In this document: one piece after another, positions 1 to 35,408 of the stretch
Layout of the letters: the number at the start of each line of letters is the position of its first letter
Numbering within the stretch: the stretch's first letter is position 1
Assembly: GCA_027009865.1 (NCBI GenBank)
Contig: JALVCR010000099.1
Span: 1 to 35,408, forward strand
Source of the DNA: Campylobacterales bacterium
Lineage (GTDB): Bacteria; Campylobacterota; Campylobacteria; Campylobacterales; JAADDG01
Direction of reading: 5' to 3'
DNA: 35,408 bases
Translations under genes and position numbers: made by a program
The notes under the pieces: model-generated
What the model was told of the DNA's origin: nothing
Seen by the model: the letters and a program-made list of their open reading frames with translations, nothing else
Database searches by the model: none

Positions 1-728
1 CTTCCAAAAGTATCAAGCAGAAAGTATGCTACAGGTCCCATTACCGTAAGTTCGGGATCAAAAAGCGATATCGCCCCGACTCTGAAAACTTCTATAGGGT
101 TTAAAAGGGCTATGGATATAATCAAATTATCATCCCATCTGTTTTGAAGCATCAATCCAATAAGAGCTATATCGATGAAAGCCAAAAGCGTAATCCAAAC
201 TACAAAACTTGCCCCCAGCGCTACGTCATGGCTTTTTACAATTGTGGAGATAAAAAAGGCTATTCCCAAAAAAACGGCGCAAATAGCAAATATCAAAGCG
301 CTATAGGATAGCAAAATCGCCCAAGGAATCTCACCTCCTTTAAAAACTCCCCAAATAACTCCTATTAAAAAAGCCAAAAACACAGGGAAAAAGGTGATGC
401 TAAAACGCCCTATCATCTTTCCCCAATAATAATCCCTTAAAGATATAGGGAAAGATAGCATATACTCCAAAACAGCGCTCTCTCTATCCACAGAAATTGA
501 TTTTACCGTAGTTATTAAAATAAAAATAGGCAAAATTATAATCGTAACTTCCATATAAACTAATAAAAGGCGGCTTAAACCCGTAAATCCCATCACTACA
601 CTGTCGGTAATTCCGGTAATGAAAAAAAATGCCATCAAGCCACCAAATACCAACAGATATACCAAAAACCATCTGCTTCTAAGGGATTCTCTTATATCCA
701 GTTTAGCTATCAACAAAAGATTATTCAT
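1..728 (-). CDS. nosY: NosY, ABC-2-type permease of the NosDFY system (C-terminus lies beyond the left edge)
   Basis: Not in the ORF track because it runs off the window. My minus-strand translation from ATG 726-728 (ATGA overlap with the nosL stop) gives MNNLLLIAKLDIRESLRSRWFLVYLLVFGGLMAFFFITG... It is an uninterrupted multi-TM sequence down to position 1. It follows nosF/nosL. The 484..672 track ORF is an out-of-frame shadow of it. Confidence 0.8.
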   Translation of the reverse strand, partial: MNNLLLIAKLDIRESLRSRWFLVYLLVFGGLMAFFFITGITDSVVMGFTGLSRLLLVYMEVTIIILPIFILITTVKSISVDRESAVLEYMLSFPISLRDYYWGKMIGRFSITFFPVFLAFLIGVIWGVFKGGEIPWAILLSYSALIFAICAVFLGIAFFISTIVKSHDVALGASFVVWITLLAFIDIALIGLMLQNRWDDNLIISIALLNPIEVFRVGAISLFDPELTVMGPVAYFLLDTFG

Positions 729-1171
729 TTGCCTATTTTCTCCACTCTTCTTTTAACCTCGTTAAAATCTATAATTTCACCGCTTTTAGGTCTGTTTTTA
801 TGAGCTGCAAATCCATACCCCATGGGAGTTATGCTATTTGTCGTATAAAAAGCTTTTTTTGCGTCTATCCATTCGCCGCTTTTTGCATCCGTTATCCAGA
901 TTTTTTTAAATCTAACTTCCGGATGTTCAAGCTTATTCCACAAAATAAGACACCCTATATCGTCAAACTTATAAACTCTCCCCTTCTCATCTACTCCTTC
1001 AACGGCAAATTTTCTCTCGCTTATGGCCATTTTGCATCTTTCGCACATATCTCTATCCCAGTGCATTTTAGCCGGCTCTTTTGTGTAATCTTTTTTGGAA
1101 CATCCGCTAAAGGAGATAAAAAATACTCCCAAAATAAAAAGTAGTATATATCTAAATTCTCTCATCTTCAA
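725..1171 (-). CDS. nosL: NosL, copper-chaperone lipoprotein
   Basis: Signal peptide plus lipobox (ISFSGC) and an MCERCKM metal motif, in nos context. The track start at 1169-1171 is TTG; ATG at 1163-1165 is an alternative start. Confidence 0.85.
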   Translation of the reverse strand: MKMREFRYILLFILGVFFISFSGCSKKDYTKEPAKMHWDRDMCERCKMAISERKFAVEGVDEKGRVYKFDDIGCLILWNKLEHPEVRFKKIWITDAKSGEWIDAKKAFYTTNSITPMGYGFAAHKNRPKSGEIIDFNEVKRRVEKIGK

Positions 1172-1790
1172 CTATGCTTCCCAAATCCATATAAATCTCT
1201 CTATTTACAAGTCCCTCTATCTCTTCAAGACGGTGGGTAATAAAAATAGTCGATATATTCTCATCCAAAGAGCTTAAAAGCTCATAAAATTTCTCTCTTG
1301 CCTTTGGATCGAGATTTGCGGTAGGCTCGTCAAATATCAAAATATCGCTTTTTTTAGCCAAAGCAATAGCTATTAGAAGTTTTTGTTTCATTCCTCCGCT
1401 TAGTTTAAAAAAAGGCTTTTTTAAATTCTTTAAAACATCTAAATCCATTTTGGAGGATTCTTTCAAAATATCCCCTCTTAGAGTTTTTGAGCTTTTGGAA
1501 ACATACTCTAAAAGCTCCTCTACATTTAATTTAATAGGAGGCGGCGTTTGGGGAATAAAGCTGATATTTTCCAAAACTTTGACTCTCTCTTTGATAGGAT
1601 CAAACCCTTTAACTCTTATCTCTCCGCTGTCTAAATGGTAAAAGCCCAAAATAGATCTAACAAGCGTCGTTTTGCCTGCCCCATTTGGCCCCATTAAAGC
1701 TATTTTATCGCCCCTTTCTATCTTTAAATTTACACGGTTTAATACATTGACATCTAAAAATTTTTTTACGGCTTCTTTTACTTCTATCAT
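1152..1790 (-). CDS. nosF: NosF, ABC transporter ATP-binding subunit
   Basis: Walker A GPNGAGKTT, ABC signature LSGGMKQK and Walker B ILIFDEP. There is a 4-nt overlap with nosH. Confidence 0.85.
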   Translation of the reverse strand: MIEVKEAVKKFLDVNVLNRVNLKIERGDKIALMGPNGAGKTTLVRSILGFYHLDSGEIRVKGFDPIKERVKVLENISFIPQTPPPIKLNVEELLEYVSKSSKTLRGDILKESSKMDLDVLKNLKKPFFKLSGGMKQKLLIAIALAKKSDILIFDEPTANLDPKAREKFYELLSSLDENISTIFITHRLEEIEGLVNREIYMDLGSIVEDERI

Positions 1791-2698
1791 ACTAAATTTT
1801 TCAACCTAAATTCAAAATTATACGCATCTTCATGACATACATCAAAACATCTTGCACACATTATACAATCACCGTCTTTAACAAACTCTTTTGTTATCCC
1901 CTTCTCTTTTCTCTCTTCATCATATTTTGCTTTAAATCTCTCAAGCACATGATCTTCAGGGCAAGCAATAAAACAGGCAGCGCAATGATCGCATTTATTC
2001 ATATCCCATTGCACTTTCATAGGACTTGTCCATCCCAAAAAGCTGTAAGTGGTTCCGATAGGACAGACATATTTGCACCAGGCTCTTCTTGAAAAGAATA
2101 TTTCAACAGCTAAAATAACCAAAACCCAAACTATGGCCAAACTCCAACCATATACTATAAATCTGCTCAAAATTCCAACGGGATTTATCATCTCAAATAC
2201 CAAATATCCATCAATCGCAGCGGCTGCCAAGAAAATAATCCAAAAGATATATCTGACTCTTGGATCAAATCTTCTCTCTTTTATAACTCTTTTATTTACA
2301 AGTATTTGATGAATTCTCTCTCCTATTTCGCTTAAAAGCCCGTAGGGACAAACCCAGCCGCAAAAAGCTTTGCCTCCCACAATAAAATAAAAAAGAGCTA
2401 TCGTAACGGTTCCTATAATAATATTGGTATGGATATGATGTTCTGCCGCTAAAATCTCCAAAGCCGCAAAAGGATCTATCAAATGAAAACCAAGAAGCCT
2501 TGAGCCTGTAAGCGTCCCTTCCAAAAACTGAATATCTATATGATAAGAAAGGAAAAACGTCAAATTGATAATTATAACGCTAAGCCACCTCCAAAACCTC
2601 CAAGTAGGCCTTATTTTACCCTCTCTTGTTTTATAATAGAGAGTCGATAAAAGAGGAGCATTGACAAGCTCCTTTGCAGATGCGGTATATTTGTCCAC
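1787..2698 (-). CDS. nosH: NosH, NapH-like membrane-bound FeS menaquinol dehydrogenase subunit
   Basis: Four TM segments, two CxxxCP motifs (CGWVCPYG, CKYVCPIG) and two C-terminal 4Fe-4S motifs (CDHCAACFIACP, CIMCARCFDVC). It is a paralogue of napH in this window. Confidence 0.85.
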   Translation of the reverse strand: MDKYTASAKELVNAPLLSTLYYKTREGKIRPTWRFWRWLSVIIINLTFFLSYHIDIQFLEGTLTGSRLLGFHLIDPFAALEILAAEHHIHTNIIIGTVTIALFYFIVGGKAFCGWVCPYGLLSEIGERIHQILVNKRVIKERRFDPRVRYIFWIIFLAAAAIDGYLVFEMINPVGILSRFIVYGWSLAIVWVLVILAVEIFFSRRAWCKYVCPIGTTYSFLGWTSPMKVQWDMNKCDHCAACFIACPEDHVLERFKAKYDEERKEKGITKEFVKDGDCIMCARCFDVCHEDAYNFEFRLKNLV

Positions 2699-2708
2699 TT
2701 TGAATCCT

Positions 2709-3218
2709 TTATTTGCTGCTCTCTTTTAATTTTTGCTCAAAACTGCTTATTTCTTTAGCCAAAGATTTTAAATCCTCTTCACTCATATTGTTCAAAAGAC
2801 CAAACATTACATAATTTTTTCTCTTTCCGGATTTAAAATCCATCAAAGCCTTATATATTTCATCTTCGCTTTTTCCTATAAGTTTTGGACCTATTACTCC
2901 CATTCCATTTATTCCATGACAAGATGCGCAATTTCTTCTATAAAGAGGACTAACTTCAAAAGCCGACATTCTCCCCGCTTTTTCTTTTAAAACTTTTAAT
3001 TTCTTCTCCTCTTCACTCTCCTTTTTTTGTGAAACTGCGGATTTAGAAACAGCTTGTGAAGATTGAGCCTTTTTGCTTACGGGAACTTCAAGCTTGGATT
3101 TTTCAATAATCTCTTTTATATGCTTAAATTTTTGAGCCTCTATATCGAGTTTTGCCATATACAAAATGGCTACAAGAGTTAACGCCCCGGCAATAAATGC
3201 TATAATATGTCTAATCAT
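2709..3218 (-). CDS. nosC2: NosC2, membrane-anchored monohaem cytochrome c
   Basis: N-terminal TM helix and a single CASCH haem motif. The C-terminal domain is paralogous to the adjacent NosC1 (GKRKN..., LKSLAKEI). Confidence 0.7.
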   Translation of the reverse strand: MIRHIIAFIAGALTLVAILYMAKLDIEAQKFKHIKEIIEKSKLEVPVSKKAQSSQAVSKSAVSQKKESEEEKKLKVLKEKAGRMSAFEVSPLYRRNCASCHGINGMGVIGPKLIGKSEDEIYKALMDFKSGKRKNYVMFGLLNNMSEEDLKSLAKEISSFEQKLKESSK

Positions 3219-3221
3219 CGC

Positions 3222-3785
3222 CTATCCTTTTATTCTGTTTTCTTCTTTTATTTTTTGAACTTTTTTATTAAATTCGGCAACTTCGTTCGCTAAAGCTTTA
3301 AGCTTTTCATCGCTAAGTCTTCTAACAAGCTGAACCATTAAAACATTTTTTCTTTTGCCATTTTTAAAATCTAAAAGCTGTTTATAAATATAATCTCCGC
3401 TTTTTCCAAGAAGAGACGGGCCTATTATTCCGTTTGCATAATCGTCATGACACGCAGAGCAGTAAATTAAAAAATCTTTGCTAAGCTTATTTGCTAAAAG
3501 GGAGATTTGAACTCTCTCATATCTATTTCTAACTCTTCTGTAAGCTCCAAGCTTGGTAAAAGCTGCTTCATCTTCAACTTCTTTTTTATTTTTTTTTGTA
3601 TTATAAGAATAATAAAATTCCCCTTTATCTACTTTTTTACTTTTTGCTTCCTTTTCTTTTACAACTCCCTCGGTTATCTTTATCTCTTTCAAAGAGGCGC
3701 TCTCTTTACTCTCTTTTTTACTCTCACAGCCGCTAAATAAAAGAGATGTAAAAACAGCGGTAATTAAAATATCTCTCATTTTCAT
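3222..3785 (-). CDS. nosC1: NosC1, lipoprotein monohaem cytochrome c
   Basis: Lipobox LFSGC and a single CSACH motif. It is a tandem paralogue of NosC2. Confidence 0.7.
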   Translation of the reverse strand: MKMRDILITAVFTSLLFSGCESKKESKESASLKEIKITEGVVKEKEAKSKKVDKGEFYYSYNTKKNKKEVEDEAAFTKLGAYRRVRNRYERVQISLLANKLSKDFLIYCSACHDDYANGIIGPSLLGKSGDYIYKQLLDFKNGKRKNVLMVQLVRRLSDEKLKALANEVAEFNKKVQKIKEENRIKG

Positions 3786-3787
3786 AT

Positions 3788-4564
3788 TTAAGCCTTTTTA
3801 TATATTTCTTCATACGTTGCACGCGGAACGATACTTAAAACATTTGTCGGACAAAGCTCCACACATGCCCCGCATCCTACACACTTTTCCCTAATTTCAG
3901 GAATATAGCCGCCATTTTTCTCAATCATACCAATAGCTAAAGAGGGATTTGGATAAGGGCAAAGATCGGCACAAATAGTGCAATTTTTTGCATTTCTAAA
4001 TTTTTCAAGTTTTTTTAGAAGCTGGGTTTGAAGTTCTCTTTTTTCGCTTGGATTTGGAACATCTTCTATTTTCTTCTCTTCTATCTCTTTTTTGCTTAAA
4101 ACTTTCGTATGTTCATAAATTCTATCTATTGCGCTGTCTGGAACAGGTTTGTTATGAAGAGCCAAACATGCGTTTTCATTTACTATAACAGCCATTCCCA
4201 TATGAACATATTTGATATCATCCTTCTCATGATCCAATGCTCCGCTTGGACAGGCCAAAATACAGGGAAATGCTTTGCAAAGATAGCATCCTCTTTTATG
4301 GGGATCGATATAAGCGGTGCCAACTCCAGCTTTCCCATTTAAATCTTCAAGCAAAATAGAATCATATGGGCAAACCTGCAAACATTGACCGCACTTAATA
4401 CAAAGAGCCAAAAAATTATCTTCCTCCACAGCTCCGGGAGGTCTTAACTTAAGCTCCTCATTTTTAAAATATTTAGCCCCATAAATGCCGGCTGCCGCCG
4501 CAATTCCCAAAACTCCCAAACCGGCCATCTTCTTTATAAAATCTCTTCTTTGCTTATCAGTCAT
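3788..4564 (-). CDS. nosG: NosG, NapG-like periplasmic poly-ferredoxin (Tat substrate)
   Basis: Twin-arginine motif QRRDFIKK and four Cys clusters (CIKCGQCLQVCP, CYLCKAFPCILACP, CTICADLCP, CVGCGACVELCP). Confidence 0.85.
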   Translation of the reverse strand: MTDKQRRDFIKKMAGLGVLGIAAAAGIYGAKYFKNEELKLRPPGAVEEDNFLALCIKCGQCLQVCPYDSILLEDLNGKAGVGTAYIDPHKRGCYLCKAFPCILACPSGALDHEKDDIKYVHMGMAVIVNENACLALHNKPVPDSAIDRIYEHTKVLSKKEIEEKKIEDVPNPSEKRELQTQLLKKLEKFRNAKNCTICADLCPYPNPSLAIGMIEKNGGYIPEIREKCVGCGACVELCPTNVLSIVPRATYEEIYKKA

Positions 4565-4572
4565 AATAACTC

Positions 4573-5778
4573 CTATTCATACATTAAAGGCTTAGGATCT
4601 GTTAAAAGTTTCACAGGCTCGGAAAACGGAGCCAATTTATACAAAAAATTCAAAATCGAAATAACAGGCGATCCGTAAAAAAATCTCACATTCGGATTTA
4701 AAAGCCACATCTTATCGGCATAATAATACAAAGTATAAGGAGTATCTCCTATGCCGTCTCTATTTTTATCAAGTCCCTCGTAATCATCCCAGTAATTATT
4801 CTCCCAATGATTCATAACCGAATGAATAACTCCCGAATCGTCATAAACATTTTCCATATTGCCCTTGAAAATATTCTTCTTTATTTCGTTATTTGTGCTT
4901 AAAGAGTGAAAATGCATTCCTATCGAGTTATATAAAATCTTATTTCCCGTTATATAATTTTTGGATGTAGGATCAAAAGGCGACCTATCTATATAAAAAC
5001 CTTTTGCACAATAGAGAATTGTATTGTTTTTTATAGTAAAGTTGGAAGCGTCTTTCAACCCTATCCCAATTCCAGTCGTTCCAATAGAACTCATTATCAT
5101 ATTGCCCTCGGCAATAGTATCTTTTGAATACATAAAAAAAATACCCACGCTATTGTGCTTGTAGATATTGTTTTTGACAATATTTTTCCCCGCATACATG
5201 AAATGAAGAGAATATCTTCCATACTCTCCTATATTTTTTTCTATCAAATTTCCATGACTATACCAGATAACAAAATCTCTGCTCTTATATAGATGGTTAC
5301 CTCTTAAAATATTGTCATTGCTATACCAAAGCCTTACTCCATCGCCTCTGATTCCTAAAGGAAAAGGTTTTGAAGTAATATAATTTCCTATAATTTTAGA
5401 GTCATGAACATTTTGCAAATCTATTCCAAACAGGCAATCTCTGATTTTACAATTCTCAATCGTGCAAAAATCGGCATTCTTTATAGAGATTCCGGCATCT
5501 ACTCTTTCATGCTCTTTACCGCTATGCTCTATAATTAAATTCTTTAATATAACATTAGAACTTCTTATTTTTATAACAGTTCCATTTCCATCGCCTCTAA
5601 TGACTGTTTTGCCTTTTTGCCCGACAATCATTAAAGGCTTGTTTATTATGATATTCCCTTTAAAAACTCCTTTCGGAAGTTCAAGTTTAGAGCCCTCTTT
5701 TACTTTATCGATATAACTTTGCAAACTTTGAGAAAAAGAAATACCTATAAAAAGTAAAAAGAGAGCTATGCTTTTCAT
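4573..5778 (-). CDS. nosD: NosD, periplasmic parallel beta-helix copper-centre assembly protein
   Basis: Signal peptide and repetitive beta-helix-like N/G/I-rich repeats. It sits between nosB and nosG as in clade-II nos clusters. Confidence 0.9.
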   Translation of the reverse strand: MKSIALFLLFIGISFSQSLQSYIDKVKEGSKLELPKGVFKGNIIINKPLMIVGQKGKTVIRGDGNGTVIKIRSSNVILKNLIIEHSGKEHERVDAGISIKNADFCTIENCKIRDCLFGIDLQNVHDSKIIGNYITSKPFPLGIRGDGVRLWYSNDNILRGNHLYKSRDFVIWYSHGNLIEKNIGEYGRYSLHFMYAGKNIVKNNIYKHNSVGIFFMYSKDTIAEGNMIMSSIGTTGIGIGLKDASNFTIKNNTILYCAKGFYIDRSPFDPTSKNYITGNKILYNSIGMHFHSLSTNNEIKKNIFKGNMENVYDDSGVIHSVMNHWENNYWDDYEGLDKNRDGIGDTPYTLYYYADKMWLLNPNVRFFYGSPVISILNFLYKLAPFSEPVKLLTDPKPLMYE

Positions 5779-6563
5779 TGTATTTTATGCTCTCTTAAAT
5801 ATTTTCTTTTAGAAACAATCGCAAGAAGCGTTAAAACGCTTATAGCAAGCAAAAGCCAAAAACCAAGCGTTGGATAAGAGTGCGTCGTAAACTGCGCCAC
5901 TTTCCCGTCTCCAAATACGGTAGGCATAAACGGTTTTATTTTAAACGCTCCCCAATCGTGCATATGATGGCCAAACCAATACAGCCAGTATGCGTAAAAT
6001 CCCAAGAAAATAATAGGCAAAGCTACCGCTATCCACATAATCCATTCAAGCCATTTCCAGTTATAAAGCATAAACAGAATATAAGCAAAAGCAAGCAATA
6101 CCAATACATAAGGAGCAATTGCTCTAAGATAAGGAGCGCCTCTCTCCATAGGATCCATACCTATAAAGTGATTAATTGTATTCATCTCATGAACATCACC
6201 ACTAAATCCATCAAAATGGTAATAGACAGGAATTCCTTCAGGAAAAGCATCTTTTGGATAGTTTGGAGCTTCCAAAGATACATACCAGATAGGAGCGCTT
6301 GCAACACCTATTTCAGCATTATACTCTATCATCTTTTGCAATATTGGATTTTTATTTTTATCAAGAGCCTCCGGAGGGGTATTTGGACTTACATATCTTC
6401 CTTTTTGATAAAAATTCCAAACTTCATAAGCAATTTTTGGAATTTTATCTGCTTTTCCCTCTTTAGCTAAATCTGGAACATCATGGGTAATAACTGCAGG
6501 AATAACAAACCAATAAAGTAATACGGCAAATGCCAAGAGAGCATAAATTTGAAATTTTTTCAT
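5775..6563 (-). CDS. nosB: NosB-like integral membrane protein (clade-II nos specific)
   Basis: One N-terminal TM, a periplasmic domain and three C-terminal TMs, immediately downstream of nosZ. I moved the start to ATG 6561-6563 (MKKFQIY). That start has an AAGGA SD, and a TATAAT -10 (6592-6597) plus an FNR box (6620-6633) lie inside the track ORF's TTG-initiated extension. Confidence 0.6.
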   Translation of the reverse strand: MKKFQIYALLAFAVLLYWFVIPAVITHDVPDLAKEGKADKIPKIAYEVWNFYQKGRYVSPNTPPEALDKNKNPILQKMIEYNAEIGVASAPIWYVSLEAPNYPKDAFPEGIPVYYHFDGFSGDVHEMNTINHFIGMDPMERGAPYLRAIAPYVLVLLAFAYILFMLYNWKWLEWIMWIAVALPIIFLGFYAYWLYWFGHHMHDWGAFKIKPFMPTVFGDGKVAQFTTHSYPTLGFWLLLAISVLTLLAIVSKRKYLREHKIQ

Positions 6564-6619
6564 GAGTTTTCCTTTAGGAAGATTTTCTTCTATTATACAC
6601 AAATATAACATTAACAAGA

Positions 6620-6633
6620 TTGATTAGAATCAA
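6620..6633 (-). promoter_or_regulatory. FNR/CRP-type box TTGATTAGAATCAA upstream of nosB, with TATAAT -10 at 6592-6597
   Basis: Perfect TTGAT-N4-ATCAA palindrome. The -10 hexamer lies about 30 nt downstream on the minus strand, and the ATG lies about 57 nt from the box. Confidence 0.65.
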
Positions 6634-6643
6634 CGATTTATAA

Positions 6644-6689
6644 CCTATATTTATTTATATCATTTAAAAATATTATAAATAAATATAGG
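6644..6689. repeat. Perfect 16-bp inverted repeat CCTATATTTATTTATA / TATAAATAAATATAGG with a 14-nt spacer
   Basis: Read directly from the sequence. It lies between the nosZ terminator and the nosB FNR box. Confidence 0.8.
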
Positions 6690-6702
6690 GATTTATCAAA
6701 TC

Positions 6703-6737
6703 TACAAAAAAGGAGAGGGAGAAATTCCCTCTCTTTT
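6703..6737 (-). terminator. Rho-independent terminator directly after nosZ
   Basis: Minus strand: GAGAGGGA-atttc-TCCCTCTC (6733..6713) followed by CTTTTTTG. It starts 1 nt after the TAA of nosZ. Confidence 0.8.
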
Positions 6738-9347
6738 TTAGAAGAGGTTAGCGTTTTCGTCGATCCATTTTAGATATTCAATAATATCTTTAATCTCTTG
6801 ATCGCTCATATGTTGATTTGGCATTCTGAGATTAAAATAATCAATCATAGATTTTACATATGGATCATCATATTTGCTTGATGGGTTTTTAATAAATTCA
6901 GCAACCCATTTCTCGCCATTTTCATGTCTTTTTAGAACACCGACAAGATCAGGGCCTGAACTTACCTTACCAATAACGTGGCATCCGTTACATCCTCCTT
7001 CTGCAAATGCAGCTTCTCCTCTTTTTGCTGCTTCGCTCATAGGAGTGGCAAGTTTTTTAACCAATAAATCTTTAGCTCTAATACCAACATCAGCTGTTTT
7101 AACCAAATATTGCCATGCTTGATATTGGAAGTTGATAGCTGTCTCTATATCTCCTTTTTTGAGAGCTTCTTCAGCCTTCTTCTCTTCGCCAGCAACTTTG
7201 CTAAATTGATCCATAGCGTCATCTACAAGATTTTTAACTACAGGATATTTCTCGTAGTGATTCTCTTTTAGGAATTTAACAACACTTTGAATAACTTTTT
7301 TAGTGGCTTCATTTAATTTTACAGTTTTGTCATACTCTTTTTGCAACTGCTCTTTGCTCATTTTTTTGAGCTTAATTTTCTTAACAGATTTATATTTCTT
7401 ATTAGGATCTTTAACCATCAAGTATCCCATCATCTCAAGGTGTAATGCAGAACAGAATTCTGTACAATAGTATGGGAAAACACCCTCTCTGTCGGCTTTA
7501 AATGTTACGGCAACTGTTTTACCAGGCTCCAAAGAAGCATGAACATTATACCAGTCAACTGTAAATCCGTGAGTCTCATCTTCCGCTCTTTCTAAGTTGG
7601 TTAGATAGAAAGTTACTATATCTCCTTTGTTTACAGTTACATGTTCAGGGTTAATATGACTTCTAACCAAAGTTCCATAAACATATACATGATTTCCTTT
7701 TCTCTCTATGCGCTCTTGTCCTGCAAGAGTTTTACCTTTATGAGGTTTTCCTGTAAAAGGATTTGTTCCCATTGGATATCTAACTTCAGTATGAAGTTTG
7801 CTTGCTCTAATTGCAACAGCTTGGTGAGGTTCACCGAGAGGAACCGGCATATCATAAAGCAGTTTCATTTTTTTGCCACTTATATCTATAAGCTGATGGT
7901 TTTGCGGATGAAGAGGCCCTATTGGATTAAATCTGTCAATTGCAAGTTTATTTAGAGCTATAATATACTCTCCTTGAGGATCCTCAGTTTTTCCTTCCAT
8001 ACCACAAAGGTGACCAATATTATAGTTTACATTTACTCTATCTTTTACTTCACATGTTAAATAGTTCCATTTTACAACTTGACTGTCAACATATAAAGAA
8101 GTATAAATCTCACCCTCTGTTTTCCATTTAGGTCCAAATTGATTGTGAAGAGGTCCAAGTCCAAGCTCTGCTTGGCAATGCATAGCTTTTTTCATATCTA
8201 TAATAGGAATTCCATATGGATCTTTACCTACAAAGTCCTTATTTTTAACAGCTTCCATAATTTTCTTAAAATCATACACTGTTGCATGAGTATCAAGCTT
8301 TCCGCAAACAACAATATATCTTCCATCAGGACTTACATCTACTCCATGAGGAGATTTTGGTTCAGGAATCAAAAATAAAGCATCATTTTTAACAGCAACT
8401 TCAATTGGAATAACTTTTATACCATTTATAACTTTTACATTTTTTGGATCTTTTGCGAGCTCAGCTAATTTTTTCCAATTATAAACATGCAAGTAGTCTG
8501 TATCATTTCTTGAGCATCCTGCTTCAAATGGAGGAAGTCCTTTTTCAATACCCCCTGTATACATCTCAGAGTTAAAAGAGTTTGTAAATCCCCATCCATA
8601 ACTTAACTCTTTACCTGCATCGCTTAAATCTTGCATATACGGAGGCATCTCAATTACAAAAGATTCCTTTGGAATAATTTTTCCTTTTTCATGATCAAAT
8701 TTCCATACAGTAACTCCACCTCTGTAAACATCAGCATACTCTTCCATTGGATGATAACTTAAATCATAAGGAGCACCATATTGACAGGCTTCAAGAATAT
8801 ATTCGCTATTTGGAGTAAAGAAAGCTCCACCATGATCTGATTTAAAAACAGGATTTACAACAATCTGTTTTGTAACAAAATCTTTTAAATCTATAACAGC
8901 AATTCTCGGATTTGCCTTATCGTTAATTACTAACCATTTTCCATCATATTTTCCATTTGTCTCAGAAATTGCCGGATGGTGAGTATCTCCCCATGTTATA
9001 GGTTTACCAAACCATTTACCTTCAGCCAAAACTTTTTTGGTATCGTCATCATAACCCCAACCTTGCCAAGGCTCAGGAGTAAATACACCGATAAACTTCA
9101 AAATTCTCATAGACGGAACGCCATAAACCATAATCTGACCAGACTGTCCGCCTGAGCTAAAAACTATATATTTATCCCTTCCACCACTTGGAGTATATGT
9201 TTTTGCAGCAGCTAAGATATCATCTTGCGTCAATCCTCTTTCTTTCATAATCTTCTCAAGTTCACTTTGAGCCGTAGCAAAACCTGAAACCATACATACG
9301 GCTGCGGCTACACTGATCAACCTTTTAAAGGTTCTTCCAATCCGCAT
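6738..9347 (-). CDS. nosZ: Nitrous-oxide reductase, clade II with a C-terminal monohaem cytochrome c domain (cNosZ)
   Basis: 869 aa with a Sec-type signal peptide. It has a beta-propeller region, a CuA-like motif (CTEFCSALHLEMMG) and a C-terminal CNGCH haem c domain after a helical linker. Confidence 0.97.
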   Translation of the reverse strand: MRIGRTFKRLISVAAAVCMVSGFATAQSELEKIMKERGLTQDDILAAAKTYTPSGGRDKYIVFSSGGQSGQIMVYGVPSMRILKFIGVFTPEPWQGWGYDDDTKKVLAEGKWFGKPITWGDTHHPAISETNGKYDGKWLVINDKANPRIAVIDLKDFVTKQIVVNPVFKSDHGGAFFTPNSEYILEACQYGAPYDLSYHPMEEYADVYRGGVTVWKFDHEKGKIIPKESFVIEMPPYMQDLSDAGKELSYGWGFTNSFNSEMYTGGIEKGLPPFEAGCSRNDTDYLHVYNWKKLAELAKDPKNVKVINGIKVIPIEVAVKNDALFLIPEPKSPHGVDVSPDGRYIVVCGKLDTHATVYDFKKIMEAVKNKDFVGKDPYGIPIIDMKKAMHCQAELGLGPLHNQFGPKWKTEGEIYTSLYVDSQVVKWNYLTCEVKDRVNVNYNIGHLCGMEGKTEDPQGEYIIALNKLAIDRFNPIGPLHPQNHQLIDISGKKMKLLYDMPVPLGEPHQAVAIRASKLHTEVRYPMGTNPFTGKPHKGKTLAGQERIERKGNHVYVYGTLVRSHINPEHVTVNKGDIVTFYLTNLERAEDETHGFTVDWYNVHASLEPGKTVAVTFKADREGVFPYYCTEFCSALHLEMMGYLMVKDPNKKYKSVKKIKLKKMSKEQLQKEYDKTVKLNEATKKVIQSVVKFLKENHYEKYPVVKNLVDDAMDQFSKVAGEEKKAEEALKKGDIETAINFQYQAWQYLVKTADVGIRAKDLLVKKLATPMSEAAKRGEAAFAEGGCNGCHVIGKVSSGPDLVGVLKRHENGEKWVAEFIKNPSSKYDDPYVKSMIDYFNLRMPNQHMSDQEIKDIIEYLKWIDENANLF

Positions 9348-9461
9348 ATTGTCCTCCTTTCTTTGTTAAATATACGTTAAATAAATTATAATTAAAACTT
9401 GCTTATTTAGAGCTTAATGAATTAAGATTCAGAGGCTTCTATACTTTTTTGAATCTTAAAA

Positions 9462-9475
9462 TTGATTTACATCAA
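9462..9475 (-). promoter_or_regulatory. FNR/CRP-type box TTGATTTACATCAA (nosZ promoter, proximal)
   Basis: Perfect palindrome about 115 nt upstream of the nosZ ATG. A TATAGA -10-like hexamer lies at 9438-9443 (minus). Confidence 0.6.
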
Positions 9476-9500
9476 GAAAAATTTTAAGCTTTAAAAACTC

Positions 9501-9514
9501 TTGACATAAATCAA
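9501..9514 (-). promoter_or_regulatory. FNR/CRP-type box TTGACATAAATCAA (nosZ promoter, distal)
   Basis: Its centre lies 39 bp from the proximal box. The 14-mer is identical to the napA box at 26970-26983. Confidence 0.55.
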
Positions 9515-9611
9515 TTGCTTTCCTTTAAATAGGCTATTTTACGGCTTTTTACAAAGAAAGTAAATATTTTCTTGAGAGATAATTATTAAAGATAAAAATT
9601 AATTTAATAAT

Positions 9612-10346
9612 TTAAGTTTTAAACCACTTAAGGGAATCTCTAAGCTCTACCACTTTACCTACTACAATTAAAGCTGGAGTTTTTAAACCTTTTGCCAAAT
9701 AGGTTATATTTTCTAAAGTTCCAATTATCGTTTTTTGTTCTTTTGAAGTTCCCCTGCTAATAACGGCAACCGGAAAATCTTTGGGTTTTCCTATCTCAAT
9801 AAGTTTTTTAGAGATATTTTCAAGATTATGAAGCCCCATCAAAAACACTATCGTATCATCGGTTTTGAAATTCTCCCACGGAATCTGGCTTGTCTCTTTA
9901 TTTGGCGCCTCATGACCGGTTACAACTCGAAAACTTGCGCTAATCCCTCTATGAGTTACCGGTATTCCAGCATAAGCTGGAACGCTTATAGCTGAAGTAA
10001 TGCCCGGAATTACCTCAAATTCAATTCCCTTTTTCTTTAAATATATTCCCTCTTCTCCGCCTCTTCCGAAAACAAAAGGATCTCCGCCCTTTAGTCTCAC
10101 CACAATATCATACTTTAAAGCGCTTTGATAGATAACTTCATTTATCTTATCTTGCGGCAGGATATGTTTCCCATCCTCTTTTCCCACATATAAAAATTCG
10201 CATCCGTCTTTACACATCTTTAAAATTTCAGGATTTGCTAAACGATCGTAAATTACTACGTCGGCTTTTTTTATCACTTTTGCCGCTTTTAAAGTTAAAA
10301 GCTCAATATCTCCGGGACCTGCTCCCGTTAGATAAACTTTACCCAT
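9612..10346 (-). CDS. cobA: Uroporphyrinogen-III C-methyltransferase (CobA/NirE; first step towards sirohaem and haem d1)
   Basis: Motifs GAGPGDIELLT, LKGGDPFVFGRGGEE and GITS...AGIP, about 244 aa, last gene of the nir biosynthetic block. Confidence 0.9.
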   Translation of the reverse strand: MGKVYLTGAGPGDIELLTLKAAKVIKKADVVIYDRLANPEILKMCKDGCEFLYVGKEDGKHILPQDKINEVIYQSALKYDIVVRLKGGDPFVFGRGGEEGIYLKKKGIEFEVIPGITSAISVPAYAGIPVTHRGISASFRVVTGHEAPNKETSQIPWENFKTDDTIVFLMGLHNLENISKKLIEIGKPKDFPVAVISRGTSKEQKTIIGTLENITYLAKGLKTPALIVVGKVVELRDSLKWFKT

Positions 10347-10358
10347 ACTCTTTTTCCC

Positions 10359-11420
10359 CTATTTTGTATGAAAAATGAAAATACCTGAAGGTTTTGGAAC
10401 ATTTATACTAAAATCTTCCTTCCAAGTTTTGGTATTTACGCCTATAACTTTGCTTTTTCCATTATTTGAAACATATAACAAAGGCTCTTCCTTGCTCCAT
10501 CTAACATGCAAAACCATACCTTTAAAATCGAATCTTTTTACAATTTTTAAAGATTTTGTATCTATAATTTCAACTATTGGGAATTTTTTACCGCTAAAAG
10601 TAACTGCTAAGTAATCTCTTTTAGGACTTAAAGATGTAAAAACAGGATTTCCTTCCACTTCTATATATTTTATAAAATTAAAATCTTTGTCAAATACAAA
10701 AACTTTATTATCCCCAACTGCCGGAATAAAAAATTTATCTTTCATAATAGACCAAAAACCAAAATGGGGAACTTTCAAAACTATATTTTTATGCTCAAGT
10801 TTTAACGGCGCTTTTTTATACTCAAATGTATCAAGATTTAAAACTCCCACAAAAGGAGAGTTAAAAAAACCGCAGACATAGATATTCTTATTTATCATAG
10901 CATCAAACGGAACCTCTCCGGCATTTTCTATAACTTTAAATTTTTTAAATTTTTTGCCTTCTCTTTTCATAACCCATATCTCATCTTTATCCATAGCGGC
11001 AAAAATCAAATAATCTTTATAAGTTTTTATACCGACATTTCTTGAAGAGGTATCTATAGTTTGCAAAAGATTTAAATCTCTATCAAATATCTCTACCGTT
11101 TTATTGGAATAGTTGGCTACTGCTACAAAATCTTTAGCCAAAGTAAAACCTATCGCGCTTTTGCTTGCTTTAACCTCTTTGATTTTCTTCTCTTTTATAG
11201 GATCGAATTTAATTAAATATCCGTCTCTTGTAATAACATATCCGTCGTTATCTATAAATTTAACCACTGCGTGATTAAAATTATGCATATTTTTGATTTC
11301 ATTTTTCAGTTTATGATTCTCTATCACAGCAAGAGCGCTATTTTCCCTCTCCACCACAAAAACTTTCTCATGTGCAAAAACAAAAATCGCTCCTATTAAC
11401 AAAAGAAAAATTTTTTTCAT
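10359..11420 (-). CDS. nirF: NirF-like haem d1 biosynthesis protein (cd1-type beta-propeller without a haem c domain)
   Basis: Signal peptide and a propeller-like sequence paralogous to the d1 domains of NirS and NirN in this window. No CxxCH motif. Confidence 0.8.
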   Translation of the reverse strand: MKKIFLLLIGAIFVFAHEKVFVVERENSALAVIENHKLKNEIKNMHNFNHAVVKFIDNDGYVITRDGYLIKFDPIKEKKIKEVKASKSAIGFTLAKDFVAVANYSNKTVEIFDRDLNLLQTIDTSSRNVGIKTYKDYLIFAAMDKDEIWVMKREGKKFKKFKVIENAGEVPFDAMINKNIYVCGFFNSPFVGVLNLDTFEYKKAPLKLEHKNIVLKVPHFGFWSIMKDKFFIPAVGDNKVFVFDKDFNFIKYIEVEGNPVFTSLSPKRDYLAVTFSGKKFPIVEIIDTKSLKIVKRFDFKGMVLHVRWSKEEPLLYVSNNGKSKVIGVNTKTWKEDFSINVPKPSGIFIFHTK

Positions 11421-12538
11421 ACTCCATCCTTATTCAAATTTATATAACAGCTTGGATCTTCTTGCCAAAGATCTCCGCTTATAGCCCAAGCTCTGGGTCT
11501 ACTTCCGCCGTTACAGATTTCCAAGAAGGGACAATTCTCACACTTTCCCTTTAAATCTCTTGGAAATTTTCTAAGTTTTCTTAAAAGCTCATTATTTTCA
11601 TCCTGCCAAATCTTATCAAAATCTCTCTCAAAAATATTCCCCACCTTTACAGGAAAAAAGGGATCTGGTTTAACGTCTCCTTCGCTATTTATATTGACAA
11701 GATTCCTCCCTGCGCTGTTTCCTCCCCACTTTTTAAGTTTATCTAAAAGAGCCTCTTTTTTATCTGGATACTCTTTTGAAAATCTCTCTAAAAACAAAAT
11801 TGCATCCATCTCCATATTGCCGGTAACTATATCAATATCTACGCCTTCTTTGTAGTATTTAAAAGCCTTATCTATAATAAACTCTACGCTCTTTCTCCTC
11901 TCCTCTTTATCTATATCCATTTTCAAATTATCAAGCCCTCTTCCAGAATATACAAGATGAGAGATATAAATCTTATCTATCCCCTTCTCTTCGGCCAAAG
12001 AGAAGATATGAGAAAGAGAGTCTTTAGTCTCTTTTGTTATTGTAAATCTAATCCCAACTCTGCCCTCATTTTCATGAATTAAATCTATAGCTTTTAAACT
12101 CATATCATAGCTTCCGGCAAGCCCTCTAAATCTGTCATGTATCTCTCTTTCTCCATCTATGCTGATTCCTATATATCCAAAAGTATCTATAATCTTCTTT
12201 ACATTGCTTTTATGAATATATAAACCGTTTGTAGATAGATAAGTAGAAATTCCCTCATCCCTAAAAGCTTTTGCTATATCAAAAATATCTCTTCTTGTTA
12301 AAGGCTCTCCGCCGGAGAATATGACAAATTTAATTCCTGCTTTTTTTAATTTTGGAATAGTTTCAAAAATTTTTTTAGTTGTTAAAGTGTCATTTGATTC
12401 CAAAGAGGCTTTGGAATAGCAGTGAAGACATGAAAGATTGCAGCGATTTGTAAAATTCCAAATCAAAATAGAGCCATTTAAAGTTCTTGACTTTTTGCCC
12501 TCAACTGTGCTTTTTAATAAATTGGATAATCTAAACAC
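11417..12538 (-). CDS. nirJ: NirJ, radical-SAM haem d1 biosynthesis enzyme
   Basis: Radical-SAM motif CNLSCLHCY and a C-terminal auxiliary Cys cluster (CENCPFLEICNGG). It lies between nirN and nirF. Confidence 0.85.
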   Translation of the reverse strand: MFRLSNLLKSTVEGKKSRTLNGSILIWNFTNRCNLSCLHCYSKASLESNDTLTTKKIFETIPKLKKAGIKFVIFSGGEPLTRRDIFDIAKAFRDEGISTYLSTNGLYIHKSNVKKIIDTFGYIGISIDGEREIHDRFRGLAGSYDMSLKAIDLIHENEGRVGIRFTITKETKDSLSHIFSLAEEKGIDKIYISHLVYSGRGLDNLKMDIDKEERRKSVEFIIDKAFKYYKEGVDIDIVTGNMEMDAILFLERFSKEYPDKKEALLDKLKKWGGNSAGRNLVNINSEGDVKPDPFFPVKVGNIFERDFDKIWQDENNELLRKLRKFPRDLKGKCENCPFLEICNGGSRPRAWAISGDLWQEDPSCYINLNKDGV

Positions 12539-14226
12539 TATTTGCCTTTAAAACTTTCTATATAATCAACAATGGATTTTAGCTCTTTTTCATTTAAATT
12601 AAAAGAGGGCATTGAATTTCTTTTATATCCAAGCTGTTTATATGTATGTTTTGGATCTTCTATCTGGCTTATTATCTCCCCTCTGTCTCTTTTTGAGGCT
12701 ATTTCGCTAAAAGGAGGGCCAAAAGCCATAGCGGTTTGATGATGACAGCCCCAGCATTTTTCTTTAAATATGCTCATTCCAAAAAGTCTTGGATAAAAAA
12801 CTCTGTTTTTGTTTATAAAGTTATATTTTCCGACTGGAACATTTGCTTTGTAATCTTTTATCTCTTTGAAAGTATCCGTCTGCCAAACAAGCAAATCCCC
12901 ATCTTTTTCATAGATACTAAGATAAGTATATTTGCCGTCTCCGCTAAATTCGGCATGAATATATCTTTTTCCTTTTCTTGGAGTTAAATTTTTTATCTTG
13001 AAATCTTCTTTATCTACTAAAACAAGTTTATCATCTCCCCTATCAACCCATAAATAATTTGAAGCCGGATGAGTCTTGACAAAAAAACCGTCTCCCCCGA
13101 CATCTATCTTCTTTATAAGCTTCCAATCATACATCTGCCAAACAGTAATAAAAGAGCTTCTTAGATGCGGAGTAGCAAAATAAAATTTTCCGTCTCTATA
13201 CCAATATGTAGCGCTAAATAGATGAGGCATTCCAGAAATTTCAGCTTTGAAAACCTCTTTTAGAGAGTTTATATCATAAACATTTAAACTTTTTCCTCTT
13301 CTTGTAGTTCCAATAATATACTCTTCAAAAGGATCTATAAAAAAATCTTCTATCGGCTCTTTTAAATCATAGCTTTTAAACTTAAGAGTTTTAGTATCAA
13401 CTTTTACCAATTTCGGTTTATCCCTAAAAGTAAATATCGCTTCATCCCTGCTATAAAGCTCATATAAAGCGCTAATTTTGCCATTGACTTTGACAACTTT
13501 AATAGGATTAAATTTTTCTCTATCAAAAATTACAACCGATTGAGGCAAAAGACAGGTAGCAAAGATATATTTCCCATCTCTGCTTAAACTTATATTCCTT
13601 AAATTAACGCAAGCTCTAATTTTCTCTTTTAGCCTTCCCTCTTTCAAAGAGTAATGCCCTATCCATCCGTCTCTTGTAGGAACATAAAAATTTTTTCCAT
13701 CAAGCGTATATTTTAATCCTCCGTGAACATTTTTAAAAGAAAATTTATCCAAAATTTTCTCATCTTCCATAATCCAAACTTTATTAGCTCCTCTCTCAAC
13801 AACCAAAGTTACGTTATCTATATTTTTAATATGTAAATTTTTCTTGGGACTATTGAAAATTTTCTTGGATTTTTTTATATTTTCTATATTCCACTCTATA
13901 TTTTTGGCCGGAGTTTTTAAATACTTAACAATATAATAAATCTCCTCTTCTTTCAAAAAATCAAATTTTGGCATAAGAGTCTGAGGAAGAGAATTTTTTA
14001 TAATGGAAGAGATTCTTTTGTTAGAGAGTTTTTTAATAAATTGAGGTAAAAGCGGAGGAGCGCTTATTCCTTCCCTTTGCATTCCATGACAAGAAGCGCA
14101 ATATTTATCATATAAAACTTTTCCTTGATTACTTTTAGCTTCAAGCTGATGAATATAAAAACTATCAAATTCAGATGAAAAAGAAAAAGAGAAAACAAAA
14201 ATAGATAAAAGAAGTTTTTTAAACAT
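12538..14226 (-). CDS. nirN: NirN-like cytochrome c / d1-propeller protein carrying an extra C-terminal cytochrome c domain
   Basis: N-terminal CASCH, a central cd1-like propeller and a second haem motif CWGCH about 70 aa from the C-terminus. I placed the start at ATG 14224-14226 (MFKKLL, SD GGAGGGG). The track's TTG at 14241 lies inside that SD. Confidence 0.75.
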   Translation of the reverse strand: MFKKLLLSIFVFSFSFSSEFDSFYIHQLEAKSNQGKVLYDKYCASCHGMQREGISAPPLLPQFIKKLSNKRISSIIKNSLPQTLMPKFDFLKEEEIYYIVKYLKTPAKNIEWNIENIKKSKKIFNSPKKNLHIKNIDNVTLVVERGANKVWIMEDEKILDKFSFKNVHGGLKYTLDGKNFYVPTRDGWIGHYSLKEGRLKEKIRACVNLRNISLSRDGKYIFATCLLPQSVVIFDREKFNPIKVVKVNGKISALYELYSRDEAIFTFRDKPKLVKVDTKTLKFKSYDLKEPIEDFFIDPFEEYIIGTTRRGKSLNVYDINSLKEVFKAEISGMPHLFSATYWYRDGKFYFATPHLRSSFITVWQMYDWKLIKKIDVGGDGFFVKTHPASNYLWVDRGDDKLVLVDKEDFKIKNLTPRKGKRYIHAEFSGDGKYTYLSIYEKDGDLLVWQTDTFKEIKDYKANVPVGKYNFINKNRVFYPRLFGMSIFKEKCWGCHHQTAMAFGPPFSEIASKRDRGEIISQIEDPKHTYKQLGYKRNSMPSFNLNEKELKSIVDYIESFKGK

Positions 14227-14249
14227 TTTACACCCCTCCAAAAATAATT

Positions 14250-14321
14250 AAAGCTGTTTGGAGAACCAAAAATTTTGGCTTTCCAAACAGCTTTTAGTAA
14301 ATATCGGGCAAAAGCCCGATA
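14250..14321 (-). terminator. Tandem hairpins downstream of nirS (terminator/attenuator)
   Basis: The first is TATCGGGC-tttt-GCCCGATA (14321..14302). The second is a 13-bp stem AAAGCTGTTTGGA/TCCAAACAGCTTT (14250-14262/14282-14294) with an inner CCAAAA/TTTTGG stem, followed on the minus strand by AATTATTTTT. Confidence 0.7.
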
Positions 14322-14324
14322 CTA

Positions 14325-15995
14325 TTAATAGATATCGTTCATAGTATTATACACATTGAACTTACCTGTAGGAGTGATAATTCTTGGATCCTCGATAGCT
14401 TTTTTAAGTTTCAAGCTATTTGCGTCATATACCAAGATTGCTGTAGGAGTAAGTTTATTACCCCAAATGCTTGTCCATACCTCGTCGCCTTTTTGGTTAA
14501 ACTCGAAATGAACAGGACCTCTAACTTTAACTTTAGGATCTTTGGATTTTAAGTATTTATCAGGAATCTTAATAGTTTTAACTACTTTCAATTTATTTTT
14601 ATCAATTACATAAATTTGAGTTTGTAGTTTTCTATCTGGATTAACCGGTCTATCAGCAAAGATATATTTACATTTAGGATGAGTTTTAACAAATAGGTTT
14701 CCACCACCCTCGCCTGGCAATTTAATATCAGCAACAACTTTCCAAGCATATTTTTTATGTTTTTTAGGATCTGTTCCTATACATACTATATCATTGCTTC
14801 CAATATGTCCGGTACACCAAATAGGACCATATTTCGGATGATTTACGTTAGCTCCTCTTCCTGGATGCGGTTTTGTTCCTCCGGTTGGAATAATTGCTTC
14901 GACTTTACCTTTCTCAGTATCTACAGCTACAACTTTATTTCTTGCGTTAGCTGCAACCAAGAAATATCTCTTACTTAAATCCCATCCTCCATCATGCAAA
15001 TATCTCTCAGCCATTAACATTTTGATTCCAGGATTTCTTGGATCGGCATAGTTATAAAGCCAAACTTGTCCTGTCTCTTTTACATTTATAACCCACTCTG
15101 GTTTATGGTGATTTGCAACAATTGAAGCAACTCTTGCCTCTCTTGTAAACTCACCCGTATCATAAGTATAGCTTGCAGTAGAAACTAATTGGATAGGCTC
15201 AAGCGTATCTCCTTTTAATGTTACAATAGAAGGAGGCCAATAACATCCTACAACCGCATACTCATCCTCATATCCTTTATATTTGGAAGTATCTATACTT
15301 CTTGCATCGTTACAAGTTCTAATTTCAGCTACAACTTTAGGTTCTTTCATCCAAAGATCTATAACCTCAGCTTTTCCGTCTCTACCGATTGCATACATAT
15401 ATCTTCCTGATTTACTCATTCTTAAAATATGAGTAGCAAATCCGGAAGGAACAACAGATACAACCTCTTTTTTATCGCCATCTATTACTGCTATTTTACC
15501 TACATCTCTTAAAACGACACCAAAATAGTTTTTCCAATTTCTTTTGGTTTCAGGTTTTTTAGGTCTTTTATCAACAGGAACAATTACTTTCCAGCTCTTT
15601 TTCATATCAGCAATCGATTTCTCAGGCGGTGTAACAGGCGGAAGCTGAATAAATTTAGCCATTAATTTAACTTCCTCTTTAGTAAGCTCGCCAGATTTTC
15701 CCCATCCTGGCATTCCACCTGGAGTTCCATTATAGATAATAGATTCCAAAGCTTCAGTTCCTATAGCTTTGGTTCCATGCATAGCGCCTTTTTTATCTTT
15801 ATGAGGCTCAGGTCTAATCCATGGTCCCAAAGCTCCTTTTCTTAGCATTCCGTGACATCCGGCACATCTGTCAAAATAGATTTGACTTGCTTTCTTCATC
15901 TCTTCTGGAGATAGTTTAATATTATCAGCAGCTTGTAATATACCTCCCATTAAACCAACGGCTACTATAGCACTCAATCCAATTTTTAATTTCAT
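14325..15995 (-). CDS. nirS: Cytochrome cd1 nitrite reductase
   Basis: 556 aa with a signal peptide, haem c motif CAGCHG and a long d1 beta-propeller domain. Confidence 0.95.
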   Translation of the reverse strand: MKLKIGLSAIVAVGLMGGILQAADNIKLSPEEMKKASQIYFDRCAGCHGMLRKGALGPWIRPEPHKDKKGAMHGTKAIGTEALESIIYNGTPGGMPGWGKSGELTKEEVKLMAKFIQLPPVTPPEKSIADMKKSWKVIVPVDKRPKKPETKRNWKNYFGVVLRDVGKIAVIDGDKKEVVSVVPSGFATHILRMSKSGRYMYAIGRDGKAEVIDLWMKEPKVVAEIRTCNDARSIDTSKYKGYEDEYAVVGCYWPPSIVTLKGDTLEPIQLVSTASYTYDTGEFTREARVASIVANHHKPEWVINVKETGQVWLYNYADPRNPGIKMLMAERYLHDGGWDLSKRYFLVAANARNKVVAVDTEKGKVEAIIPTGGTKPHPGRGANVNHPKYGPIWCTGHIGSNDIVCIGTDPKKHKKYAWKVVADIKLPGEGGGNLFVKTHPKCKYIFADRPVNPDRKLQTQIYVIDKNKLKVVKTIKIPDKYLKSKDPKVKVRGPVHFEFNQKGDEVWTSIWGNKLTPTAILVYDANSLKLKKAIEDPRIITPTGKFNVYNTMNDIY

Positions 15996-16020
15996 AAATC
16001 CTCCTTTACTTATTGATTCT

Positions 16021-16054
16021 ATGAAAAAGGATATCCCTATTCGTTAGGGATATC
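16021..16054 (-). terminator. Hairpin GATATCCCTA-acgaa-TAGGGATATC plus CTTTTTC between the nor genes and nirS (attenuator or mRNA-processing signal)
   Basis: 10-bp perfect stem (16030-16039/16045-16054) overlapping the stop codon of the 54-aa ORF. A U-run follows on the minus strand. Only about 25 nt remain before the nirS SD. Confidence 0.55.
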
Positions 16055-16201
16055 ACCTCTCTCCATCTTCTTTTTCTCATCAAAATATATCCATACCATC
16101 GGCAAAACAATTAACGTGTGTAGAATTATGGTAAGAGTCATTGGCCCCTCATTTAATAAGGACCAAAAACTACACACAACATCATGACATGGCTCTATCA
16201 T
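16037..16201 (-). CDS. Unannotated 54-aa single-TM protein between norB and nirS
   Basis: Below the track's size cut-off. SD AAGGAG lies 5 nt upstream of ATG (16199-16201). Translation: MIEPCHDVVCSFWSLLNEGPMTLTIILHTLIVLPMVWIYFDEKKKMERGDIPNE. It has an N-terminal CxxxxC, one hydrophobic helix and a charged tail. Confidence 0.55.
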   Translation of the reverse strand: MIEPCHDVVCSFWSLLNEGPMTLTIILHTLIVLPMVWIYFDEKKKMERGDIPNE

Positions 16202-16255
16202 AACAACTCCTTTATATTATTTCTATTAATTATTAAATTAATAATGTTTATTAAT

Positions 16256-17680
16256 TTAAGCTGCAGCAACAGCTCCTTCTCTAACTTCTGCCGGTTGTTT
16301 TTTATCTATTGTTAGAAGGTCATATACCAAAAATCCATATCCCACAACTACAGCAAGTCCTGAGAATAGTCTCCAGCCCATACCTTGAACAAACCATTGA
16401 TTTGCTTGAGCTATAAAATATCCTTCCCAAGTTCCACCATATTGACCTCTCTCTACCATTGTTTGAACATATGCAGAAATAGTCAAAGATACGCTCATTA
16501 TTAAAACACCAACAGTAATCAAAGTTATCGCCCACCAGCTGGCTTTCGTCATTCTCATCTCTTTAAGACCAGCTTTTCCTTGAATTGCTAAATAGATAGC
16601 TCCTATTAAAATTGCTACATAAGCTCCAAAGAATGCCAAATGTCCATGAGCTGCCGGCCATTGGGTTCCGTGAGTATATAGATTTATTTGAGGCAATGTA
16701 TGCATAAATCCCCATACACCTGCACCTAAAAAGTTTCCAAAAGTCTCAACTGTAAGCCAAGCAAATGCTGGAGTATTTTTAATATTATTACCTTTTCCTC
16801 TCTCTTTTCCCCAGTCATATAATACATGCACAAACAAACCTACAAGAGGAACAGGCTCCAAAGCTGAGAAAAGCGCACCTATCTCCCACCAGTACTCAGG
16901 TGTTCCTATCCAGAAATAGTGGTGACCAAGTCCCAAAATACCGGAACCAAACATCATAGCCACCTCTATCCATAGCCACATTTCCACAACTTTTCTATTA
17001 GCATTTAATGTTTTAATTAGGATATAACCTCCAACGGCGGCTACATAAACCTCCCAAGTAGCCTCAACCCATAGGTGAACAACCCACCACCACCAATATT
17101 GATCAACTGCAATATTGTCGGTATAAAACATACCTGCAAGATACAAACCGGCAAGCGCAATTAAGTCTGCCATCAAAACAACTAAAATTCCGGTATGTTT
17201 TCCTTTCATAACAGTAGCGTAAACATTATATAAAAATACTAATACAACCGCTACTATACCAATATCAGCCCATCTTGGAGCTTCTATATACTCTCTACCT
17301 TCAGTAATAAACCAGATAGTAGATTCTTTACCCGGTCCTATTTGAATGAAAAGATATACCAAAACAACTACAGCTACGGCAGCCGTCAAAATATAAAAAG
17401 CCAAATTACCAAGTTTAACTCCAACAACCTCTATTCCGGCTTCATCTGGAAGCAGCCAATATACAGCCCCTATCATCGCATATAAAAGCCATACAACAAG
17501 AGCGTTTATATGTAAAATTCTTGCTATTGAAAAATCTAATATATTAAACAAAAAGTTTGGATATAAAAATTGAATAGCGGCTACAAGCCCAAACAATAAT
17601 TGAGCACCGAAAAGAACTATAGCAACCATAAAATATTTTAAAGCTAATTTCTGCCCTTCATAAAGTCTATTTCCTTGCAT
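16256..17680 (-). CDS. norB: Nitric-oxide reductase large subunit (cNOR NorB)
   Basis: 474 aa, 12-TM haem-copper-oxidase-like protein with conserved His-containing helices (HINALV, HLWVEA, GHHYFW, HGHLAFFG). There is a 14-nt overlap with norC. Confidence 0.95.
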   Translation of the reverse strand: MQGNRLYEGQKLALKYFMVAIVLFGAQLLFGLVAAIQFLYPNFLFNILDFSIARILHINALVVWLLYAMIGAVYWLLPDEAGIEVVGVKLGNLAFYILTAAVAVVVLVYLFIQIGPGKESTIWFITEGREYIEAPRWADIGIVAVVLVFLYNVYATVMKGKHTGILVVLMADLIALAGLYLAGMFYTDNIAVDQYWWWWVVHLWVEATWEVYVAAVGGYILIKTLNANRKVVEMWLWIEVAMMFGSGILGLGHHYFWIGTPEYWWEIGALFSALEPVPLVGLFVHVLYDWGKERGKGNNIKNTPAFAWLTVETFGNFLGAGVWGFMHTLPQINLYTHGTQWPAAHGHLAFFGAYVAILIGAIYLAIQGKAGLKEMRMTKASWWAITLITVGVLIMSVSLTISAYVQTMVERGQYGGTWEGYFIAQANQWFVQGMGWRLFSGLAVVVGYGFLVYDLLTIDKKQPAEVREGAVAAA

Positions 17681-18344
17681 CTACCGCTCCTTTTATCTTA
17701 CCGAAGTTTCTTGGAAAACCGTTTGTATCAATTGCTGACATAAATTTTAAATATGCAACAACCGCTTTGGCTTCCTCTTTAGTAATCCCCAAATTTGGCA
17801 TTTTCCTCTCATGCATAGCCATTGCAGGCGGATTTTCTAAAAACTTGGCTATTGCATACTCTTTACCTCCATACGCGGAAGCTAACGTCTCCCATGTAGG
17901 ATCCAACCAAGCTTTAGTTAAATCAGGCGCATAATAAGCCCCGTTCCCCAAAAGCGTATGACAATCCATACAGTTTTTAGCTTGGATGGTCAACTTTCCT
18001 TTGTGAATTAAAGCTTTCGCCTCTTTTTCACTCCAGTTATCTTTTCCAAAAAATTTCTCTTTTTCTTCATATTTACTATATCCGTTTGCGTCCATTCCTC
18101 CAATAATTGGAATTTCATGTCCTCTTGTTTTATTTAGCTTATAATCTATTTTATAATTTATTACTAATGGAGAAGGAATTCTCTTATCCACTTTATTCTT
18201 TATATCAGCCGCGGTTCCCATTTTCATTTGACCCATAGAATCAAATGTCAAAAAAACTAAAAGCACCGAAGCAACACCCGTAACCCACGTTGCAGACCTA
18301 CGCCAGAATCGATTGCTGGACCAAACAGATGGTCTGTTTTCCAT
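17667..18344 (-). CDS. norC: Nitric-oxide reductase cytochrome c subunit (NorC), extended form
   Basis: N-terminal TM anchor, a single CMDCH motif and a downstream Met ligand region. It sits immediately upstream of and overlaps norB. Confidence 0.9.
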   Translation of the reverse strand: MENRPSVWSSNRFWRRSATWVTGVASVLLVFLTFDSMGQMKMGTAADIKNKVDKRIPSPLVINYKIDYKLNKTRGHEIPIIGGMDANGYSKYEEKEKFFGKDNWSEKEAKALIHKGKLTIQAKNCMDCHTLLGNGAYYAPDLTKAWLDPTWETLASAYGGKEYAIAKFLENPPAMAMHERKMPNLGITKEEAKAVVAYLKFMSAIDTNGFPRNFGKIKGAVDARK

Positions 18345-18356
18345 TGTACCTCCTTT

Positions 18357-18689
18357 TTAAATTTGGTTTGATTCGCTCTCAAATCTATTATGAACTTTTT
18401 CAAGCAAAAAATAGACTACATGTGGAAAAACAAGATAGCCAAACATAGCTCCTATAAGCACCTTCTGAGTATAAGGCTCCACTTTCAAAAGCTCTCCTAA
18501 ATAGTAGATACATCCTACCAATATAAGCCATGAAAGATAAGCGAATACCATAAAATATCTTTTTACCAACTTTAGTTTCACTACGGTAAAAAATCCGGCA
18601 TACGCCATTCCAAATAAAATCACCAGAGCAGAAACTACAAATATTGGTAAAAAGTGGCTTGAAGGGATATCTTGTATATAATATTCCAA
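18357..18689 (-). CDS. Hypothetical 110-aa polytopic membrane protein, first gene of the nor unit
   Basis: TTG start with SD AGGAGGG and 3-4 hydrophobic helices. It ends 12 nt upstream of norC and lies directly downstream of the FNR box and a TATAAT. Confidence 0.6.
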   Translation of the reverse strand: MEYYIQDIPSSHFLPIFVVSALVILFGMAYAGFFTVVKLKLVKRYFMVFAYLSWLILVGCIYYLGELLKVEPYTQKVLIGAMFGYLVFPHVVYFLLEKVHNRFESESNQI

Positions 18690-18745
18690 ATTCCCTCCTT
18701 TTATTTGATTTGATTATATTTTATATATATTTTTCCAAAAAAGCT

Positions 18746-18759
18746 TTGACGTCGGTCAA
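18746..18759. promoter_or_regulatory. FNR/CRP-type box TTGACGTCGGTCAA in the divergent nor / regulator intergenic region
   Basis: Palindromic half-sites TTGAC/GTCAA. A TATAAT lies at 18713-18718 (minus) upstream of the 110-aa ORF. The regulator gene starts 92 nt away on the + strand. Confidence 0.6.
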
Positions 18760-18850
18760 AAAGAAAAAAGAGAGAAAAGATTAATAGAGACTTAATAGCT
18801 TTTTAATTATAATTTTTATTAAACATAAAATTAAAAATAAAGAAAAGATA

Positions 18851-19489
18851 ATGGAAAATATAAGAAATTTTTATCTGTTTAAAAATCTAAAAGAGAATCA
18901 GCTTCAAGAATTAAAAAATATTTCTATTATAAAAGAATACAAAAAAGGAAGTATCCTTTTTTATGAAGGAGATAAGGCTAAATCTTTAATTTTGCTAATA
19001 GCTGGGATATTACAAATTTATAAAACCGATCATAGGGGAAATAAGATAGTTTTGCATACATTTTATCCCCAAGAGTTGATAGCCGAAATAGCAAATTTCG
19101 AAAATATGCCATATCCCGCAACTGCAGAATTTATGACAAGCGGAAAAGTGGTGCATATAGATTATAAAAAATTTGAAGAAAAATTTTTAAAGAATCCTGA
19201 GATATCTTTTACTATAATTAAATCTTTAAGCAATAAAATCAAATACCTTGAAAATGTAATAACAAACGATATAGTCTTAAGCTCAACGGCAAGAGTAGCT
19301 AAATTTATCTATAAACATGAAGAAGAGTTTTTAAAGCTCAAAAAAAATGAGATAGCAACTATCATGAATATTACACCAGAAACTTTATCTCGTATAATAG
19401 GAAAACTAAAAAAATTGAAAATTTTAGAAAAAGAGAGAAATAATTATAAAATTATAAATAGAGAGGGATTAAAATCCCTCTTTGAGTAA
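18851..19489 (+). CDS. Crp/Fnr-family transcriptional regulator, cysteine-free (NssR/Dnr/NnrR-like class)
   Basis: N-terminal cNMP-binding-like beta-roll (GSILFYEGD). The C-terminal HTH (EIATIMNITPETLSRIIGKLKK) carries the FNR-type E--SR recognition motif. No Cys anywhere in the 212 aa. Confidence 0.9.
   Translation: MENIRNFYLFKNLKENQLQELKNISIIKEYKKGSILFYEGDKAKSLILLIAGILQIYKTDHRGNKIVLHTFYPQELIAEIANFENMPYPATAEFMTSGKVVHIDYKKFEEKFLKNPEISFTIIKSLSNKIKYLENVITNDIVLSSTARVAKFIYKHEEEFLKLKKNEIATIMNITPETLSRIIGKLKKLKILEKERNNYKIINREGLKSLFE
19462..19481. terminator. Hairpin AGAGGGATT-aa-AATCCCTCT embedded in the last codons of the regulator gene
   Basis: 9-bp inverted repeat. It lies 3' of the PAS gene stop on the minus strand, followed there by a T-rich run, and at the 3' end of the + strand gene. 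It may act as a bidirectional terminator. Confidence 0.4.
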
Positions 19490-19491
19490 AC

Positions 19492-20010
19492 TCAAATTGA
19501 TTCTAAAAGCTTTTCAACCGAAATATTTTTCTCTTTTGCTTTTTTAACTAAATTATCATATAAAGAAGCCTTAATATAAGAGACGCATCTTACATTCTCC
19601 CCTGCTTCTTTTCTCATTTTATCATAAAGATTTTGCATCTCTATTCTCTTCTCTTTTGGAACAAAACTTCTCATAGATTTATACTCTACAAGCTCTCCAT
19701 CTTTATAAACTCCGCTTATCTCAGCATATACCCAATAAAAACCTCTATCTTTTCTAAGATTCTTAACATATCCGCTCCAGCTTTTACCCGTTTTTATAGT
19801 ATCCCAAAGATCTTTAAAAACCGATTTTGGCATATCAGGATGTCTTAAAATATTGTGGGGCTTTCCTATAAGCTCATCTACTTCATAACCGCTTATTTTT
19901 GCAAATGTCTCATTTGCATAAGTAATTATTCCTTTTAGATCTGTCCTTGAAATAATTAACTCATCTTTGGGAATTTCCGTTTCAATGAACATATCGTAAC
20001 TGATATCCAT
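19492..20010 (-). CDS. Stand-alone PAS-domain sensor protein, CetB/Aer-type
   Basis: Motif run TDLKGIITYANETFAKISGYEVDELIGKPHNILRHPDMPKSVFKDLWDTIKTGKSWSGYVKNLRKDRGFYWV is typical of Aer/CetB PAS domains. The gene starts 8 nt after the napD stop, with an AAGGA SD. Confidence 0.85.
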   Translation of the reverse strand: MDISYDMFIETEIPKDELIISRTDLKGIITYANETFAKISGYEVDELIGKPHNILRHPDMPKSVFKDLWDTIKTGKSWSGYVKNLRKDRGFYWVYAEISGVYKDGELVEYKSMRSFVPKEKRIEMQNLYDKMRKEAGENVRCVSYIKASLYDNLVKKAKEKNISVEKLLESI

Positions 20011-20018
20011 TTGAATCC

Positions 20019-20369
20019 TTAAATATATTTTTTCTTTAAATCACCGTTATATACTATCTCTTCAGCTCTTACATCTTTTTCCAAAATCTCTGGAACGGGA
20101 TTTTTAATAACTTCAAAATTTTCCCTCGCTTGGTCTAACTCCTCTTCGCTATAAGAGTAGACCATATCAGCACTTAAAACCCCTTCTAAAAATTGAAGAG
20201 TCTTTAGTTTTTTTACCTCCTCTTCTATTCCATCACCTTCGATAGTTACTATAATATACCCCTTTTCATCAACTATATGAATATCGCAAACTCCGCTCTC
20301 TTCTACCCTTTTTTTGACATCTTCTAAATCTTGAGGATTACACCTTATTACACAACTTGATATATTCAT
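20019..20369 (-). CDS. napD: NapD, NapA signal-peptide-binding chaperone
   Basis: About 116 aa with a ferredoxin-like small-protein pattern (ISSCVI..., IVTIEGD). Last nap gene, in the canonical position. Confidence 0.85.
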   Translation of the reverse strand: MNISSCVIRCNPQDLEDVKKRVEESGVCDIHIVDEKGYIIVTIEGDGIEEEVKKLKTLQFLEGVLSADMVYSYSEEELDQARENFEVIKNPVPEILEKDVRAEEIVYNGDLKKKYI

Positions 20370-21326
20370 CTATTTTAACCTCCATTTCATAATTTCACCA
20401 GTTTCACTTCCAGTAATTATAGTTTTGTTATCTATAAATTTTACAGAATTTACTATATTTTTATGGCCTATCAATTTATCTTTTAAATCGAAAGTAAAAG
20501 GATTGGCGATTTTTAAAATATATTTATCATTATCCCCATAAACAACATAAGAATCATCGGGCGCTACAGCAGTAGCGTAAACAAAAAAATCACATCTCTT
20601 AGACCAGCCTTTTTTATCTTTTAGGCTGTAAACTCCAAGAGTTTTATCTCCCCTGCTTCCTGCAGCTATCATATCATTTGTAGTAAAAATAGAAATAACT
20701 TTATCTTTATTTATATCTTTAAAAAGATTAATTCTTTTCAAATTGGAAGTATCCACTACTATAATTTCACCACCCTCATCTCCTATAACTATAAATTTTC
20801 TATTAGGAGAGATATCCATAGAGGAGTAAAAATACTCTCCCGCCACTGCTCTTTTTAATATCTTTTTATTTTTTATATCGTATAAAACAGTTTCATCACT
20901 CATCAAAACCAAAATTGCCTTATCTTTATCTACAAATTTGGCAGCTTTTGCATAAAGAGAAAGAGATTTATCCAAAACTTTTTTTGTCTGATTATTTTCG
21001 TTGATAAAAAGCTCGCTATACCCATCTTCGGCTTGAGCTAAAAATAAAATTTTACCATCTAAAACATCTACACTGTAAATATCGCTCTCATGAAGTTCAC
21101 CCATAAAATCTTTTATTTTTCTAATCTTAATCTCATTTAAAATTTTAAAATTATCTATATCCATAACTATAACTTTACCGCCATCGGTAGCAATATACAA
21201 ACTGTTTTTATAAATTTTCATATCCAAAACGCCCACATTAAGTTTGATACTTAAAGAGGGCTTTATATCACTTCCAAGCAGAATAGTTACAGATAAAATA
21301 AAAAGAAAAACTTTTTTAAACATCAT
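20370..21326 (-). CDS. napL: NapL, periplasmic beta-propeller protein of Campylobacterota nap operons
   Basis: Signal peptide and a repeat-rich propeller-like sequence. It sits between napF and napD, as in napAGHBFLD. Confidence 0.75.
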   Translation of the reverse strand: MMFKKVFLFILSVTILLGSDIKPSLSIKLNVGVLDMKIYKNSLYIATDGGKVIVMDIDNFKILNEIKIRKIKDFMGELHESDIYSVDVLDGKILFLAQAEDGYSELFINENNQTKKVLDKSLSLYAKAAKFVDKDKAILVLMSDETVLYDIKNKKILKRAVAGEYFYSSMDISPNRKFIVIGDEGGEIIVVDTSNLKRINLFKDINKDKVISIFTTNDMIAAGSRGDKTLGVYSLKDKKGWSKRCDFFVYATAVAPDDSYVVYGDNDKYILKIANPFTFDLKDKLIGHKNIVNSVKFIDNKTIITGSETGEIMKWRLK

Positions 21327-21801
21327 CTACCCTCTTTTTAATTTTTATGGCATTTGTCGGACATACTCTTACACAAAAACCGCAGCCTGTGCAGATGTCT
21401 GAAATGATTTCTGGCCTAAAAAGCCCTAAAAATTTTATGGCTCTATCATCGCAAACATCTAAACAGAATCTGCACATAGTCTGATTCCATGCAAGGCATT
21501 TTAATATATCTATCTCCATCAAAACATTTACAAAGTTTTTATTTTCTACTTTTAAAACTTCATAAGGACAACTCTTAGCGCACTCATCGCAAAAAGTGCA
21601 GCCGCTTTTAGAAAAGTCTAAAATCGGTTTTTTATCAACTATTTTTATTATTTCCTCTTCGCAAACTTTAGCGCATTCGCCTTCACAATCTGCACACTTT
21701 TTGAAATCTGAAATATCTTTGTAGTAGGGAGGCAGAGGAACAATTTCCTCCGCTTTATCTTGCTTAAAGATTTTTGTAAAAATCTCCCTTCTGCTTTTCA
21801 A
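21316..21801 (-). CDS. napF: NapF, cytoplasmic poly-ferredoxin
   Basis: Four Cys clusters (CADCEGECAKVC, CTFCDECAKSCP, CRFCLDVC, CTGCGFCVRVCP) and no signal peptide. Confidence 0.85.
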   Translation of the reverse strand: MKSRREIFTKIFKQDKAEEIVPLPPYYKDISDFKKCADCEGECAKVCEEEIIKIVDKKPILDFSKSGCTFCDECAKSCPYEVLKVENKNFVNVLMEIDILKCLAWNQTMCRFCLDVCDDRAIKFLGLFRPEIISDICTGCGFCVRVCPTNAIKIKKRVDDV

Positions 21802-22398
21802 TTACTTTACACCTTCCATTAAGTTTTTATAAAGGAAAGATTTATGCTTATCTTCAGGATTTCTATAATCTGGTTTAAATGTGTTAGCTACTAATGGTTT
21901 TGCATTTGCTTGAGGCACATGACATTGAGAGCAGTTATATCTTTGGGGAGCTATATCCTCTTTTTTTGCCATTAAAGTCAATCTTGCTTTATAGGCTACC
22001 TCATCTTCATATAATTTATGTTTAATTAGCTTTCTTTTGGTATCAAAAAAGAAATCTTTAAAATGTGTCGGAGGTAAAGGAGTAGCTCCCATACTTTTTG
22101 CAACATTTGGCATATGACATTGTAAACATGCATTTCGTTTAATAGTTATAGGCAACAAACCATCTACACTATGAGGAATCAAAGGAGGCGCATTCTCATA
22201 ACTTCTTGCAAACTTTTTAGATGTTCCGGGAGCAGCTTTTGAATATTCAACTTTAGGCGGAATACCTTGATCTGAATAGCCAAGTTTACTCTCCGGCACA
22301 ACTTGATTATTAGAAGCCGTAGCAGCTCCGCATCCTCCTACAATAGCAGCAACTACTACCAAAGAAAGACTTAAACGTTTCATTTTACTTAACTTCAT
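21802..22398 (-). CDS. napB: NapB, dihaem cytochrome c subunit of periplasmic nitrate reductase
   Basis: Signal/lipobox-like N-terminus (VGGC) and two CxxCH motifs (CLQCH, CSQCH). Confidence 0.9.
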   Translation of the reverse strand: MKLSKMKRLSLSLVVVAAIVGGCGAATASNNQVVPESKLGYSDQGIPPKVEYSKAAPGTSKKFARSYENAPPLIPHSVDGLLPITIKRNACLQCHMPNVAKSMGATPLPPTHFKDFFFDTKRKLIKHKLYEDEVAYKARLTLMAKKEDIAPQRYNCSQCHVPQANAKPLVANTFKPDYRNPEDKHKSFLYKNLMEGVK

Positions 22399-23219
22399 TT
22401 TTTCCTCTCCTTTTTAACAAATTCTCTAATACTGAAATTTAGAGCGTCATCATCGCATACTTCTACGCATCTTCCGCATAAAGTGCACTCTCCCATATTC
22501 ACGGACAAGCTCTTTTTGCCTATCATAAAAAGCACTTCTTTTTCAGGACAAACCTCTTTACACTTCATGCAAAGAGTGCAGTTTGGCTGATTATGTTTTA
22601 CTCTAAAAAGGCTAAATCTTCCAACTAAAGAGTAAAAACCCCCAAGCGGACAAATATGGCCGCACCAGCCGTTTTTTAATACAAAAAGGTCAAACAGAAA
22701 TATAGTCAAAATAGCAGCCCATCCAAACCCCATTCCAAAAACCAAGCCTCTATGAGTCATGGAAACGGGACTTACTATTTCAAAAGCTGCTGTGCCTAAA
22801 AGAAAAGATATTATAAAACTAAGCCCCATTGCCCAATACCTGATATTTCTGCTTGCCCACCACTTCTTCTCTACTTTATCAAATCCTCCCTTTCTCCTTA
22901 TAAAATTGGCAAGGTCGGTAACCATATTTACAGGACATACCCAGCTGCAAAAGGCACGCCCTCCTATTAGCATATAAAATAGAGTAACTATAAATGCACC
23001 TATCAATGCATTTGCTCCAACTATACTGCCTGCTGCAAAAATCTGCAATACAGCATAAGGATCCGACAAAGGAATAGTATCTACAACTTTGGAAGAACTT
23101 AGATTCCCCTCCAAAATTTTCCATCCCCAAACATTAGCAGCTATATATAAAAACATAATGGCAATTTGAGTTAGACGTCTTAAAATTAAAAATCTATATT
23201 TTTTCCATATCTTATTCAA
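22395..23219 (-). CDS. napH: NapH, membrane FeS quinol dehydrogenase subunit
   Basis: Four TMs, motifs CSWVCPVN and CGHICPLG, and two C-terminal 4Fe-4S motifs. It is a paralogue of nosH. Confidence 0.9.
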   Translation of the reverse strand: MNKIWKKYRFLILRRLTQIAIMFLYIAANVWGWKILEGNLSSSKVVDTIPLSDPYAVLQIFAAGSIVGANALIGAFIVTLFYMLIGGRAFCSWVCPVNMVTDLANFIRRKGGFDKVEKKWWASRNIRYWAMGLSFIISFLLGTAAFEIVSPVSMTHRGLVFGMGFGWAAILTIFLFDLFVLKNGWCGHICPLGGFYSLVGRFSLFRVKHNQPNCTLCMKCKEVCPEKEVLFMIGKKSLSVNMGECTLCGRCVEVCDDDALNFSIREFVKKERKK

Positions 23220-24060
23220 AATCTATCCCTTCATTTAGAGATTCAACGGCACTCTTCTTACTTCTTGGAGTAACCGTTGTCTGAATTCCCTTGCTTCCTT
23301 TAAGACGTCTCTCATCACTCTTTTGCCACCCTTTTACATAATGGCTTCCAACCTTTCCTAAGGCTACATCTCTTGGCAAAACTTTTATAGCTGCAATTTC
23401 AGTTACACACGCATGCTCGCAAAGACCGCATCCAGTGCAGTAATCGGGATCGACAACCGGTAAAAGTTTTGCATGCTTTCCGGTTCTCTCATTTTGCCTA
23501 TACTCCATAAAAATAGCCTTATCCAATAAAGGACAGGCTCTATAGCAAGCATCGCACTGTATTCCCCAATAAGCTATGCAATCTTTTATATCTACAATGG
23601 CAACACCCATTCTCATTTGAGTAATATCAAAAACTCTCTTACCCTCTTTAACCTCAGAAACACTATCTATATCAAGTGCTCCCGTAGGACAAGGAGGAAC
23701 ACAAGGAATATCATCGCACATATAGCATGGAATATCCCTTGGAATAAAATATGGCGTTCCTATCGGTTTATTATCTCCCGGCTTTGCAAGCATTAAAGTA
23801 TCATAAGGACAAGCCTCCACGCAAAGCCCGCATTTAATACAAAGAGATATGAAATCTTTCTCTTTTTTAGCTCCCGGCGGTCTTAGGAGGAGAGGAGCGG
23901 CTTTAGCCTCATCTACAAAAGCGCTCCATACCAATCCTCCTACTGTTGCTATCGCAACATTCTGTGCCATTTGAATGAGAAATCTTCTTCTCTCTTTATT
24001 TTTGGGAGCTTTATTTTTTCCCATCTCCTCCCCCTCTTTAAGGCTTTTAGAATTGTTCAA
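23212..24060 (-). CDS. napG: NapG, periplasmic poly-ferredoxin (Tat substrate)
   Basis: Twin-arginine motif ERRRFLIQ and four FeS motifs. The track start is TTG with SD AAGGAAGGA; ATG at 24022-24024 (MGKNK) is an alternative. Confidence 0.9.
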   Translation of the reverse strand: MNNSKSLKEGEEMGKNKAPKNKERRRFLIQMAQNVAIATVGGLVWSAFVDEAKAAPLLLRPPGAKKEKDFISLCIKCGLCVEACPYDTLMLAKPGDNKPIGTPYFIPRDIPCYMCDDIPCVPPCPTGALDIDSVSEVKEGKRVFDITQMRMGVAIVDIKDCIAYWGIQCDACYRACPLLDKAIFMEYRQNERTGKHAKLLPVVDPDYCTGCGLCEHACVTEIAAIKVLPRDVALGKVGSHYVKGWQKSDERRLKGSKGIQTTVTPRSKKSAVESLNEGIDFE

Positions 24061-24074
24061 AACAATTCCTTCCT

Positions 24075-26885
24075 TTATGCTTTATAAATTTTAACCGCAC
24101 ATTTTTTGTAATCGGTTTGTTTAGAAATAGGACAAGTTGCATCCAATGTAACTTTATTTATAAAAACCCTCTCGTCAAACCAAGGAACAAACACCAATCC
24201 TTTAGGAGGTCTGTTTCTTCCTCTTGTCTCAACTCTTGCTTTGATTTTTCCTCTTCTGCTCTCTACCCAAACCAAATCTCCTCTTTTTACGCCTCTTTTC
24301 TTGGCATCTTCAGGATGCATATAGCAAAGAGCTTCAGGAACCGCGCGATATAGTTCTGGAACTCTCATAGTCATTGTTCCACTGTGCCAATGCTCCAAAA
24401 CCCTTCCTGTGCATAGCCAAGTATCATACTCTTTATCCGGAGTCTCAGGCGGCTCCATATAAGGTCTCATAAATATTTTGGCTTTATTTGGCAAATGAAC
24501 TTTAGGCTTGGATTTATCAGGACCCCTTAGAGTTCCTTGAGGAATAGTTTTTAGAGCATGCCCATAGAATGCAAACTCTCCTTTAACTCTTCCTTTCTCT
24601 TTCTCTCTTTTTGCATAAGGATCGTAGTTTACGTTAAATCTCCAAGGAGTATCTTTACCGTTAACTACAGGCCATCTTAAGCCTCTTACTTTATGATAAA
24701 CATCAAACGGAGCATAATCGTGTCCACGTCCCGCACCAAATTGTCTATACTCTTCCCAGAGAGCTTTTTGAATAAAGAATCCATATCCTTTAAAAGGCTT
24801 TCCGTCAGTTCCTATTACGTTTCTCTTATCTCCCTCAGCTTCCGTATTTCCAAAACCTTCGCCTATTGGGTCAGGCCATTTGAAAGATTTGTAATATTTA
24901 TTGGCAAATAGAACATCAAACAAATTATCCTCAGGGCTATAACCCATTTTTTTAGCTTCTTCTAAAACATTTGGCAATACTGTGCCGTCAGGAAGTTTCC
25001 ACTCTTTCCATACCTCTTTTAGTTTAAATCTTTTTGCAAACTCAGTATATTGCCAAACATCAGGCATAGCATTTCCGACAGGAGTTACTTGCTGTCTCCA
25101 GTGTTGAGTTCTTCTCTCAGCATTTCCGTAAGCTCCCCATTTTTCGTAAATCATAGCACTTGGTAAAATAAGATCCGCTACTTTGGCGCTGATTCCAGGA
25201 TATCCGTCGCTTACTACAATAAAGTTATCCATAGTTCTTGCGGCTTTTATCCAGTGATTGGCATTTGCAGTATCTTGCCAAGGATTACATACTTGAACCC
25301 AAGCAAATTTTATTTTTCCATCTTCCAAATCTCTCATTATTTTAACGATATGGCTTCCAACTTTAGGATTAATGGTTCCTTTTGGTAATCTCCAAATTTT
25401 CTCTGCAATCTCTCTGTGTTTTGGATTAAATACTACCATATCTGCCGGAAGTCTGTGAGCAAATGTTCCAACCTCTCTTGCAGTTCCGCAAGCGCTTGGC
25501 TGTCCAGTTAAACTAAAAGCTCCGCTTCCTGGAAGAGATTGTTTTCCTACTAAGAAATGAACAACATAGCTTAACTCGTTATCCCATGTTCCTCTGGTAT
25601 GCTGATTCATACCCATCGTCCAGAAGGATACTACTTTTCTGCCCTTCTCAACATAGTAATCTTTAAGTCTTTTTAGTTTTGCTTTAAAGCTCTCCAAACT
25701 CTCATCTGGATCTCCCTTTGCCACTTTTGCCACATAATCAAGAGTATAAGGTTCAAGTCCTTTTTTAAATTCTTCAAAACTGATAGCCCAATGCTTTCCG
25801 GCAGCTTTTGCATGTTTCATTTGCATAACTTTAGTATCGCCATAGCCAAAAGGTTTAAGAGCCACTCTCTCTGCATCGCTTAAAGGTTTTGCAGCTTGAT
25901 GGGATACAGTCTCCATCTCTTTTTTGCTGTATCCAAGCTTTGCAGCATGTTTTGGATTTCTCATACCGTAACCGATATCAGGAAATCCTGTGGCAAATAC
26001 GGTATAGTCTTTAACAAAATTCCAATCTATGGCATCTGGGTGATCATAAACTATGCTTCTTGCAATATAGTTCCAAATTGCCAAATCTGTATTTGGTTTG
26101 AAAATAATAACATCATCTGCCAAATCACAAGTTCTGTGAACATATGTAGATAAAACTACAACTTTCACTTTTTTAGGATTAGAAAGTTTTCTATCGGTAC
26201 ATCTTGCCCACAAAATCGGATGCATCTCCGCCATATTGGAGCCCCATACCGCAATCGTATCGGTAAGCTCTATATCGTCATAACAACCTGCCGGTTCATC
26301 TATTCCGAAAGTTTGAATAAATCCTGCAACCGCACTTGCCATACAGTGTCTTGCATTCGGATCTATATTGTTGCTTCTAAATCCCGCTTTCATCAATTTA
26401 GCGGCGGCATAACCCTCTTGAACCGTATATTGTCCCGAACCAAAAAAGGCCACGCCTGTAGGTCCAAGCTCGTTATAGGCTCTTTTAAACTGTTTTTCCA
26501 TCTCATCGTAAGCTCTTTTCCAGCTTACTGGCTTAAATTTACCCTTTTTATCAAACTCACCTTTTTCATTAACTCTTAAAAGAGGAGTTGTAAGTCTATC
26601 AGCACCATACATGATTTTGGCAGTAAAATAACCTTTAATACAGTTTAGACCTCTGTTTACCGGAGCCAAAGGATCACCTTTTACAGCAACAATTCTATCA
26701 TTTTTAGTAGCAATCATAATACCGCAACCGGTTCCGCAGAAACGGCAGACCGCTTTATCCCATCTCCATCCCTTTTCAGCTTCCTTGCTCGCAGCTTCCA
26801 CATCTTTTGGGATTGAAAGACCAACGGCACTTGCAGCTGCAGCAGCCGCACTGCTTTTTAAAAAATCTCTACGACTAAGTGACAT
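24075..26885 (-). CDS. napA: Periplasmic nitrate reductase catalytic subunit NapA (Mo-bisMGD, 4Fe-4S)
   Basis: Tat signal [21 protein letters not shown] and an N-terminal FeS motif CRFCGTGCG. It is a large molybdopterin oxidoreductase. I set the start at ATG 26883-26885 (SD AAGGAGG); the 19-aa track extension lacks an SD. Confidence 0.97.
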
Positions 26886-26969
26886 ATAAGCCTCCTTCTT
26901 AATTTTACCCTGTAACAGGCAATAGTAGACTAACAATAGCAATTCTATATTTTTTATAAAAATAGTGCA

Positions 26970-26983
26970 TTGACATAAATCAA
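26970..26983. promoter_or_regulatory. FNR/CRP-type box TTGACATAAATCAA in the divergent napA / FmdE-like intergenic region
   Basis: Lies 85 nt upstream of the napA ATG. A TATAGAAT -10-like sequence follows on the minus strand about 30 nt downstream. Confidence 0.6.
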
Positions 26984-27087
26984 TATCGTAAATTTGCGAT
27001 ATCTCCTAAATCTGTTTAAGCCTATATTGCTATTAAATTTGGGATATGTTACCATTTATCCTTCATTAAAAATAAAGGGGAGAGAGA

Positions 27088-27690
27088 ATGAATTATCCTG
27101 CATTTTTCGATAAAGTAGAAAAGATAAAACTATATGATCCTTTAGCGGATTTCTTAGGAGCGATAGAAAACGGCGAGATGCAAATAGAGTATATTGACGC
27201 GGTTAAATTTGCAGGCCACTCCTGCCCTACGGTAGCGGGAGCATATTTGATGACTCTTTTGGGATTAAGAGAGCTTTTTGCTAACTCTTTACCAATTAGA
27301 GGAGAGATAGAGGTTTTTATAAAAGGAGAGAAAAAAGAGGGGGTAAACGGCGTGATAGGAAATACGATAGCTTTTATCTGCGGAGTCAGCGATGAGGCGG
27401 GTTTTAAGGGAATAGGCGGAAATTTCAACAGGTCAAATAAGCTCTTTTTTAATTCTCAAATTCCAAAAGATGTAAGATTAAAAAGAGCAGATACAAAAGA
27501 TTATGTCGATATCTCTTATGATAGTTCTATAATTCCCCCAAATCCTAAAATGAAAGAACTAATGCAGCTTATAATGATGAAAAGAGCGGATGAAAATATA
27601 AAAAAAGAGTTTCAAAAATTGTGGCAAGAGAGAGTTAAGAAGATACTGCTTTCAAAAGAGCTTTGGCCAAAAATGATACTAATCTCTTAA
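27088..27690 (+). CDS. FmdE/FwdE-domain-like protein (putative)
   Basis: Motifs GHSCPTVAGAY and ...ICGVSDEAGFKGIGGNF... resemble the FmdE family signature (GHxCPG..G, C..D..q..tG). SD GGGGAGAG. Transcribed divergently from napA. Confidence 0.5.
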   Translation: MNYPAFFDKVEKIKLYDPLADFLGAIENGEMQIEYIDAVKFAGHSCPTVAGAYLMTLLGLRELFANSLPIRGEIEVFIKGEKKEGVNGVIGNTIAFICGVSDEAGFKGIGGNFNRSNKLFFNSQIPKDVRLKRADTKDYVDISYDSSIIPPNPKMKELMQLIMMKRADENIKKEFQKLWQERVKKILLSKELWPKMILIS

Positions 27691-27692
27691 AA

Positions 27693-27716
27693 AGTCCCTT
27701 TTAGGGACTATTTTTT
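27693..27716. terminator. Bidirectional terminator between convergent genes
   Basis: AGTCCCT-ttt-AGGGACT flanked by an A-run (27689-27692) and a T-run (27711-27716). It overlaps the TAG of the minus-strand gene. Confidence 0.7.
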
Positions 27717-28214
27717 GATATATGTCAAAAATTTATCTTCACTCTCTTTGGCGCTAAATACTTCATAACCTCTCTTTAAAAACTCATCAATTAAAGGAGC
27801 CGGCTTAAAATCGGTCTCTAACAGCAAAACATCCCCTTTTTCAAAATCTTTTAAAATTTTATTGATATAGGAGAGAGGATTTTCTCCTTCATCTAAAAGC
27901 TTGTTTCCATTAACTATTGCTTTTGGCTCTTTTGTAGCCCATATAGGAAAACTTTTTTCCTCTTTTTGCTCATTATCTTCAATATTTTCAATCTCTTCTT
28001 TTCCAACAAGCCTTCTTATTTTATTTAATAAATCCAAAGGCTCCATTCCCCCTACGATAGCCGCTTGTTTGATACCGGCTACCCTTGCTATTGTTCTTCT
28101 TAAAACGGGGTTTTTTAGCTTTTTAAATTTGGGATTTATTTTAATAAGCTCATCTTCTAAGAAAGGATACTCCTTTAAAAGATCGTAAATCTTGGTATTT
28201 AAATCTATCTCCAT
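27708..28214 (-). CDS. Two-domain protein: DUF1858-like N-terminus plus DUF2249-like C-terminus
   Basis: The N-terminus (IYDLLKEYPFLEDELIKINPKFKKLKNPVLRRTIARVAGIKQAA) matches my recollection of DUF1858. The C-terminus (GENPLSYINKILKDFEKGDVLLLETDFKPAPLIDEFLKRGYEV) is DUF2249/TusA-fold-like. Last gene of the operon. Confidence 0.55.
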   Translation of the reverse strand: MEIDLNTKIYDLLKEYPFLEDELIKINPKFKKLKNPVLRRTIARVAGIKQAAIVGGMEPLDLLNKIRRLVGKEEIENIEDNEQKEEKSFPIWATKEPKAIVNGNKLLDEGENPLSYINKILKDFEKGDVLLLETDFKPAPLIDEFLKRGYEVFSAKESEDKFLTYIKK

Positions 28215-28432
28215 ATCTTCTCGCCCCTTTTATATCGCCTATACATTATATAGAAATCTTTAAAAATCAAAATAAGAGAATATATCCATAAAATATCCAA
28301 AACTATATTTCTATCATATCCTAAATAAAAATATAAAACGGGAAGGCCTATAACAATAGGCCATTTCATATAATAAAAAAATAAAATTCCAACCCCGTAT
28401 AGATGGCGAAGCTCCCTTTTTAAATCTCTCAT
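28205..28432 (-). CDS. Small (75 aa) two-TM membrane protein
   Basis: Two hydrophobic helices with basic flanks. It overlaps both neighbours (4 and 10 nt), which suggests translational coupling. Confidence 0.5.
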   Translation of the reverse strand: MRDLKRELRHLYGVGILFFYYMKWPIVIGLPVLYFYLGYDRNIVLDILWIYSLILIFKDFYIMYRRYKRGEKIWR

Positions 28433-28746
28433 TTAAACAGATTTGCCCCCAAAGCCTTCTTAACCTCTTCGCTTGCCATAGTGATATTCCAAGGCGGATC
28501 CCAAACTATCTCAACCGTAACTTCTCCAACCCCCGGAAGCTTCTCTACAGCCTCTTTAACCCACTGCTGCATCATCTGATGCAAAGGGCATCCTCTCGTA
28601 GATAGAGTCATTTTTACATGGACATTATTTTCATCGTCAATCTCCACATCGTAAATAAGCCCCATATCTACAACATTAAATCCAACTTCTGGATCTATTA
28701 CCGTCTTTATCGCATCATAAACTTGCTCTTTTGTAAGTTTACTCAT
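28429..28746 (-). CDS. DUF59 / SufT-like FeS-assembly family protein
   Basis: VIDPEVGFNVVDMGLIY...VKMTLSTRGCPL... is the typical DUF59 (MIP18/SufT) signature. I placed the start at ATG 28744-28746 (SD AGGAG), 2 nt after the upstream stop. Confidence 0.7.
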   Translation of the reverse strand: MSKLTKEQVYDAIKTVIDPEVGFNVVDMGLIYDVEIDDENNVHVKMTLSTRGCPLHQMMQQWVKEAVEKLPGVGEVTVEIVWDPPWNITMASEEVKKALGANLFK

Positions 28747-29989
28747 TTTCACTCCTAAATTCAAGCATCCATTTTAAAGAAAATCCTAAAAATAAAGCTC
28801 CCATAAAAAGCAGATAAACTCCTCCCCTAAAAAGCTCGTCATTGCTTACCAAAAGCCCCAAAGTAGATAAAACTGCTCCAGCAAAACTAAACCAAAACTC
28901 AAATTCCGCCATCTTTTTTGGATACATCTCGTTTAACATCGGAACTTTTCTTTTTCCAACAAGAGGAGAGAATCTATGAAACCATACCAAAAAAGGAACT
29001 ATTTTATAAAGATGGCCGTTTATTAAAAAAGCAAAAAATCCCACAAACAAAAGCCACATTGAGGAATATAAAAAATTATTTGCTCCTCCTCCGCTTAGAA
29101 TATACAAAAATCCAAGCAAAAGCGAAACAAATAAAGATATATAACCAAAAATCATAGATTTATACCAGATATCCATCTCTCTTCTGACTCTTTTTTGATA
29201 AATTAAAAATATCTGATATAAGTAAAAAACTATTGAAACAAAAGAGAGAAAATAGCCGACTAATTTAATAATATCAGCCTTTAAAAAAACTCCTGCAAAA
29301 ACCAAAGCAACCGAATAGATCATAAACTTAAAAGCAAGATTTATAGCTCTCTCATTAAAGCCGTGGGCAAGGCCGAACATTGGAAGCAAAATCAAAGATA
29401 TTCCCATAATTGTAATTAATACATATCCTCCCACAACCGCAAAAACATGAGCTTTTAAAATCTCCTCTATATCAACCCCCATAAATCCAGAAAGCGTCAA
29501 AGCCATCAGAAACCCGCTTAAAATTCCAATCAAAAGAAAAATATTTGAAACTTTGACAGCTTTTACAGTTAATGAATTTAATGAGGTTTTCTTTATCGTC
29601 AAAAACACATCAACCGCAAAAATAATCATTGAGCTTAAAACAAGTATCCCCCCGAAACTTAAAAGTATCGGATTAAGCCAAAAACCGGCTACCAGCAAAA
29701 CAGTTCCTATCAAAAGAAGAGGGAAAATTAGATAATACCAGTCTATGCTAAAATGGCCGGTTTCTAAAACAACCGGGACAAGCTGAGCCATCGCTCCAAA
29801 AATTATCATCATAACATAGCCGATTAAAAAAAGATGAACCCATCCAGCTACGCTAAGCTCTCTAAAATCAAATCCGGCAGAATAAAAAAGAGCCGAAAGC
29901 ATCGACAAAATATAAAAAACAACACCGCTTATAAAAAACGGCGTAATTAATTTAAAAGGCGGCGCAAAATCTTTAGATACGTTAAACAC
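28739..29989 (-). CDS. 416-aa, ~12-TM membrane protein with six conserved-looking His (possible haem/Cu-binding, distant NnrS-like?)
   Basis: By eye there are 12 hydrophobic segments. His residues lie in or next to helices: WVHLF, GHFSIDW, KAHVFAV, LAHGFNE, INGHLYK, WFHRFSP. I recognised no confident family motif. Confidence 0.5.
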   Translation of the reverse strand: MFNVSKDFAPPFKLITPFFISGVVFYILSMLSALFYSAGFDFRELSVAGWVHLFLIGYVMMIIFGAMAQLVPVVLETGHFSIDWYYLIFPLLLIGTVLLVAGFWLNPILLSFGGILVLSSMIIFAVDVFLTIKKTSLNSLTVKAVKVSNIFLLIGILSGFLMALTLSGFMGVDIEEILKAHVFAVVGGYVLITIMGISLILLPMFGLAHGFNERAINLAFKFMIYSVALVFAGVFLKADIIKLVGYFLSFVSIVFYLYQIFLIYQKRVRREMDIWYKSMIFGYISLFVSLLLGFLYILSGGGANNFLYSSMWLLFVGFFAFLINGHLYKIVPFLVWFHRFSPLVGKRKVPMLNEMYPKKMAEFEFWFSFAGAVLSTLGLLVSNDELFRGGVYLLFMGALFLGFSLKWMLEFRSENE

Positions 29990-30005
29990 CTTCTAACTCT
30001 CCTTT

Positions 30006-30350
30006 CTAACCCTCACAGTGAGAATCGTTTAAATTAGCTTTTTCGCTCTCTCCCTCTTTATAGCTAAAAACCAATCTCACATTTCCGTCTGGAAGTTCCT
30101 CTTTTTCAATATTATAGTTTTGCTCAATCTTATTTAAAAGTCCCATTGGCATTTTATGATTTATCATAACAAGCTTGATATTTGGAGAATTTACAAGCTT
30201 CAAACCGGCCATCGCATTTACCATAGGCTCGGGAGGACCGCATCTGCTTGTATCAAATTGATAATAAGTAACTCCGTCTTTTTCATATTTAAAAAAATCA
30301 ACGCTTGCTCCGGGAACCTCCACTTTTTGAGCATTGTCTGGCAAATACAT
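30006..30350 (-). CDS. DUF2249 / TusA-fold-like small protein
   Basis: FDTSRCGPPEPMVNAMAGL...LVMINHKMPMGLLNKIEQ matches the DUF2249 pattern (PPEP...P..L). Strong SD AAGGAGG. First gene after the FNR box. Confidence 0.55.
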   Translation of the reverse strand: MYLPDNAQKVEVPGASVDFFKYEKDGVTYYQFDTSRCGPPEPMVNAMAGLKLVNSPNIKLVMINHKMPMGLLNKIEQNYNIEKEELPDGNVRLVFSYKEGESEKANLNDSHCEG

Positions 30351-30412
30351 AAAAAACCTCCTTATTTAAGATAAAAATTGTCTTATTTTATCACTTCAAA
30401 GCTTTATTGTCA

Positions 30413-30426
30413 TTGATTCATATCAA
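30413..30426 (-). promoter_or_regulatory. FNR/CRP-type box TTGATTCATATCAA upstream of the DUF operon
   Basis: Perfect palindrome 63 nt upstream of ATG 30350. A GATAAAAT -10-like element lies about 30 nt downstream on the minus strand. Confidence 0.6.
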
Positions 30427-30460
30427 AATATAAAATTTTTATCTATTTTATAAGCTGAAA

Positions 30461-31804
30461 TTATTTTCCAAGACAGAAATTAGAAAACATCTTATCTAAA
30501 ATCTCATCTCTCTCAAAAGGTCTTGTTACAGAAGATATATAAGATATTGCATCGTTTAAAAGATATGAGAAAAGCTCTAACTCCCCTTCGCTTAAATGCT
30601 CTTTTGCCTCTTTAATTGCATTCAAAGCTTCTCTGACCGCTTCTATCTGCCTTTTTGATATCAAAATCAGATCATTTTGAATACTTTGGGAATCAAGATA
30701 TTTTTGTATGGAATCCATAACCAAACTTGTATCTTGTTTGCAGCTTATCTTAATTAATTCAAAATCTTTAAATTTAGAGAGATCCAACCTATTTGGAAGA
30801 TCCATTTTATTGATTATTACAAAAATCTTCTTTTTATCTTTATACTCATTAATTAAATCCAATATCTTCTTATCATCGTTGTCAAACTCTCTTGAATTAT
30901 CGAAAACTGCCAAAACTATATCGCTCTCTTCTATCGCTTTTACCGATCTTTGCATTCCCATCTTCTCTATAAAATCCTCGCTCTCCCCCCTGATTCCGGC
31001 GGTATCTACTATCTTTACAAGATGGGTTCCGACTCTTATCTCCTCTTCTATCGTATCTCTCGTGGTTCCGGCAACATCGCTTATAATAGCTCTATTGTAG
31101 CTTAAAATAGAATTTAAAAGAGAGCTTTTCCCGACATTTGGCTTCCCTATTATAGAGATTTTAAACCCCTCTATAAGCCCCTCTCTTTTTAAGCTTATTA
31201 AAAGCGTTTTCTCAAGCTCTTTTGAAATAGAGTCAAGTTTTCTTGAGATATTATCCATCAAATCCAAAGGAAGGTCTTCTTCGGCATAATCTATGCTAAC
31301 TTCCACATAGGCTAAAATCTCAATCAAAGAATCTCTCAAAGAGTCCATATACTCTTTAAGTTCGCCCTTTAGCTGTTTTGAGAGAATTTTAGCGGCATCT
31401 AAGCTTTTGCTCTCTATAAGTTTTGCGATAGCCTCGGCTTTTGTTAAATCTATTCTGCCGTTTAAAAAGGCTCTTTTGGTAAATTCTCCGGGATTTGCGA
31501 GTCTTGCTCCAAGCTTTAGAGTCTCTTCCAAAATCAAAGAGGCCACAACCAAGCCTCCGTGGCACTGAAACTCTATTACATCTTCGCAGGTAAAGCTTTT
31601 TGGAGCCTTAAAGTAGATTACGATAGCTTCGTCAATAAACTCCCCGCTTGTGTTATAGAGATTGCATAAAGTGGCAAAGCGGGGCTTAAAATCATCTTTT
31701 TTAGCCATTTTTTTAGCAATATCCAAAGCCTTATCACCGCTTACTCTGACAATAGCGATAGAGCCGATTCCGTAAGCTGTCGCAATAGCGGATATGGTAT
31801 CTAT
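30461..31804 (-). CDS. mnmE: tRNA modification GTPase MnmE (TrmE)
   Basis: G-domain motifs GKPNVGKSS, DTAG and NKMD, and the C-terminal CLGK. The conserved N-terminus IDTISAIATAYGIGSIAIVRVSG continues 26 codons upstream of the track's TTG start, up to an in-frame TGA. The only possible start is ATA 31802-31804. Confidence 0.9.
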   Translation of the reverse strand: MDTISAIATAYGIGSIAIVRVSGDKALDIAKKMAKKDDFKPRFATLCNLYNTSGEFIDEAIVIYFKAPKSFTCEDVIEFQCHGGLVVASLILEETLKLGARLANPGEFTKRAFLNGRIDLTKAEAIAKLIESKSLDAAKILSKQLKGELKEYMDSLRDSLIEILAYVEVSIDYAEEDLPLDLMDNISRKLDSISKELEKTLLISLKREGLIEGFKISIIGKPNVGKSSLLNSILSYNRAIISDVAGTTRDTIEEEIRVGTHLVKIVDTAGIRGESEDFIEKMGMQRSVKAIEESDIVLAVFDNSREFDNDDKKILDLINEYKDKKKIFVIINKMDLPNRLDLSKFKDFELIKISCKQDTSLVMDSIQKYLDSQSIQNDLILISKRQIEAVREALNAIKEAKEHLSEGELELFSYLLNDAISYISSVTRPFERDEILDKMFSNFCLGK

Positions 31805-32505
31805 TTTTCACGCCTTAAAAAGTCGTTGACTATTATATATTTCTGCCCGTCTCTGTTTGTTTTGATGCTTACATACTTATCTTTAAACTCTTCTCTAAGC
31901 TCTTTTAAAGCTATCTTTATCAAAACTCCGTCCAAAGGCTTAGTCTGTCCTCTTCCCTGCTCTCTTATTTTCTCTTTTAAAGGAGCAAGATATCTTCTTA
32001 TCATCTCTTCTTGATTTTTCAAAAACTCGGCTATCTCAAGTTTGATATTCAATTTATATTTTAAATTTACCCAATTATAAATCATATATGAGAAAGCTTT
32101 ATATCTGTAACCCTCTTTTCCTATCAACAAAGCGGCATCTTTGCCTTTAATCTCTATCAATACTCCGTTTTCCTCCTCTTCGGGAGAGACTTTTATACTG
32201 TCAAGATCAAAACAGCTGAATTTCATAAGATGATTTAATTTCTCTTCTATCTCTTTTGCCGCTTTCTCTATCTCCTCTTTGCTTTTTTGCTCATATTTAA
32301 ACTCTTTTTTCTTTTGAGAAAACTGCTCTACTTTATTTTCATTCTTCATAGCGGCTGTAATAATGGCTCTCTTTTTAAAAATTCCAAAAATTCCTCTTGA
32401 GGGGTGCTGAATTATCTCTATATCAAGCTCGGTTACGGAGCAGTTTAAATTTGCGGCGGCTTTAGAATAGGCTTCTTCCAAAGTATCCGCTTCAACTCTT
32501 ATCAT
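31801..32505 (-). CDS. jag: Jag/KhpB-like RNA-binding protein (Jag_N, KH, R3H)
   Basis: Jag_N-like start (IRVEADTLEEAYSKAAANLN) and a conserved yidC-jag-mnmE arrangement. There is a 4-nt overlap with yidC. Confidence 0.85.
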   Translation of the reverse strand: MIRVEADTLEEAYSKAAANLNCSVTELDIEIIQHPSRGIFGIFKKRAIITAAMKNENKVEQFSQKKKEFKYEQKSKEEIEKAAKEIEEKLNHLMKFSCFDLDSIKVSPEEEENGVLIEIKGKDAALLIGKEGYRYKAFSYMIYNWVNLKYKLNIKLEIAEFLKNQEEMIRRYLAPLKEKIREQGRGQTKPLDGVLIKIALKELREEFKDKYVSIKTNRDGQKYIIVNDFLRREK

Positions 32506-34094
32506 GATTTAGCCTTTTGTAGCTTTTTTTGCTGATCCATATAAGCGTTAACAAAATATTGCTGAGCAACCGATAAAAGGTTGTTTACAAACCAATAAAG
32601 CGTAAGACCGGCCGGAAATGTTACAAAGAAAAATGTAAAGATAATCGGCAAAAATTTCATGACTTTCTCTTGAGTTGGATCAGTAACGCTCATAGGAGTA
32701 ATTTTTTGGTTCCAATACATGGTAGCTCCCATTAAAATAGGAAGCACAAAATAGGGATCTTTAGCTGAAAGATCGGTAATCCATAAAATCCAAGGCGCTC
32801 CTTTTAGCTCTATTGCGTTTAACAAAACCCTATATATAGCAAAGAAAACCGGAATTTGCAACAACATAGGAAGACATCCGCCCATTGGATTTGCCCCATG
32901 CTTTTTATAAAGCTCCATCATATGAGCATTTAATTTTTGCCTGTCGTCTTTATATTTTTGCTGAAGCTCTTTTATTTTCGGAGCAAGCTCTTTCATTTTA
33001 TTCATTGAAAGCATTCCCTTGAATGTCAAAGGAAATAAAACCAATCTTATCAATATCGTAATAAGAACTATCGCCCATCCCCAGTTTCCTATCATCTCAT
33101 ACAAAAACAAAAGAAGCTTAAACATAGGTTTGGCAATAAAAGTAAAAAAGCCATACTCTATCATATCGGTAAGTCTTGGATCTATACTCTCCAAAATTCT
33201 ATGATCTTTTGGTCCTATAAATCCTTTTATCTCCAAATTTGAAGAGCTTTTTACAAAAGCTATAGGATTTTGGTCTGAATCTGGAGATATTACAACATTT
33301 AATCCCTTATCAAAATTGTAAAAAGCGGTAGCATAATATCTATCGAAAGCTGAAAGTATTTTAGCTTTTTTTACAAAAATAGGATTTTTCGTATCTTTAT
33401 CTTCAGCAATAGTCAAAGTCCCGTCCGGCTCTTCAACCAAAACTCCATGCACAGTATAAGCATCGGCTATAACAGTGGGTCTGTGTCCGGGAGTTATAAA
33501 ATATTCAGCAGGTTTGGAGAGAGTGATTTTTATGTCATAATTTCCTTTGGGATAAAAAGTTATCTCTTTTGTTATCACTCTGTCGGATAGATTTTGAGTT
33601 AAAGTTATTTTAGCGCTTTTACCGTCTAAAATAATCTCTTTTTTATCTGCTGTATAAGGATTTTTAAAAGCCTCTTTGTTTAACTTAGAATCGCTGAATC
33701 TAACTTCAAGAGGTTTAGGTTCAGCTTTAGATGAAAAAAGCTCCAATCTCTCGCCCTTTTCATTTTTAAATCTTTTGTCGTTTATGAAAAATTTATATAT
33801 TCTTCCAAGCTCGTCTATCTGAACGGTAAAATGCTTTGAGTTTATAGTAGCTATTATTTTATGTTTTGAAATCTCTTTATTTGAGATAGGAGCGTTTTTA
33901 TTCTCATCAACTCTATTTTCCGCTTCAACGCTTGGAGCGCTTTTAGAGGATATCTCTTTTGAAGAGGCAGTAGAATTTAGTTCATTTGCAATGGGCTTTT
34001 TTGGAATAAAAAAGTAGTCATACAGCCCAAGCACTATAACGCTTAAAACAACCGCTATTAACATTCTTTGATTTTGACTTAAATTATCCAACAC
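32502..34094 (-). CDS. yidC: Membrane protein insertase YidC
   Basis: N-terminal TM, a large periplasmic domain and the C-terminal 5-TM core (GWAIVLITILIRLVLFPL..., GGCLPMLLQIPVFFA). Confidence 0.95.
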   Translation of the reverse strand: MLDNLSQNQRMLIAVVLSVIVLGLYDYFFIPKKPIANELNSTASSKEISSKSAPSVEAENRVDENKNAPISNKEISKHKIIATINSKHFTVQIDELGRIYKFFINDKRFKNEKGERLELFSSKAEPKPLEVRFSDSKLNKEAFKNPYTADKKEIILDGKSAKITLTQNLSDRVITKEITFYPKGNYDIKITLSKPAEYFITPGHRPTVIADAYTVHGVLVEEPDGTLTIAEDKDTKNPIFVKKAKILSAFDRYYATAFYNFDKGLNVVISPDSDQNPIAFVKSSSNLEIKGFIGPKDHRILESIDPRLTDMIEYGFFTFIAKPMFKLLLFLYEMIGNWGWAIVLITILIRLVLFPLTFKGMLSMNKMKELAPKIKELQQKYKDDRQKLNAHMMELYKKHGANPMGGCLPMLLQIPVFFAIYRVLLNAIELKGAPWILWITDLSAKDPYFVLPILMGATMYWNQKITPMSVTDPTQEKVMKFLPIIFTFFFVTFPAGLTLYWFVNNLLSVAQQYFVNAYMDQQKKLQKAKS

Positions 34095-34440
34095 GGTCTT
34101 TTTCCTTTTTAAAACTTTTTATTAAATAGAATTTGTCTCCCTTTTTGGGAACAAACCAGTATTCTATCGAAAAATCTTTATTTCTAAACATATTTCCATT
34201 TTTTAAAAAAGATTTTTCAAATTTCTTTATGACAACGGGATAATCTATCCCGCCTCTAAAAAGCTGATTGCATCGAAGAACCCTCAAAGTAGAAAAAACA
34301 AAAGCTTTAAAGAGGGAGTTTTTATTTATCTGCCATTTGGCATACTCCGAACAGGTCGGATAGTATCTGCAGCTGCCAAAACTAAATAGAGTAAAAACTT
34401 TTTGATAAATTTCAAGAAAAAAGAGAAAAACCTTTCTCAT
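34084..34440 (-). CDS. yidD: Membrane protein insertion efficiency factor YidD (with a C-terminal extension)
   Basis: CRYYPTCSEYA signature. ATGA overlap with the rnpA stop. Confidence 0.9.
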   Translation of the reverse strand: MRKVFLFFLEIYQKVFTLFSFGSCRYYPTCSEYAKWQINKNSLFKAFVFSTLRVLRCNQLFRGGIDYPVVIKKFEKSFLKNGNMFRNKDFSIEYWFVPKKGDKFYLIKSFKKEKDRVG

Positions 34441-34772
34441 TTATAGGCTCTAAGATATTTTAAAGCCTCTTTGAGGCTGTTTTTTATTTTTTGATAATTT
34501 TCCGTTAAAATCGCTCTTTTGGCTACAAAAATATAAGTTCCCTCTTTTAAAGCTTCCTCATTTTCCAAAAAAAGAGCCCTAAGCCTTCTTTTGGCAAAAT
34601 TTCTCTTAACCGCATTACCTATTTTCTTGCTGACGGTAAAACCGACTCTCTTCTCGCCGCCCTCTTTAAAAAAAATTACTATGCTTTGAGTGTGCCTCTT
34701 TTTTGAATTGTTATAGATCTTAGAAAACTCTTTGGGAGTTTTTAAAAGCTTGAAACTTTTTAAACGCTCAAT
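34437..34772 (-). CDS. rnpA: RNase P protein component RnpA
   Basis: Not in the ORF track. My translation is (M)[67 protein letters not shown]...RAYK*, which carries the RNR-motif region. There is no ATG/GTG/TTG after the in-frame TAA, so the start is assigned to ATT 34770-34772. Confidence 0.85.
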
Positions 34773-34894
34773 CTTTTTCTGCCTTTAGCTCTTCTTCTTT
34801 TTAAAACTTTTCTTCCGTTTTTAGTCTTCATTCTCGCTCTAAAACCGTGCGTTCTCTTTCTTGGAGTGTTATGTGGCTGATATGTTCTTTTCAC
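34760..34894 (-). CDS. rpmH: 50S ribosomal protein L34
   Basis: Below the track cut-off. GTG start with SD AAGGAA. Translation: [44 protein letters not shown]. Confidence 0.95.
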
Positions 34895-35033
34895 TTTGCG
34901 TTCCTTTTTCAAAAATTTTTTATGCGCGAAATCTTAATAAAACTTTACTTAAATACCACTAAATATAGGCACTCAAACCTTTTAAAATGAAAGTTTATAA
35001 CCGATATTACGCAATTAAAGAAAATGTAAATTG

Positions 35034-35218
35034 GGGAAAGTTCTAAATTGAACGAAAACTTTACAATTTTAGCATAAAAATTTTATGTTAGCCGAAGGCT
35101 AAAAAAGTGCACCAAACCCCGAAGGGGCGCTTTAGCGTTTGCACTTTTTAATAAAATTTTTATGCGTTTGCAACGCAAAAAATTGTAACTCGTTTGAGTG
35201 AAATTTAGAATCTTTCCC
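35034..35218. repeat. ~185-bp composite imperfect palindrome (candidate structured RNA or MITE-like element)
   Basis: Three paired arm blocks:
- GGGAAAG(a)TTCTAAATT, 35034-35049 / 35202-35218.
- TTACAATTTT, 35061-35070 / 35179-35188.
- GCATAAAAATTTT, 35072-35084 / 35153-35165.
The core holds TTAGCC-GAA-GGCTAA, CCCC-GAA-GGGG and AAAGTGCA...TGCACTTT. Confidence 0.8.
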
Positions 35219-35282
35219 TTAAAGTTTGTAAAGTCAGTTTATAAAATTATAAGCAAAATCGAGATAAAATTGCGCTGTTTTT

Positions 35283-35357
35283 GCGGGAGTAGCTCAGGGG
35301 TAGAGCACAACCTTGCCAAGGTTGGGGTCGCGGGTTCGAATCCCGTCTCCCGCTCCA
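35283..35357 (+). tRNA. tRNA-Gly (anticodon GCC)
   Basis: Cloverleaf read by eye: acceptor GCGGGAG/CTCCCGC, D stem GCTC/GAGC, anticodon stem CAACC/GGTTG with loop TTGCCAA, T arm GCGGG-TTCGAAT-CCCGT. The 3' CCA is encoded. Confidence 0.95.
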
Positions 35358-35408
35358 TAAATTTGGCGCCAAGGCGCATTATGGCTAAAAAGATTTTTCT
35401 TCTTTTTT

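Follow-up and report, generated by a model that had tools for sequence, protein, structure and literature searches.

Campylobacterota of vents that possess clade II NosZ act as strong sinks of N2O. The locus described here, 35,408 nt of DNA from an uncultured hydrothermal-vent member of the Campylobacterales (the window), carries nap, nor-nir, nosZ and nosB..L together. It raises the question of which of these transcription units are controlled in common, and by what. An earlier note on this DNA had listed six palindromic boxes and drawn them into a single regulon. Our preferred reading, to which we give a probability of about 0.8, is that the boxes are operators for a dimeric activator of the Nss/Dnr type within the Crp/Fnr family, acting from a class II position at four promoters, and that nosZ is wired differently.

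Boxes in the intergenic regions

The six 14-mers of the earlier note were found with the sequences and coordinates it gave them, including the identity of those at 9501 and 26970, and they lie 57-154 nt from minus-strand starts as claimed, provided that the ATG of nosB is placed at 6563 and that of napA at 26885 (Table 1). The strict motif TTGAY-N4-RTCAA has seven exact matches in the window, whereas 100 dinucleotide shuffles give an expectation of 0.19 (shuffle maximum 2, with none of the 100 reaching 7). Six of the seven fall inside five intergenic regions longer than 100 nt, located between 725 and 31726; these regions total 911 nt, for which a first-order Markov simulation gives 0.005 expected boxes. 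A core-box scan of the short gaps inside the operons found none, as the note had reported from inspection by eye. Its description of the boxes as intergenic is accurate for the six that it listed and overlooks the seventh, which is coding (27715-27728). Since this box is unconserved in three related loci (L009-L011) and has no -10 hexamer at 22 nt on either side, we treat it as probably a chance occurrence. Relaxing the core to TTGA-N6-TCAA gives 11 exact matches in the window, and five of these (8781, 19482, 23617, 27715 and 34402) touch or lie within coding sequence.

Table 1. Promoter elements, regulator gene and candidate target operon in the window (TSS, transcription start site)
Feature	Position	Strand	Details
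nosB(-DGC1C2HF..L) promoter Crp/Fnr box	6620..6633	-	TTGATTCTAATCAA (minus strand); 22 nt to TATAAT
nosB -10 hexamer TATAAT	6592..6597	-	predicted TSS ~6585; box centre -41.5
Intrinsic terminator after nosZ	6713..6733	-	8-bp stem with 5 GC pairs, then T run; divides nosZ from the nosB unit
Conserved nosZ core -10 TATAAT	9385..9390	-	from alignment; predicted TSS ~9378
Second palindrome CTTAA-N4-TTAAG	9413..9426	-	CTTAATTCATTAAG; nosZ core -10 follows after exactly 22 nt
Proximal TTGAY box upstream of nosZ	9462..9475	-	TTGATGTAAATCAA (minus strand); centre ~-90.5 from the conserved core promoter
Distal TTGAY box upstream of nosZ	9501..9514	-	~-129.5; centres of distal and proximal boxes 39 bp apart
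norE-like-norCB-nirS..cobA promoter box	18746..18759	-	TTGACCGACGTCAA; 22 nt to TAAAAT (18723-18718); predicted TSS ~18711
Crp/Fnr-family regulator	18851..19489	+	212 aa; cNMP_binding + HTH_Crp_2; helix PETLSRI; Nss/Dnr-like
napAGHBFLD-PAS promoter box	26970..26983	-	TTGATTTATGTCAA; 22 nt to TAGAAT (26947-26942); predicted TSS ~26935
Candidate target operon	27708..30350	-	five genes
DrpB-like DUF1858(+DUF2249) protein	27708-28214	-	operon member
Seventh strict box	27715..27728	.	TTGATATATGTCAA; covers the final six codons of the DUF1858 gene; convergent terminator hairpin adjacent
75-aa membrane protein	28205-28432	-	operon member
DUF59 protein	28429-28764	-	operon member
Heme-copper-oxidase-subunit-I-like membrane protein	28739-29989	-	operon member
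DrpA-like DUF2249 protein	30006-30350	-	operon member
DUF2249 / HCO-like / DUF59 / 75-aa / DUF1858 operon box	30413..30426	-	TTGATATGAATCAA; 22 nt to TAAAAT (30390-30385); predicted TSS ~30378

Promoter geometry and its conservation

At the nosB, norE-like/nor-nir, napA and DUF2249-operon promoters exactly 22 nt separate the box from a TAnAAT hexamer; the box centre and the first -10 base are 29.5 nt apart, and the centre therefore lies at -41.5, the class II position, relative to start sites predicted from the -10 hexamers and from published values for Nitrosophilus labii. A search for RNA runs containing the window found none. The class II geometry proposed in the earlier note thus holds for these four promoters and fails for both TTGAY boxes of nosZ. 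In class II promoters of Escherichia coli FNR the box is likewise centred at -41.5 and takes the place of the -35 element, and the four window boxes are alike in both respects. In N. labii the RNA-seq start sites of napA, norE and nosB lie 48-49 nt downstream of the base with which the exact box begins (PMC11539149), so that the box centre falls at -41.5 or -42.5.

Related loci were collected by way of DUF2249 and NosB homologues, scans of genomes and of metagenomes with the regulator having yielded three to four useful loci each. The window and 13 related loci (together 252,839 nt, ~253 kb) contain 34 strict boxes, all but one intergenic, and TAnnnT occurs exactly 22 nt past the box on the gene side in 29 of the 34. 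Counted over both orientations, the 22-nt spacing is found in 31/68 against a background of 5.8% per offset, with a binomial P of 1.2e-20 that overstates independence because orthologous promoters share descent. The same spacing accompanies the nosB box in all seven other nos loci (L012-L018) and the DUF2249-operon box in N. kaiyonis, N. labii and Nitratiruptor SB155-2, though the spacers have diverged; the nor box is conserved by alignment in L001, L002 and L006, and the napA box in L001, L009, L010 and L011.

The box at 26970 had been assigned to the FmdE-like gene in addition to napA, an assignment that finds no support here: no -10 stands at the fixed 22-nt spacing for that gene in the window, and the FmdE-like gene of relatives, unlike that of the window, has a second box of its own. 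The nor box sits in a divergent region common to the norE-like operon and the regulator gene. On the regulator side a TATAAT is found at 48 nt in the window and at 33 nt in L001 and L006, while in L002 another box precedes the regulator ATG by 20 nt, so that the window and these three loci offer no consistent box-to--10 geometry for autoregulation.

The fourth class II promoter precedes a candidate target operon of five genes. The DUF1858 domain match is clear (E 2.5e-16); the DUF2249 matches of the two Drp-like proteins (E 3e-4 and 0.064) are below the cut-off, and some homologues bear the source name "DUF2249 domain-containing protein". A single-sequence AlphaFold model of the 416-aa membrane protein was too poor for a fold search (pLDDT 54) and gave way to a profile search of PDB sequences. 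A parallel exists in the drpAB operon of Thermus thermophilus, which lies beside respiratory N-oxide genes, encodes DrpA (DUF2249) and DrpB (DUF1858+DUF2249), and has a promoter that depends on the Crp-family master regulator DnrT (PMC6282519). The window operon would be alike in combining a putative DUF2249 protein and a DUF1858 protein, with a putative DUF2249 part, beside N-oxide respiration genes; it differs in additionally encoding the heme-copper-oxidase-like, DUF59 and 75-aa membrane proteins, and its DrpB-like protein has one weak DUF2249 repeat where T. thermophilus DrpB has two.

The probable binder and the nosZ promoter

The regulator encoded at 18851-19489 has the domain architecture of the Crp/Fnr superfamily (PF00027, E 1.4e-18; PF13545, E 3.4e-12). 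The E--SR helix ascribed to it in the earlier note is indeed present, as PETLSR, with P176, E177, T178, S180, R181 and I182 invariant among 11 orthologues, as are His69 and His156. A correlation of TTGAy motifs with Pro/Glu at CRP positions 180/181 has been described (PMC1274295), and a TTGAy half-site is therefore predicted for this helix; an hcp-linked relative (42% identical) with the helix AVTFSR has no such boxes nearby. The protein contains no cysteine and scores 47 bits against NCBIfam Fnr (cut-off 228), which sets it apart from FNR sensu stricto, whose O2-sensing [4Fe-4S] cluster is ligated by three N-terminal cysteines and a central one. The DNR structure 3dkw is among its best PDB matches (E 3.5e-13), and the pairing of an E-x-x-S-R helix with FNR-type boxes at nor-nir and nos promoters is that of a DNR/Dnr-type protein. 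It is 63% identical to the nor-linked protein of N. labii (P0278), for which the authors give 50% identity to Wolinella NssB (PMC11539149).

We suggest that at the four promoters the 14-bp palindrome stands in for the -35 element, and that a dimer centred at -41.5 would contact RNA polymerase directly, activating rather than repressing the genes for nitrate and nitrite/NO respiration, the N2O-reductase accessory genes and the DrpA/DrpB-plus-oxidase-like operon. The likeliest binder would be the cysteine-free regulator whose gene diverges from the nor promoter. It would probably sense NO, some other N-oxide or a redox signal, and not by way of an O2-labile Fe-S cluster.

The nosZ promoter is organized in another way. 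Neither of its TTGAY boxes (9462, 9501) has a -10 at the 22-nt spacing, and the nosZ promoters of N. labii, N. alvini and two MAGs lack such boxes. From about -90.5 and -129.5 the two boxes would modulate the core promoter at a distance. The conserved core -10 agrees in placement with the N. labii RNA-seq start site of nosZ, 15 nt upstream of the RBS (PMC11539149), and the palindrome CTTAA-N4-TTAAG at class II distance from it is a candidate site for a different dimeric regulator. L002 and L016 have this palindrome at the same spacing; N. labii has it with one mismatch, and in N. alvini it takes an N5 form. Its presence at the core promoter suggests that nosZ is not simply a member of the same regulon. 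As a widespread motif it finds no support, the window holding one exact copy and five copies with one mismatch where six are expected. The misfit of the nosZ boxes with class II geometry stands as a counterpoint to the explanation favored here for the locus as a whole.

How far do these observations leave room for other explanations? That the boxes have no regulatory role, being fortuitous AT-rich palindromes or pieces of terminators, might be argued from the genome GC of ~34%, from the accidental look of the coding box near a terminator at 27715, and from the five looser-core matches in coding DNA. Against this stand the excess of strict boxes over the shuffles, the minute expectation for the intergenic DNA that holds six of them, and their retention in orthologous promoters at a constant 22 nt from the -10 despite diverged flanks; chance or terminator origin of the six is effectively refuted, and we regard it as vanishingly improbable. 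The boxes could also be Crp/Fnr operators bound by a paralogue encoded outside the window, or by several paralogues, without a single-regulator regulon. Both N. labii and N. kaiyonis have a further Crp/Fnr gene beside nap whose product carries the same PETLSRILKKL helix, and Wolinella employs three Nss proteins (NssA/NssB/NssC). Denitrification genes are expressed constitutively in N. labii under anoxia, and it is the mRNA of the nap-linked regulator that correlates with nap, nor and nir, whereas that of the nor-linked one shows no correlation with these genes and a negative one with nosZ (PMC11539149). The constitutive expression and the behaviour of the nor-linked mRNA also count against our preferred reading. 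However, no second paralogue occupies the nap position in the window or in Nitratiruptor SB155-2, and the nor-linked regulator is a syntenic constant of all close relatives (also PMC7476070). We consider binding by other paralogues unlikely; nevertheless, the "single regulon" of the earlier note is not supported, and one regulator with one regulon is not demonstrable, because the second paralogue of the relatives shares the PETLSR helix and 35 kb of genome are in view.

For nosZ, the TTGAY boxes may act negatively or only as distal modulators, with a CTTAA-N4-TTAAG binder driving the core promoter. The missing -10 at fixed spacing, the palindrome of the core promoter's own at the class II position and the negative correlation of N. 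labii nosZ mRNA with both Crp/Fnr mRNAs would fit such a role, but -90.5 is near a classical class I activating position, in the nosZ promoter of H. urashimensis the class II position is taken by a strict TTGAC box, and one-mismatch copies of the CTTAA palindrome are not enriched in the window; we find this role rather doubtful. Within the class II reading that we prefer for the other promoters, nosZ might answer to two dimeric regulators, a CTTAA-N4-TTAAG factor at the class II position and the TTGAY-binding Crp/Fnr protein acting from two lineage-specific upstream sites, with the DUF2249-operon box marking a core component of denitrification; this proposal is put forward tentatively and may well be wrong. 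If true, N2O reduction would be uncoupled from the nap/nor/nir/nosB regulon, providing a cis-regulatory handle on the way in which N2O reducers of clade II sense N2O and time its consumption, and the conserved box would mark the DrpA/DrpB-plus-truncated-oxidase operon as a core, uncharacterised part of campylobacterial denitrification.

Comparison with known systems

FNR of E. coli senses O2 through a [4Fe-4S] cluster on four cysteines, and the window protein has none. NssR of Campylobacter jejuni, an epsilonproteobacterial Crp/Fnr activator of the nitrosative stress response, is the namesake of the Nss family. Its specificity positions are Ala/Gln and its target is TTAAC-N4-GTTAA (PMC1274295); the window differs in its Pro/Glu and its TTGAY-N4-RTCAA boxes, which are not of the NssR-type specificity. 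Pseudomonas DNR shares with the window the box consensus TTGAT-N4-ATCAA (PMC1274295), the E-x-x-S-R logic and the nir, nor and nos targets, yet the relationship is distant and the phylum another, and heme-dependent NO sensing, a trait of the DNR type, may or may not extend to the window protein.

Closer likenesses are found within the Campylobacterota. The Crp/Fnr proteins NssA, NssB and NssC of Wolinella succinogenes, as cited from Kern and Simon (2016) in PMC8139620 and PMC11539149, are without an Fe-S cluster, up-regulate nap and cNos on nitrate, NO or N2O, and have the consensus TTGA-N6-TCAA; the window boxes fit this consensus, and the cysteine-free window regulator may act alike. Wolinella is, however, an ammonifier (nrf, without nirS or cNor) with three paralogues; the link from the window protein to its Nss proteins runs by way of the N. 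labii protein.

The same boxes and spacing are already published for N. labii (2024, PMC11539149; see also Mino et al., 2020, PMC7476070), as the Nss regulators are for Wolinella (2016). In N. labii the cluster of nap, nor-nir, nosZ and nosB..L is the same and a regulator of the Nss type again diverges from nor; like the window, it has exact TTGA-N6-TCAA boxes before napA, norE and nosB and four transcription units; it differs in its nap-linked second regulator, missing from the window, and in having no exact box upstream of nosZ, where the window has two perfect ones. The locus thus confirms, in an uncultured vent relative, the Crp/Fnr-box architecture proposed for N. labii. Our additions are modest: the fixed 22-nt spacing to the -10, the box of the DrpA/DrpB-plus-oxidase-like operon and the second nosZ palindrome, all unreported in the N. 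labii paper (PMC11539149). The first supplies a promoter grammar of box, 22 nt and TAnAAT usable for genome scans of regulon members; the second offers a conserved and testable predicted target in which DrpA/DrpB-like proteins are joined to a heme-copper-oxidase-like membrane protein.

Boxes and promoter spacing

The earlier note had proposed that six boxes of the TTGAT-N4-ATCAA type mark one regulon; a pattern search of the window confirmed the coordinates and sequences of all six. The strict form, TTGAY-N4-RTCAA, matches at seven sites, where dinucleotide shuffles give 0.19 on average and never more than two; if one mismatch is allowed, 16 sites match and 6.4 are expected. Five of the eleven exact copies of the looser core TTGA-N6-TCAA (8781, 19482, 23617, 27715, 34402) lie in or at coding sequence, and it is therefore the Y/R positions flanking this core that separate promoter sites from background. 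Between 725 and 31726 just five intergenic regions are longer than 100 nt (911 nt in total), and all five contain at least one box, with 0.005 boxes expected from a Markov simulation of these regions. The seventh strict box, TTGATATATGTCAA, was missing from the earlier list; it directly adjoins a bidirectional terminator hairpin, where the DUF1858 and FmdE-like genes converge. It lacks a -10 at 22 nt, and three relatives do not share it. At the point where the regulator and PAS genes converge, their stop codons lie within TTGAGTAAACTCAA, an inverted repeat with perfect TTGAG/CTCAA arms that fits the loose core and not the strict box.

When promoters were read in the direction of their own gene, exactly 22 nt separated the box from a TAnAAT hexamer at nosB, nor, napA and the DUF2249 operon. 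The box centre lies 29.5 nt from the first base of the -10 at these four promoters, which, with the -10 placed at -12 to -7, puts the centre at -41.5, the class II position. The class II geometry claimed previously thus stands at these four promoters but not at nosZ, where both boxes lack a -10 at this distance.

As a control for AT-richness, 13 related loci were added to the window (252,839 nt together): MAGs L001, L002, L006 and L015-L018, N. kaiyonis (L009), N. labii (L010, L012), Nitratiruptor SB155-2 (L011), N. alvini (L013) and Hydrogenimonas urashimensis (L014). Window and loci together contain 34 strict boxes, 33 of them intergenic (two overlapping the upstream gene by its stop codon only), the exception being the seventh box of the window. 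Of 68 box orientations, 31 have TAnnnT at offset 22, where other offsets give a background of 5.8%, and the hexamer is present on at least one side of 29 of the 34 boxes (binomial P ~1e-20, orthologous promoters being non-independent samples). Spacer length is constant between orthologous promoters while spacer sequence has diverged. The box itself is conserved at nosB in 7/7 other nos loci, at nor in 3/3 nor loci, at napA in 4/4 nap loci, and at the DUF2249 operon in the three cultured genomes examined. We assign a probability of 0.8 to the boxes being functional Crp/Fnr operators with a class II activator role at the nosB, nor-nir, nap and DUF2249-operon promoters.

In relatives the same grammar is found ahead of a PAS gene and of the FmdE-like gene, which there has its own second box, absent from the window. 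The grammar also precedes genes for a porin-like outer-membrane protein, a nirD/L-like heme d1 protein and a cytochrome c peroxidase (21-nt spacer), at L001 3720, L006 8350, L013 17201 and 19357, and L017 11336, so the regulon seems to reach past the genes of this window. In H. urashimensis a single box (L014 7096-7109) is flanked on either side by a -10-like hexamer at a distance of exactly 22 nt: TATTAT on the nosZ side and TATAAA on the side of a divergent homolog of the window's PAS gene. This arrangement suggests that one dimer serves two divergent class II promoters.

Features of the window, in window order
Feature	Position	Strand	Remarks
nosL-F-H-C2-C1-G-D-B		-	first block
nosB -10, TATAAT	6597-6592		box at 6620
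nosZ			cytochrome-c type, 869 aa
nosZ core -10, TATAAT	9390-9385	-	from upstream-region alignment
CTTAA-N4-TTAAG palindrome	9426-9413	-	exactly 22 nt upstream of nosZ core -10
nosZ boxes	9462, 9501
cobA/nirE-nirF-nirJ-nirN-nirS, 54-aa ORF, norB-norC, norE-like gene			54-aa ORF, 16037-16201 (-)
nor -10, TAAAAT	18723-18718		box at 18746
Crp/Fnr gene	18851-19489	+	divergent
TTGAGTAAACTCAA repeat	19482-19495
PAS gene, then napD-L-F-B-H-G-A			PAS gene, 19492-20010 (-)
napA -10, TAGAAT	26947-26942		box at 26970
FmdE-like gene			divergent
Seventh strict box, TTGATATATGTCAA	27715-27728		last six codons of DUF1858 gene
Operon: DUF2249, 416-aa membrane protein, DUF59, 75-aa ORF, DUF1858	27708-30350	-	DUF2249, 30006-30350; 416-aa protein, 28739-29989; 75-aa ORF, 28205-28432; DUF1858, 27708-28214
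DUF2249 operon -10, TAAAAT	30390-30385		box at 30413
mnmE, jag, yidC, yidD			cluster beyond DUF operon
tRNA-Gly(GCC)	35283-35357	+	far end, past yidD

A second palindrome at nosZ

The arrangement at nosZ is different. Alignment of the upstream regions identified a conserved core promoter, TATAAT ~40 nt ahead of the ATG, in agreement with the TSS published for N. labii, which precedes the RBS by 15 nt. The class II position of this promoter, 22 nt ahead of the -10, is occupied by a different palindrome, CTTAA-N4-TTAAG. At that spacing it is exact in L002 and L016, has one mismatch in N. labii and takes an N5 form in N. alvini; H. urashimensis has a strict TTGAC box in its place. The exact palindrome occurs once in the window, where its one-mismatch copies are not enriched. 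Exact boxes upstream of nosZ are absent from N. labii, N. alvini, L017 and L018, and the two boxes of the window have their centres near -90.5 and -129.5 relative to the core promoter. Given these positions, the missing -10 and the other palindrome, nosZ probably integrates a second regulator, with CTTAA-N4-TTAAG as its candidate site, while the TTGAY sites probably act from a distance. This second palindrome speaks against the proposal of a single simple regulon over all boxes. In the published N. labii data, nosZ mRNA is negatively correlated with both Crp/Fnr mRNAs. An intrinsic terminator follows nosZ, so nosB and the genes downstream form a separate, box-driven unit.

The adjacent regulator and its paralogs

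The divergently encoded regulator (212 aa) combines cNMP-binding and Crp-type HTH domains. It contains no cysteine and is therefore not an Fe-S FNR; it scores far under the cut-offs of the NCBIfam Fnr and CRP models, and Pseudomonas DNR is among its best matches in solved structures (E 3.5e-13). The E--SR helix noted earlier is present as P-E-T-x-S-R-I, invariant in 11/11 orthologs from Nitratiruptor, Nitrosophilus and Hydrogenimonas. Pro/Glu at CRP positions 180/181 corresponds to TTGAy half-sites, whereas C. jejuni NssR has Ala/Gln there and binds TTAAC-N4-GTTAA (PMC1274295). An hcp-linked relative (L007, 42% identity) carries an AVTFSR helix, and its 20 kb contain no strict box. However, a nap-linked paralog in N. 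labii and N. kaiyonis shares the PETLSR helix, so that boxes cannot be assigned to one paralog where two exist, and this organism may encode such a second copy outside the window. On balance, we consider the adjacent regulator reasonably likely to bind the boxes, whether alone or alongside other proteins; its effector would be an N-oxide or redox signal, as opposed to an O2-labile cluster.

The regulator side of the nor box differs among relatives (L002 9968-9981; L001 1605; L006 6282). L002 has a second strict box there, ending 20 nt ahead of the regulator ATG, which may reflect autorepression, and TATAAT on this side of the shared box is 33 nt away in L001 and L006 and 48 nt in the window. 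The stand-alone PAS protein (172 aa), encoded by the last gene of the nap operon, has the FAD-binding PAS domain in NifL as its best match (E 1.4e-18) and contains an Aer-like GKPHNILRHPDMP motif; it may feed a redox or O2 signal into taxis or into the regulator that lacks cysteine.

The denitrification island and known systems

The window is a compact, minus-strand denitrification island from hydrothermal-vent metagenomes, with the Nitrosophilus/Nitratiruptor group as closest cultured relatives (NosB, 87% identity to N. labii; DUF2249 protein, 84% to N. kaiyonis; regulator, 71% to Nitratiruptor spp.). Two seeming intergenic gaps are occupied by small conserved membrane ORFs of 75 and 54 aa; homologous genes of 76 and 50 aa are annotated in the corresponding places in N. 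labii, N. kaiyonis, N. alvini and SB155-2.

The DUF2249 operon also adjoins nap in N. kaiyonis, N. labii and SB155-2. The proteins encoded at its two ends resemble Thermus DrpA (DUF2249; first gene) and DrpB (DUF1858+DUF2249; last gene), denitrification accessory or regulatory proteins with a proposed nitrate-sensing role, whose promoter depends on the Crp-family DnrT (PMC6282519). In haloarchaea, DUF2249 genes are induced together with denitrification, and they are linked to heme-copper oxidases (PMC11218638). Joint control of this operon and denitrification thus has precedent, and no mention of it for this clade was found in the literature examined. The 12-helix, 416-aa protein, which has no Pfam or NCBIfam assignment, is a divergent heme-copper-oxidase subunit-I-like protein. 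The family profile, built from 52 homologs, matches cbb3 CcoN residues 306-412 (E 2e-11), 31 of the 52 match Pfam COX1, and H52 and H181 are invariant. The family has >1,600 representatives.

In N. labii, exact TTGA-N6-TCAA sites precede the RNA-seq TSSs of napA, norE and nosB, with 49, 48 and 48 nt from first base to TSS, respectively, and four transcription units have been reported: nap, nor+nir, nosZ and accessory nos (Tsuchiya et al., PMC11539149). These distances agree with the -41.5 inferred for the window. Nitratiruptor species have an Nss-type regulator divergently upstream of nor, with all denitrification genes clustered (Mino et al., PMC7476070), which is the layout of the window. 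The box, its position and the target operons are therefore already known from N. labii, and the regulator family from Wolinella; our study shows quantitatively that the promoter grammar is fixed across the clade, extends it to a DrpA/DrpB-oxidase-like operon, and adds the second nosZ palindrome.

Follow-up and report, generated by a model that had tools for sequence, protein, structure and literature searches.

Families of membrane proteins homologous to haem-copper oxidases (HCO) are said to have been described by Pei, Li, Kinch and Grishin in 2014. These HCOH proteins reportedly possess 12 transmembrane helices (TM) arranged in three 4-TM units, resemble the oxidases in TM9-12, carry two conserved histidines and occur in a denitrification context; NnrS was reportedly recognised as an HCO homologue as well. 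NnrS (PF05940), found in denitrifiers and in Vibrio, is a 12-TM protein that contains haem and copper and guards against NO stress, and we know of no case in which it occurs with DUF59 and DUF2249 partners.

The computational description, in 2014, of HCO-homologue families linked to DUF2249 is referred to in a passage of PMC11218638. A second related system is known from the genetics of Thermus thermophilus, in which DrpA consists of a single DUF2249 domain and DrpB of a DUF1858 followed by two DUF2249 domains. Both genes lie beside the nitrate reductase operon, are expressed under anoxia via a Dnr-type activator of the Crp/Fnr family, and nitrate reductase needs them for its normal regulation and activity (PMC6282519).

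Organization of the operon

Beside the nap genes of the window, i.e. the whole analysed stretch of 35,408 nt, lie five tightly packed minus-strand genes (27708-30350). All five open reading frames are present as reported in the preliminary description of this DNA. A perfect TTGAT-N4-ATCAA box (30413-30426) precedes the group, and a bidirectional terminator hairpin (27693-27709) closes it. Only 16 nt separate g1 from g2, and all other neighbouring pairs overlap by 4-26 nt. The overlapping genes, the conserved box and the closing hairpin strongly support the prediction that g1-g5 constitute one transcription unit, with the following elements:

30006-30350, minus strand: g1, 114 aa, cytoplasmic DUF2249 protein ('type b') with a TusA-like CGPPEP motif and a conserved C-terminal Cys
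28739-29989, minus strand: g2, 416 aa, GTG start, 12-TM homologue of the HCO superfamily
28429-28764, minus strand: g3, 111 aa, cytoplasmic DUF59/FeS_assembly_P protein, SufT/PaaD-like
28205-28432, minus strand: g4, 75 aa, two hydrophobic helices, matches no known family
27708-28214, minus strand: g5, 168 aa, fusion of DUF1858 and DUF2249 ('type a')
27693-27709, both strands: terminator hairpin AGTCCCTTTTAGGGACT, G+C-rich, with T-runs on each strand, common to g5 and the convergent FmdE-like gene
27088-27690, plus strand: FmdE-like gene, 200 aa, convergent with the operon (Pfam FmdE, E 3.6e-6)

Promoter and predicted regulation

The signals relevant to expression of the operon are as follows:

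30413-30426: Crp/Fnr-family (Nss/Dnr-type) box TTGATTCATATCAA, a perfect palindrome of the form TTGAT-N4-ATCAA, located 76 nt ahead of the ATG of g1
30385-30390, minus strand: predicted extended -10 element (TGaTAAAAT), from a consensus scan
26970-26983: one-mismatch box TTGACATAAATCAA in the intergenic region between the divergent napA and FmdE-like genes
18851-19489, plus strand: Cys-free Crp/Fnr-family regulator of the Nss/Dnr type (Pfam cNMP_binding and HTH_Crp_2), the candidate activator

Transcription is predicted to start at about 30378, which places the centre of the box at -41.5 and its beginning 48 nt upstream of the start. This spacing agrees with the 48-49 nt between exact boxes and the start sites mapped by RNA-seq at napA, norE and nosB of the relative Nitrosophilus labii, a bacterium in which Nss-type regulators also occur (PMC11539149).

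Boxes with at most one mismatch are strongly enriched in the window (13 observed versus 3.4 expected; none of 100 shuffles reached 13). Of 74 related loci, 63 have a box of this quality at a fixed distance before g1 (76-101 nt), the background rate being 0.08 per 340 nt. This strong phylogenetic footprint bears out the earlier claim that a perfect Crp/Fnr-type box precedes the operon. Its designation as an FNR box has to be revised, since the regulator encoded in the window has no Cys and the box is therefore an Nss/Dnr-type site. The statement that the same type of box stands upstream of nosZ, nor and nap holds exactly for nosZ, which is preceded by a perfect copy (9462), as is the gene that follows it (6620). 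For the other two it is approximate, because one mismatch occurs in the nap box and two in the sole candidate before nor (18746, TTGACGTCGGTCAA).

The pattern of sites points to a putative class II promoter, the box of which would be read by the candidate Cys-free regulator of the Nss/Dnr type. The operon is accordingly predicted to be co-expressed with nap, nir, nor and nos during anoxic respiration of N-oxides.

The membrane protein g2

Profile-HMM searches and structure prediction, both proposed in the preliminary description, place g2 in the HCO superfamily. Its AF2 model (pLDDT 85, pTM 0.88) contains 12 long helices, and the best 44 Foldseek matches in the PDB are all HCO/NOR catalytic subunits (subunit I), with a TM-score of about 0.7. 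By itself, g2 is assigned to no family in Pfam and matches COX1 (PF00115) weakly (E 0.042). However, COX1 is matched by 31 of 50 diverse members of the g2 family drawn from 1643 clusters (best E 1.3e-17). The family profile matches cbb3 CcoN (8smr_E) with an E of 2.8e-11, and its closest sequence likeness is to TM9-12 of the HCOs. Thirds of the family alignment also match one another (probability 98%, E 3e-13 to 3e-14), revealing three 4-TM repeats. Homologues keep the N-terminus MFN[IV]SK[DE]FAPP. Thus, by both fold and sequence homology, g2 is a member of the HCO superfamily, stripped down in comparison with respiratory oxidases.

All six histidines noted before are present (positions 52, 79, 181, 209, 326 and 338), but as a set they do not define the family. 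Only H52 (TM2) and H181 (TM6), located at equal depth in their helices, are invariant, being found in 50/50 sampled members; H79, H209 and H326 are kept mainly inside the Campylobacterota clade, and H338 is variable. H52 aligns with a haem-ligating His of CcoN in the profile comparison and with the TM2 His of the NorB encoded in the window. Two invariant histidines are enough for one haem, which g2 is predicted to bind on the basis of these residues and of its homology.

Catalytic HCO and NOR enzymes have six metal-binding histidines, in TM2 (H), TM6 (H), TM7 (HH) and TM10 (HxH). In g2 there is neither an HH pair, which would supply the CuB/FeB ligands, nor an HxH. With the ligands of the binuclear centre missing, we rejected g2 as a canonical NO or O2 reductase. 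A domain search of g1, g3, g4 and g5 found no electron-entry domain (cytochrome c or cupredoxin). The NnrS profile matched neither g2 (E <=0.1) nor any of the 50 relatives (E <=0.01), and an assignment to NnrS was rejected on these grounds. The former impression that g2 is reminiscent of haem- and copper-binding NnrS was accordingly right as to kinship with haem/copper respiratory enzymes, whose fold it shares, and wrong as to the family.

The partner proteins

The domain assignments made initially for the partners (DUF2249, DUF59, DUF1858+DUF2249 and a two-TM protein) proved right, as judged by Pfam and profile comparison. For g1, Pfam gives a weak DUF2249 match alone (E 0.064), and the assignment relies on hhalign, which relates the g1 family profile to Pfam-annotated DUF2249 proteins of the same position in distant loci with probabilities of 91% and 81%. 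Conservation was assessed over 80 orthologues; the Cys of g1 is kept within Campylobacterota, but not outside.

The match of g3 to FeS_assembly_P/DUF59 (PF01883) is highly significant (E 1.1e-22), and the conserved Cys motif is present; the true start is more likely the conserved ATG at 28746. Against the SufT model TIGR02945, g3 scores 111.5 bits, under the cut-off of 143.4. No suf genes were found within the window.

In g5, Pfam detects DUF1858 (E 2.5e-16) and DUF2249 (E 3.2e-4), and the protein contains neither Cys nor His. A conserved motif, YG.GILFFYY.K, characterises g4. Hemerythrin and ScdA_N domains had no Pfam match in g1-g5.

In the proteome of N. labii from anaerobic cultures, four soluble orthologues, those of g1 (WP_187648274), g3, g5 (WP_187648278) and the FmdE-like protein, are detected. 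The FmdE-like gene adjoins the module in 13/80 loci, and in L011, L035 and L059 it stands beside a second HCO-like paralogue. It recurs as a neighbour, and its product may be a peripheral part of the module.

Conservation and genomic context

The complete five-gene arrangement is not generally conserved: it is restricted to 9/80 loci, of Nitratiruptor- and Hydrogenimonas-like lineages, and g5 is likewise present in 9/80. What is kept is a core of three genes encoding the DUF2249, HCO-like and DUF59 proteins. Within Campylobacterota, g1 and g2 are adjacent in 75/76 loci and g2 and g3 in 68/73, and the three occur together in 7/7 contigs with distant family members, some of them assignable to other phyla. 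Moreover, in four proteins (P0163, P0199, P0222 and P0236) the HCO-like protein is naturally fused at its C-terminus to DUF59. The g4 gene adjoins the module in 22/80 loci; Sulfurovum-type loci carry its homologue after napD, at the end of the nap operon, instead.

Linkage to denitrification genes recurs in other genomes, as the gene-neighbourhood survey showed. In 16/80 loci, as in the window, the module is directly upstream of napA or beside it, and nap or haem d1 genes lie within 10 kb in 12/23 long loci. In Mucilaginibacter (L086), the module follows genes for an Rrf2 regulator, a RIC-like protein (DUF2249+ScdA_N+hemerythrin) and a DrpB-like protein, beside nos genes; the RIC-like gene, directly upstream, was seen with the module in this locus alone. 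On the other hand, some distant copies (Marinimicrobia, Calditrichota) are found amid housekeeping genes with no N-oxide genes nearby, therefore the role of the module may be broader, e.g. in oxidative or iron stress.

Possible function

Based on these observations, we suggest that the operon encodes an Nss/Dnr-controlled accessory membrane complex that acts on iron centres under NO-generating anoxia, protecting, repairing or maturing them, a tentative reading to which we give a probability of roughly 0.42. The products would form a membrane-anchored assembly centred on g2, in which H52 and H181 would together ligate one haem b (bis-His) close to the periplasmic side. The FeS-maturation factor g3 would dock at the g2 C-terminus on the cytoplasmic face, where the TusA-fold DUF2249 proteins g1 and g5, the latter with its additional DUF1858, would also bind, and the small two-TM subunit g4 would complete the complex. 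Such a complex would not be a respiratory reductase. It would act on FeS or non-haem iron centres of respiratory enzymes while the cell makes NO, with the haem of g2 serving either to bind NO or as a redox connection to the membrane, and would be functionally analogous to NnrS and RIC/YtfE.

The preliminary description proposed a function in NO stress or in the handling of metal centres, which is consistent with contexts elsewhere. A link to NO and iron centres is favoured by the Mucilaginibacter module, with its RIC-like protein, and by the Crp/Fnr regulators that adjoin the module in L082, L083 and 24/80 Campylobacterota loci. In the Thermus drpAB double mutant NarG protein is made, with about 1/10 of the nitrate reductase activity left (PMC6282519), a DUF1858 protein of Bradyrhizobium is strongly NnrR-dependent (PMC6710368), and in Haloferax all four DUF2249 genes are induced in denitrifying conditions, one being fused to an FeS-carrier NTPase (PMC11218638). 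Three points weigh against parts of this proposal: (i) a bis-His haem is better suited to electron transfer than to NO binding, (ii) as to the chemistry of the DUF2249 partners, g5 has neither Cys nor His, and the g1 Cys is not conserved outside Campylobacterota, and (iii) as to an NO-specific induction, the denitrification genes of N. labii are reported to be expressed under anoxia whether or not N-oxides are present (PMC11539149).

The main rival to an accessory role at iron centres is signal transduction in the manner of DrpA/DrpB, which we consider unlikely, though less so than the other alternatives. The haem protein g2 would sense a signal in the membrane or periplasm, such as NO, O2 or a nitrate-derived redox state, and the DUF2249/DUF1858 proteins would relay the signal to a Crp/Fnr regulator that tunes the denitrification genes. 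g1 and g5 share domains with DrpA and DrpB, and in drpA and drpB mutants the nar and dnr promoters are deregulated (PMC6282519). Furthermore, a Crp/Fnr gene is the immediate neighbour of the module in loci of the Sulfurimonas type as well as in L082 and L083, which are distant contigs, and PAS genes are located near it in the window and in L084. However, such a regulator is equally explained by plain control of the operon, and many copies of the module have none nearby. The module itself contains no kinase, receiver or DNA-binding domain. As DUF59 is an FeS-maturation domain, covalently fused to the HCO-like protein in some lineages, a cofactor role fits better than a relay. In the Thermus double mutant, moreover, enzyme activity is lost after translation as well (PMC6282519).

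It is also conceivable, if doubtful, that the operon encodes a factor dedicated to maturing, or inserting metal into, a single neighbouring enzyme, either NapA/G/H (FeS, Mo) or a cNOR lacking NorQD (FeB), with the HCO-like protein serving as a scaffold or NorB mimic. The position of the module at napA, the g4-like gene that closes the nap operon in Sulfurovum-type loci, and the finding of no norQ or norD in the window point this way, as does the inactivity of nitrate reductase in Thermus drpAB mutants, apart from the residual tenth (PMC6282519). In the case of the Thermus cNOR, which does without NorQD, insertion of FeB depends on the host, and a contribution of unknown chaperones has been considered possible, but the same study ties independence of NorQD to NorB itself, in which an analogue of the K-pathway is open (PMC12067857). 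Moreover, the three-gene core also occurs in contigs and phyla where neither nap nor nor genes lie close to it.

A new catalytic terminal reductase or oxidase of NO, O2 or another small molecule, with an unconventional active site built from clade-specific histidines, is highly improbable despite the HCO fold, the five g2 histidines kept within Campylobacterota and the predicted co-expression with denitrification genes, since g2 has neither the TM7 HH nor the TM10 HxH pair, only two of its histidines are invariant in the family, the operon has no cytochrome c or cupredoxin subunit for electron entry, and a canonical cNOR is already encoded in the window.

A bolder form of the accessory iron-centre proposal would have the DUF2249, HCO-like and DUF59 proteins form an unrecognised membrane machine on a degenerate oxidase scaffold. 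Its one haem would link the redox pool of the membrane, or the binding of NO, to the supply or repair of iron or FeS centres at the cytoplasmic face, and in denitrifiers lacking NorQD, the present one included, the machine might be the factor still missing for loading or maintaining the non-haem iron of cNOR or the FeS centres of Nap. As a whole, we regard this as improbable.

Comparison with known systems

The nearest relatives of g2 appear to be the HCOH families of 2014. g2 has the traits reported for them: it is a 12-TM homologue of the HCOs composed of three units, with two invariant histidines and with DUF2249 and denitrification genes as neighbours. NnrS is likewise a 12-TM protein; it is controlled by Crp/Fnr-family regulators responding to NO or low O2, and the g2 operon has a Crp/Fnr-type box. 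The role of NnrS is accessory rather than respiratory, and the same is proposed here for g2. CcoN and NorB have the same fold, but g2 is about 50 residues shorter. Whereas they possess the CuB/FeB ligands and a cytochrome c partner, g2 has neither and is accompanied by cytoplasmic DUF59 and DUF2249 proteins.

Among the partners, g3 shares DUF59 and its Cys motif with SufT, PaaD and CIA2, but falls under the cut-off of the SUF-associated equivalog and is encoded away from suf genes. The DUF1858 domain of g5 is comparable with the N-terminal ScdA_N of RIC proteins, to which it is probably related. RIC/YtfE combines ScdA_N with a di-iron hemerythrin domain, whereas the operon matches neither profile.

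By described domain composition, g1, a divergent single-domain DUF2249 protein, resembles DrpA and g5 resembles DrpB, although DrpB has two DUF2249 domains and g5 one; the g1 subtype carries a Cys (CGPPEP), while DrpA is noted for a conserved His. The drp operon consists of two adjacent genes beside nar, with no HCO-like or DUF59 gene reported there (PMC6282519), whereas the operon studied here contains both and adjoins nap. The view that no characterised system has this composition is overstated, as there are two precedents, the HCO-homologue families of 2014 (via PMC11218638) and the genetics of DrpA/DrpB (PMC6282519). The core module is widespread and was predicted earlier, and the operon is an added member of a kind already known through these two.

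Genomic setting and composition of the operon

The window carries a complete denitrification island (~34% G+C, nearly all genes on the minus strand), and its host is a Nitratiruptor/Nitrosophilus-like member of the Campylobacterota. The five-gene operon (g1-g5) lies between an FmdE-like gene and mnmE.

Features in window order (forward-strand coordinates)
Start of the island: nosL, nosF, nosH-like gene, cytochrome c gene, nosG-like gene, nosD, then a 280-aa gene, then nosZ
6738-9347: nosZ
9612-15995: cobA, nirF, nirJ, nirN, nirS
16256-18344: norB and norC
18357-18689: 110-aa ORF without a family, after norB and norC in window order, preceding norCB
18851-19489, plus strand: Crp/Fnr-family regulator
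Between this regulator and the nap genes: PAS protein
20019-26942: napDLFBHGA
27088-27690, plus strand: FmdE-like gene, convergent with g5
27708-30350, minus strand: five-gene operon
27708-28214, minus strand: g5, DUF1858 + DUF2249
28205-28432, minus strand: g4, 75-aa two-helix protein
28429-28764, minus strand: g3, DUF59
28739-29989, minus strand: g2, 416-aa protein of 12 helices
30006-30350, minus strand: g1, 114-aa DUF2249 protein
Beyond the operon: mnmE, jag, yidC, yidD

Against the TrmE_N profile the mnmE ORF (30461-31726) starts at position 26, therefore the N-terminus of MnmE looks short.

The ORFs are as the preliminary description had them, separated by 16 nt or overlapping by 4-26 nt. 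Of the profile searches proposed there, Pfam confirmed DUF59/FeS_assembly_P in g3 (E 1.1e-22) as well as DUF1858 (E 2.5e-16) and DUF2249 (E 3.2e-4) in g5, and gave a weak DUF2249 match for g1 (E 0.064). Neither Pfam nor NCBIfam holds a family for g2 or g4, and NCBIfam returned nothing for g1, g2, g4 and g5 except a chance rusticyanin match.

The DUF2249 domains of distant copies of the module (DUF2249 + g2-like protein + DUF59) are of two subtypes. The g1 family matches the one with an (L/C)-x-P-P-E-P motif (hhalign probability 91% and 81%), which resembles the CPxP motif of TusA; the g1 cysteine is kept within Campylobacterota, and Glu or Leu stands there in distant copies. The other subtype is marked by a G-x-[DN]-P-[FL] motif; its counterpart in the operon is the C-terminal domain of g5. 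As both are present, the window operon holds the full set of conserved components, i.e. b-type DUF2249, g2-like protein, DUF59 and a-type DUF2249, plus DUF1858 and the small membrane protein.

Promoter, box and regulator

A perfect copy of the Crp/Fnr-type palindrome TTGAT-N4-ATCAA, TTGATTCATATCAA, is located at 30413-30426, 76 nt 5' of the g1 ATG. Boxes with at most one mismatch occur 13 times in the window versus 3.4 expected (~4-fold over-represented; none of 100 shuffles reached 13). The three perfect ones are all intergenic, 5' of nosZ, of the gene after nosZ, and of the g1-g5 operon. The same box had also been ascribed to nor and nap. It is indeed perfect upstream of the operon and nosZ, but the nap copy has one mismatch and the sole nor candidate, the symmetric variant TTGACGTCGGTCAA (18746-18759, in the intergenic region that also precedes the Crp/Fnr gene), has two. 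The box of the 280-aa gene lies at 6620-6633, and the nosZ upstream region contains a perfect and a one-mismatch box (9462-9475 and 9501-9514); these agree with the multiple sites reported at nosZ and nosB of Nitrosophilus labii.

Downstream of the operon box we predict an extended -10 element (TGaTAAAAT, 30390-30385, minus strand) and, 7 nt past it, a start site at ~30378, which would put the box centre at -41.5 and the box start 48 nt upstream of the transcript. In the close relative N. labii, exact boxes and RNA-seq start sites are 48-49 nt apart at napA, norE and nosB (PMC11539149). The predicted promoter lies only ~35 nt past the mnmE stop codon (intergenic stretch 30351-30460); no terminator-like hairpin is predicted between the two, therefore read-through from mnmE is possible. 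At the other end, a G+C-rich hairpin with T-runs on both strands (27693-27709) separates the stop codons of g5 and the FmdE-like gene.

We surveyed 80 related loci in other Campylobacterota genomes, 74 of them with enough upstream sequence. A perfect box was found in 40 of the 74 and one with at most one mismatch in 63, against a background of 0.08 per 340 nt, and nearly all conserved boxes lie 75-101 nt 5' of g1. We read this as a clear phylogenetic footprint. The Crp/Fnr regulator of the window has no Cys, and is therefore of the Nss/Dnr type. A canonical, O2-sensing FeS-containing FNR, implied by the original designation of the site as an FNR box, was rejected on this ground.

The 416-aa protein belongs to the haem-copper oxidase superfamily

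More than 2200 close homologues of g2 exist, every named one 'hypothetical', and the family comprises at least 1643 clusters at 50% identity. This annotation recurs nearly everywhere members are named; cluster names of distant members are uninformative, and one JGI record calls a relative cbb3-type oxidase subunit 1. The AlphaFold model, a step already recommended in the preliminary description, is confident (pLDDT 85, pTM 0.88), has 12 long helices and adopts the haem-copper oxidase (HCO) fold. In a Foldseek search of the PDB the first 44 matches are without exception HCO catalytic subunits (cbb3 CcoN, bo3, cNOR NorB, aa3, qNOR and ba3) with TM-scores of ~0.7, after which the scores collapse.

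The profile of 50 diverse family members matched CcoN (E 2.8e-11), with g2 helices 1-3 on CcoN helices 9-12 and H52 opposite a haem-ligating His. Pfam COX1 is matched by 31 of the 50 (best 1.3e-17) and NnrS by none, so that a relation to haem/Cu enzymes stands but the suggested resemblance to NnrS does not. The HCO kinship surfaced through the family profile and fold search only; the g2 sequence by itself found no match in the PDB. The hhalign comparison of the family with the single NorB sequence of the window was weak (probability 35%), H52 being aligned to the TM2 haem His.

The three thirds of g2 are mutually homologous (probability 98%, E 3e-13 to 3e-14), which is the three-unit architecture of HCO proteins. 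When the sequence is read against the model, the loops after helices 4, 8 and 10 carry positive charge, placing both termini in the cytoplasm. Both termini of HCO proteins are cytoplasmic.

Six histidines had been taken as defining g2, which was too many: H52 (helix 2) and H181 (helix 6) are the only ones that never vary in the 50 diverse members, where Q69, V73, P203, F205, P332 and F333 are invariant as well. Conservation of H79, H209 and H326 is mostly a feature of the Campylobacterota clade, and H338 varies. H52 and H181 each lie seven residues from the periplasmic end of their helix, a depth that would suit one bis-His haem. The HH pair and the HxH motif are absent from g2, hence it lacks both the CuB/FeB site and the ligand of the high-spin haem, and with this reduced ligand set g2 is a superfamily member rather than a canonical O2 or NO reductase.

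H326 was considered as a third pseudo-symmetric His and rejected, as the repeat alignment puts Trp312 there; H326 itself falls opposite A66, and most family members have Gln in its place. One family representative of 862 aa (P0216), twice the usual length, has two stretches matched to g2 and no Pfam match, which a tandem duplication or the joining of two HCO-like proteins could explain.

Conservation of the module and fusions

The recommended neighbourhood survey upheld the linkage, but not the five-gene form. Within the Campylobacterota loci g1 adjoins g2 in 75 of 76 with room for it and g3 does so in 68 of 73, and nap or haem d1 genes lie within 10 kb in 12 of the 23 loci flanked by 5 kb or more on each side. 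The g4 gene is adjacent in 22 of 80 loci and g5 is present in 9, so the five-gene form is limited to Nitratiruptor/Hydrogenimonas-like lineages; an FmdE-like gene occurs in 13. Sulfurovum-type loci have the order nirJ, cobA, Crp/Fnr, ..., g1-g2-g3, napAGHBFLD, g4-like gene, and in Sulfurimonas-type loci a Crp/Fnr gene is directly upstream of the module.

In several Sulfurovum-type loci (L014:19707-19907, L016:20015-20170, L021:13523-13690 and similar ones) the g4 homologue directly follows napD, ending the nap operon outside the module. Instead of a core subunit, g4 may therefore be a small membrane protein associated with nap. A second, divergent HCO-like paralogue, 26-30% identical to g2, occurs at L011:13145-14675, L035:12135-13719, L059:12647-13915 and L075:823-2061. 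It adjoins an FmdE-like gene in the first three, and in L011 and L035 a small DUF2249-like ORF of its own comes before it, which points to another version of the module, associated with FmdE. Of this version the window retains the FmdE-like gene only.

Outside the Campylobacterota, DUF2249, HCO-like and DUF59 genes stood together in all seven contigs examined for distant members (24-30% identity), the named sources being Calditrichota, Marinimicrobia and Mucilaginibacter (Bacteroidota); a Crp/Fnr gene adjoins the module in two of the seven. Named records of related membrane proteins come from Ignavibacteriae and Nitrospirota, too. Mucilaginibacter sp. HC2 (L086:4440-9583) has, in order, an Rrf2 regulator, a membrane protein of 421 aa whose relationship to g2 is weak (E 2e-4), a RIC-like DUF2249+ScdA_N+hemerythrin protein, a DrpB-like DUF1858+DUF2249 protein, the HCO-like protein and DUF59. 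This block adjoins nosZ, nosL, nosD and the genes of an ABC-transporter ATPase and an ABC-2 membrane protein. In Saprospiraceae and relatives the membrane protein carries DUF59 as a C-terminal fusion (at least 15 clusters, ~520-540 aa), strong evidence that both proteins work together on the cytoplasmic face. By this pattern g3 would dock at the cytoplasmic C-terminus of g2.

The g2 orthologue of N. labii is WP_187648275; another orthologue of g2 is NIS_1812. In the anaerobic proteome of this bacterium (PMC11539149 supplement), its g1 (WP_187648274, 114 aa), g3 (WP_187648276, 102 aa), g5 (WP_187648278, 166 aa) and FmdE family (WP_187648279) proteins gave 186, 19, 115 and 93 spectra, respectively; the two membrane proteins of the module were not detected in it.

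Possible role of the module

We suggest that g2 carries one haem b, that the operon proteins form a complex on the cytoplasmic face, and that this complex might protect, repair or mature iron centres during NO-generating anaerobic respiration. We favour this role because of the DUF59 partner, the RIC-like and Rrf2 neighbours, the activity defect in Thermus (see below) and the NnrS precedent. The anatomy first described and the initial guess of NO or metal-centre handling seem largely right.

The main rival is a sensory relay of the DrpAB type to the Crp/Fnr regulator. The genes of DrpA (DUF2249) and DrpB (DUF1858 and two DUF2249) in Thermus thermophilus lie downstream of nar and require DnrT, an activator of the Crp/Fnr family; without the two proteins the nar and dnr promoters are deregulated (PMC6282519). 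The drpAB double mutant retains ~1/10 of its nitrate reductase activity, with NarG protein still made (PMC6282519), and this defect speaks for the iron-centre role.

Less likely is a maturation role specific to Nap or cNOR. The genes norQ and norD are found nowhere in the window, and FeB insertion into the NorQD-less cNOR of Thermus is host-dependent (PMC12067857). A novel reductase is likewise less likely, the HCO fold of g2 being accompanied by the loss of the CuB/FeB site; a canonical cNOR is encoded 10 kb from g2.

Vent Campylobacterota are major N2O consumers, and the module is part of their denitrification regulon. Knowledge of its role would explain how FeS-rich Nap, Nir, Nor and Nos stay functional while the cells make NO. 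It would also account for the actual job of DUF2249 and DUF1858 (DrpA/DrpB) proteins and for the purpose of cofactor-poor relatives of respiratory oxidases. The fusions and the fixed promoter architecture offer handles for such studies: physical partners, two His and one box.

Comparison with known systems

Similar domains recur in other denitrifiers. Haloferax mediterranei has four DUF2249 genes, all of them induced under denitrification, and one is fused to an FeS-carrier NTPase (PMC11218638). In Bradyrhizobium the genes most dependent on NnrR include one for a DUF1858 protein that lies next to nnrR (PMC6710368). The link between DUF2249 and the HCO superfamily is credited to Pei et al. (2014) in a passage of PMC11218638. 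The composition of the operon, first considered to be without precedent, is therefore less novel than claimed. The operon is a further member of an uncharacterised kind, and this kind is already known computationally, from the HCO-homologue families with DUF2249 context (2014), and partly genetically, from DrpA and DrpB.
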